Of a stretch of DNA of 64,000 nucleotides, positions 1 through 64,000 are shown piece after piece. The position numbers were made by a program, and so were the translations under genes. A model generated the notes under the pieces. The model worked only from the letters and a program-made list of their open reading frames with translations, did not search any database and was not told the DNA's origin. This DNA is from Paragordius varius (lineage: Eukaryota > Animalia > Nematomorpha): assembly GCA_964247055.1 (NCBI GenBank), contig OZ176053.1, positions 1,054,001 through 1,118,000 of the forward strand, given 5' to 3'. Each line of letters starts with the position of its first letter. Position 1 is the first letter of the stretch.

Positions 1-3000
1 AAATGCATACTGTTTTACATCGATAGTTAATATTGGACATAGGAAGCGACAAACGCGCGAAGCGAGAGGGTTTTTCTAAACTAATGGATGAAACTTTGTC
101 TAGATGCTAATGAATGTCCAAAAAAGATACAAGAAAGTTTATTTGATTAAAACACTTATTCATGCATTTATGTCATTCAAACCAGGCATTTTTGAGTTTC
201 TTGTTTTTCAAAAAATTACCATCTGATCATTATTAATTTAAATTTTTATGGGGCTTATATTTTTAAAATTTTAAAGACTAAAAACAAAGTTTAAGGTAGA
301 TCTTGTTAACGATCATGTAATGAATTGTTATAAATATGCATTTAGTATCCAGTAGGTAAAATAATTGTGATAATAATAATTTTTATTTAAAAAGCAAACC
401 AAAAGCCTTTTCAATGATTTTTTTAAAATTTTATATCAATGCAACCATAATAATTATATTAAAATAATTATATGATTTTTAAATTAGTTTGTTTGTGAAA
501 ATTTTTGACAGGATTGAAAATTTTGAGCATATAAACCTATTACATAGATTGATTTAAAAAGCTAATTACCATATGAAAGATACATGTTTTCGCGCTCTTT
601 ATAATGATATAAAAACATGGCCATATATCTAAAACTTTTAATTTTGAAAATTTCGAATTTAATGTTTAATCGGGGCCAAAAATTATTAAACCCTAATAAT
701 TCAAAAATTCTTGTAGACCATTTTTTTTTCATATATATCATTTATGTACTATAATGATATAATTTTAAATTTACAAGAATGGCAGTTAAAAAAAGTTAAT
801 TGTTGTCTAGTGTAATTATCAAATTGGTTTAGTCGCGTAAAATAATTGATCAAAGTATTTACGTATTATTACTGATCATCGTTCTCGGGACTATATGTGA
901 CATAATGTGTCAATTGTGGATGATGTTAATTGTCATCATTATCAAAGAACATTTTGAAGTTAAGTTTGATAAAATACATAAATAAAATAGCCAAAATTTA
1001 TTAACATAACCATGTCAACTTCTCACCGCTAGATTCTCAAATTGGCTTATTTCAACATGCCTTATTTTGTTAGACTTTATACACATTTTCTAAGCCGTAA
1101 ACCTATAAATTACATTCATTCTTTATATATGGATATGCCAATGTCATATCGGTATGGTATTTATACCCTTTGATTCCAAATCGGGTAAAATCTGGTGTAT
1201 TTTTATCTTGGTTACGGATTGCTATATTCAGTTTAGCTCATATCCTCTCTCATCTCTACTAAGTCAATTATATGCAACCTAAAAATTATGTTTAGTTAGT
1301 GTATAATCTTCATCAAGTAAATCCTTCTTGTCATTGATCGGGCATTTAGATAGAGGGATCTGTTCTTAGCTGGGTTTCTGCTTGATACACTATTTTATCG
1401 TATTTGTTAATTTCAAAATCCCATCTAAAAAATTCGCATTTAATATATAGAAAATTCTGTCCCTATTAAAGAGTTCGACCAACGGTAATCCTGTCAATCT
1501 TCTGAACTCCCACTATAAACAAAATTGCGAATTTTTTTTTAGCATACCAACGCTTTAATTCCTCTGCCTGTTGAAAAGTTTCTTTCGGTTATGCTGCACT
1601 TCTTTGCCCATACCCGATCGTACTCCTCATGATTTCAATCAAGTAATCGATGCACTGCAAACTCCCATTTGTTTTAGCACATTGACGTATTCACATCAAT
1701 GAATAATGTTCAAAAGGCTATTCTTTGCAATGTCTCTTTTTCTATATTTTCTCAAAGGATAGGGTAAGACTCAGGTGAAAATCAAATCATGGTGGTTGTA
1801 GCTGTTTTTAACTAAATTTTGAAAAATGCTTATGACGTTATCAAATTTGCTATAATTAATACCAAATTAAGAAATGCTAATTATTAATCGACCAACCAAA
1901 CTAATCCACAAATCTCATTCTTTGGAGACACAGCATTGATTTTTTTTAACCAATCCTCAAATTAAACTTTAACCCCACAAGGGTAAGATGCTATTTGTAT
2001 AGTTTTATTGGTATCGAACGGATATCTTAACCCACTTGTTATTCATAAACCATATACTAGATTCGTTTATGGGTATTCTCTATTGTGGTTTCTTACACTG
2101 GCTTTAATGAAATCTTATTCATTTTAAAGATTTGTCGAATTAATATCGTTTTATGTTTGGTTTTGCACTTCTTAGCGAAGTTTTGTTCCGCACATTTGTA
2201 ACATCAGTGCAGGACATTTGTTTGACCCATGATAATTTTTTATCGGTTATAAGAAAACGCGATCACGGTGCTCTTGAGTTTTGTTAAATAATAATATAAC
2301 CGATAAATATTATTATAATTTCTGTTTATACCAGTGCCTTAGCGGATTAATGCGCTCTATCAGGGTCAGCATGCTTTCAAATAGACAAGTTAAACTTTAA
2401 TCTTAGTGTCTGGATTGGATAGTCCATTTCTGGCTATGTTGTGTCTTAACACGTTGACAAATTACCGATGCCTCTTGAATGGGCCATATTTAGATATAAT
2501 TAACGTTACTTTTTAGGTATTAGCGCTGGATTAATTTTTACAGTACCATTAAGCCCCTATATGCCACAAGAGTAGTTTTTAGGAATTCATCTGCCGGAAT
2601 GTGTCTAACTCAGCACATATCCCACATATCATCGATTAAAATTAATTACATGTTCATTACTGATTGGAAATATGAAATATTTGATGTTGTAACATTTGTT
2701 TCTTGGCTATCATTATTTTGCTCCAATACTTAGTTAGATTGACTCAAGATGTAAAAATCAAAATGTATAAAATACATCTATAGAATTATTTCGCTGTAAA
2801 TAATATATAAGAATTTGCATGGTTTTTATTCTAATTTAGTCTAAGTCTCCCCCTCCGTAACATTCATTAACTCTATTTCATTAAATTCTAATTTTTATTT
2901 ATGGATTAAATAAATAATCATCGAAATATTTTTTTCTGGATACATTATTAATTATACAGCAACCTAATACTGTTTTCCGTTTTATTTGAAAAAAATGATG

Positions 3001-3913
3001 ACAAAAACACAGGACATATTAGTCTCTGGCTAAACGCTGCTACCATCTCATTGTTTCACCTATTTGTTGGTGAGCATATTTACTGTTTTGACTATCGAAA
3101 TATGCTTTTTTAACATGATTTAAAACACCTGTCGATGGCCTAGGCCATACATTGATATAGATAATTGTATTGAGGCAATAGATTGATGAACAATGTTAAT
3201 ATAAAACCTTTAAATTCCAATGATAGAGTTAGGCTAATACAATGCCCCTCAGACTGTAGGTATTCAATCAAATATGCTAGTTTATAAAAAAATATATAGA
3301 ATATACTAAGCTATTTTAAAAAAAAACATTTTAGAGAAATCCTGTTCTTTTAGATGCTCTTTTTTAGAAACCTTATGTAAGTTTTTAATTAATTAAGCCT
3401 AATTAAAAACCCGATCTGAATAGCTGCTCTATGCGAAGGCTCAAAAATTAAACTCCACAATATTTTATCAAAATGAACGCTTGCTAAATCCTCTAGAACC
3501 CCATGAATTTTAAAGCTGGATTGATTATAAGATATAATATATCTAAATTTTTAAACCCCAAAAATTAAACGAAAAGCCAATAGCCACATGACGTACATTA
3601 TTATACTAAAATACGAATGAAAATTCTACCTGAGACCAAGTATGGCGATAAAAACGATCAAGATGATAAGCGAAAATAAATTATCAAAAAAATATAACAA
3701 ATATTTTATTAGGGAAACGGTTAACTTGGGTTTAATAACTTTATAAAACGAAGGTTTGAACGGTTATCTCAGGAAAAACTATTAGAAATATAAGTAAGAC
3801 GGGTAAGCGGCTCTAGAAAATATGATGGTAGATAGACGGACCAACATTTCACGAATTTCATAGATAACCTTAACTGGCTTTATCCAGCGATATCCAGTAT
3901 ATATCATCTAGAT

Positions 3914-5532
3914 CAGTGATACTCAAACCGCGGCCCTAAGAGTGCTTTAAAATTGCCCTATGACCAAATAGATACATAAATTATTTTTTTGATGAATTTT
4001 TACACACAAGCGAATAGGGTATTTTAATAATAATTTATTTTTTTTATATTTAATTTTGGTAATTTTTATTTTTTACCCAATTTGAAATGTAGAAAAATTT
4101 TCCTAGATTAAAATGATTTCAAAATTTTGGCACACGTTGTTTCTGTTTCTGTATTTTATTTCCTTTTCTATTTTTATTGCATTCCTTTTTTGTAAAGCAA
4201 GCCTTTCACCCAAACTTGCATATTCTTTTCATTGCTATCTTACATCATTTTCTGATACTCAATTTTTCAAATCAACATCATTAAATTTCGTCCTGTTTTT
4301 TTATAACATATTCAAATTATATTCCTATTTTTTTGAAGAAATTTTAACATTTAAACATAAATTAAAAGGATGACATCAAAAATTTAAATTATCCGATGAA
4401 ATCGCTTTTTTAAAAAAGATAGGAAGAAAATTTTTTTGTCGTTTTTAAAATAATGTTGTTACCAGCCTTAGTAAGGACCACATAATTATAGAAAATACAA
4501 AAATAAATACCACGAAAAGAAGTAATTTAGAAATAATTAGCATTTTTTTTAGATAATAATGGTATATCTATGAAAAAATTGGTTTTGTGCACAGATGGGT
4601 GTGCCTCTATCATTGGAATAAACAAAGGATTTATTTCCTTTTTGAAAAACAAATATAATTTGCAAAATATTTTATCCTTTTACTGGTTTATTCATCAGCA
4701 ACTTGGTTTCGCGTATAAAAGATGAATCACTCAATTCAGTAATTAAAACGGATGTGTATAGAGTTAACCACATTCGTGGCTAAGAATTCAACGGCCGTAA
4801 ATTCAAAAACCTTCTGAAAGATATCCAGAGTGAATTTGACCATATTTGTACACCGCTGTGCGATGGCTTAGCCTTATTATAGTATTAAATAGATTTGTTT
4901 TAAGGCATGAAATTCTATTATTTAGTGACAACAGGAGGGTTTTATTAGCCTACCTTTACGACATTACTGCGGAGGTTATCATTGAACATTTTTATTTAAT
5001 GAGATGAAATTCAGAATTAAGAATTAACAAATATTAAAAATTGCTTAAAACTCGTTGAAAATCCATGGCATATGGATATATCCAATATTAAGCAACATGA
5101 GCATTTTGGTTTTGATCAGGCGCATATTATTGAAGAATTCGTAGATCTCAAAAATGATTTCAGGAGGCTATATTCAAAGAGAATAGTGGGGAAGAAAGAT
5201 ATGTAGAGTTTTGGCAAGATGTGCCAAATAAGTGTGGGAATATAAGAAAATGTACTCAGTTGTCTTAACTGTTTTTCCTTCAACTTACACGTGTGGGCGG
5301 TTTGTCAAAAATTATTGGTTAATATCAAAATAAATGTTAATGAAATATTTTAATTTTTTAAATGATGCGTAACGAGTTTTTAGCTGGATTTACATGCGAT
5401 CCGCAAAAAATTCATTGTGCTGATTTAGAGTTTAAATATGTTCAAATAGCTATGGAATGCCATTGGTTCATGGCCCTCGAAAAAATAATATATTTTATTT
5501 GGCCCGTCAAATTTTTTTGGTGAGTACCACTG
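3914..5532 (+). mobile_element. Non-autonomous hAT (Buster/SPIN, GTF2IRD2/ZBED5-like) DNA transposon, internally deleted
   Basis: 12-bp TIRs CAGTGATACTCA / TGAGTACCACTG (11/12 match); 8-bp TSD ATCTAGAT at 3906-3913 and 5533-5540; frameshifted transposase remnants (TDGCASIIG, VRWLSL); homologous to the longer copies at 28896-31484 and 33580-36041. Confidence 0.92.
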
Positions 5533-5910
5533 ATCTAGATCGATAACAGACAAATTCCACACATCCACTCATATAATGAGAGTGTCTTTTTAGTTATAAG
5601 CTATTAATAACAGCTAATGTACATGCATCATATAATTTTTAATTTCCAATTTTCTTCCGCATTGTTAATTTATAAGATCAATTTTATTTTAATAATATGG
5701 CAAAAAGGCATACTCGTGCGTAACGATTGCTTGACAAACCGAAATGATGAATAAAAATATAACAAAATCAGAGTTGACATCAATTTACACTGGTCACTGT
5801 TGAGAAACTCAGTACATTGGTCTAAGCTTTTAAATTTTAATTATCTTTTTTATTTAATTTACCTTAATATAATATATATATATATATATATATTTATTTA
5901 TTTAAAATTA

Positions 5911-6120
5911 TAGTAAAAATTATATACGGACAAAAAGTAAAAATACAAAGACAAATATTTTTTTCAACAGATCGTAAAATACATAATGTATTTTGTTACC
6001 AATTTACACTTTTATTTTATACTTCGCAGTTTAAAACAATCAGTTATATTTAAAATAATTATAATATAAAAAATGTGGTTGTCTTTAAAAAAAAATATTT
6101 GCTATTATATTATATTTTTC
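5911..6120. mobile_element. Deleted copy of the CAGTAAAAA MITE family
   Basis: Left TIR-like tagtaaaaattatatacggacaaaaagtaaaaatacaaagacaaatatttt, internal cagtttaaaacaatcagttatattt and right-arm ggttgtcttt..aaatatttg are shared with 21016-21304; boundaries approximate. Confidence 0.6.
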
Positions 6121-6401
6121 ATTTAAAAACCACTTTTTTGTTTCGAATAAACTTTTTTTAATTCAACGATATTATTAACTTATAAATGTTAAATTTGTAA
6201 TCCAGTAAACTGATATATTTTTCATTTACTTGGTAATCTTATATATATTAAAACATTTTTTAATAAATTAATAAAAATATACAGTTGAATTATCAAAAAT
6301 AATTTAAAAATATGGTTGAATCAAGAGAATAGGTTAAAAATGATAAAATAGATGAATGATAAACGATTTGATTAAAAGTTAAAAACAAAACAAAAAAGTC
6401 A

Positions 6402-6495
6402 AAGGACTAACTTGAAATGTTCAAGGACCAACTTGGTGTACAAGGATTAACTTTAAGTGTTTAAGAACCAACTTGAAATGTTCAAGGACACTGAA
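6402..6495. repeat. ~21-bp minisatellite (aaggactaacttgaaatgttc-like, ~4-5 degenerate units)
   Basis: Direct repetition of aagga.caacttgaaatgttc read by eye. Confidence 0.7.
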
Positions 6496-6857
6496 GTGCA
6501 AATGGTATATATGTATATCCTTATATATAAAATACATATAATTTATTTTCAACGATAATATAATACAAAATTTATAACATTGAGAGTAAAATTAGTTTAA
6601 GCTGGCGTAATCACATTTATAGTTTTAATAAAACTTCATCACTGTTAATATCTTTGCAAAACATATAATTGATTTTTTCGATGATCATTGAGTAATTTGG
6701 ACTGAGATCGTCAATCATTTAGAATGTTTTTTCCGTTCAAATATATATATATATATATATATGGTAAAAGCTTTTGAGAATCCTACTTAGATATGCGTTT
6801 ATATTACAAATGGACACACACAATCCAAATTTTTAACTGGAAAGTTTGATTATTTTT

Positions 6858-7597
6858 TCATGCGTACGAATCGTATCCTTCCTTCATTTTTATAATCATA
6901 AGCGTTAGAATAAGGTCCCAAGCATCTCGTGCTTCAGGTGTAAAATCTTCGCCCATCTCTTTTGCCCAAACTTGCAAAATGCATTCTTTGAAAGTTACCC
7001 AATATTCGGGCTTAAAACCGCGAAACCTATTGTGTAAACGGCCAAGTGCTACCATAATAGATGTCACATTTTTCAGATCCGTCAAGTTTTCAACAAATGA
7101 CCGTATGGTGAAAATAAAGCGTTTGGAATGAGCACGGAATATATGATCTCTGAGTAATTCTTCAAAGTTTTTGTGTCCAAAGGTAGGGAATATAGCTCGT
7201 ATTTCTGGACACCGTTTAAATATGTGAAGGAAAACATTGATTCCAATGTTTTGGGGATTAACTATGATATATTTCCATGTCCGTTTTATAATTTTGCGTT
7301 CGGCTGGTGTAAGTGTTATGGTGCCACCATTCAGTGTATTTATAATGTCTCTTTGGTGAGCAGTTAACTGTTTTTCTGGTTTATCATGATGACCAGAAGA
7401 TAGAGCCGAGGAAGAACCGATCGAATTTGGAGTTTGCATGTTTTCTGTGGAACAAACCAAATTATCAAATTTACTTTTTTTGCGTTGGGCTTGCAAGGTA
7501 GCCTCATCAGGGTTTTTTAATCCCATGAATACTAAGACGTTGTTGATTTTATTGAGAGGGGAAGATGGTAGGGTCCACATTGAACACTTTCGAGTTT
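6858..7597 (-). CDS. Globin: terminal coding exon containing the whole globin domain plus a Ser-rich linker
   Basis: ORF 7580-6858 shows A-helix TW, B/C helix GINVFLHIFKRCPEIRAIF (C2 Pro, CD1 Phe), distal His E7 (RAHSKRF), proximal His F8 (LGRLH) and H-helix AWDLIL; splice acceptor tttttAG immediately upstream of 7597 keeps the frame open. Confidence 0.93.
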
Positions 7598-10500
7598 CTA
7601 AAAATAATTATTATTTAAAAAAATAAGGATATGATTATAATGATTAAATAAGGTATATAATATTTTATACAAACTCGTCCCTTTTAATTTATTAATTAAT
7701 TTTGACGTTTATTCCTAATTATAGACACACATATCTAAGCTTGTCAAAAACTATTAATTTATAAATAATGAGCGGAATTTTTATAATATATAATTTTATT
7801 AATAATAAAGGTAGATAATTTTAAAGGAAGACATTCTAAAATTAGTTTTATAATATAATTAGCATCATCACATATTTAAATAGATTTTAGCCTGCCTCGG
7901 CACTACTCGGAAGAATGCAAATAAATATATATTGCTATTTTTTATAAATACTATTGCCAAATACCATATGCAGCAAAGAGCATTACTATTGGCTAAAACA
8001 GACTTTTGCGCCAAATTCGAATCAAAAAGCTTGCGATCATGCGATAAAAAAATATGAATTAACAACCATTTTTAAGTTTAAAAGCATTGAAAAAATTTTC
8101 TTTGCATAATATGCACCGAATCTGAATAAATTTTTTTAAATACATCAAGCATTAATGTACTCCTAAAAAACTCATCTGGTAAAATTATGCAAGATTATGA
8201 CATTAAATAATGTTATTTAGTAAAACGTATCCTTTGCTTTTAAAATATAAATTTGGGCAAAATTGTTGTTTATGGCACTCTGATGCCTTGCGAACGGTAA
8301 CCCTTTTTAGTTTAATACTTTTTTACGTAATTCGGTGCTGCTTAAGATCTGTATTAGTCAGAATTTCACTAAAATATTTATTTGTTTTCAAATTTGGATG
8401 AATTTAGTTTAAAAACAATATATATTTTACTTAAAGAACGCCAAATGTTTTAATTAAAATTATGAGGTTATAAGAGACATCGAATATAGATTATCTTTTA
8501 CGTGTTATTATATCGTTTTAGCATGTTTCAAAATACCATAAAAAAATGCTTTTACTTGAATTTAGTTAAAGGTAGGTTGTGATAATCTAGCACAGTGGTA
8601 TTTATCAAATAAAGGGCCGATTGTATAGTATATAAAAGGGTAAAAACTTCATAACTGTTAGAAGACACATTTGCAGGTCTTTATACTCAAAATAAGTACA
8701 TAAAAAAACAATTCAGGGCATTTCATAGCATTTTTTAGGGAGGCGGATTGGGTACGACTGCGTAGCACATACCCAAAATTCACAATATCGACACTTTTGC
8801 CCTACTAGAGAGAAATCCGCTCATTTTAGAGAGGTCCGAAAATTTAAAAGACTTAGAGCATACATTAAAAAATCAATATAAAGTTGCATATATTGTTTTG
8901 AGAATAATAATATTTTTAATATGGTCAAAAGCCGTTTGTTTTTACCAAAAAGATTGTTATATGTACACTAATTTCGGCTTTTAGTGAATAAATGGTTAAA
9001 ATAACCTTGTATTAAAACCAAAAGCAGGTGATTCTGATACAACTATTTAAAACGCTAACATCGAGCGACAATATCCTGATAAAATTATCTGATATTATTA
9101 TGATCATTTAGTTATCTTGCTTACGAGTCATTCTACAGATTTATTTCCCGTTTTGTGGTCTTTCCATATCGAGAAATCGCAAAAATACCAACGAAAATAT
9201 TCTGTTATATACATTTTAAAATATATATAAAAAGCATATTTAAATTTTTATCAAATATTAATTAATATATATATATATATATATATGGGCCCTTAAACGC
9301 TCAAATTCTATTTTTCATTGACATTTGGATATAACACATTTTTTTCAGTTCTCCGATTTAAATTGAGGACTCCAGGGCTGTTTATTTCGATGTCGAACAA
9401 ATTGAAACCACTGTAAAAGTTATGGATAAACCCGAAGGTAATTTAGCCAACATGATATGTGTGCAGCTAAATATGAAAATTCAATATAACCAACTTTATA
9501 TGCTTATAATGTTAAATGTGATTTAGCTTTGATTATAGTGTTAAAATTAAATAAATACGATTTTGCGAAAATGTTGTAAAATAAAATGGCGTCGAAGTAG
9601 TTTGATATAGACCTTTTTTTTCAAAACTAAATTTTATTTAGATACTTTTGCTTATTTATTATATAATTATTAGGGTAGAAGTATAAATTTAAATTGGGGC
9701 TATTTCTTTAAGTAGTTTTTAAATATCAACTTAAATATATTCTGGTTAAATACCCCAATTTGAATCGAAATGTTTTTAAGTATCCAATTTTAAAAGATAT
9801 GGGAGAGTTTTGCACATTTTTAATTATTTATTATCTTTTATTTTTTTGCAGGTTGCACAAGAAGTGTCGAGGACTGGATGCGGCCTGCTAATCCTATGTT
9901 TTATGCATTTAAACAAAGACATCTAAAATTAAACAAGTATATAATTTCAAATAATTAAAGGAGATTACATGATATGTGAAGAAAAACTTATATCGACCAA
10001 ATTTTAGTCTTAATAAATTTTTTTAGAAAATTTAAAGGTATATTTGCATTCGCGAGAAATTTTTAAGTTTCTTGGATATATAGAGCCTATTTTTTTATTA
10101 AAAACTGAAATGACAAATTTTTTACATAAAATATTTTATCAGGGTAAGATATAAAATTATCGAAATACATTCTAGAAGAACTACTGGAGATAACTTAACA
10201 TAAAAAAATAAGTTAATAAGCATTATGCTAATCGCAAAAACCAATACTACGCAGTTCAACAGTACGCGAACTGTGGTAATGTACATACAGATGATTGTCA
10301 AACATACCTTAATTAAAATTCTAATAAAAATGCTATACAATCTCATCCTATGCAAATTTAGGCGACTTAATTCATATGTATAACAACAGATGAAATTAAA
10401 TTAAAAATTTTAAACCAGATTTGATATATTAAAATTTTTAGAATATTAAACTATAAGGCTCATATAAAATTTATTGTCACCAAAAATGACACAACTCAAT

Positions 10501-11527
10501 TTAAAATTTCAACACTTTTGATATTCATACTTGCAATATAATATTAATGTTAATTGGAAAAATAGGCGTGTAATATCTTTTGTTTAAACATGAATCTGCA
10601 TATAAAAACAATGCTTCCGCTATATTTATTTCATCCACATGTACACTAAAATGGTTGATTCTTTGCTGTAAAATATTTACAGATGAATATTGTTGTGTGA
10701 AACTAAAATAATTTTTAACTAAAGGCAGCCTAAAAAGTTTCTTCAAGAATGATATAACTTCAATGGAATAAATACTAGGTTAGGGTGTTTTTCTTTACGA
10801 CAAAAATCAATTTAAATCAAATATAGATTGCCAGTTTAGAAAGGACGGCTGGGATACCTGAATTTTATTTATATCCACCAATGAGTTAACATTTTCATAT
10901 AGAAAGTGAATATTAATCACAATAAATTTTAAAAAAAAATGTCATATATGTCAAAAGCTTAAAAGGTAAAAATTTTTTTTAAATTAATTAGATCCAAAGA
11001 ATTATAATAATTTCTTTAAGTTACACAGTTTTCATGTAGAGTGTATTCTTCAAACCATTAGTTTACTTGAAATTATAATTAATTTTACAAATATGTAGTC
11101 TCATATTATTTTTAAAATATTCATCAGTTAATAGTTTTTCCCTTAAGAATTCAGGAAGATTCTTTAACATTAATTGAATTCATTTTAAAATTTTACTGAA
11201 TTCGCGAAATATTTAGAATGGATCCTTGTCTTAAAAATAATCTTTTAGTAGGAAATTAAGCAGCTTTGTGGTTTTATTAAACAAAAATAAGCCTATTTAC
11301 GCTTGCATTGTCAAATGCGTACTTTAATTAAAAAAGGGATAGGATTTGGTAAGAATTTTAAATTTAATTGTTAAAAAAGGTCATTTTTACTAATTAACGT
11401 TCATGTATTCAAGTTGCGTTCAAATTAAGATTGATGTTGTTTTAAAAAAGTATCTTTTTTAAATAAAATATTTTAAAATACGCAATAGTTAAGAAATTCA
11501 CTCTGAAAAATATTCAATATAAAATAC

Positions 11528-12045
11528 CTGGCGTCATATCTGTCACCGAGAGATGGTATTGAGCCGCCCTTTGTTTTTCCATATCGCGGAAATCTCTAAT
11601 CAAATTTTCGTCTTGAATCGAAAGTGTTCGATGCGATTTTAGTTTGGGTTTTAACCAATTTAGACCTTTTTTATAACCATTACTTGAAGAATTGTGTTGG
11701 GTATGAGAGTAAGTTGAACCATTATTTAACATAGAGCTCTCAATTTCAATATCTTCATGTTGATCATTTACTTTTTTGTTTTGAGGCGAATTAGTTTGCC
11801 ATATAGGGGAAGATGGGCCAGAAGATAATTCACTTTGACATTTTGGGGTTGTTACAGTAAGAATTTGTGAAAAAAGACTAGATATAGATGATTTTCCATG
11901 CTTTTTTGGTTTTTTCATTATTTGAATATTTGTGGTGGGTTTATATTCAAAACGAGCATTGAGCACGTCATTCTGCAAATTTTGGTCATTTTCAATGGGT
12001 ACCTGGCTATTTTTAACATCATTCATGAATGGTGATGAAGTCAAT
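11528..12045 (-). CDS. Probable upstream coding exon of the globin gene (Ser/Asn/Lys-rich, low complexity)
   Basis: Long A-rich open frame (track ORF 12065-11514) bounded by acceptor ctttcAG (exon starts 12045) and donor CCAG|GTATTT (exon ends 11528, phase 1), matching the phase-1 acceptor of the globin exon at 7597. First Met in the exon is at 12026. Linkage to the globin is inferred. Confidence 0.6.
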
Positions 12046-15000
12046 CTGAAAGGATAGGTAAACATGCTTTGCGTTATATATATATAAAAATTTCCTAAAT
12101 TGGGATTGGCATATAAATATATAGAATAGGATAATTGAAATGAATCTATTTTTAGATAGGATATATATAAATGTATTTGGTTTATTTCCGATAGAGCTAG
12201 GTCTCAAGAATGATGGAATAGCCTTTGTAGAATGTGTTAACCTCTATCCTCAAAAAAAGGTTGTTAATATGTGTTTATATAATATGAGGTGATGTTATAT
12301 TGTGGAAAAATTAACATTTTGAATGTAACATATATTTCATTTATATAATCTTGGAATATTGATTAATATATAATTTTGTAGATAAAAAAATATTTTTTGA
12401 CATTACATACAGGCGAGGATACTTGAAAAATCGACAATAGTCAAATGTCCGCAAATGTCATTTGAGACAAGTGGAAAACCTTTTTAGCTCAGTGCAGATA
12501 TAATTGAAGATTCATTTTCATCTGAAAAAGAAGCTATTACTACTAAGTGGTTTAAAAATTTAATTTAAACTAAACCTATATTGCAAAAAGTAAATTTGTC
12601 ATTTAACTATTAATTATATACAAAATTCTCATAAAAAATATTGATTATTAAGCAATAATATAGCAAACTTTGAATTGAAATAGATAATAATTAACAACAT
12701 ATTGTTATTATTATATATTATTATAGAAATTTATATATATATATATATACAATATACTTTTTAATTTGAGATCTTAAAATAAAACATATTTTTTTTAATA
12801 AAATTTTTGATTATATTTTTACAGCTTAATAGCATGCATAGTTTTTATGAAAACTAAGGATAAATTATTTGATACTACTACATATAACAATAATTAAAAA
12901 ATTGTGTTTTTTTATCATAGAATGACATGCATTTTTTATATTTAAAAAATTATTTCTTTTTCAATTTATAATGGATTATTATTAATTTGTGTTTTTATAT
13001 CACACATTGAATCTATAATATAAATTTTGGCTTTTTTTTCATTTGTATTTTGTTAATATAAACGCTAGTGAATTTGAATAGTTTTCAATTTTCAAACACA
13101 AAAGCATTAGTTTATCTATGGATCTTGGGCAATCCAAATATTATACGGTGAGAGAATGAATATTCAGATTCTGTTTAAATATGGCTTAACAAAAATAGTA
13201 TAGATTGAATTTCATATAATGGTACAATAGCATATATTATATGTATATTTTTATATTTTAATTATATTTTACAGTAAAAAATGAAAATATATAAAAATAA
13301 AGGTCAAATTTTAGCTCCGGCGAAACAGTCTGTAAAAAGGGATGTATAAGTTTATCCATATGAATTGTTGTTCTATTAATTAAGCTGACTATTTTAAAAT
13401 AAAGGTGATTTACTATTAATGTTTGACGGAATGCGGAAATTTATGAATTAGGATATTTAACCAAGCTGGAGTAATATACATAAAAAATGAATTTAGGGAA
13501 AACCCAATCTTTATATATATTAATGTAGATTCATCCCGAAATCTCAATTATTTGGTGTTTCGTAAGCAGACAAAATTTTTTTATGTAAGTTATGGGCAAA
13601 TATTATCAGATGTTTTACTTTGTTGCATTTAACTCCTTTGTATGGCCTTTACATAAGTCCAATTGAACGACCCTACCTTTATTACATAAGTTTTATGTAG
13701 TTAATGAAAAGGATCAAAAACTAGTAATATAATTTATTGAAAAAAAAAACGTTTAAAAAGATAATCCCACGGAAACATCCTGATTATTAGTTTAACCTTG
13801 ATTTTTTAAGGATTCTTAACGTTTGCAGTCCTGGATATAAATAATTTATGGTAAATACATTTTTAATATCAATAGTAATAAATCAAGGCTATGTTTATTA
13901 ACACTCAATAATTATTGATAACTTTAAAAAAGCTGGGATATTATTTTGCTTAAATTCAAAATAATATTAAATGAATGTATTTATATAAATTCATAAATTT
14001 TTGATTATTAGCTTATTAAGGCTTAATTAGTTGAAAATTAACCTTGAACTAAATTACGGCAAGGTTAGAATATAATTGGTCAAAAAATTTGAATCGTATT
14101 ATCTTTTAATGATATATTAATATTGCTGTTTAATATTCTGCGTTTGAAACCATTTAATCTTGAAAAAAAACTTCTATAATAAATTAAAGTATTTGTTTTA
14201 TATTCCGATTGCAGTTTGTAAATTATTGATTCTGAATTGGACTATCTTGGAAATCGGAGAGGATTGGTAGTGGATACAAATTACCCATTTGGGAATAGTA
14301 TTGTCTAGGTACCCTTGAATATATAAATGCGATTTATGAATAAAGGACATTGCTGGATTTTTAAAAAAACAATGTCGTCTACTATTCTGATAAAATGCCG
14401 AAATAACACTAAATTATAAAGTCAAAAATATTTATATATTTAAATTTATTTTTTGCAAAAATAAAATTTGCATTTAAAATCTACGAAAAATAATTTATTA
14501 TACATCTGAAAAAATTAGCATAAGTTAGTTTCGCATTTAATTTGTGATAATAACTATCAAAATTATAAGTTCGTCAAAAAAGATTAACACAATCAAAACA
14601 ACCAAATTTAAATCTCTGGAGATCGATATTTTTAATACTTACTTATTTGCCGCCAAAATATTTTAGCACTGAATTGAAACTTTAAATGTGAATATTATGT
14701 AAATATTTGGGAATCATCTAATTCTTTTTCGCATCTTAATCTCTTAATTAATTTTTAATTTGAGGCACATTTAACAAATTTTGATTCTTAAATATTAATT
14801 TATCACATATGAATTCAAAAGTTGTTATTCTTATGAATAGATCGTCCACAATTTTGTAATGTTAATTATTTGTATTCCTAAGGATTCTCTTCACGTTTAA
14901 AATCCAAATTGGTGTGCAACCTTGAAGCGATAAATTTATAGATTAAATTATCTTTGTGAGGAAATAATAAATCTTGTTTCGTGCTAATTAATTATTCATT

Positions 15001-15858
15001 TAAGAATAGAAATTACATTAAGCAATATACCAATAAAAGCCAATCCAAAGATTAATTGATTTTTATGAAATAATTTTATTTATTACTGACAGTTTACAAT
15101 TTTAGGTAGGTGTCACTGGCTAATTTAAGATTCGGATACTTAAAGTGGTTGATATTTTTTTGTATTGTATTAGGTATCGATATATAATATTTTTACATAA
15201 AACACTCGATTCGATTCCAGTTGTCGGTAAAAGGAATATGTATGTTAAAACTAAATCAATACTTCCGAAATCCTTGAACAAAAAAGAGGTTTTGAAAATT
15301 GAGGCTTAGCCCAGGGAATAACTGGAACACATTTGGGGGGTATCAATTAGGTTTATGGTGCAATTTTTTATATATTTAATAAATAAAGTTCAAAGAATTC
15401 TGAATTTTATCGTTTCTCCCAAAAATGGCCAAAGCAAAAACGGTTTAAGTATTTTTCGGATAATATATCTGTTAAGAATTAATTGATGCTATAAATAAAC
15501 CATTTTAGATTTATTAAGTCTATCTTCTTATTCAATAATTTAAACTCAAGAATTATAAACTGAAACCGATGATAGAGCCTAAACATTTTTAGAAGGTTAA
15601 GCCATTAAATTGATCCAAACTCTCCTGAATCTCAGGTCTATCCTCCTATGTTAAAAAATTTCTATTAGACTAAAAATGTTTGACAAGAACCGCTTTAGGT
15701 TAACAAAATGGTGGTCCTAAAAAGCCTGATGAAATATATATTTTGAATAAAAATGCATTCAGGGTACTTGGGTAGGAGCCATTTAAAAAATATATAAAAA
15801 CCATTGTAGTAATTGCTTCATTTTGTAAAATTATTTGCACGCATTATGGTAAATATAA

Positions 15859-15860
15859 TC

Positions 15861-15891
<31 letters not shown>

Positions 15892-18244
15892 GGAAAGTGG
15901 TGGCTTTGTGATCTGTTTCCGGAAAACAGTTAGACCCATTCAAATCCAGATGACGAAAAATATAATCATTAATGGATGCCCCGACAATAGCGTTGCCCTT
16001 TTTTGAATTGGGCCCTCAGTTCGTGCCCACCCCGTGTAAAGAACACAACACAAAACTCGTGTCTTTGAGACAATTTGAAAACGTGTTGGACCATTCGATT
16101 TCAAATATATTTTTTTTTACTTTTTTCGATTGCGCCGAACATAGTTGGCTCACTTTTTTCATTTAGGCACTCTTTTTGCCCGCTCCCCCGTAAAATGCCA
16201 TTTTTTAAAAAAAACAAAGTCCACAAAATTTGAATCTATTTTTTGCCCAAGGTATTAGGCCGTAAAAATTCAATAAAGATTCCAGGTATTCCCAGTTAAA
16301 AGGCAAACATTTTAGTCGAGCGTTTCTTTTATATTGGCTGCCGGGTAAGAGGATACCCGCTAAAAACTGACCCGTCATAATAAAATTGCGTGCCTTTGGG
16401 GCTATTCAGAAAATTTATCAAGCCACATAAGTTCATTACGTGCTTAAAATATTACCCGTAACAAGGCAAAAATTTAGGTCGTGCGGTTTTTTAAAATTAG
16501 CCGTTAATTCGGCTCACCAGGCCCTGAATAATGCGCCACCATAGAATGATTTTTTAATTTTGAAGAAATTTTTCCAAAAACTAATGAGAGCATATGGAAT
16601 CAATCATGATTTCAGGTATTCTCCGTAAAAAGGCAAAAATTTTAATCAAGCGCTTTTTTCGTATCAGTCATTGGGTAGGTGCCTAAAAATCCCCTACCAT
16701 ATCGAAATTGCGTTGTTTAGGCGTTTATTTTCAGAAAACTCATTAGGCCATATAAGTTTAATAAGGTCCTGAAATATTACCCGTAAAAAGGCAAAAATTT
16801 AAGTCGCGTGTTTTTTTAAATTAGCCGTTAATTAGGCCTTTACACCCTAAAAAATGCGCTATCATTAAACTACTGTTTAGTTTTGAAGCCATTCTTCCAA
16901 AAACTATTAAGATCATAAGGAATGAATGATGATTCCAGGTATTCCCCTATAAAGCAAAATTTTTTATTGAACGTCTTTTTTATATTGGCCTTTGGGTAGG
17001 GGGCTACCCGCCAACAACTGCTCCACCATATCGATACAGCGTGACTTTGGAAGCAAATTTTAGAAAACTTATCAGGCCATATGAGTTCAATGGCTTGCAA
17101 TATTACCCATAAAAAGGCAAAAATATAAGTAGACGGTTTTATTAAATTACTCATTATATAAGCCCTTGCCCTGAAAAATAAGCCACCATAGAATAACCTT
17201 TTGGTTAGGCAATTTTTAGAAAATGCCACGAGAGCATATGGAATCAATTATGATTCCAGGTATTACCCGAATTAAGGCAAAAATTATCCAGCGTTTTTTT
17301 CGCCCCTGGTTAGAGGGCCACCCGCGTAAAACTGCGTCACCATATCGATATAGCATGTCTCTGGAGCCAAATTTTAGAAAACCTATGAGTCTAATAGGAA
17401 CATATGGAATTCATGATAATTCCAGATATTCCCCATATAAAGGCATTTTGCACAACGCTTTTTTATACCTGCCCCTGGGTAGGGAACTACCCACCAAAAA
17501 CTAGGCCACTATATATTGCGTTGTTTTAGAATTTATGAAGCCATATGAGCTCATTAAAAGCTTGAAATATTACCCGTAACCATGTAAGGTCAGGCGTTTT
17601 ATTAGTCGTTAATTTGGAACCTTTATGCCCTAAAAATACGCCATCATATAACGATTATTTTGTGTCTTTTTTTTCCATTAATCCAAATAACCCGGTATCA
17701 AAGATGATTCCAAATATTTGCCTTATAAAGGCAAAGAATTTCCCCGCTTTTTCCATATAAGTCTATGGGTAGAGGTCTACCTGTTTAAAACTGAGACGCC
17801 ATACAAAAATGGCGTGGTTTTCGAGCTAATTTTCCCAAAACCTAAGAAGGCATACGAATTCAGTTAAGCACATTTCTTGGAAATTTGTATGATATCATTC
17901 TCTCCTTTAAAATGGGACCACAAATCATTCACTTTTTATATCCCTTGATCTCAGCTGTGTGAACCCAATTTCAAAATAAAACTTTAACCAGATTTCGTAA
18001 AACGAAAATCTTAAAATATATTCAATCATAGTTAAATATTAACTTTAATATGGGACAATTTAAATATGGTCAATGAGTAAACAATATTTGAGCCTATAAA
18101 ACCCGTAAAAGAATAATTAAAGACATTCTTTTTATTAAGTATACTTTTTATTATTTTTTATCTCAATTGCCTCTATTTATTAAAATTATTAATAATAATC
18201 ATCGGAGAGATTACGTCACAGGGAAGCGTGACAGGGCCAGCTAG
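15859..18244 (+). mobile_element. Non-autonomous Helitron carrying an internal satellite
   Basis: Inserted between A and T without TSD; 5' end TC(TA)n; 3' end has hairpin GTCAC-agggaagc-GTGAC (18215-18232) 8 nt before terminal CTAG (18241-18244); no Rep/helicase ORF. Confidence 0.8.
16200..17870. repeat. Degenerate tandem satellite, ~160-bp monomers in ~325-bp A/B dimers
   Basis: gattccaggtattc..aaaggcaaaa recurs near 16279, 16608, 16931, 17252, 17417, 17705; alternating aatattacccgtaa..aaggcaaaa near 16449, 16773, 17099, 17567. Confidence 0.85.
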
Positions 18245-18399
18245 TTTTTAATAAAAGTTAAATGATTTATTCAAATAATAAAAATAAATCAATGAAAATT
18301 ATAAACGATATTCATAAAAGCCAATTTTTTTTTAATTTAAAATAGATCAAAGTATTATATTTTGCCCCTTTAGAAAGCCGAGATTCCGCGATAAAAATA

Positions 18400-19363
18400 T
18401 ATAAAATGTGCTATATATGGCAACAAAGTTTTTTCGAAAAATTTCATTATAAAATTTTATTTTTAGCAAAATTTTATGGTATATACGAGCATGACTCTAA
18501 AAACACTTTTCCTATAACGATGTTACATTTCTGTAAGGCCGTGGTTTTAAGTATCTTTAACCATTTTTTATGTATTTACGATAATATATTTTACGATGTC
18601 GAATATTATTATGATGTCTTCGGCCAGTCCCACCTGACTTTACTTCCTACGAAGATACTCCACTACCCAAAAACATTTCTATCTCATTTAATCGCTGAAA
18701 TGCTATCGGGTTTATTTAAAAGACACCAATACCAAAATTTTAAACTCTTTACCGCAGCTCACACTCCCATTCATATAGCTGCAAAATATCTAAGATGAAA
18801 GGTGGACCTAGCAAGTAAAATGGCTTTGTTGAAGTTGTTTGTTTATTTTGAATGTTAATTCTTTATATCTATATATTACTTTTAAAACAATTTTCGGAAA
18901 TGAGTTTTGTCAATAATTATAATTTATACCGAACGGTTACCACATATATTATGGTATATATTTGTATGATCCCATCCATACCACGGGCATTCTCTAATGC
19001 GCTAATGCAAACTCCAGCCATGGTAGACCCCACTCCAACGAGACTACTCGCCAATCATCATGATACGATGGCGTCGGGGCCGCTGATAATTGAGCGGGAC
19101 TGAAAACCAATCTTTGGTATTTTATTAAAGCCGGATATTTGCTCTGACAGATAGTATGGTGGATTGCAGATAATATTTATTCCCATATCTGCTGGATTTT
19201 TTGTTTTTATATCCATGTTTGGAATTGATTTAGTATTTAATGATAAATATTTACTTGAGTGGGTAACACGAGGGTTTATAAACGGTTTATTTATGATTTT
19301 TTGCTTTCTTTTGTTCATTAACGGTTTCTTTGCGATTTTTCTTATATGAGTAATATCAATCAT
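18400..19363 (-). pseudogene. Possible Penelope-like element reverse transcriptase relic
   Basis: Minus frame reads DIKTKNPADMGINIIC (cf. PLE DIIIKPADKG), KIPKIGFQSRSIISG (cf. PKIHK..PLRPIIS), **LASSL and MDGIIQIYTII (cf. D..SLYT.I), with stops and shortened spacing; motif resemblance by eye only. Confidence 0.35.
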
Positions 19364-19442
19364 GGTTTATACATTTTTTATTTTATTTATACTGTATTGT
19401 ATACATATTTAACTGTATCTCCTGAATGCCTATGGCGAAATT

Positions 19443-19646
19443 TTCAGAACCAATAAGCTATCTCACTTCGGCCACATCACTAGAGCCAAAAACTTGAAGT
19501 TTCAGCTTATGTCGGGCGTTGAAATTTAAAGAAGATATAAAATGCGTTGGATCGATAATTTAACTAAAGAAACCAAACTATTAATGCAACAATTGATAGC
19601 CATCATAAATAACCGTAAAATATGGCGTAATACACTTACGAAATAG
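19443..19646 (+). pseudogene. 3' fragment of an RTE-clade LINE ORF
   Basis: Reads RTNKLSHFGHITR...MSGVEI*RRYKMRWIDNL...NNRKIWR, matching the RTE C-terminal pattern L.YFGHI.R...G..EG.R.RGRP..RW.D....R..WR; one in-frame stop. Confidence 0.6.
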
Positions 19647-21015
19647 CTAATCGACCCCGATCTTAGCTACCACAACAGCAAAAACGAGGATATCTACATT
19701 ATAAATTTACATTTAAATTTGTTAATGGTAAGCGCATAAATTACTATGGTTAAGATTGTGGATTTCTTTTTATATGGATCTCACGATTTAAAAGTACCGT
19801 TAAAAACTCAAGCCATGCAAGACCCAACTCGGAAGAGTTGCCAATTATTGGGAACAATGGTATCCAGGGAAGCAATATTGGAGCCGCTGATATTTTAGCA
19901 GGTATGGTTACCAATCTTCGGCATCAGGCCGAAGTTGAGACTTAGCATAGAGCAGAATAAACGATAATTTATCTCGAGTTAGTGTCCCAATTGAAGGTAC
20001 AGCTGAAACACGGTCGCAGGAAGGGTTAACGTCGACACTTGAGTGTTTAATATCTCCAAAATTGGTCTACCTTAAAGGCCACTCTCATTTAGAAGCAAAT
20101 GAAGACCATTTTTGCACCAAAGATAAGATATTAATCTACATTTGACTCGACAACCGAGTAAGGACCATAACGCTGTTTTTATGGTCATTTAAAATCAAAT
20201 ACTATTTTTACATACTTAATACGGCTAAACTAACATTTCTTATAATATATATATATATATATATATATAACACCTAACATAAAAGCATTTTTATGTATAT
20301 AGATACTAACGCCAAATCCAACCCCCGATGTGTCTCCCCGCTCTGAAGCTCATGCGTTACGGATGGGTGGGGTTTCGACGCTACCTTTATCGTTTTCATC
20401 ATTCTGCCATATACCATTTGCACTTCAAGATTCGACATTTCAATCCTAGACAGTTCAGGTAAAGACTCCAAATTGGCCCTTGAATATATTTATGCTATTA
20501 ATCAAACTATATATCAACGTTATAAAGTTTTTAAGTCCAGCACGCACCCCCCTCCCCCTCCGAGACTTTATGTGCGGCCCGAGAAAAATTTGGAAATCCA
20601 TAATTTGCCAAAATAAAAATTAGCAAATTTTCTCATAATAAAGGTAAAACCGGGATTGAGCGATAAACATTTTAAATTTATTTTTTTGACATCTGGATTT
20701 GCTTATGAATTTAATATATAGTAAAACTTTGGTAAAGCGAGTTTTATGATATTTGAAAGGCATGGTGGAAAAGGTATAAAAACAATTTAAAGGTTTATAA
20801 ACATTTTTTCTTCATAATTTGATGACAATTATCCACTCAACATTTTGATTTAAAAGTTATTTGCTTTTAATTTGGGTAAATTTTTGTAAAAAAACTACTA
20901 TTGCAACTATGATAATCCTGAAACATTATCTATCAGAGTGTATATATTTTGTTGTGATATTTTTTCAACCTTGTGTAAATATGTTAAAGTTATTAGTTGG
21001 CATTTAATCTACTTA

Positions 21016-21304
21016 CAGTAAAAACTGAAATTATACGGACAAAACGTACAAATATAAGGACAAATATTTTTTTCAAAAGACAACCATATTGTTGTAACCC
21101 TGATTTTTCCTCTATAAGATTTAACTACAATCGTAAGCCACATAATTGATTGTGCTACCAATTTACTTTTCTATTATATTTTGCAGTTTAAAACAATCAG
21201 TTATATTTAGATAAATCAAAATACAAAAAATATGGTTGTCTTTTAGAAAAAAATATTTGTCTTAATATTTTTACGTTTTGTCCGTATAATTTCAATTTTT
21301 ACTG
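21016..21304. mobile_element. MITE with ~75-bp TIRs (CAGTAAAAA...), probable Tc1/mariner-type TA target
   Basis: Left cagtaaaaactgaaattatacggacaaaacgtac..aaaagacaaccatatt is the inverted repeat of right atatggttgtc..acgttttgtccgtataatttcaatttttactg; TA on the left flank, TG on the right. Confidence 0.85.
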
Positions 21305-21591
21305 TGATAGTAACAGATTTATATTAATTTATATTTCATAAATATTTGGTTTACTTTGCAACAACAAACATAAATACTAGGCAGTAGCCCATATTTGATG
21401 CGCACCGTAAAATGACAAAATATGTTATAAATTGTTTTTGCAAATTAGTCCGGTGCTATGTGCACAAATCTATGTAATTAAAAACGACTACAATCGAAAC
21501 CTGGTTGATAAAATCATAATTTCCATGGGTTGCATAAAACGCCCTCTCTTTTGAAAGGTTGCCCCTATAGCGCATTTACTATCGGGAATTA

Positions 21592-22170
21592 CAGTGAAAA
21601 TTAAAATAATACGGACAAAACGTAAAAATATTAATACAAAATTTTTTTTCAAAAGACAACCCCATACTTTTTCAAACCTTAATTTATTTTAGAATCATTT
21701 AGATATAATTGTAAATGCATAATTGATTGTTTTAACAAATTACATATCTTTTTAAAGTGGGCAGTTTTAAACAATGAGTTATATACCATTTACGATTCAA
21801 ATTGACTCTTAAAAAATTCAAATTCACCCTAAAGAGAAATTATGAGTTTTCTGCTAATATAACTCATTTTAAATATGAAATATATTCTTATGGCATAATT
21901 TATTATTTCAGTATTAATAATTTTAACGAATCATTTTTTAAAAATATAAATATTGGTAATCTTTAATCTAAAATACACATAATATATTTTAGGGTGAATT
22001 TGAATTGTTCAAGGGTGATCTGAATTGTTCAAGGGCAAATTTGAATTGTTTAAGGGTGAATTTAAACTGTAAATAATATATTTAATAGAATCAAATTAAA
22101 AAAAATTTGGTTGTCATTTAGAAAAATTGTTTTTCTATTTTTACGTTTTACCCGTTATCAATTTCTAATG
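21592..22170. mobile_element. Longer, more diverged member of the same MITE family with an internal 21-bp minisatellite
   Basis: Left TIR cagtgaaaattaaaataatacggacaaaacg; degenerate right TIR ttggttgtc...acgttttacccgttatc; four agggtgaatttgaattgttca-like units at ~21990-22070. Confidence 0.7.
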
Positions 22171-22659
22171 TATATGGTTAATTATTATCATTATAAAACA
22201 ATATCTTATTAATTTTTAAAAAATTTATGGTAAAATAACATTAGCTATTTTAGTAATGCAATTTGAGATGTTTTAAATTAAACGCTAATATTTTAACTAA
22301 GTTTTGCTAAAGAGTAAAATATATGAAATATTTGGGGTTAGCTATTTAATTATTGAAATCCGTTTATTTAATGCGCCTTATTGAGTACTACTGTGGAACA
22401 TGATTGAATTTTAAGATAATATAATTTGAGATAATTAGCGGAATATCTACCATATCAAAAAATTAGTCAAACCCAAAACGATTAAACCTTTGCGGCATTT
22501 GCTCCTAGTATTTTGTGCAAAGATAATATGATAAAATTAAACTCATTTTAAATTTGGGTTAAATGCCACTTCCAAGAAACATAAAATAACACTTATTTTT
22601 TACACTTATATTTTTGTGGGATCATGATTGGGTCTTACATTTTTACTATGGATCTCGCT

Positions 22660-22800
22660 TGTTTATTTACTTTGGTTTTTGTTAGCACTAATTGACGCAT
22701 TCGATTAAATAAACAATGACAAGGGGTTAAGCTAACTAAAAACAAATCAATCAAACCGGTTTATATCCGGTCCTTATTTGGAGGCTATAAAAGGGCGGGT
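22660..22800 (+). promoter_or_regulatory. Conserved proximal promoter of the array gene (copy 1 shown; repeated before every copy)
   Basis: TATAAAA at 22786-22792 (~100 bp before ATG) followed by GGGCGG; upstream palindrome AAACCGGTTT, TTGACGCA (bZIP/CRE-like half site) and TGTTTATTTAC (forkhead-like). Conserved across copies apart from isolated substitutions; factor names are motif resemblance only. Confidence 0.65.
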
Positions 22801-22886
22801 TTTTCCACGAAATTTATAAACATTTTTTACTTCTTTTCTGTGAAATAAACGCCACCAAATTCCCAAAACTACTATCCCTGCCCACA

Positions 22887-23577
22887 ATGTACAAACAAAT
22901 CCATATTATCTTAACGCTTTGCATCGCCTTATTTGCAAGTAAAACCATTATAACTATAATATTTTTAAACTTAACCCGTATTACCTATATATTGGCATAC
23001 TATATTTTTTATTTCGATAAATTTATTTTTCTTTCACGAATATGAAGGTTTGTCAATGGCATGCAAATTTAACAATCAAAATATTCGGCCTGACAGATCC
23101 ATCATCCTAAGATCAGATATATCGAACAAACATGTTTTCTCGGATTGTGCGGATATGACAATAAAATTCAACATTCAACCTAAATTAAACGGTAAACAAG
23201 AGTTTTTTAAAAAACAAAAATAATACCCATATAATGTCGCATTATATTAACTAAAATGTTTAAAATACTTTAGTAATAAGACAAATAAGCACAAATACAC
23301 GCACAGATTACATCTCAACAGAAATTCCAAGTTCTGGTGGCTCGCCAGTCATTATGACTGACCAAGCTATTGAATATAGAGTGGCCCCTGGCTATGCTGG
23401 CCCCATTACTGTAACGGTAAGTTTTTTTAAATATTTTTTTATAAAGAGACTTTTCGTTTTATTGAATAATACATTAATGCAATTTATATATATATTTTAT
23501 AATGTATTTTAAATTTTGTATAGTATGCTCGAGATCGATTATTCATTCCTACTGTAGTTTCGCCAAGAAGAAATTAA
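22887..23577 (+). CDS. Small putatively secreted protein, copy 1 (130 aa; exons 22887-22938, 23048-23191, 23274-23416, 23524-23577)
   Basis: GT-AG introns in phases 1,1,0 give MYKQIHIILTLCIALFASLSMACKFNNQNIRPDRSIILRSDISNKHVFSDCADMTIKFNIQPKLNVIRQISTNTRTDYISTEIPSSGGSPVIMTDQAIEYRVAPGYAGPITVTYARDRLFIPTVVSPRRN*; basic-hydrophobic signal-peptide-like N-terminus. Confidence 0.9.
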
Positions 23578-26500
23578 TTAAATAATGAAGAATCTGTTTT
23601 TACTAACTAATGTATATAAACACTCTTTTATATATTTTGATTGTAAATTATAAATAAATTATTTATTATATATTTTATCATTGATTTTTGAATGAAACTA
23701 TTTTAGATCAAGAATATATATGGTTAGAAAATAAAAATAATAACTTGGAAAGCTTTGAGGCTACATTTTACAGCAAACTATTCATTCTTGTCAAAACCAG
23801 ATGTTTATTTCAGTTGTGTTTTAGAGCTGGAAACCTATCTTTTTCCTCTAATATTAGAGAACAATAATTATTTATTAAATTTAACTACTTTCAAACTGAT
23901 ATTTATTTAATAATTATATCCAAAAATCATTGAGTCCAAAAAATAAATATGTTAAAAAGTTTCAAAACATTTTTACGGAATGACAAAACTATCTTCATTT
24001 CATTAACAAGCTTTACTGTGTTTTAGGGGAGAACTTTGCCAATCTTTGTAAAAAATGAAAAATAAATCCTATTGTGCCTTATATATTTGATCATTATCGT
24101 ATTAGTCGTCAATGTGTAAAGATCATTTACATCGTCTGTATAGTATTGCTACTATCGCTCTCCAATTATAAACTATTAAAAACAAGTTCCAACAAATAAT
24201 TATTTTTTTATCTAACAACCTTCTTTAACACAAAAATTATCCTAAGTAAATATTATTCTGATAGATAAATATATCGGGATTATACAAGGTGTCGGTTTTC
24301 GGCCTAAAGTGTGGTTGTTGCTTCATACCGAAGAATCACAAAAATTAATATTATGCTAAATAAATTTTTTAGAGATAATTTGATGTTTCATTCCAAAAAA
24401 TATCTTTGATATATATCGCGTAAATTATATTTTAAAGCAATAATATTTATATATATTTTATAATTTACATACGAAAGTAAGTTTTTATAAAATCCGGTAA
24501 ATTTCTAAAAATAAACTCATTAATGTTGAGATTCCGCAAAAGGAATATATTCACGGTGAATAAAGAAAGTTTTTAATAAAATGCATACACGGAATTTCGG
24601 AAAATTATTGAAACGTTATGATATTTTAAAATATGGTCGATACTTGTAAAAAACATATTTTTATAAATTGGCGATGCTTACCTCAGAATAAATTGTTTGT
24701 CTTCAAATTTAAATATAAAAATTGTGAATCTATAACAAAGCTTATCGTGAGGTGATAGAAATGTTAATTATCTTCGAATTATCAAGAAAAGGTGTTTTAT
24801 AATATCTTAAAGCGTTTCTATATTGTTTCGCCATGCTTTAAATTACCAACATGTATACGTACGATTCAATAAAATTTTGCCAAAAATTAAATATGAAAAG
24901 TATGCGTTTTTTTATTTTCTGTTTTAATATTATAATTGAGCAATTAAAAATTCTTATCACGCAATCTTGGCATTTTGCGCTTTATTTTAAAAGGATTAGC
25001 CTAGCCCATTTTAAGGGGTCAGAAAATCGGCTATTTTCAGGACCTAGATTTAAAATTCAATATAAATATTATTTGCTATTCAAATATAGTTCAGATATAA
25101 ATTAATGATATTTTTAATAACAAAGAATTTAGTCTTTAGCCAAAAAAATAAATTTGATATAACGTGCGCTAATTTTGGGATTTTCAATAAGGGAACAAAC
25201 ACTACAAAAGTGGAATTAACTTACTTAAATTACTCCTTAAAACCCAAAACCAAAAAGACCATGATAATTCAGATAGATTTTTCTTCCAGTATCCTTTATC
25301 AGGTTTTTTATACACCGGGTTTGGTGTACTGTGCAATATACTAATAATGTACCTTAAGTAATTAGTGCTTGTATGGTTTCATTTGGGATAAATATGCCAT
25401 TTATTAATTAACATTAACCAATATCAGAAAAACTAAAACAACTTTCAATATTAAACACATTCAACCTTGATATTCATTATAAAGGTATACAATATATGAG
25501 TAGAAACATTTATATAGTGAGTCCGAGTTGCATAATTAATATCATTGTTTTCTTAAGAAACAAACCTGTAACCAGTAAAATTTTATACGGCACACCGTAA
25601 AAAGCAATATTATGTTTAATACTTGTATATATTTGTTCTTTGCTGTGCAAGTTTATATTATATTAAATTTAAATGATGACAGAATATTAATTATTCTTTT
25701 TCACTAAAACAAAAATTGTGAGCTAAAATCTTTAACGGCAAGATGGTTGATTTTTTGCATTTAAAAGCTTATTACTAGAATTTATGATTTATAAACATTG
25801 TTCCTAGGGCTTTTCCCCGTATCAGATTTTAATTAGAATGCGATTTATCTGCTATAGAATTAATTTTGTTTAACTGATTTTAATAATGAAATCGCTTTAA
25901 GGGAGAAAATATTAGATAACTTATAAATATTTTAAGTCACTTTTTGTGATTACATAAGATTTACAAGCCGCTAATATTGTATCGAAGCTATTTTGGCATT
26001 TATTCTTTGGATTAAAATTATACTAAAATCGGCTAATTTATTTAATGATATTGAAGACTAAGGTAAATCGTGATTGGAATTAAGTAGATAATCAATAGAG
26101 ATAACATATTTATAATTTAATGCTATACGCTATTCATTACTAGAAAATAGATCAAATAAAAATTCATGTAGTGATGGACTTTTTTCGAAATTTCAAAGGC
26201 AGAATAAGAAAAATAAAAGGCTTTTTCAAAATTTAGATGTTATTATAAAAATTTTTTAACCATTATAGATATAGACATTATCCAATAATACATACTAAAC
26301 AAACTCAATTTTTACCCTGATTTTTTTGTAGGAAGTATACTGACGTATTATTTTAACTATCAATTTTACTTGTTTATTTACTTTGGTGGTTGTCTGCACA
26401 AATTGACGCATTCGATTAAATAAACAATGACCAAGGCTTTAGCTCACCAAAAACAAATCAAACCGGTTTATATCCGGTCCTTATTTGAAGGCTATAAAAG

Positions 26501-26581
26501 GGCAAATTTTTCCACGAAATTTATAAACATTTTTTATCATCTTTTCTGTGAAATAAACACTACCGAATTCCTAAAACTACT

Positions 26582-27276
26582 ATGTACAAACAAATCCATA
26601 TTATCTTAACGCTTTGCATCGCCTTATTTGCAAGTAAATCCGTTATAACCATAATATTTTTAAACTTAACATATATACCCAATATAATTGCACATATTTT
26701 TTATCCTTTAAATTTATATTTCTTTTTACGAATATGAAGGTTTGTCAATGGCATGCAGATTTAACAATCAAAATATTCGGCCAGACAGATCCATCATTCT
26801 ACGATCAGAAATATCAAACAAACATGTTTTCACGGATTGTGCGGATATGACAATAAAATTCAACATTCAACCTAAATTAAACGGTAAACAAGAGTTTTTT
26901 TAAAAAACAAAAATAATACCCATAGAATGTCGCATTTATATTGAATAAAATAATTGTTTAATAATACTTTAGTGATTAGAGAAATAAGCACAAACACACG
27001 CACAGATCGCATCTCAACAGAAATTCCAAGTTCTGGTGGTTCGCCAGTCATTATGACTGACCAAGCTATTGAATATAGAGTGGCCCCTGGCTATGCTGGC
27101 CCCATTACTGTAACGGTAAGTTTTTGTAAATATTTTTTAGAAAGAGATGTTTCGTTTTATTGAATAATACATTAATGCACTTTAAATCAATATTTTTATA
27201 ATGTATTTTAAATTTTGTATAGTATGGCCGAGATCGATTATTCATCCCTACTGTAGTTTCGCCAAGAAGGAATTAA
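26582..27276 (+). CDS. Small putatively secreted protein, copy 2 (130 aa; exons 26582-26633, 26740-26883, 26973-27115, 27223-27276)
   Basis: Same exon sizes (52/144/143/54), intact splice sites and frame; a ~13-bp deletion just upstream of the ATG does not touch the CDS. Confidence 0.9.
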
Positions 27277-28225
27277 AATCAAATAATGAAGAATCTGTTT
27301 TTATTAATGTATATAAACACTCATGTATATATTCTGTTTATAAATTAAAAATAAATTATTTATTTTATATTCAATTATGATTTTTGGATGAAACGATTTT
27401 AGATGCAGGCAAACAAATATATACACCGTTAGAAAATAAAAAAATAACCTGGAAAGCTTTGAGGCTACATTTGGCCAGCCACTTGATTTTATTCATGTTA
27501 AACCCTGCTGCTTATTTCAGTCGTGTTTTAGAGCTTGTCACAATTTTAGACTCTATAAATTAAAAAATATATTTTTTATATAACATAGGGAGACAATGTT
27601 TGATAATTAAAAATCAACTTAAAAACAGTTGGTTATTTAAAAAATGTCACGAAATGTCATTGTGTACAAAAAAATATAAATGTAATAAAGTGTCTAATGA
27701 TTTTTATGGAATCAAACCTAATTTAATATATTACACTAGACAAAAAATATTTTCTGCTATTCGAGTTTACCCTTTTCAGATGTTTACTTTCATTTTAAGT
27801 AAATCCGAATAAAAATTTATGATTCTGCCTAAGATTTATTTGTATTTCGGTTTTTTACGATTTTGGGCCCCTATCAATATTTTAATAAAAAATATATTTT
27901 TTTTAAAATAAACAGCAAATGCCCATTTTTATTTATTGTTCGAAAGAGTAATAAAAACTCTATTGGATACTATATTTTACATCTATAGTTCATAATGTAG
28001 ACTGAAACGACAAACCCGCTAAGCGAGAGCGTTCTTGTCAATAAATATATTTTTAAAACCAATGGACAAAAATAGCCCAAACTTTGTTAAGATGGCCATT
28101 TCCAAAATCCATTTTAGTTTTATTGATATTACCATTTCATCGATATTAAATATTTTCTTTAAAAGAGTTTTAATTATAAAATTACAAAGACTAGAAATAA
28201 AGTGTAAAGCATTTTTGATCTTTTA

Positions 28226-28509
28226 CATTAAAAATTCAAATTATGCGGACAAAATAAATATAAAGACAAATATTTTTTTTAAAAGACAACCAACCATACC
28301 TTTTAAACTTTAATGTTTCCCATATAAGCTATTTAGTTACCGTTGTAAAATATGTAACTTATTGTGTTAGTATTATATCTATATTTCACACTTTGTTAAT
28401 TTAAACAACAAGTTATATAGGTATAAATCTAGATTTAAAAAGTATGGTTGTCTATTTGAAAAAAATATTTGCCTTTATATTACAACGTTTTGTCCGTATA
28501 TTTTTACTG
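28226..28509. mobile_element. Old CAGTAAAAA-family MITE that is part of the ancestral repeat unit (also after copies 3-6, truncated after copy 7)
   Basis: TA-flanked; left cattaaaaattcaaattatgcggacaaaa..aaagacaacc and right ggttgtc..acgttttgtccgtatatttttactg correspond to the TIRs of 21016-21304. Confidence 0.75.
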
Positions 28510-28895
28510 TATAACCATATGTAATAAATGAAGCTTTATTCCAATCTATGATTAGGAATTAATTTAGCGCGCACCGAGTTGCATTCTAACTATTAATGTT
28601 TGCTTAAGAAACAAATATTTTTGGAGCGCTGTTTAATTCCACTGTTTCCCGTAAAATATCATACGGCACACCGTAAAAAGGAATTTTATGTTAATATTTT
28701 ATATATTAGTTCTTTGCTATGCAAGCCTATAAATATATAACATATAATTTGGTCGATAAATTATTAATTATCGTTTTTGACAAAAACAAAAATTGGGAGT
28801 TAAAATGTTGTTAGCGCATTTGACTAATTATAATACGATTCATAAAACATTAATGTTAAAAGATTTCGAAAACGAAATTGTTTTATAGTTTAACT

Positions 28896-31484
28896 CAGTG
28901 GTACTCAAACCGCGGCCCGCGGGCCGCATGCGGCCCTAAGAGTGCTTTAAAATTGCCCTATGACCATATTGATACTTAAATTATTTTCTTGATTGATGAA
29001 TTTTTTCAATACACATAAACGAATTGTCGCTTATTTTAATACTTAAGATTTAATTTTGGTAATTTTTATTCTTTACCCAATTTAAAATGTAGAGAAATTT
29101 CCCTACATTACATCATGTATCCTTTGTTTTATCAAAAATTTATTTTTTTGTTAAATGGATATAAATATTTGGTAAAGAATGGAAAAAACAAGAGCTCATT
29201 GGTATTAACAATATCATATTCATCAAAAGTTTAAGAATTACCATAGAGCTCTTGTTTTTTCCATTCTTTACCAAATATTTATACCCATTTAACGAAAAAA
29301 ATAACTTTTTGATAAAATAAAGGATACATGACTGTTTCATTTCGGCACACGTTGTTTCTGTATTCTATTTTTTTCTATTCTGAAATTTTAATTGTGTGTA
29401 TTTTAACAAGCCTTTCACCCAAACTTGCATATACATATTCTTTTCGTTGCTATCCTGCATTATTTTTTATAACTCATTCCCATAAAATATTTTTCAAATC
29501 AACATCATTATATTTCGACCTGTTTTTTATAGCATGAATTCAAATTATATTCCTATTTTTTAAAAAAAATTACATAATATTTAAACATAAATTCAAAGGA
29601 TGACATCTAATGCTAAAAAACGCAAAATTATCCGATGAAAATCGCTCCTTTAAAAAAGATTGGAAAGAAACTGTCGTTTAAAATAATATTATTGTTACCT
29701 GCCGTTATGTAAGGACAGCATAATTATAAAAAAATATAATATTGAAAGACATTTTAAAATCCATCATTCTTATAAATTACCAGAAAATCATGAGAAAAGA
29801 AACGGAAAAAAAATTAAGAATTATACCAAAAAGAAAAATCTATTATATCCATATCTTTAGCCAGGAGAAAGCTGTAATATTAGCTTCGTATGCTATATTT
29901 TAGGAAAAATATGAAACCGTTTACTGATTCCAACTAATAAAAGAATGTCTAATAAATGGTTGCACTTTTTTATTTGATAAATTCCATAATACAAATTATG
30001 AGGCAAATTAAAAAACTTCAACTTTATGATTCAACATGTGCCCGACGATATGAAAATATGGCTAATATATTTTTAACGATACATTATTGGCTCTGAAAAA
30101 TTACAAGTATTGCTATTGATTCTAGCACTGATATTAGTTCAACACCTCAACTTGCGCTCTTCGTAAGGATTTTACAACGACATAATCAAAGATGAATATT
30201 TAAATTTTACCAATGAATAATATCACAAAAAGAAGTGATTTTCTCGAAATAATTATTTTTTTGGATAATAATCGTATATCTATGAAAAAATTGGTTTCGA
30301 TGCACTGGCTGTCCCTCTATGATTGGAATAAACAACGGATTTATTCCTCTTCTAAAAAAGAAATATAATTTGCAAAATATTTATCCTTTCACTGCTTTCA
30401 TTATAATTAACTACATCCATGGCAGAGAATTCAATCATCATAAATTCAAAAACCTTCTGAAAGATATCCACAGTGAATTTGATGATATTCTTTTGTAGTC
30501 GGCTGTGAGATGGTTAAACCTTAGCAAAGTATTAAATAGATTTTTTTTACGACAAGAAATTCTATTATTTAGAAAAGATAACAGAAAGTTTGACGAGGAA
30601 ATTAATTGTGACAAATAGTGGGTGTTATTAGCCTACCTTTGCCACATTACTTATAAACTTAGAATTTTTGATATAAGTCTTCAAGGGAGCAAAATAATAA
30701 CCCAATTTTTCTAAATTATTTGCTTTTGAAGAGAAAATAATATATAAACAAGATTTTATAATTAAAACATTCCTATATTTTCCAACACTTAAAACGATTC
30801 ATGTAAATCTGGATTTACCGCGGTGATTAATTTAATAATAGACAATCATTTAACATTTTTATCTAATGAGATGAAATTAGATTTCAAGAATTAATAAATA
30901 TTATAAATTGCTTAAAACTCGTTGAAAATCCATGGCATATGAATATATCCAATAGTATTTCGGTTTTGATCAGGCGCATATCATTGAAGAATTCGTAGAT
31001 TTTAAAAATGCCAATTTGGAGGCTATACTCAAGGAGATTCGTGGGGAAGAAGATATGTAGAGTTTTGGCTAGATGTGCCAAATAAAAAAAAATGTGCTCA
31101 AGTCATTTTAAATGTTTCCCTCAACTTACACGTGTGAGACGGCGTATTCAAAAATGAAATATGTCAAGAATACATACAGAAATCGCTTAACCGATGATCA
31201 TATGGACGAGGTATTAAGTGGCCTGTCATGAGGCGAAACAAATTAGTCAAAAATTATTGATTAATATCAAAATAAATGTTGTTAATTTGAACTAAACGGT
31301 GCAAAACGAGTTTTTAGCTGGATTTACATGTAATCAGCACATAATTCTTTGTGCTGATGTAGAGTATAAATATGTGCATTTTGTAAAATAGTATGGAGTA
31401 TTTTTCATTATAAGGTTCATGATGGCCCTCGAAAAAAATATATATTTTATTTGGCCCGTTAAATTTTTTTGGTGAGTACCACTG
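28896..31484 (+). mobile_element. hAT Buster/SPIN-like element (defective), insertion A in the array
   Basis: TIRs CAGTGGTACTCA / TGAGTACCACTG; 8-bp TSD GTTTAACT (28888-28895, 31485-31492); empty site ttttatagtttaacttctag in other units. Transposase relic MTSNAKKRKLSDENRSFKKDW, IDSSTDISSTPQLALFVR, AVRWLNL, RNRLTDDHM. Confidence 0.95.
29113..29332. repeat. ~220-bp near-perfect inverted repeat (arms ~90 bp, loop ~35 bp) inside hAT insertion A
   Basis: tcatgtatcctttgttttatcaaaaa...ggaaaaaacaagagctc pairs with gagctcttgttttttcc...gataaaataaaaggatacatga; absent from the other hAT copies. Confidence 0.9.
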
Positions 31485-32171
31485 GTTTAACTTCTAGTTA
31501 TAATTCAATGTCTATTTGTGGTTACACAAGATTAATAAGCAACTAATATTTTATCGAGCTATTTTTCCATTTATTATTTGAACCAAATTTATATTGAAGT
31601 TGGTTAATTTTTAAGCGCTCATATTAATGAGCACTGCATGATTGGTGGAAGGAATTGAATATAGATAATATAATTATAATTTGAAAATTTGCCATAAGCG
31701 ATTTCCAAAAATCAAAAGCATTGAAAATTAATCCATGAGTAAGCGGGTTTTTTGAAGTTATGTGCGTTTAATGATAAATCGCTCTTTAAAATTTAGGAGC
31801 ACTTTATAAATATTAAAAAAAATTTCTTCTCTAATTAAAATCAAATATTTACGACAATCATCCAATAATACATAATAAACAAACTATTATACCTTGATTT
31901 GTGGGTAGCATAGTTGGTGTTTATTATTTTAACTATGAATTTTACTCGTTTATTTATTTTGGTGGTTGTCTGCACTAATTGACGCAATTCGATTAAATAA
32001 ACAATGACAAAGTCTTTAGCTCACCAAAAACAAATCAAACCGGTTTATATCCGGTCCTTAATTGATGGCTATAAAAGGGCGGGTTTTTCTACGAAATTCA
32101 TAAACATTTTTTATCGACTTTTCCCTGAAATAAACACTACCTAATTCCTAAAACTACTAACCCTGTCTACA

Positions 32172-32866
32172 ATGTACAAACAAATCCATATTATCTTAAC
32201 GCTTTGCATCGCCTTATTTGCAAGTAAATCCGTTATAACTATAATATTTTTAAACTTAACCAGTATTACCTATATATTGGCATACATTATTTTTTATTAT
32301 AAATTTGTTTTTCTTTCACGAATATGAAGGTTTGTCAATGGCATGCAAATTTAACAATCAAAATATTCGGCCTGACAGGTCCATCATTCTACGATCAGAA
32401 ATATCGAACAAACATGTTTTCACGGATTGTGCGGATATGACAATAAAATTCAACATTCAACCTAAATTAAACGGTAAACAAGAGTTTTTTAAAAAAACAA
32501 AAATAATACCCATAGAATGTCGCATTTATATTGAATAAAATAATTGTTTAATAATACTTTAGTGATTAGAGAAATAAGCACAAACACACGCTTAGATCGC
32601 ATCTCAACAGAAATTCCAAGTTCTGGTGGTTCGCCAGTCATTATGACTGACCAAGCTATTGAATATAGAGTGGCCCCTGGCTATGCTGGCCCCATTACTG
32701 TAACGGTAAGTTTTTGTAAATATTTTTTAGAAAGAGATGTTTCGTTTTATTGAATAATACATTAATGCACTTTAAATCAATATTTTTATAATGTATTTTA
32801 AATTTTGTATAGTATGGACGAGATCGATTATTCATCCCTACTGTAGTTTCGCCAAGAAGGAATTAA
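32172..32866 (+). CDS. Small putatively secreted protein, copy 3 (130 aa; exons 32172-32223, 32330-32473, 32563-32705, 32813-32866)
   Basis: Intact four-exon model; variants K24, L76. Confidence 0.9.
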
Positions 32867-33579
32867 AATCAAATAATGAAGAATCTGTTTTTATTAATGT
32901 ATATAAACACTCATGTACATATTCTTTTTATAAATTAAAAATAATTTATTTATTTTATATTCAATTATGATTTTTGGATGAAACGATTTTAGATGCAGGC
33001 AAACAAATATATACATCGTTAGAAAATAAAAAAATAACTTGGAAAGCTTTGAGGCTACATTTGGCCAGCCACTTGATTTTATTCATGTTAAACCCTGTAT
33101 TTCAGTCGTGTTTTGGAGCTTGTCACAATTTTAGACTCCTAAAATTAATAAATATACTTTTTATCTAACATAGGAGGACAATGTTTGATAATTAAAAATC
33201 AACTTACAAACAGTTGGTTATTTAAAAAATTATGTCTCGAAATGTCATTGTGTACAAAAAAATATAAATGTTATAAAGTGTCTAATGATTTTTATGGAAT
33301 CAAACCTAATTTATTATATTACACTAGACAAAAAATATTTTCTGCTATTCGAGTTTTAGCCTTTTCTGATGTTTACTTTCATTTTAAGTAAATCCGAATA
33401 AAAATTTATGATTCTGCCTAAGATTTATTTGTATTTCGGTTTTTTTACGATTTTGGGCCCCTTATCAATATTTTAATAAATAATATATTTTTTTAAAATA
33501 AACAGCAAATGCCCATTTTTATTTATTGTTCGAAAGACTAATAAAAACTCTATTGCATACTATATTTTACAATGTAGAC

Positions 33580-36041
33580 CAGTGATACTCATACCGCGGC
33601 CCGCGGGCCGCATGTGGCCCTAAGAGTGCTTTAAAATTGCCCTATGACCATATTGATACTTATAGTATTTTTTTAACACATAAACGAATTTTCGATTATT
33701 TTAATATTAATTTATTTTTTTTAGAATTGGTAGTTTTAATTTTTTACCCAATTCGAAATGCGAAAAATTTCCCTAAATTAAAATAATTTCAAAATTTTGG
33801 CACACGTTGTTTGTGTTTCTGTATTCTATTTTATTTTTTATTTTGAAATTTTTATTGCATTCTTTTGTATTTAAGCAAGCCTTTCATCCAAACTTGCATA
33901 TACATATTCTTTTCATAGCTATCCTGCCTCATTTTTATAACTCATTCCCATAAAATATTTTTCAAATCGACATCATTAAATTTTAACTTGTTTTTTTATA
34001 GCGTAATTGAAATTATTCGTGTTTTGAAAATATCATAATATTTAATCATGAATTCAAAGGATGACATCTAATGCTAAAAAAACGTAAATTATCCGTTGAA
34101 AATCGCCCTTTAAAAAGAATGCTTAGTAAAATTCTTTGTCGTTTAGAATAAAAATGTTGGTACCTGCCTTATATGTAAGGACAACATTATAAAAAAATAC
34201 AATATTGAAAGAATTTTACAATCCATTTTACTCATAAATTACCAGAAAATCACGAGGAAAAACGATAAATATAAAAAGATTAAGGAATTATACCAGGAAA
34301 AATCTATTATGTCTATATCTTTCTCCCAGGAAAAAGTTGTATATTGCCTTCGTATGAAATTCGTTATATTTTAGGAAAAAACATCAAACCCTTTACTGAT
34401 TCCCAACTAAAAGAATGTCTAATAAATGGTTGCACTTTTTTATTTGATAAATTCCATATAAAGATCAAATCATGAGGCAAATTAAAAAACTTCAACTTTC
34501 TGTAACATGTGCTCTACGCATTGAAGATACTAAATATATTTTTAATTATTGGCTCTGAAAAACTGCGAATACTTTAGTAGCTATTGATTCTAGCACTGAT
34601 ATTAGTACAACACCTCAATGTGCGCTCTTCGTAAGATTTTGCAACGACAACATAAACAACGATAAATATTTAAATTTTTTACCAATGAATAATACCACAA
34701 AAGGAAGTGATTTCTCGAATTAATTAAGACTTTTTTCGATAATAATGGTATATCTATGAAAAATTGGTTTCGATCTGCACAGATGGTTGTCCCTCTATAA
34801 TTGGAATAACCAAAGGATTTATTCCTCTTTTGAAAAACAAATATAATTTACAAAATATTTTATCCTTTCACTGCTTTATTCATCAAAATTGGTTTCGCGT
34901 GTAAAAGATGAATCACTCAATTCAGTAATTTAAACGGTTGTGGATATAGTTACCCACATCCGTGGCAGAGAATAAAACCGCCGTAAATTCAAAAACCTTC
35001 TGAAAGATATCCACAGTGAGGTTGATTATATTCTTTTGTACACCGCTGTGAGATGGCTAAGCCTTAGCACCGTATTAAATAGATTTTTGTTTTAAGACAT
35101 GAAATTCTATTATTTCTAAAAGATAACAGAAAGTTGGAGGAGGAAATTATTAGTGACATATGGTGGGTTTTATTAGCCTACCTTTGCGACATTACTTATA
35201 AACTTTTTTAATACGTCGTCAAGGAAGCAAAATAACCTGATTTGCTAATGAAATATCTTTTAAAAATTAATAATATAAACTAAATTTTATAAATTAAACA
35301 CTCCTATATCCAACAATTAAAACGATTTATAAAGAAAATCTGGAATTTAGCACGGAGATTAATTTAATAATAGATCATCTAACATTTTTATATAATGAGA
35401 TATAATTCAGATTTCAAAAATTAAGATATATTAAAAATTGCTTAAAACTCGTAAAAAATCCATGGCAATGGATATATTCTATTAAACAACTTAAGCATTT
35501 CGGTTTTGATCAGGCGCATATCATTGAAGACTTCGTATGTTAAAATTCCAATTTGGATATTTAAAGAGAATCGTAGAGAATAAAGATATGTAGAGTTTTG
35601 GCAAGATGTGCCAAATAAATATGAAAATATAAAAAAAAGTGCTCATATCCTAACTCTTTTTCACTCAACTTACACGCGGTCATATTAAAAAATAAAATAT
35701 GTTAAGAATACATACAGAAACCGCTTAACCGATGATCATATGGACGACGTATTAAGATTGGCCTGTCATGAGGCGAAACCAAATTTGTCAAAAAATATTG
35801 GTTAATATCGAAATAAAAATTGTAATCAAAATAAATATTTTAATTTTTTAAACTAAATGGTAAACCAGTTTTTAGCTGGATTCACGTGCGATCCGCAAAA
35901 AATTTATTGTGCCGATTTAGAGTATAAATATGTGCATATGTGTTAAATAGCTATGGAATATTTGCCATTATAAGGTTCATGGCACTCGAAAAAAAAATAT
36001 ATTTTATTTGGCCCGTCAAATTTTTTTGGTGAGTACCACTG
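33580..36041 (+). mobile_element. hAT Buster/SPIN-like element (defective), insertion B in the array
   Basis: TIRs CAGTGATACTCA / TGAGTACCACTG; TSD ATGTAGAC (33572-33579, 36042-36049); empty site cataatgtagactgaaacg at ~27995 and ~54130. Relic motifs SYEIRYILGKNIKPFTD, CTDGCPS, HCFIHQ, YTAVRWLSLS. Confidence 0.95.
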
Positions 36042-37614
36042 ATGTAGACTGAAACGACAAACCCGCTAAGCGAGAGCGTTCTTGTCAATAAATATATTTT
36101 TAAAACCAATGGACAAAAATAGCCCAAACTTTGTTAAGATGGCCATTTCCAAAATCCATTTTAGTTTTATTGATATTACCATTTCATTGATATTAAAATT
36201 TTCTTTAAAAGAGTTTTAATTATTAAATTACAAAGACTATAAATAAAGTGTAAAGCATTCTTGATCTTTTACATTAAAAATTCAAATTATGCGGACAAAA
36301 TAAATATAAAGACAAATATTTTTTTAAAAGACAACCAACCATACTTTTTAAACTTTAATGTTTCCTATATAAGCTATTTAGTTACTGTTGTAAAATATGT
36401 AACTTATTGTGTTGGTATTATATCTATATTTCATACTTTGTTAATTTAAACAACAAGTTATATAGGTATAAATCTAGATTTAAAAAGCATGGTTGTCTAA
36501 TATAAAAAAATATTTGCCTTTATATTTCAACGTTTTGTCCGTATATTTTTACTGTATAACAATATGTAATAAATGAAGCTTTATTCCAATCTATGATTAG
36601 GAACATTTAATTTAGCGCGCACCGAGTTGCATTCTAAATATTAATGTTTGCTTAAGAAACAAATATTTTTGGAGCGCTGTTTAATTCCACTGTTTCCCGT
36701 AAAATATCATACGGCACACCGTAAAAAGGAATTAATATTTTATATATTGGTTCTTTGCTATGCAAGCCTATGAATATATAACATATAATTTGGTCAATAA
36801 AATATTAATTATCGTTTTTGACAAAAACAAAAATTGGGAGTTAAAATGTTGCGCATTTGACTAATTATAATACGATTCATAAAACATTAATGTTATAAGA
36901 TTTCGAAAACGAAACTGTTTTATAGTTTAACTTCTAGTTATAATTCAATGTCTATTTGTGGTTACACAAGATTAATAAGCAACTAATATTTTATCGAGCT
37001 ATTTTTCCATTTATTATTTGAACCGAATTTATATTGAAGTTGGTTAATTTTTAAGCGCCCATATTAATGAGCACTTTGCATGATTGGTGGAAGGAATTGA
37101 ATATAGATAATATAATTATAATTTGAAAATTTGCCATAAGCGATTCCCAAAAATCAAAAGCATTGAAAATTAATCCATGAGTAAGCGGGTTTTTTGAAGT
37201 TTTGTGCGTTTAATGATAAATCGCTCTTTAAAATTTAGGAGCACCTTATAAATATTAAAAAAAAATTCTTATCTAATTAAAATCAAATATTTACGACAAT
37301 CATCCAATAATACATAATAAACAAACTATTATACCTTGATTTGTGGGTAGCATAGTTGGGGTTTATTATTTTAACTATCAATTTTACTTGTTTATTTACT
37401 TTGGTGGTTGTTTGCACTAATTGACGCAATTCGATTAAATAAACAATGACAAAGTCTTTAGCTCACCAAAAACAAATCAAACCGGTTTATATCCGGTCCT
37501 TATTTGATGGCTATAAAAGGGCGGGTTTTTCTACGAAATTCATAAACATTTTTTATCGACTTTTCCCTGAAAATAAACACTACCGAATTCCTAAAACTAC
37601 TAACCCTGTCTACA

Positions 37615-38312
37615 ATGTACAAACAAATCCATATTATCTTAACGCTTTGCATCGCCTTATTTGCAAGTAAATCCGTTATAACCAAATTAATTTTAAACTT
37701 ACCAAATATACCCAATATAGTTGCGCACTATATTTTTTATCCTTTAAATTTATATTTCTTTTTACGAATATGAAGGTTTTTCAATGGCATGCAAATTCAA
37801 CAATCAAAATATTCGGCCTGACAGATCTATCATTCTACGATCAGAAATATCAAACAAACATGTTTTCACGGATTGTGCGGATATGACAATAAAATTCAAC
37901 ATTCAACCTAAATTAAACGGTAAACAAGAGTTTTTTAAAAAAACAAAAATAATACCCATAGAATGTCGCATTTATATTGAATAAAATAATTGTTTAATAA
38001 TACTTTAGTGATTAGTGAAATAAGCACAAACACACGCACAGATCACATCTCAACAGAAATTCCAAGTTCTGGTGGCTCGCCAGTCATTATGACTGACCAA
38101 GCTATTGAATATAGAGTGGCCCCTGGCTATGCTGGCCCCATTACTGTAACGGTAAGTTTTTGTAAATATTTTTTAGAAAGAGATGTTTCGTTTTATTGAA
38201 TAATACATTAATGCACTTTAAATCAATATTTTTATAATGTATTTATGATTTTGTATAGTATGGCCGAGATCGATTATTCATCCCTACTGTAGTTTCGCCA
38301 AGAAGGAAGTAA
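37615..38312 (+). CDS. Small putatively secreted protein, copy 4 (130 aa; exons 37615-37666, 37776-37919, 38009-38151, 38259-38312)
   Basis: Intact four-exon model; variants F19, K24, S68, H78, K130. Confidence 0.9.
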
Positions 38313-39028
38313 AATCAAATAATGAAGAATCTGTTTTTATTAATGTATATAAACACTCATGTATATATTCTGTTTATAAATTAAAAATAAATTATTTATT
38401 TTATATTCAATTATGATTTTTGGATGAAACGATTTTAGATGCAGGCAAACAAATATATATATCGTTAGAAAATTAAAAAATAACCTGGAAAGCTTTGAGG
38501 CTACATTTGGCCAGCCACTTGATTTTATTCATGTTAAACCCTGCTGCTTATTTCAGTCGTGTTTTAGAGCTTGTCACAATTTTAGACTCTATAAATTAAT
38601 AAATATATTTTTTATCTAACATAGGAGGACAATGTTTGATAATTAAAAATCAACTTACAAACAGTTGGTTATTTAAAAAATTATGTCTCGAAATGTCATT
38701 GTGTACAAAAAAATATAAATGTTATAAAGTGTCTAATGATTTTTATGGAATCAAACCTAATTTATTATATTACACTAGACAAAAAATATTTTCTGCTATT
38801 CGAGTTTTAGCCTTTTCTGATGTTTACTTTCATTTTAAGTAAATCCGAATAAAAATTAATGATTCTGCCTAAGATTTATTTGTATTTCTGTTTTTTTATG
38901 ATTTTGGGCCCCTTATCAATATTTTAATAAAAAATATAATTTTTTAAAATAAACAGCAAATGCCTATTTTTATTTATTGTTCGAAAGAGGAATAAAAACT
39001 CTATTTCATACTATATCTTACATCTATA

Positions 39029-40866
39029 ATTACCCTATCACCATATTGATACTTATAGTATTTCTTTAACACATAAACGAATTTTCGATTATTTTAATAT
39101 TAACTTATTTTTTTTAGATTTGGTAGTTTTAATTTTTTACCCAATTCGAAATGCAGAAAAATTTCCCTAAATTAAAATAATTTCAAAATTTTGGCACACG
39201 TTGTTTGTGTTTCTGTATTCTATTTTATTTTTTATTTTGAAATTTTTATTGCATTCTTTTGTATTTAAGCAAGCCTTTCACCCAAACTTGCATATACATA
39301 TTCTTTTCATAGCTATCCTGCCTCATTTTTTATAACTCAATACCATAAAATATTTTTCAAATCAACATCATTAAATTTTAACTTGTTTTTTTATAGCGTA
39401 ATTGAAATTATTCGAATTTTGAAAAAAAAATTCATAATATTTAATCATAAATTTGAAGGATGACATCTAATGCTAAAAAAACGTAAATTATCCGTTGAAA
39501 ATCGCCCTTTAAAAAAGAATGGTTAGTAAAATTCTTTGTCGTTTAGAATAAAAATGTTGGTACCTGCCTTATATGTAAGGACAACATTATAAAAAAATAC
39601 AATATTTGAAAGAATTTTACAATCCATTTTTCTCATAAATTACCAGAAAATCACGAGGAAAAACGATAAATATAAAAAGATTAAGGTATTATACCAGAAA
39701 GAAAAATCTATTATGTCTATATCTTTCTCCCAGGAAAAAGTTGTATAATTGCCTTCGTATGAAATTCGTTATATTTTAGGAAAAAATATCAAACCCTTTA
39801 CTGATTCCCAACTAAAAGAATGTCTAATAAATGGTTGCACTTTTTTATTTGATAAATTCCATATACAAATCATGAGGCAAATTAAAAAACTTCAACTTTC
39901 TGTAACATGTGCTCTACGCATTGAAGATATGTCTAAATATACTTTTAATTATTGGCTCTGAAAAATTGCGAATACTTATTAGTGACATATGGTGGGTTTT
40001 ATTAGCCTACCTTTGCGACATTACTTATAAACTTTTTTAATACGTCGTCAAGGAAGCAAAATAACCTGATTTGCTAATGAAATATCTTTTAAAAATTAAT
40101 AATATAAACTAAATTTTATAAATTAAACACTCCTTTATCCAACAATTAAAACGATTTATAAAGAAAATCTGGAATTTACCGCGGAGATTAATTTAATAAT
40201 AGATGATCTAACATTTTTATCTAATGAGATAAAATTCAGATTTCAAAAATTAAGATATATTAAAAATTGCTTAAAACTCGTTAAAAATCCATGGCAATGG
40301 ATATATTCAATTAAACAACTTAAGTATTTCGGTTTTGATCAGGCGCATATCATTGAAGACTTCGTAGGTTAAAATTCCAATTTGGATATTTAAAGAGAAT
40401 CCTAGAGAAGAAAGATATGTAGAGTTTTGGCAAGATGTGCCAAATAAATATGAAAATATAAAAAAAGTGCTCAAGTTATCCTAACTCTTTTTCCCTCAAC
40501 TTACACGCGGTCATATAAAAAAATAAAATATGTCAAGAATACATACAGAAACCGCTTAACCGATGATCATATGGACGACGTATTAAGATTGGCCTGTCAT
40601 GAGGCGAAACCAAATTTGTCAAAAAATATTGGTTAATATCGAAATAAAAATTGTCATCAAAATATTTTAATTTTTTAAACTAAATGGTAAACCAGTTTTT
40701 TGATGGATTCATGTGCGATCCGCAAAAAAAATTGTGCCGATTTAGAGTATAAATATGTGCATATGTGTTAAATAGCTATGGAATATTTGCCATTATAAGG
40801 TTCATGGCACTCGAAAAAAAAATATATTTTATTTGGCCCGTCAATTTTTTTTGGTGAGTACCACTG
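39029..40866 (+). mobile_element. Duplicated derivative of hAT insertion B: left TIR deleted plus ~570-bp internal deletion
   Basis: Right TIR followed by ATGCAGAC (mutated TSD); left junction catctata|attaccctatcacc removes the first ~60 bp of the element; internal junction gaatact|tattagtgacat at ~39977. Confidence 0.9.
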
Positions 40867-42443
40867 ATGCAGACTGAAACGACAAACCCGCTAAGCGAGA
40901 GCGTTCTTGTCAATAAATATATTTTTAAAACCAATGGACAAAAATAGCCCAAACTTTGTTAAGATGGCCATTTCCAAAATCCATTTTAGTTTTATTGATA
41001 TTACCATTTCATCGATATTAAATATTTTCTTTTAAAGAGTTTTAATTATAAAATTACAAAGACTATAAATAAAGTATAAAGCATTCTTGATATTTTACAT
41101 TAAAAATTCAAATTATGCGGACAAAATAAATATAAAGACAAATATTTTTATAAAAGACAACCAACCATACTTTTTAAACTTTAATGTTTCCCATATAAGC
41201 TATTTAGTTACTGTTGTAAATTATGTAACTTATTGTGTTAGTATTATATCTATATTTCACACTTTGTTAATTTAAACAACAAGTTATATAGGTATAAATC
41301 TAGATTTAAAAAGCATGGTTGTCTATTAGAAAAAAATATTTGCCTTTATATTACAACGTTTTGTCCGTATATTTTTACTGTATAACCATATGTAATAAAT
41401 GAAGCTTAATTCCAATCTATGATTAGGAATTAATTTAGCGCGCACCGAGTTGCATTCTAACTATTAATGTTTGCTTAAGAAACAAATATTTTTGTAGCGC
41501 TGTTTAATTCCACTGTTTCCCGTAAAATATCATACGGCACACCGTAAAAAGGAATTTTATGTTAATATTTTATATATTAGTTCTTTGCTATGCAAGCCTA
41601 TGAATATATAACATATAATTTGGTCGATAAATTATTAATTATCGTTTTTGACAAAAACAAAAATTGGAAGTTAAAATTTTGTTCCTAGCGCATAATTATA
41701 ATACGATTCATAAAACATTTATTAATAAATTCAAAAACGAAATTGTTTTATAGTTTAACTTCTAGTTATAATTCAATATCTATTTGTGGTTACACAATAT
41801 TAATAAGCAACTAATATTTTATCGAGCTATTTTTCCATTTATTATTTGAACCGAATTTATAATGAAGTTGGTTGATTGTTAAGCGCCCATATTAATGAGC
41901 ACTGCATGATTGGTAGAAGGAATTGAATATAGATAATATAATTATAATTTGGAAATTTGTTATAAGCGATTTCTAAAAAATCAAAAGAATTGAAAATTAA
42001 TCCATGAGTAAGTAGGTTTTTTGAAGCTTTGTGCGTTTAATGATAAATAATTAAACGCTCTTTAAAATTTAGGAGCACTTTATTAATATTAAAAAAAAAT
42101 ATCTAATGAAAATCAAATATTTACGACAATCATCCAATAATACATATTAAACAAACTATTTTACCTTGATTTGTGGGTAGCATAGTTGGGGTTTATAATT
42201 TTAACTATCAATTTTACTTGTTTATTTACTTTGCTGGTTGTCTGCACTAATTGACGCAATTCGATTAAATAAACAATGACAAAGTCTTTAGCTCACCAAA
42301 AACAAATCAAACCGGTTTATATCCGGTCCTTATTTGAAGGCTATAAAAGGGCGGGTTTTTCTACGAAATTCATAAACATTTTTTATCAACTTTTCCCTGA
42401 AATAAACACTACCGAATTCCTAAAACTACTAACCCTGTCTACA

Positions 42444-43141
42444 ATGTACAAACAAATCCATATTATCTTAACGCTTTGTATTGCCTTATTTGCAAGTAAA
42501 TCCGTTATAACCAAATTAATTTTAAACTTAACAAATATACCCAATATAATTGCACACTATATTTTTTATCCATTAAATTTATATTTCTTTTTACGAATAT
42601 GAAGGTTTGTCAATGGCATGCAGATTTAACAATCAAAATATTCGGCCTGACAGATCCATCATTCTACGATCAGAAATATCAAACAAACATGTTTTCACGG
42701 ATTGTGCGGATATGACAATAAAATTCAATATTCAACCTAAATTAAACGGTAAACAAGAGTTTTTTAAAAAAACAAAAATAATACCCATAGAATGTCGCAT
42801 TTATATTGAATAAAATAATTGTTTGATAATACTTAAGTGATTAGTGAAATAAGCACAAACACACGCACAGATCACATCTCAACAGAAATTCCAAGTTCTG
42901 GTGGTTCGCCGGTCATTATGACTGACCAAGCTATTGAATATAGAGTGGCCCCTGGCTATGCTGGCCCCATTACTGTAACGGTAAGTTTTTGTAAATATTT
43001 TTTAGAAAGAGATGTTTCGTTTTATTGAATAATACATTATGGCACTTTAAATCAATATTTTTATAATGTATTTTAAATTTTGTATAGTATGGCCGAGATC
43101 GATTATTCATCCCTACTGTAGTTTCGCCAAGAAGGAATTAA
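42444..43141 (+). CDS. Small putatively secreted protein, copy 5 (130 aa; exons 42444-42495, 42605-42748, 42838-42980, 43088-43141)
   Basis: Intact frame; intron-2 acceptor is acttAAG instead of actttAG; variants S68, H78. Confidence 0.85.
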
Positions 43142-43852
43142 AATCAAATAATGAAGAATCTGTTTTTATTAATGTATATAAACACTCATGTATATATTCT
43201 GTTTATAAATTAAAAATAAATTATTTATTTTATATTCAATTATGATTTTTGGATGAAACGATTTTAGATGCAGGCAAACAAATATATACATCGTTAGAAA
43301 ATAAAAAAATAACTTGGAAAGCTTTGAGGCTACATTTGGCCAGCCACTTGATTTTATTCATGTTAAACCCTGCTGCTTATTTCAGTCGTGTTTTAGAGCT
43401 TGTCACAATTTTAGACTCTATAAATTAATAAATATATTTTTTATCTAACATAGGAGGACAATGTTTGAATTAAAAATCAACTTACAAACAGTTGGTTATT
43501 TTAAAAATTATGTCTCGAAATGTCATTGTGTACAAAAAAATATAAATGTTATAAAGTGTCTAATGATTTTTATGGAATCAAACCTAATTTATTATATTAC
43601 ACTAGACAAAAAATATTTTCTATTCGAGTTTTAGCCTTTTCTGATGTTTACTTTCATTTTAAGTAAATCCAAATAAAAATTTATGATTCTGCCTAAGATT
43701 TATTTGTATTTCTGTTTTTTTATGATTTTGGGCCCCTTATCAATATTTTAATAAAAATTATAATTTTTTAAAATAAACAGCAAATGCCTATTTTTATTTA
43801 TTGTTCGAAAGAGTAATAAAAACTCTATTTCATACTATATCTTACATCTATA

Positions 43853-46257
43853 ATTACCCTATCACCATATTGATACTTATAGTATTTTTTTAACACATAA
43901 ACGAATTTTCGATTATTTTAATATTAATTTATTTTTTTTAGATTTGGTAGTTTTAATTTTTTACCCAATTCGAAATGCAGAAAAATTTCCCTAAATTAAA
44001 ATAATTTCAAAATTTTGGCACACGTTGTTTGTGTTTCTGTATTCTATTTTATTTTTTATTTTGAAATTTTTATTGCATTCTTTTGTATTTAAGCAAGCCT
44101 TTCACCCAAACTTGCATATACATATTCTTTTCATAGCTATCGTGCCTCATTTTTTATAACTCAATACCATAAAATATTTTTCAAATCAACATCATTAAAT
44201 TTTAACTTGTTTTTTTATAGCGTAATTGAAATTATTCGAATTTTGAAAAAAAAATTCATAATATTTAATCATAAATTTAAAGGATGACATCTAATGCTAA
44301 AAAAAACGTAAATTATCCGTTGAAAATCGCCCTTTAAAAAAGAATGGTTAGTAAAATTCTTTGTCGTTTAGAATAAAAATGTTGGTACCTGCCTTATATG
44401 TAAGGACAACATTATAAAAAAATACAATATTTGAAAGAATTTTACAATCCATTTTTCTCATAAATTACCAGAAAATCACGAGGAAAAACGATAAATATAA
44501 AAAAATTAAGGTATTATACCAGAAAGAAAAATCTATTATGTCTATATCTTTCTCCCAGGAAAAAGTTGTATAATTGCCTTCGTATGAAATTCGTTATATT
44601 TTAGGAAAAAATATCAAACCCTTTACTGATTCCCAACTAAAAGAATGTCTAATAAATGGTTGCACTTTTTTATTTGATAAATTCCATATACAAATCATGA
44701 GGCAAATTAAAAAACTTCAACTTTCTGTAACATGTGCTCTACGCATTGAAGATATGTCTAAATATACTTTTAATTATTGGCTCTGAAAAACTGCGAATAC
44801 TTTAGTAGCTATTGATTCTAGCACTGATATTAGTACAACACCTCCGCTCTTCGTAAGATTTTGCAACGACAACATAATCAACGAATATTTAAATTTTTTA
44901 CCAATGAATAATACCACAAAAGGAAGGGAATTTCTCGAAATAATTAAGACTTTTTTCGATAATATGGTATATCTATGAAAAATTGGTTTCGATCTGCACA
45001 GATGGTTGTCCCTCTATGATTGGAATAACCAAAGGATTTATTCCTCTTTTGAAAACAAATATAATTTACAAAATATTTTATCCTTTCACTGCTTTATTCA
45101 TCAAACTTGGTTTCGCGTTTAAAAGATGAATCACTCAATTCAGTAATTTAAACGGTTGTGGATATAGTTACCCACATCCGTGGCAGAGAATTCAACCGCC
45201 GTAAATTCAAAACCCTTCTGAAAGATATCCACAGTGAGGTTGATTATATTCTTTCGTACACCGCTGTGAGATGGCTAAACCTTAGCACCGTATTAAATAG
45301 ATTTTTGTTTTAAGACATGAAATTCTATTATTTCTAAAAGATAACAGAAAGTTGGACGAGGAAATTATTAGTGACATATGGTGGGTTTTATTAGCCTACC
45401 TTTGCGACATTACTTATAAACTTTTTTAATACGTCGTCAAGGAAGCAAAATAACCTGATTTGCTAATGAAATATCTTTTAAAAATTAATAATATAAACTA
45501 AATTTTATAAATTAAACACTCCTATATCCAACAATTAAAACGATTTATAAAGAAAATCTGGAATTTACCGCGGAGATTAATTTAATAATAGATCATCTAA
45601 CATTTTTATCTAATGAGATATAATTCAGATTTCAAAAATTAAGATATATTAAAAATTGCTTAAAACTCGTTAAAAATCCATGGCAATGGATATATTCAAT
45701 TAAACAACTTAAGCATTTCGGTTTTGATCAGGCGCATATCATTGAAGACTTCGTAGGTTAAAATTCCAATTTGGATATTTAAAGAGAATCCTAGAGAAGA
45801 AAGATATGTAGAGTTTTGGCAAGATGTGCCAAATAAATATGAAAATATAAAAAAAGTGCTCAAGTTATCCTAATTCTTTTTCCCTCAACTTAAACGCGGT
45901 CATATTAAAAAATAAAATATGTCAAGAATACATACAGAAACCGCTTAACCGATGATCATATGGACGACGTATTAAGATTGGCCTGTCATGAGGCGAAACC
46001 AAATTTGTCAAAAAATATTGGTTAATATCGAAATAAAAATTGTCATCAAAATATTTTAATTTTTTAAACTAAATGGTAAACCAGTTTTTAGCTGGATTCA
46101 CGTGCGATCCGCAAAAAATTTATTGTGCCGATTTAGAGTATAAATATGTGCATATGTGTTAAATAGCTATGGAATATTTGCCATTATAAGGTTCATGGCA
46201 CTCGAAAAAAAAATATTTTTTATTTGGCCCGTCAATTTTTTTTGGTGAGTACCACTG
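43853..46257 (+). mobile_element. Duplicated derivative of hAT insertion B with the same left-end deletion as 39029-40866
   Basis: Identical left junction catctata|attaccctatcacc; right TIR plus ATGTAGAC; lacks the ~570-bp internal deletion. Confidence 0.9.
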
Positions 46258-46819
46258 ATGTAGACTGAAACGACAAACCCGCTAAGCGAGAGCGTTCTTG
46301 TCAATAAATATATTTTTAAAACCAATGAACAAAAATAGCCCAAACTTTGTTAAGATGGCCATTTCCAAAATCCATTTTAGTTTTATTGATATTACCATTT
46401 CATTGTAATATTTTCTTTAAAAGAGTTTTAATTATTAAATTACAAAGACTATAAATAAAGTGTAAAGCATTCTTGATCTTTTACATTAAAAATTCAAATT
46501 ATGCGGACAAAATAAATAAAAAGACAAATATTTTTTTTAAAGACAACCAACCATACTTTTTAAACTTTAATGTTTCCCATATAAGCTATTTAGTTACTGT
46601 TGTAAAATATGTAACTTATTGTGTTAGTATTATATCTATATTTCACACTTTGTTAATTTAAACATAAGGTGACCAGATTTTTTGAAGGAAAAAGCGGGAC
46701 AAATCTGAGAAAAGGGGGGGGGGGGGTCATTAAGGGGAACAACCAAAAATTTTTATACAAAAAATTTATTGTAATAATTATTTATTTATAATACAAATAC
46801 ATTATAAATATAAAAAATT

Positions 46820-47650
46820 TGTACCTTACAGGTTGTTTGTACCTTATTCAATAAATTTACATGTGCACGAACAAAGGGTGAAGTGATAGTAATATTCTAG
46901 AAAAAAATAATAAAGACGAAATCATCACAAAGTGCGCTGGGTGATGCAAAAAGCAGCACAAAAAATATTTTTAACAATTTAGCGAATAATCTTAATCAAA
47001 ACATTATTGGTAGATACACAACGCTATTCTAACAGCTACTGATTTGTTACCCCTGGATGTGGAAAATATAGATGTTAAAATGCTTGGATATTGTCGAACT
47101 GTTGGTTAGCTCTTTTGCCAGCGATTGAAATATTTATAAAAATGTGATCTCCTAGAATCCTATTTTTTATCACAGGACAAAGGTCAAAATTCCAAGTCAA
47201 AAAAGGTTAGAAAATAATTTTATACCATTACCTAATCGTTATAAAGCATCCAGAAAAACAAGGCTCAATGAATAGCCAGAATATAAGAATGTTTTATACA
47301 AACAGAAACTATTATTTGGAAGACAAGACGGTGCACAATGATACTTTTTTTTGCAGTCTCATTACAAAATAAATATATTGAATGAAAACTTACATTATGA
47401 ACAACAGAAAAAAATACGTAGGATAGAAATGGTTAAAATAATCCTTTTTAAACAAATTATGTTCCATACAATAATATTTTTATAGTAGAATTTGCATTAA
47501 CTTTACCAGAACCACTACTATTGAACGCGTTTTTCCACAGTAAATTAAGTAAGGACACGGAATCAAATTTAAATGTTAGATAAAAGCTATTTTATGGGTT
47601 CAAATATAATTTGACAAATTAAGAAGACTTATACAATATTTTAAGTAATT
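46820..47650 (+). pseudogene. Inverted, divergent, multiply deleted second copy of the Blackjack transposase
   Basis: Collinear plus-strand blocks match the reverse complement of ~49220-47750, e.g. aaatttacatgtgcacgaacaaagggtgaag, acaacgctattctaacagctactgatttgttacccctggatgtggaaaat, ggttagaaaataattttatacca, gaacgcgtttttccacagtaaat. Confidence 0.9.
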
Positions 47651-47696
47651 TTGTTTATTTTTTAACATAAAAACTTTATAAATATAAGAAAATATT

Positions 47697-49536
47697 TTAT
47701 TCTTTGGTATATTTTTTGTTTGAGTGAATGCGTTTTAGCAGATTGTCATCATTTTTTAAAATATTGTACAAGTTTTCACAAGAATTTGTCAAATTATATT
47801 TGACAGATAAAACGGCCTTTAAAGTTTCAACATTTAAATTTGATGTTTCCGATGTCCACACCTGATTTACTGTGGAAAAAACGCGCTCAGTAGCAGCGTT
47901 TGTTCCAGGTAAAGATAGTGCGAATTCCACAAATTTTTAAACTATTATTGTATGTATTCAAAATGTTGAAATATTTCCAACCATTTCTTTTCTACTGTAT
48001 ATTTTTCTTTTGTCCATAATTTAAGTTTTTCATTATTAATATATCTTTTAACTAATGATTCTTCAAAGATCATTTTCTGAAAGATTACTTTTTGAGAATT
48101 TTTGGGAACAGATATAATCAAATGATTTTTGAACATCGCACCAATTAAATTCTGATTTTAATGTTATCCAATGAAAATGATCAATTTCATTGAATTACGT
48201 CGTCCAGTCTTCCAAATAATTTTTACAGTTTGTATAAAACATTTAATATGGTACAGGATATCTTGGCGATTTATTAAGCCTTGTTTTTCTAAATTATTTA
48301 TTATATTGCGGATAATTATTGGTATAAAATTATTTTCTAACCGTTCTTGACATTGAAATTTTAGGTTAGTGACTTCATTGGCTAATTCGATTGCCGAAAT
48401 TTTGTCACCTTCTATAAATTTAACATTTTGAAAGAGAGAAGCTTGATTATTAAGAATTCTAACCATATTTTTGAAGAATCAGTTTCAAAAAACTTTTTTA
48501 AAGTTGTAGGACATTTGTCCTGTAAAATTTTTTAAAGGATCATACATTTTTAAAATTCTTTCGATAGCTGGTATAAAAGCTAACCAACGAGTTTTACAAT
48601 ATCCAAGGATTTTTTGATATTGAACTTCTACATTTCACAGAATTCTTTAAGCGTTTCAACACGTACTGTGTAGATATGAAATAGGAATATATTTTAACAA
48701 CTACATTTTCCACATCTAGGGGTAACAAATCAGCAGCTGTTAGAATAGCGTTGTGTATTATATGCGCTGCACATCCAACGCCAATAATGTATGATTAAGA
48801 TTATCTGTTAATTTATGAAAAATATTTTTTGTTCCCTCCTTGCTTTTCCACCAAAGTTCGTATTGGTGTTGTCAGCGCAATATGCGATAATTTTGTCTTT
48901 TAAATTATTTTTTTCTAGAATATGCATTATTGAAGTAAATATTATTTCGGAGTTTTCACCGGGTAAAGAAATTAAATCTAAAATTTTATTTTTACTCCGG
49001 TTTCTGAATCAAAATATCTTATTAAAGTGGGAAATAATATTGTTTCATGGTGATTTGATGCATTAGAGTATAGGGATAAGAAATTATTTTTAGCAAATCT
49101 TTTTGTATTTCAGAAAATGCATGTGGCGAAAGGACATTGCACACAATGGCTTCAGCCTTTTTACGGGCACATGTAAATTTTTTATGGAATAACGTGCGAA
49201 TAACCTGTGAGGTACAGTCCATAGATCTAAAGGAATGATTGTGATTAACGGCGTGAAAAGATAACACGCCCTCAGTTAGTGCCAAATTCTTTTCTTCCTC
49301 TCCAAAAGCGGTTTTTCGAAAAAAAATCGCTCATTTTATAAGATGATGCCGCCATATCTAAACATTTTTTATGTTTGTGTTTTTCCATATGCTTTGTAAT
49401 ATCATGCTTGCCCCATGTGATAGGGTGAATTCCCCTCGCATATAAGACATTTAACAGATGATTCATATTTCGTTTTTTTGATAAAAGGAAAATTCATTAA
49501 TTCATCGTTGAATTTACAACCTCGTTTTGTGCTCAT
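47697..49536 (-). pseudogene. Frameshifted hAT transposase of the Blackjack-like element
   Basis: Starts MSTKRGCKFNDEL; consecutive track ORFs give KHDITKHMEKHKH, EGVLSFHAVNHNHSFRSMDC, FTCARKKAEAIVCNVLSP and the hATC dimerisation motif LSLPGTNAATERVFS. Confidence 0.9.
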
Positions 49537-50580
49537 TTTTATAAACTACTATTAGTACAATACCTTAATTTTCTGGAATAAATGTGTAAGGTACCGATTT
49601 GTGGTATCAATTTGTCTTTTAAGCTCCCGATTTGTGGTATTAATTTGGCTTTTTAATAATGTTAAGTGATAAAACTAAAATTTTAACATAGTAAATATTA
49701 TATTACCTTAATTTTCTGAAATAAACGTGTAAGCTACCGATTTGTGGTATTAATTTGTCTTTTTAATAATTATGACAGTAGTAGTAGGAAGCAAAGTGTA
49801 TATTCATATAGTATAAATTCGAAAAAAATAAATATTTTTAATTTAAAAATAAAAAATTTTAATTTAAAATTGAATAGATTTTAAAGATATATAATGATAA
49901 AAAATTTAAACGGATAAAAAAAATTTATTTGTTTTAAAAAAAAATTTTTTTTTATATAATCGTGAAAAAGCGGGACATTTTAAATTGTAGCGGGAAGCGG
50001 GACAAAGTGTGAAAAAGCGGGACTGTCCCGCCAAAAGCGGGACGTCTGGTCACCTTATTTAAACAACAAGTTATATAGGTATAAATCTAGATTTAAAAAA
50101 CATGGTTGTCTATTAGAAAAAAATATTTGCCTTTATATTACAACGTTTTGTCCGTTTATTTTTACTGTATAACCATATGTAATAAATGAAGCTTTATTCC
50201 AATCTATGATTAGGAACATTTAATTTAGCGCGCACCGAGTTGCATTCTAAATATTAATGTTTGCTTAAGAAACAAATATTTTTGGAGCGCTGTTTTATTC
50301 CACTGTTTCCCGTAAAATATCATATGACACACCGTAAAAAGGAATTAATATTTTATATATTGGTTCTTTGCTATGCAAGCCTATGATATATAACATATAA
50401 TTTGGTCGATAAAATATTAATTATCGTTTTTGACAAAAACAAAAATTGGGAGTTAAAATGTTGTTAGCGCATTTGACTAATTATAATACGATTCATAAAA
50501 CATTAATGTTAAAAGATTTCGAAAACGAAATTGTTTTATAGTTTAACTTCTAGTTATAATTCAATGTCTATTTGTGGTTA

Positions 50581-52070
50581 TCAAGGTGTATCAAGAAAAG
50601 GGTGTAGCAGACCCACGTCGCCACTGTCCACAAAAGACGTCCCTTGCTGCCCTTCGATACACCAGTCCATGGTGGTTCAGTGACAGCCGTCTAGTTGCGT
50701 CTCGGGGGTGGGGTTGACTTCTAGGGATATAATGATAAGTTTATATAAAGATATGTATAAAATAAAGTGAAGATATATTTGGCATTTACAGGTAAAATAA
50801 ATCCAATCGACTATATCCTATATATTTCTACTAATGTTTCATAGATCTAATATTCTTTAATGTATAACGTATGGATATTCTAGCTTAATTCAACCGAATG
50901 CATATTTATTATACTGTGACAGTATTTATCTTGTTTAATAGATTTTATAAACCAATATTTAACTTTTGCTAGTGGTATGTATTTCCGTTTTTAATCCATG
51001 TTTTTTATAGTCTATAAATCCCAGTTGGTATTCATAAAGTGTCTGATATTTAAATCAATTTTTCTCCTTTTATATGTGAATCTAACATTTATAGACCAAT
51101 AAATTAAATTTTCTTTAATTAATCTCTTAATTAAAACAATTATTTCCCTTTGTCCTCTTAAGGTACCGCATTCGTTATCTTTAATCTATAAGTTGTTATT
51201 TGCCTTTATAATACATTTAAAATTCCGCATTATAAATCTTTTTTTATTTCTCCTAGCAAATTAACAGTAGCAAATGGTTAAAATTATATATATTTAATGA
51301 CTTTTTTTATATAAATAATAAATGTGTAAAATCTAACAGTAGCCAATGGTTAAAATTTAACAAACTTTTTAATGGCTATTTTTAAAAATAATAAATGTGT
51401 AAAATCTAAAGGACATTTAAAATAATGTAAAATATAAAAATGCTTATCTCTAAGTTACGCATGGAAGTTCCAAAGGGACTACGTTCTGCTTGGTCGTAGC
51501 AACGAAACGTAAACTTTCCCGTGCCTGTGTCAATCTTTCCTCCTATGCGACTACAGCGGCACGCCCCACAGCGCTCCTATCATTATGCTAAAAAGCAAAG
51601 GCATACAAATGGGGAACCTAAGTGAGTGCATATAGAGTGACACCTTAGACGAAGCGGTACACATTTCGCTAAGCTACAGGCTATCCGGGAAAGATCGTTA
51701 CATCAGCGTCATGCGGTCTTCCAACCAATACTGGCATGCAATACATTCCCTTGCGTGTTTGTTGAAAATATTTATTTTTAGTCATAGTATTACCATTATT
51801 ATAAAGTTATCTCATTTTAGGCAAAGAATTACAATGACAATGTTCGCAAGTCCCAGTAAAAACAATTTTCATTCAATAAGCGTTCTTGTATATAAGGCGT
51901 AATTAGGATTATCATATCTTATAAATAGTGCATGAAGTTTTAAGTATTTTAGAAGCCAAAAAACTCGTTTTCCAATTTTCAGCGAATAAAAGCATATAGT
52001 CGAGAAATGTGTAAAAAATCATTATTAATATTTGAAGACATTAAAACCAGCTCGTTAGTCAATCGTTAAA
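50581..52070 (-). mobile_element. 1.49-kb insertion unique to one unit; probably a non-autonomous RTE-like retroelement derivative
   Basis: Empty site gtggtta|cacaag in all other units, TA duplicated, no TIRs. Minus strand shows NECGTLRGQREIIVLIKRLIKE (~51110-51180) and YQLGFIDYKK (~51001-51030), resembling RTE RT motifs QCGFR.GRGTRE.I and FIDY.KAFD; GQWRRGSATP near the 3' end. Classification is by-eye inference. Confidence 0.6.
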
Positions 52071-52715
52071 TACACAAGATTAATAAGCAACTAATATTTT
52101 ATCGAGCTATTTTTCCATTTATTATTTGAACCGAATTTATATCGAAGTTGGTTAATTTTTAAGCGCCCATATTAATGAGCTCTGCATGATTGGTGGAAGG
52201 AATTGAATATAGATAATATAATTATAATTTGAAAATTTGCCATAAGCGATTTCCAAAAATCAAAAGCATTGAAAATTAATCCATGAGTAAGCGGGTTTTT
52301 TAAAGTTTTGTGCGTTTAATGATAAATCGCTCTAATTTAGGAGCACCTTATAAATATTAAAAAAAATTCTTCTCTAATTAAAATGAAATATTTACGACAA
52401 TCATCCAATAATACATAATAAACAAACTATTATACCTTGATTTGTGGGTAGCATAGTTGGGGTTTATTATTTTAACTATGAATTTTACTTGTTTATTTAT
52501 TTTGGTGGTTGTCTGCACTAATTGACGCAATTCGATTAAATAAACAATGACAAAGTCTTTAGCTCACCAAAAACAAATCAAACCGGTTTATATCCGGTCC
52601 TTAATTGATGATCTATAAAAGAGCGGGTTTTTCTATGAAATTCAAATACATTTTTTATCGACTTTTCCCTGAAATAAACACTACCGAATTCCTAAAACTA
52701 CTGACCCTGTCTACA

Positions 52716-53412
52716 ATGTACAAACAAATCCATATTATCTTAACGCTTTGCATCGCCTTATTTGCAAGTAAATCCGTTATAACCATAATATTTTTAAACT
52801 TAACAAATATACCCAATATAATTGCACACTATATTTCTTATCCTTTAAATTTATATTTCTTTTTACGAATATGAAGGTTTGTCAATGGCATGCAGATTTA
52901 ACAATCAAAATATTCGGCCAGACAGATCCATCATTCTACGATCAGAAATATCGAACAAACATGTTTTCACGGATTGTGCGGATATGACAATAAAATTCAA
53001 CATCCAACCTAAATTAAACGGTAAACAAGAATTTTTTAAACAGACAAAAATTTTACCCATAGAATGTCGCATTATATTGAATAAAATAATTGTTTAATAA
53101 TACTTTAGTGATTAGAGAAATAAGCACAAACACACGCACAGATCGCATCTCAACAGAAATTCCAAGTTCTGGTGGCTCGCCCGTCATTATGAGTGCCCAA
53201 GCTATTGAATATAGAGTGGCCCCTGGCTATGCTGGCCCCATTACTGTAACGGTAAGTTTTTGTCAATATTTTTTAGAAAGAGATGTTTCGTTTTATTGAA
53301 TAATACATTAATGCACTTTAAATCAATATTTTTATAATGTATTTTAAATTTTGTATAGTATGGACGAGATCGATTATTCATCCCTACTGTAGTTTCGCCA
53401 AGAAGGAATTAA
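52716..53412 (+). CDS. Small putatively secreted protein, copy 6 (130 aa; exons 52716-52767, 52877-53020, 53109-53251, 53359-53412)
   Basis: Intact four-exon model; variants S94, A95. Confidence 0.9.
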
Positions 53413-55705
53413 AATCAAATAATGAAGAATCTGTTTTTATTAATGTATATAAACACTCATGTACATATTCTTTTTATAAATTAAAAATAATTTATTTATT
53501 TTATATTCAATTATGATTTTTGGATGAAACGATTTTAGATGCAGGCAAACAAATATATACATCGTTAGAAAATAAATTATAACTGGGAAAGCTTTGAGGC
53601 TACATTTGGCCAGCCACTTGATTTTATTCATAAACCTGCTGCTTATTTCAGTCGTGTTTTGGAGCTTGTCACAATTTTAGATTCTATAAATTAATAAATA
53701 TATTTTTTATCTAATATAGGAGGACAATGTTTGATAATTAAAAATCAACTTACAAACAGTTGGTTATTTAAAAAATTATGTCTCGAAATGTCATTGTGTA
53801 CAAAAAAATATAAATGTTATAAAGTGTCTAATGATTTTTATGGAATAAAACCTAATTTATTATATTACACTAGACAAAAAATATTTTCTGCTATTCGAGT
53901 TTTAGCCTTTTCTGATGTTTACTTTCATTTTAAGTAAATCCGAATAAAAATTTATGATTCTGCCTAAGATTTATTTATATTTCGGTTTTTTACGATTTTG
54001 GGCCCCTTATCAATATTTTAATAAAAAATATATTTTTTTTTAAATCAACAGCAAATGCCCATTTTTATTTATTGTTCGAAAGAGTAATAAAAACTCTATT
54101 GCATACTATATTTTACATCTATAGTTCATAATGTAGACTGAAACGACAAACCCGCTAAGCAAGAGCGTTCTTGTCAATAAATATATTTTTAAAACCAATG
54201 GACAAAAATAGCCCAAACTTTGTTAAGATGGCCATTTCCAAAATCCATTTTAGTTTTATTGATATTACCATTTCATCGATATTAAATATTTTCTTTAAAA
54301 GATTTTTAATTATAAAATTACAAAGACTATAAATAAAGTGTAAAGCATTTTTGATCTTTTACATTAAAAATTCAAATTATGCGGACAAAATAAATATAAA
54401 GACAAATATTTTTTTTAAAAGACAACCAACCATACTTTTTAAACTTTAATGTTTCCCATATAAGCTATTTAGTTACCGTTGTAAAATATGTAACTTATTG
54501 TGTTAGTATTATATCTATATTTCACACTTTGTTAATTTAAACAACAAGTTATATAGGTATAAATCTAGATTTAAAAAGTATGGTTGTCTATTTGAAAAAA
54601 ATATTTGCCTTTATATTACAACGTTTTGTCCGTATATTTTTACTGTATAACCATATGTAATAAATGAAGCTTTATTCCAATCTATGATTAGGAATTTATT
54701 TAGCGCGCACCGAGTTGCATTCTAACTATTAATGTTTGCTTAAGAATCAATATTTTTGGAGCGCTGTTTAATTCCACTGTTTCCCGTAAAATCTAAAACG
54801 GCACACCGTAAAAAGGAATTTTATGTAAATATTTTATAAATTGGTTCTTTGCTATGCAAGCCTATGAATATATAACATATAATTTGGTCGATAAAATATT
54901 AATTATCGTTTTTGACAAAAACAAAAATTGGGAGTTAAAATGTTGTTAGCGCATTTGACTAATTATAATACGATTCATAAAACATTAATGTTAAAAGATT
55001 TCGAAAACGAAATTGTTTTATTAACTTATAGTTATAATTCAATGTCTATTTGTGGTTACACAAGATTAATAAGCAACTAATATTTTATCGAGCTATTTTT
55101 CCATTTATTATTTGAACCGAATTTATATTGAAGTTGGTTAATTTTTAAGCGCCCATATTAATGAGCACTGCATGATTGGTGGAAGGAATTGAATATAGAT
55201 AATATAATTATAATTTGAAAATTTGCCATAAGCGATTTCCAAGAATCAAAAGCATTGAAAATTAATCCATGAGTAAGCGGGTTTTTTGAAGTTTTGTGCG
55301 TTTAATGATAAATCGCTCTTTAAAGTTTAGGAGCACTTTATAAATATTAAAAAAAATTTCTTATCTAATTAAAATCAAATATTTACGACAATCATTCAAT
55401 AATACATATTAAACAAACTATTATACCTTGATTTGTGGGTAGCATAGTTGGGGTTTATTATTTTAACTATGAATTTTACTTGTTTATTTACTTTGGTGGT
55501 TGTCTGCACTAATTGACGCAATTCGATTAAATAAACAATGACAAAGTCTTTAGCTCACCAAAAACAAATCAAACCGGTTTATATCCGGTCTATAAATGAT
55601 GGCTATAAAAGGGCGGGTTTTTCTACGAAATTCATAAACATTTTTTATCGACTTTTCCCTGAAATAAACACTACCGAATTCCTAAAACTACTAACCCTGT
55701 TTACA

Positions 55706-56403
55706 ATGTACAAACAAATCCATATTATCTTAACGCTTTGCATCGCCTTATTTGCAAGTAAATCCGTTATAACCATAATATTTTTAAACTTAACAAATAT
55801 ACCCAATATAATTGCACACTATATTTTTTATCCTTTAAATTTATATTTCTTTTTACGAATATGAAGGTTTGTCAATGGCATGCAGATTTAACAATCAAAA
55901 TATTCGGCCAGACAGATCCATCATTCTACGATCAGAAATATCAAACAAACATGTTTTCACGGATTGTGCGGATATGACAATAAAATTCAACATTCAACCT
56001 AAATTAAACGGTAAACAAGAGTTTTTTAAAAAAACTAAAATAATGCCCATAGAATGTCGCATTTATATTGAATAAAATAATTGTTTAATAATACTTTAGT
56101 GATAAGAGAAATAAGCACAAACACACGCACAGATCGCATCACAACAGAAATTCCAAGTTCTGGTGGTTCGCCAGTCATTATGACTGACCAAGCTATTGAA
56201 TATAGAGTGGCCCCTGGCTATGCTGGCCCCATTACTGTAACGGTAAGTTTTTGTCAATATTTTTTAGAAAGAGATGTTTCGTTTTATTGAATAATACATT
56301 AATGCACTTTAAATCAATATTTTTATAATGTATTTTAAATTTTGTATAGTATGGCCGAGATCGATTATTTATCCCTACTGTAGTTTCGCCAAGAAGGAAT
56401 TAA
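55706..56403 (+). CDS. Small putatively secreted protein, copy 7 (130 aa; exons 55706-55757, 55867-56010, 56100-56242, 56350-56403)
   Basis: Intact four-exon model; variant T80. Confidence 0.9.
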
Positions 56404-58175
56404 AATCAAATCATGAAGAATCTGTTTTTATTAATGTATATAAACACTCATGTATATATTCTGATTATAATTTAAAAATAAATTATTTATTTTATATTCA
56501 ATTATGATTTTTGGATGATATGATTTTAGATACAGGCAAACAAATATATACATCGTTGGAAAATAAATTATAACTGGGAAAGCTTTGAGGCTACATTTGG
56601 CCAGCCACTTGATTTTATTCATGTTAAACCCTGCTGCTTATTTCAGTCGTGTTTTGGAGCTTGTCACAATTTTAGACTCTAATTAATAAATATATTTTTT
56701 ATCTAACATAGGGAGACAATGTTTGATAAAAAAATCAACTTACAAACAGTTGGTTATTTAAAAAATGTCTCGAAATGTCATTGTGTACAAAAAAATATAA
56801 ATGTAATAAAGTGTCTTATGATTTTTATGGAATCAAACCTAATTTTATATATTACACTAGACAAAAAATATTTTCTGCTATTCGAGTTTTACCCTTTTCT
56901 GATGTTTACTTTCATTTTAAGTAAATCCGAATAAAAATTTAAACTTATTGTGATAGTATTATATCTATATTTCACAGTTTGCCAATTTAAACAACAAGTT
57001 ATATATATAGGTATAAATCTAGATTTTAAAAGTATGGTTGTTTATTAGAAAAGAATATTTGCCTTTATATTACAACGTTTTGTCCGTATATTTTTACTGT
57101 ATAACCATATGTAAAAAATGAAGCTTTATTCCAATCTATGATTAGGAACATTTAATTTAGCGCGTACCGAGTTGCATTCTAATTATTAATGTTTGCTTAA
57201 GAAACAAATATTTTTGGAGCGCTGTTTAATTCCACTGTTTCCCGTAAAATATCATACGGCACACCGTAAAAAGGAATTTTATGTTAATATTTTATAAATT
57301 GGTTCTTTGCTATGCAAGCCTATGAATATATAACATATAATTTGGTCGATAAAATATTAATTATCGTTTTTGACAAAAACAAAAATTGGGAGTTAAAATG
57401 TTGTTAGCGCATTTGACTAATTATAATACGATTCATAAAACATTAATGTTAAAAGATTTCGAAAACGAAATTGTTTTATAGTTTAACTTCTAGTTATAAT
57501 TCAAGGTCTATTTGTGGTTACACAAGATTAATAAGCCACTAATATTTTATCGAGCTATTTTTCCATTTATTATTTGAACCGAATTTATAATGAAGGTTGA
57601 TTGTTAAGCGCCCATATTAATGAGCACTGCATGATTGGTAGAAGGAATTGAATATAGATAATATAATTATAATTTGAAAATAAATTTGCCATAAGCGATT
57701 TCTAGAAAATCAAAAGAATTGAAAATTAATCCATGAGTAAGTGGGTTTTTTGAAGTTTTGTGCGTTTAATGATAAATAATTAAACGTTTAAAATTTTGGA
57801 GCACTTTATAAATATTAAAAAAAAAATTCTTATCTAAAAATCAAATATTCACGACAATCATCCAATAATACATGTTAAACAAACTATTTTACATTGGTTT
57901 GTGGGTAGCATAGTTGGGGTTTATTATTTTAACTATCAATTTTACTTGTTTATTTACTTTGGTGGTTGTTTGCAGTAATTGACGCAATTCGATTAAATAA
58001 ACAATGAAAAGGGGTTAAGCTTACCATAATATAAATCAAACCGGTTTATATCCGGTTCTTATTTTCTGAAGGGTATAAAAGGGCGGGTTTTTCCACGAAA
58101 TTCACAAACATTTTTTGTCGCATTTTTTGTGAAATAAACACCACCAAATTCCTAAAACTACTAACACTAGCCAAA

Positions 58176-58862
58176 ATGTACAAACAAATCCATATTATCT
58201 TAACGCTTTGCATCGCCTTATTTGCAAGTAAATCCGTTATAACCATATTAATTTTAAACTTAACAAATATACCCAATATAATTGCACACTATATTTTTTA
58301 TCCTTTAAATTTATATTTCTTTTTACGAATATGAAGGTTTGTTAATGGCATGCAGATTTAACAATCAAAATATTCGGCCTGACAGATCCATCATTATACG
58401 ATCAGATAAATCAAACAAACATGTTTTCTCGAATTGTGCGGATATGACAATAAAATTCAACATCCAACCTAAATTAAACGGTAAACAAGAGTTTTTTAAA
58501 CAGACAAAGAATGTCGCATTAGATTAAATAAATAAATGTTTAATAATACTTTAGTGATTAGTGAAATAAGCACAAACACACGCACAGATCGCATCTCGAC
58601 TGAAATTCCAAGTTCTGGTGGCTCGCCCGTCATTATGACTCCACAATCTATTGAATATAGAGTGGCCCCTGGCTATGCTGGCCCCATAACTGTGACGGTA
58701 AGTTTTTGTAAAAATTTTCTTTATAAATAGATTTATCGTTATTTCTGTATAATACATTAATGCACTTACTTTATTTCGATATTATAATGTATTTTATATT
58801 TCGTATAGTATTCCCAGGATCGATTATTCATCCCTACTGTGGTTTCGCCAACAAGGAATTGA
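58176..58862 (+). CDS. Small putatively secreted protein, copy 8 (130 aa; exons 58176-58227, 58337-58480, 58555-58697, 58809-58862), most divergent copy
   Basis: Intact frame and splice sites despite a shortened intron 2; variants L20, I38, D41, K42, S49, N50, S68, P95, S97, S115, Q116, T128; TGA stop. Confidence 0.9.
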
Positions 58863-59574
58863 AAATGATAATGAAGAATCTGTATTTATAGATGTATATA
58901 GATATAATAAATAAATTAAATATTATATTTGTATTTCTTTTCTGAGTGAAATCATTAAAATTAAGACTGCTATTTTTGTGGAATCGAAAACGGATAAATT
59001 CTTTATTACCTAGACCAATTTTTTTCAATATAAATTACATAAATATCTAAGATGGACGTATCAAACACTATATTTCAATCTTTCCATTCACAAAATTTTC
59101 ACTTAGTAGAAAATAATAACTTTTCTAATAAAACAACCGATTTATCAAATCTAAATTTATCAAATTTTGCAAATTTTATTTGCATGCACAAAAAATTAGG
59201 TTGTTTCAAAGTTTAATATAAATGTGTATTCATAAAAAATAATATATTTGAAGAAAACATGTTTTTTGTCGAAAAAATCTGATATTCAACAAATTATGCA
59301 CAGAGCCCAATATAAGTATATATATTGATGGTTGAGAGCTTCAATCCAACTATATGCCATATACCAGATGATGCAGCCATAAGTCATTAACGGTGTAACT
59401 AAGGGTTTGGGCCAGAAAAAGGTAGCCATTAATTTAACACATGCTTCATTTCTTTAGCGGAAACTAAACCGCAAACACCCAAAAGTTGAATTCTCCAAAA
59501 AGTAACGGGCTAAAATTTTCATTGACCAAATTTATCAAATTTTGTGCCAGAAAAATCAGTACGCATTTTTTTTC

Positions 59575-60330
59575 TTATCCATTAAAAAAATGATGTTGTA
59601 AGTTATCGTTTGCTGGTAAACACATAATGTGACATGTGTCATCGATTAAAGGTGTGAAACAATGTTTAAAAAATTTAACGGGCGCCCCGGAACACCAACC
59701 GTGATGATACAGTGTAAGAAATATTAGATGATGAGTCATAAATAAATGGGAATCGCCAGGAGCAATACATCTATCAGAAAAAACAATGAGTAGACGTTTA
59801 CGGATAGAAAAAACCAAAACGGAAAATAAGTCCCACACAATTAGAATCGTATCGAAAATCGCAGAATGACTCATGAAAACCTGCTTGAGCATAAAAGAAA
59901 AATTATTTTTGCATCGAATAGTAATGAATGATATGCCTAATATTTTATAAGTGTTTAAAACTTGCGTTTCCTTTTGCCATGCCAGTCTGAGAATACCAAA
60001 ACTATATCTCTTTGGCACAGACCATGCTCTGTGTCTCGTTGGACAAGATCGGTATTGGGTAAATCGTTAATACACAACTCAATATCCAAAATATAGTAAT
60101 TTGAATCATGCATTTTTAAAGAACCACGAAAATTGGCAGAAGACATGACATATTGGTTTACGTGGTAACGCTCCGTCTCACACAGCGCAACCAATAAAAG
60201 GCACCTTAAAATGCTTCGATTGGAACTTCTTTGCCATACACCCCTTACTTGGCGATATATGAACTTTATCTCTTAGCATCAAGGTAGGACACGGTTGCGG
60301 AGAACCAATTCATTATTTAAAGGTGTTAAA
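59575..60330 (-). pseudogene. Unclassified decayed coding relic, possibly a DDE transposase fragment
   Basis: GC-richer, coding-like, frameshifted minus-strand stretch (RLLIVFSDRC, IAPGDSH, GISFITIRCK); no terminal repeats found and family not recognisable. Confidence 0.25.
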
Positions 60331-60504
60331 AATGTCAAAAATGTTTTAACATTGGTTTGCAACAAAAGACATTTGGTTTTTCTGGCTTGGCAATCCTACC
60401 CTAAGAAATCGACGTAATGAATAAAAGATGGATAATTTATACATAACAAATTAATTTCCCTTCAAAATTACGTACATTTATATAAAGGTGGTTGAATACA
60501 TTTG

Positions 60505-60697
60505 TGTTATAGTTCTAACATTTTACCACCTTGTTTCGAAAAAGATTAATAGCTCATTTTCATAAACGTTTTTGTATTACTATATTAGTAAAAACCTCGT
60601 AACCACTTTGTTAGTATTATTATATTAATGAATAAAGTGTATAGTTGCAGGCACATTATCTCTATGAAATTGAACACATTTATACCTCATTAAGATA

Positions 60698-60739
<42 letters not shown>

Positions 60740-60832
60740 CACGATAATTTTGTAATATAGATATTTTTGTGATATATTTCGGTATTTTTAATATACAATA
60801 AATATCTCATTTACGTGTGGTCCCATCTTACA
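60505..60832 (+). repeat. 5' LTR (contains AATAAA at ~60797 and (AT)18 at 60701-60736)
   Basis: TG...CA ends; first ~70 bp align with 63927-64000 with several substitutions and a small indel. Confidence 0.85.
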
Positions 60833-61109
60833 TTGGTAGCCAAGACGCAATGACGGACAAACCAATGAACATAGTAGCTTTTAGCGCTATTGACAAAGTA
60901 TTAATAATATCGATCGTTTACAATATGGTTACAAACACAGTAATAAAAGCTACCGACAACCAATAGCAAAAACGTCTACAGCATGCAGGCACTGTGGCAA
61001 CGCGCACACGCTCAATCCGCGTGAAAACAGACGTGCAAATGTGGTAAAACCATTTCGCACGAAATGTGTTGAAGGATATAACCGTATAGCCAAAATTGAG
61101 CTCAAACAC

Positions 61110-63430
61110 CGTTGATTTTATATAATAAATGGCCGGAGGAAAGATATTTACGACACCGGTTCAGATGTAAACGTGATAAATACAACATGGCAACAAGTGG
61201 GCAAGCCGAAACTCCGCCCGATGCCGCCGGTCAAATCGTGCAACAACACCACACTTCCAATGATAGGCATCTCAACCGTAAACTTGGAGATGCACGGTAA
61301 ACAAGTGAAGGGGGGCATATGTGTCCTGAGTAAAAAAATGGGGATGGGACCGCTTATTGCGGACTAGACTAAATGACCAAATTCCAGGAAATGCCACAGG
61401 TTAAAGTAAATTACCTTAAATAAAATAAAATTTGCGAAAATTTTAAGAAAGTTAGGGTGTTATAAAGACCTAGTAAAAATTCACATTGCAGCGAATGCGA
61501 TCCCGAAAATATGGCCATGTCGCATGGTGCCTTTTCCATTAAGAGAAAAGGTTGAAAGCTGACGAGGCTTCGATCCTAACATTATACCTCTGACATGGGC
61601 CACGCCTGCGGTTAATGTACTTAAACAAGAATATGCAGTGACTTTCGGGTGACGATTATAAGTGGTTGGAACAAGACTCTTATATTAACCCTTGTTGGAT
61701 GAGGTTGGCGTCAAAAATAGGCGAAGGTTATTTCCAAAAATTGAACTAAAAGATGCGTTCCAGATGCCAGTGGCAGAGGAATGTCAAAAATTATTAAATG
61801 CCGTTTGGACTGGCTACGGCATCCATAATTTTTCAACGGGTGTAGGAACAGGTGCTAACTGAGAGTTCGGGACCTTGTGTAAATTTAGATGTCGTTCTGG
61901 GGGGGAGGTAACACTGAAAGTGAACATATTAACAATTTAAATAGCGTATTAAACAGTCTCGATAAGGCCGGATTCCTATAGGGACAAGATAAAATAATGA
62001 TAGGTGCAGAAAGTGAACTCTTTACGGTTTAAAATATTGATAAAGGATATAAGCCCATGTATAAGCAAAATCAAGGCAATAGGGAACTCAAAAGGTGTGT
62101 GGATAAAAAGTCGTTACGTAGTCATTTAGGATTTCGTTTCATCAATGTTTTATACCAAAATTACAACTGATAGGTCCCTTACAAACATTAACTAGTAAAA
62201 ATACGAATCGGTCTTGGACCGAGAAAAATGAAAAACTAGCAGCTAAGAATTTGTTCGAAAAAGTGTTTTTAACACCATATAATTTTAATAGGAAATAGAT
62301 AATAGAAACGGGTGCGTCAGATTTAGGATTTGGGTGCATTTTTAGTCATGAGGTTAATTGTGAAAGGGTGCAGATCGCTTATGCCTCGCAAATATGTAGC
62401 AACGCCGAACGGAATTATTCCACTATCGAAAAATAATTAAAAGCAATATTGTTTGTAAAGTTTCATAGTTTCGTTAGAAAATTTGTAATATTAACTGATA
62501 GTTTACCATTAGTAAAGTTAATTAATAAAGATCGAAACTTAAAAGAAATACATAATGCTTAAGTTCTAATTGGATTAATTAAATAAATGAAAACGATTTT
62601 GAAATAAGTCACCAAAAAGGGGATCAAAATAAAACTGATCGAAATGGCGAATTGACGAGATCGATGCCTATGACAGATTATGCGGTCAATCGAGATTTTT
62701 AAATTGTCATAACGTGCGGTTAAGCAGAGATGTAATTTGAAACCGCATTAGATCCGGTATTTTAAAAAGTAATAAAAGCGTTAAACATCCATAAAGTTTG
62801 TAAACCGAAACACTTGTTGGCATATCAATATGGCTTGTTAATTTTAAATGATCTTATAATTCCAACACAGCGATCATAACAACGTAGAGACCATGAAAGC
62901 AATGGCCAGAGTTGCGTGTTATTGGCCAGAATTAGAAAACGGCCTGGCAAAACCTAGAGTCAGTACGAATCGTGCCAACGCAGTAGGCTAAATGTATCTC
63001 AGAATTCCACTTAGTGGGAATATAATTTGGTGTGTAAGAGCATTTGCCTATTGATATAGCTGGACCAGTAGACGGTTATTCTTGATTGTTGATAATCAAT
63101 AACGCCTATAAATGTGCAGAAGGGTTTTAAGATAAGGTAACTGGAGTGAATGTAATCCACAAACTAGAAGAAACTTTTGCAAAGTTTGGTTTTAATAGTT
63201 AGCGATAACGCATCGTATTTTAATAATGAGTAATTTACGTCAAGTAGGTAAAGTTACCCCTTACCGCATAAAAAGTAATGGAATGGTAGAACGATTAGGA
63301 GGTACGATTAAAAATAAATACAAGATAATAAAAAATAGTGTATCCACCCACGAAATTTTAACAATAGCCTATGGGTGTATGGAAATTCAATACACTCCAC
63401 GACTAATGAAATACCGGCTCAATTAATGCT
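61110..63430 (+). pseudogene. Frameshifted Gypsy pol (protease, RT, RNase H, integrase)
   Basis: Protease YDTGSDVNVIN (~61150); RT PKIWPCRMVPFPLREKV, WATPAV, IELKDAF; RNase H IETGASDLGFGCIF..IAYASQ..AERNYSTIEK; integrase PYRIKSNGMVERLGGTIK. Confidence 0.9.
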
Positions 63431-63926
63431 CAAACCAAACCTTTTAAACTGGTTAAATAGTAGAGCAAGATTATTATATGCATCCCCCCACCTCAGTTTG
63501 CGATTAAAGAACCAGTAAGGATCAAAAATGAACTAAGTCCAGGTTGGCACGACGGAAAGATTACGGACCGTACAGTATTCATACAAGGTGTGAGACAAAG
63601 ACCGGAAGAAATTGTGAGAAAGCATATCGATCAAATCTTACACCAGCATCAAGCAACACAATAGTTTAGCCACAACATCAACCAACCACATCAAGCAACA
63701 CAAGTGATGATGTAATCACTGTCAGGGTTGATGTTATAAGAGCCGAATCTCAACCAAATAGCCCGAATACCCCCAATGACGAAACGGAATCGATTACCCA
63801 GACAACCACAAGTCTAAACAGTAATGATACCCAGAAACCTAGGACGACCGATCCCCCACAAAATATAGGAACGGTAGCCAGCGAGAATCTGTCAGAAATT
63901 CGTCCGCTTCCGTTAAGGTGGAATGA

Positions 63927-64000
63927 TGTTATAGTTGTAACTTTCATTGTTACCACCTCGTTTCGAAATAGACTAATAGCTCATTTGTATAAACGTTTTT
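63927..64000 (+). repeat. Start of the 3' LTR
   Basis: tgttatagttgtaac...ttaccacctcgtttcgaaatagactaatagctcatttgtataaacgttttt matches the 5' LTR start. Confidence 0.85.

Follow-up and report, generated by a model that had tools for sequence, protein, structure and literature searches.

A tandemly amplified family of compact four-exon genes for an apparently secreted protein in the horsehair worm Paragordius varius

The 64,000-nucleotide stretch of Paragordius varius DNA analyzed here (the window) carries eight copies of a gene that is split over four short exons and encodes a 130-aa product. These copies likely belong to a real, functional and taxon-restricted family of compact genes that grew in tandem, was partly homogenized by gene conversion, and is driven by TATA promoters to produce a secreted precursor.

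A repeat search combined with splice models reproduced the claim of an earlier note on this DNA that the window holds eight intact four-exon genes with GT-AG introns. The exon plan of 52/144/143/54 nt is the same in 8/8 splice models, GT..AG bounds 24/24 introns, and each copy yields a 393-nt CDS with no stops or frameshifts (Table 1). All eight lie on the forward strand, and the repeat search places successive units 3.7, 5.6, 5.4, 4.8, 10.3, 3.0, and 2.5 kb apart. The number eight holds for the window, but the cluster has ten genes: two further inverted copies (c9, C4:1119457-1120151; c10, C4:1122146-1122827) lie just beyond the window end, and the whole spans 46 kb of contig C4 (C4:1076887-1122827). 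With two more genes on contig C2 and a single divergent paralogue on C4, 3 Mb from the cluster, the family totals 13 genes genome-wide. Among the 12 close copies (all but the divergent paralogue), every gene is intact and 36/36 introns are GT-AG. The divergent paralogue is 42-48% identical to the others, keeps the reading frame and intron phases of the cluster genes, and retains the motif pattern RTD..I...E..S.GSP...I.YRV..GY.G.I.V. A search for retrocopies of the family gene found none.

Table 1. Family genes and neighboring features in the window (window coordinates; each gene interval begins at its ATG)
Feature	Position	Strand	Description
Gene copy c1	22887..23577	+	exons 22887-22938, 23048-23191, 23274-23416, 23524-23577; older, ~91% nt identity to c2; GT-AG; 130 aa, intact
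Promoter and 5' UTR of c2	26400..26581	+	TATA box, private motifs; repeated ahead of every copy
Gene copy c2	26582..27276	+	exons 26582-26633, 26740-26883, 26973-27115, 27223-27276; core clade
Dispersed non-autonomous element, c2-c3 spacer	29353..30102	 	750 bp; kin in c3-c4, c4-c5, c5-c6 spacers
Gene copy c3	32172..32866	+	exons 32172-32223, 32330-32473, 32563-32705, 32813-32866; core clade; intron 1 c1-type, conversion mosaic
Gene copy c4	37615..38312	+	exons 37615-37666, 37776-37919, 38009-38151, 38259-38312; core clade
Gene copy c5	42444..43141	+	exons 42444-42495, 42605-42748, 42838-42980, 43088-43141; core clade
hAT transposon insert, c5-c6 spacer	46665..50056	-	3.4 kb; block unique among spacers
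Gene copy c6	52716..53412	+	exons 52716-52767, 52877-53020, 53109-53251, 53359-53412; core clade
Gene copy c7	55706..56403	+	exons 55706-55757, 55867-56010, 56100-56242, 56350-56403; core clade
Gene copy c8	58176..58862	+	exons 58176-58227, 58337-58480, 58555-58697, 58809-58862; older, ~89% nt identity to c2; TGA stop

The list of open reading frames holds only meaningless read-throughs from exon into intron, as the earlier note had remarked. The source genome is AT-rich, and the family is unseen by ORF-based annotation. In c5 and c7, an in-frame ATG farther upstream opens ORFs of 108 aa; it was rejected as the start codon because its frame is closed in other copies and the region contains indels as well as the TATA box.

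The spacers between the genes have taken up mobile DNA. An ORF within the c5-c6 insert (47697-47930, minus strand) matches the hAT dimerization domain PF05699 with an E-value of 1.2e-5. The 750-bp element has 549 first-look candidates genome-wide, of which 40 were scored and are 81-97% identical, and the c1-c2 insert is partly a dispersed repeat. Transposon DNA, which the earlier note put at ~15 kb, is thus present in the spacers; the spacer length above that of the shortest spacer totals ~18 kb, and only part of this excess is verified as transposon.

The 130-aa product is apparently secreted and lacks any other membrane anchor, as judged from its residue pattern. The signal-peptide-like N-terminus and SMA/C cleavage described earlier are recovered by rule: the n-region is basic (MYK), the hydrophobic core is 15 residues long, and S-M-A precedes Cys23, with hydropathy peaking at 3.2 across residues 5-19 before the S-x-A. 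There is no later hydrophobic segment in the mature part, the C-terminus is hydrophilic, and the protein contains no N-glycosylation sequon. The predicted mature protein has 108 aa (12 kDa, pI 9-10), is beta-rich, and ends in a 17-aa extension that has its own exon. It carries exactly two cysteines, Cys23 and Cys51, which are invariant in 13/13 members, in agreement with the earlier count; a third, at position 12, lies inside the signal peptide. A complex prediction in which the peptides of exons 2 and 3 were entered as separate chains, to see whether they co-fold, scored 0.00, which has no bearing either way.

Relatives were sought exon by exon, with exons 2 and 3 treated separately. Word-indexed searches of both exons in stop-free stretches gave no candidate, and Pfam hmmscan of the exon peptides gave nothing. 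Searching PDB sequences with both exon profiles returned chance matches only, and the ESM Atlas search returned nothing usable. Exhaustive HMMER comparison of the exon-3 profile with 1.84 billion proteins produced 7 matches, which were rejected as relatives because all are multi-stretch repeat proteins aligned over 14-27 residues. The failure of the earlier note to match any known family is thereby extended to each of these resources. That this is a taxon-restricted secreted family, new at the level of sequence, is well-supported; the earlier description "lineage-specific" stands to that same extent, in that no relatives are detectable.

An alternative reading places the family, as a highly divergent stand-alone protein, within a superfamily of small beta-sandwiches that is already known, CUB-like or other, and recognizable here by structure alone; it would then not be new in a deep sense. 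We consider this possible, though rather unlikely. The CUB domain is a jelly-roll beta-sandwich with four conserved cysteines in two disulfides, and the size of 108 aa and the beta-rich pattern of the family resemble it. Spermadhesins and other stand-alone CUB proteins (PF00431) are likewise secreted single domains of 110-130 aa (12-16 kDa) encoded by clustered genes, and in them, as in the family, the domain opens with a Cys as its first mature residue and a second follows ~27 residues on. Genuine CUB domains of the same genome are also split over two exons near the domain middle. However, the second CUB Cys pair is absent (two cysteines in the mature protein instead of four), as is the SP.YP motif, and the C-terminal extension on its own exon sets the family further apart from these proteins. 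In a six-frame search of the whole genome, the Pfam CUB model (membership threshold >21.4 bits) recovered 36 real CUB exons but none at the cluster with E up to 10, and the hmmscan and PDB searches above gave neither a CUB hit nor a PDB sequence match. When a full-length alignment of the mature protein from all 13 members was compared by local hhalign with 9 of this genome's own CUB domains in spliced form, the probability was 0.07% (E 0.7). As far as sequence can tell, by the Pfam model, profile-profile comparison and Cys count, CUB identity is rejected.

Returning to the reading of a functional family, the genes share regulatory as well as coding sequence. TATAAAA lies 89-103 nt upstream of each ATG, and TATA and AATAAA signals occur at the expected positions. 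An 18-nt promoter motif, AACCGGTTTAYATCCGGT, is exact in 11/12 copies and occurs nowhere else in the genome, and a 32-nt block beginning TAATTGACGCAAT is likewise private to the family. In sequence comparison with the C2 pair, conservation of the core promoter (87-92% identity over -120..-61) exceeds that of the exons (78-85%), which in turn exceeds that of the introns (61-71%).

The coding sequences are under purifying selection, as judged from their divergence. In an alignment of 12 copies, all 29 distinct gap runs fall within the 318 intron columns and 0 within the 393 exon columns (P ~7e-11 under uniform placement). Within the cluster dN/dS is 0.1-0.46, with the exception of c8-c9 (0.76), and against the C2 pair it is 0.5-0.8. 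The comparison of dN/dS with intron divergence that the earlier note had proposed as a check is consistent with constraint. Two variable patches (aa 39-50 and 61-70) give a pN/pS of 2.5-3.2 against the C2 pair, but they were chosen post hoc and contain few sites. The recent amplification that had been claimed is also evident: c2-c7 form a young core clade in the tree, and their CDS differ by 0.8-3.6%. An intron-1 haplotype is common to c1 and c3 only, which shows gene conversion. Dosage selection, also put forward earlier, may be suggested by the copy number.

Youth and active gene conversion could by themselves account for intactness if the copies were recent duplicates that are silent or non-functional. 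The core copies are only 1-3% apart, and all sequencing runs with family words are DNA-like: in those 12 runs contigs continue through the introns, and no exon-exon joint fitting the gene model was seen. A single joint, from 26798 to 26982 with CT..AG in one contig, differs from the model, and the few small RNA-labeled runs contain none of the family's words. Since young copies may stay intact without selection, most of the case for selection is carried by c1 and c8-c10, together with the C2 pair and the divergent paralogue. These argue against silence: none of the older members (dS 0.12-0.39) is disrupted and their dN/dS is <1, and the divergent paralogue has held its frame and intron phases. 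Together with the confinement of indels to non-exon sequence and the ranking of promoter over exons and exons over introns, this makes silent duplicates very unlikely. It is highly unlikely that misassembly made the array out of a smaller number of genes. Although assemblies are error-prone at near-identical tandem repeats, this one places 110 Mb in 44 contigs, each unit differs from the rest in its SNPs, in spacer length and in transposon insertions found nowhere else in the array, and at given positions several paralogue variants occur in contigs from independent DNA runs (e.g., AAA/GGG at 26504-26506 and a 13-nt indel before the ATG).

Under the favored reading of a functional secreted family, tandem duplication would have expanded the family while gene conversion homogenized the copies in part, each gene being driven by its own conserved TATA promoter. 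A 22-aa signal peptide would be cut from the precursor, releasing a basic, unglycosylated protein that is probably a single beta-strand-rich domain clamped by a Cys23-Cys51 disulfide. The copy number may serve high output from one specialized secretory cell type. Our committed guess is that the product acts outside the cell, in abundance, as a binding or coat protein, in which a conserved core would bear the two variable patches at its surface and these would tune what is bound. As to its role, the parasite-host interface and a reproductive, egg-string or body-surface product are tentative possibilities of about equal weight, and the rest falls to something else. More speculative, and improbable in our view, is a previously unseen fold or superfamily that only horsehair worms possess. 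It would be made in bulk from a promoter of its own and delivered into the insect host as an effector (in immune evasion or behavioral manipulation), and the patches would form the surface that binds its target.

Tandem arrays that encode small secreted proteins and are restricted to one taxon are a common genomic theme, frequent among parasites, and include the SSGP genes of the Hessian fly, schistosome micro-exon genes, and nematode effector clusters. The family resembles these arrays of parasites and gall-formers in its compact tandem genes, conserved leader and promoter, lack of relatives beyond its own lineage, and patches of local variability within the mature part. Unlike them, its mature protein is largely conserved (dN/dS <1) rather than hypervariable, and it has no micro-exons. 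Horsehair worms, parasites that manipulate their hosts, form a phylum that has received very little study, and to our knowledge almost none of their secreted molecules have been described. Compact intron-split genes like these escape gene finders. An amplified, selected, apparently secreted, and relative-less family of this kind is a concrete candidate in which to study expression and localization stage by stage and tissue by tissue.

Between 22.8 and 58.9 kb of the AT-rich window, repeat search recovered one unit in eight copies, spaced 3.7, 5.6, 5.4, 4.8, 10.3, 3.0, and 2.5 kb apart, with a GC content of 26-30% across the array. Reading one unit and aligning all eight places exon 1 over the 52 nt from the ATG, followed by GTAAAT; the central exons of 144 and 143 nt are bordered by AG and GT, and the last exon of 54 nt ends in a stop codon. 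Scripted splice models gave these same four exons in every copy (8/8), with all introns GT..AG and a frame of 393 nt (130 codons) free of frameshifts and premature stops. A plain ORF list over the array holds only exon-plus-intron read-throughs of 38-109 aa. The earlier note, which had described eight intact four-exon genes masked by read-through ORFs, was thus correct. An upstream in-frame ATG in two copies is not the start, since other copies do not conserve it and the TATA box comes after it.

The family extends beyond the eight genes described in the earlier note. DNA search of the whole assembly (110.5 Mb, 44 contigs) found 12 copies: eight in the window, two inverted on the same contig (C4), and two on contig C2. 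All four copies outside the window have the exon sizes of the array, GT-AG introns, and open frames. Protein and profile searches with exon peptides added a thirteenth, divergent member at C4:4182384-4182736, recognisable by its exons 2 and 3; these central exons measure 147 and 134 nt, the intron phases are unchanged, and both cysteines and the conserved motifs are retained. None of the DNA, protein, or profile searches of the assembly gave matches beyond these 13. Published hairworm assemblies span 200-300 Mb (bioRxiv 10.1101/2024.06.11.598342), so a 110-Mb genome would be unusually small.

Features of the gene family and its surroundings (bare coordinates are window positions; L numbers are contig excerpts)
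Feature	Position	Strand	Remarks	Identity
Window	C4:1054001-1118000			
Inverted copy	C4:1119457-1120151	opposite	just past window end	88% (nt)
Inverted copy	C4:1122146-1122827	opposite	just past window end	88% (nt)
C2 copy	C2:12855286-12855970		tandem with second C2 copy	74% (nt)
C2 copy	C2:12860440-12861115		tandem with first C2 copy	74% (nt)
Divergent member	C4:4182370-4182736 (L038:1487-1853)		possible short exon 1 from L038:1336	42-48%
18-nt promoter motif	26461-26478		before every copy	
32-nt promoter block	26400-26432		before every copy	
Intron 1 of c1 (first array copy)	22939-23047			
Intron 1 of c3 (third array copy)	32224-32329			
Spacer insert			3.4-kb block, hAT dimerisation domain	
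Spacer insert			750-bp dispersed element, hundreds of copies in genome	
Spacer insert			another dispersed repeat	
Globin gene	6858-7580	-	single-exon 240-aa ORF	
Multi-CUB genes	C3:7867000-7875000; C4:3549500-3556000		excerpts L049, L050	
Mitochondrial palindromes	C44:5980-10320 (L056)		beside cox1	

An assembly artefact is very unlikely, as each unit has its own SNPs, spacer length, and insertions, and contigs from four independent public runs show several paralogue variants at identical sites. A maximum-likelihood tree of promoter-plus-gene sequences groups the six copies c2-c7 as a young core clade (support 98/97); c1 and c8 predate it, as do both inverted copies, and the two C2 genes form the outgroup. 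Coding sequences of the core differ by only 0.8-3.6%, in agreement with the recent amplification proposed in the earlier note. Intron 1 occurs in two haplotypes, about 20-27% apart, one of which is common to c1 and c3 (6 differences in 106). In all other respects c3 belongs to the core, its introns 2 and 3 showing 0-1 differences, and it is clearly a gene-conversion or crossover mosaic formed inside the array. The spacers are built on a common backbone of about 1.8 kb, with insertions accounting for the differences between them; the excess above the shortest spacer totals about 18 kb, which fits the roughly 15 kb of transposon DNA first proposed, although only part of it is verified as transposon.

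Several independent signs argue that the genes are functional. In the 12-copy alignment, the 29 distinct gap runs are confined to the 318 intron columns, leaving the 393 exon columns ungapped (P about 7e-11 under uniform placement, for events that are not fully independent). The comparison of dN/dS with intron divergence suggested in the earlier note also points to selection: pairwise dN/dS is below 1 in all comparisons (0.11-0.46 within the C4 cluster, apart from 0.76 for c8 and the inverted copy c9; 0.48-0.82 when cluster copies are compared with the two on C2), with dS up to 0.39, and against the C2 paralogues the exons are 78-85% identical and gapless whereas the introns are 61-71% identical and gapped. 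The promoter is conserved as well: at positions -120 to -61 relative to the ATG, identity reaches 87-92% even with the genes on C2, above exon identity. This segment includes a TATAAAA box, 89-103 nt 5′ of each ATG, and an 18-nt CCGG-N7-CCGG motif, which 11 of 12 copies carry unchanged and which is absent elsewhere in the 110 Mb genome. A second block of 32 nt, farther upstream, is likewise private to the family. At the 3′ end, AATAAA signals occur 44-159 nt after the stop codon. The 32-nt block contains what we take to be bZIP-like TGACGCAA and forkhead-like ATAAACA cores. This block and the 18-nt motif are candidate binding sites of a factor driving the family.

The precursor begins with MYKQ, a 15-residue hydrophobic core, and S-M-A ahead of Cys23, which by the -3/-1 rule predicts a standard cleavable signal peptide, cut before the cysteine as originally suggested. 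The precursor has no second hydrophobic segment further on, and neither a GPI-like tail nor a retention signal. The mature protein (108 aa, 12.1-12.3 kDa, pI 9.2-10.2) is rich in Ile, Arg, Thr, Ser, Asn, and Pro, and contains no N-x-S/T sequon and no Trp. Its two invariant cysteines, also noticed at first reading, are Cys23 and Cys51, both present in the divergent paralogue. By crude propensity, residues alternate as would be expected of about eight beta strands. Variation peaks at residues 39-50 and 61-70, where a pN/pS of 2.5-3.2 between the C4 cluster and the C2 pair is a hint only, since the patches were picked post hoc and contain few sites.

The failure of the earlier note to match a known family holds up in database searches, and the family appears new, with no relatives detectable by sequence. 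Exons 2 and 3 were searched separately, within stop-free stretches, so that the length window admits 130-aa candidates; an index of 5.8 billion proteins returned none, and no relative emerged from Pfam, from the ESM Atlas, or from the sequences of the PDB. An exhaustive search of 1.84 billion representatives with a 13-sequence exon-3 profile gave seven weak matches, all repeat proteins aligned over only 14-27 residues and rejected as relatives. In cysteine spacing and size the protein is similar to the first half of a CUB domain, so the family may be structurally related to CUB domains. The searches do not support membership: of the 36 true CUB exons that the Pfam CUB model detects in the genome, none lies in the cluster, and hhalign of the 13 spliced members against nine spliced CUB domains from the same genome gives a probability of 0.07%. 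Multi-CUB genes on contigs C3 and C4 served as the comparison set; each of their domains is encoded by two exons, with the break near model position 48-50.

Family DNA is present in 12 public runs (X1-X12) under nine organism labels. In the four runs examined, contigs continue from exon into intron, which identifies the runs as DNA. Since 0/12 runs are recorded as RNA and no exon-exon joint fitting the model occurs in contigs of those four, the predicted splicing and expression are based on comparative evidence. The near-identical gene DNA under nine labels may reflect hosts with the worm, mislabelled samples, or a related species. Contigs of run X7 match short exon-2 pieces only and diverge thereafter.

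The other genes in the window, a globin gene (PF00042, E 1.6e-22) whose domain is preceded by about 115 aa lacking any match and several unassigned ORFs, are uninformative on family function. Elsewhere, the mitochondrial contig C44 carries cox1 with TGA codons, perfect zero-loop palindromes beside it, whose arms measure 131 and 97 nt, and upstream a series of 52-nt hairpin repeats recurring every 72 nt. Such palindromes are an oddity described for Nematomorpha (PMC6649704); they agree with a horsehair-worm origin of the genome, although they do not identify a species.

Ultimately, the family is real, under selection, and recently amplified, and its compact genes encode a small, basic protein predicted to be secreted. 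In the most likely working model, a single specialised cell type, in which the private promoter would drive the family, would produce large amounts of an extracellular protein that binds a target or forms a coat; it may act on the host, in reproduction, or at the worm's surface. Taxon-restricted tandem arrays of secreted-protein genes are familiar in many parasites, and a new fold or presence in infected hosts, if true, would raise the significance of this one sharply.
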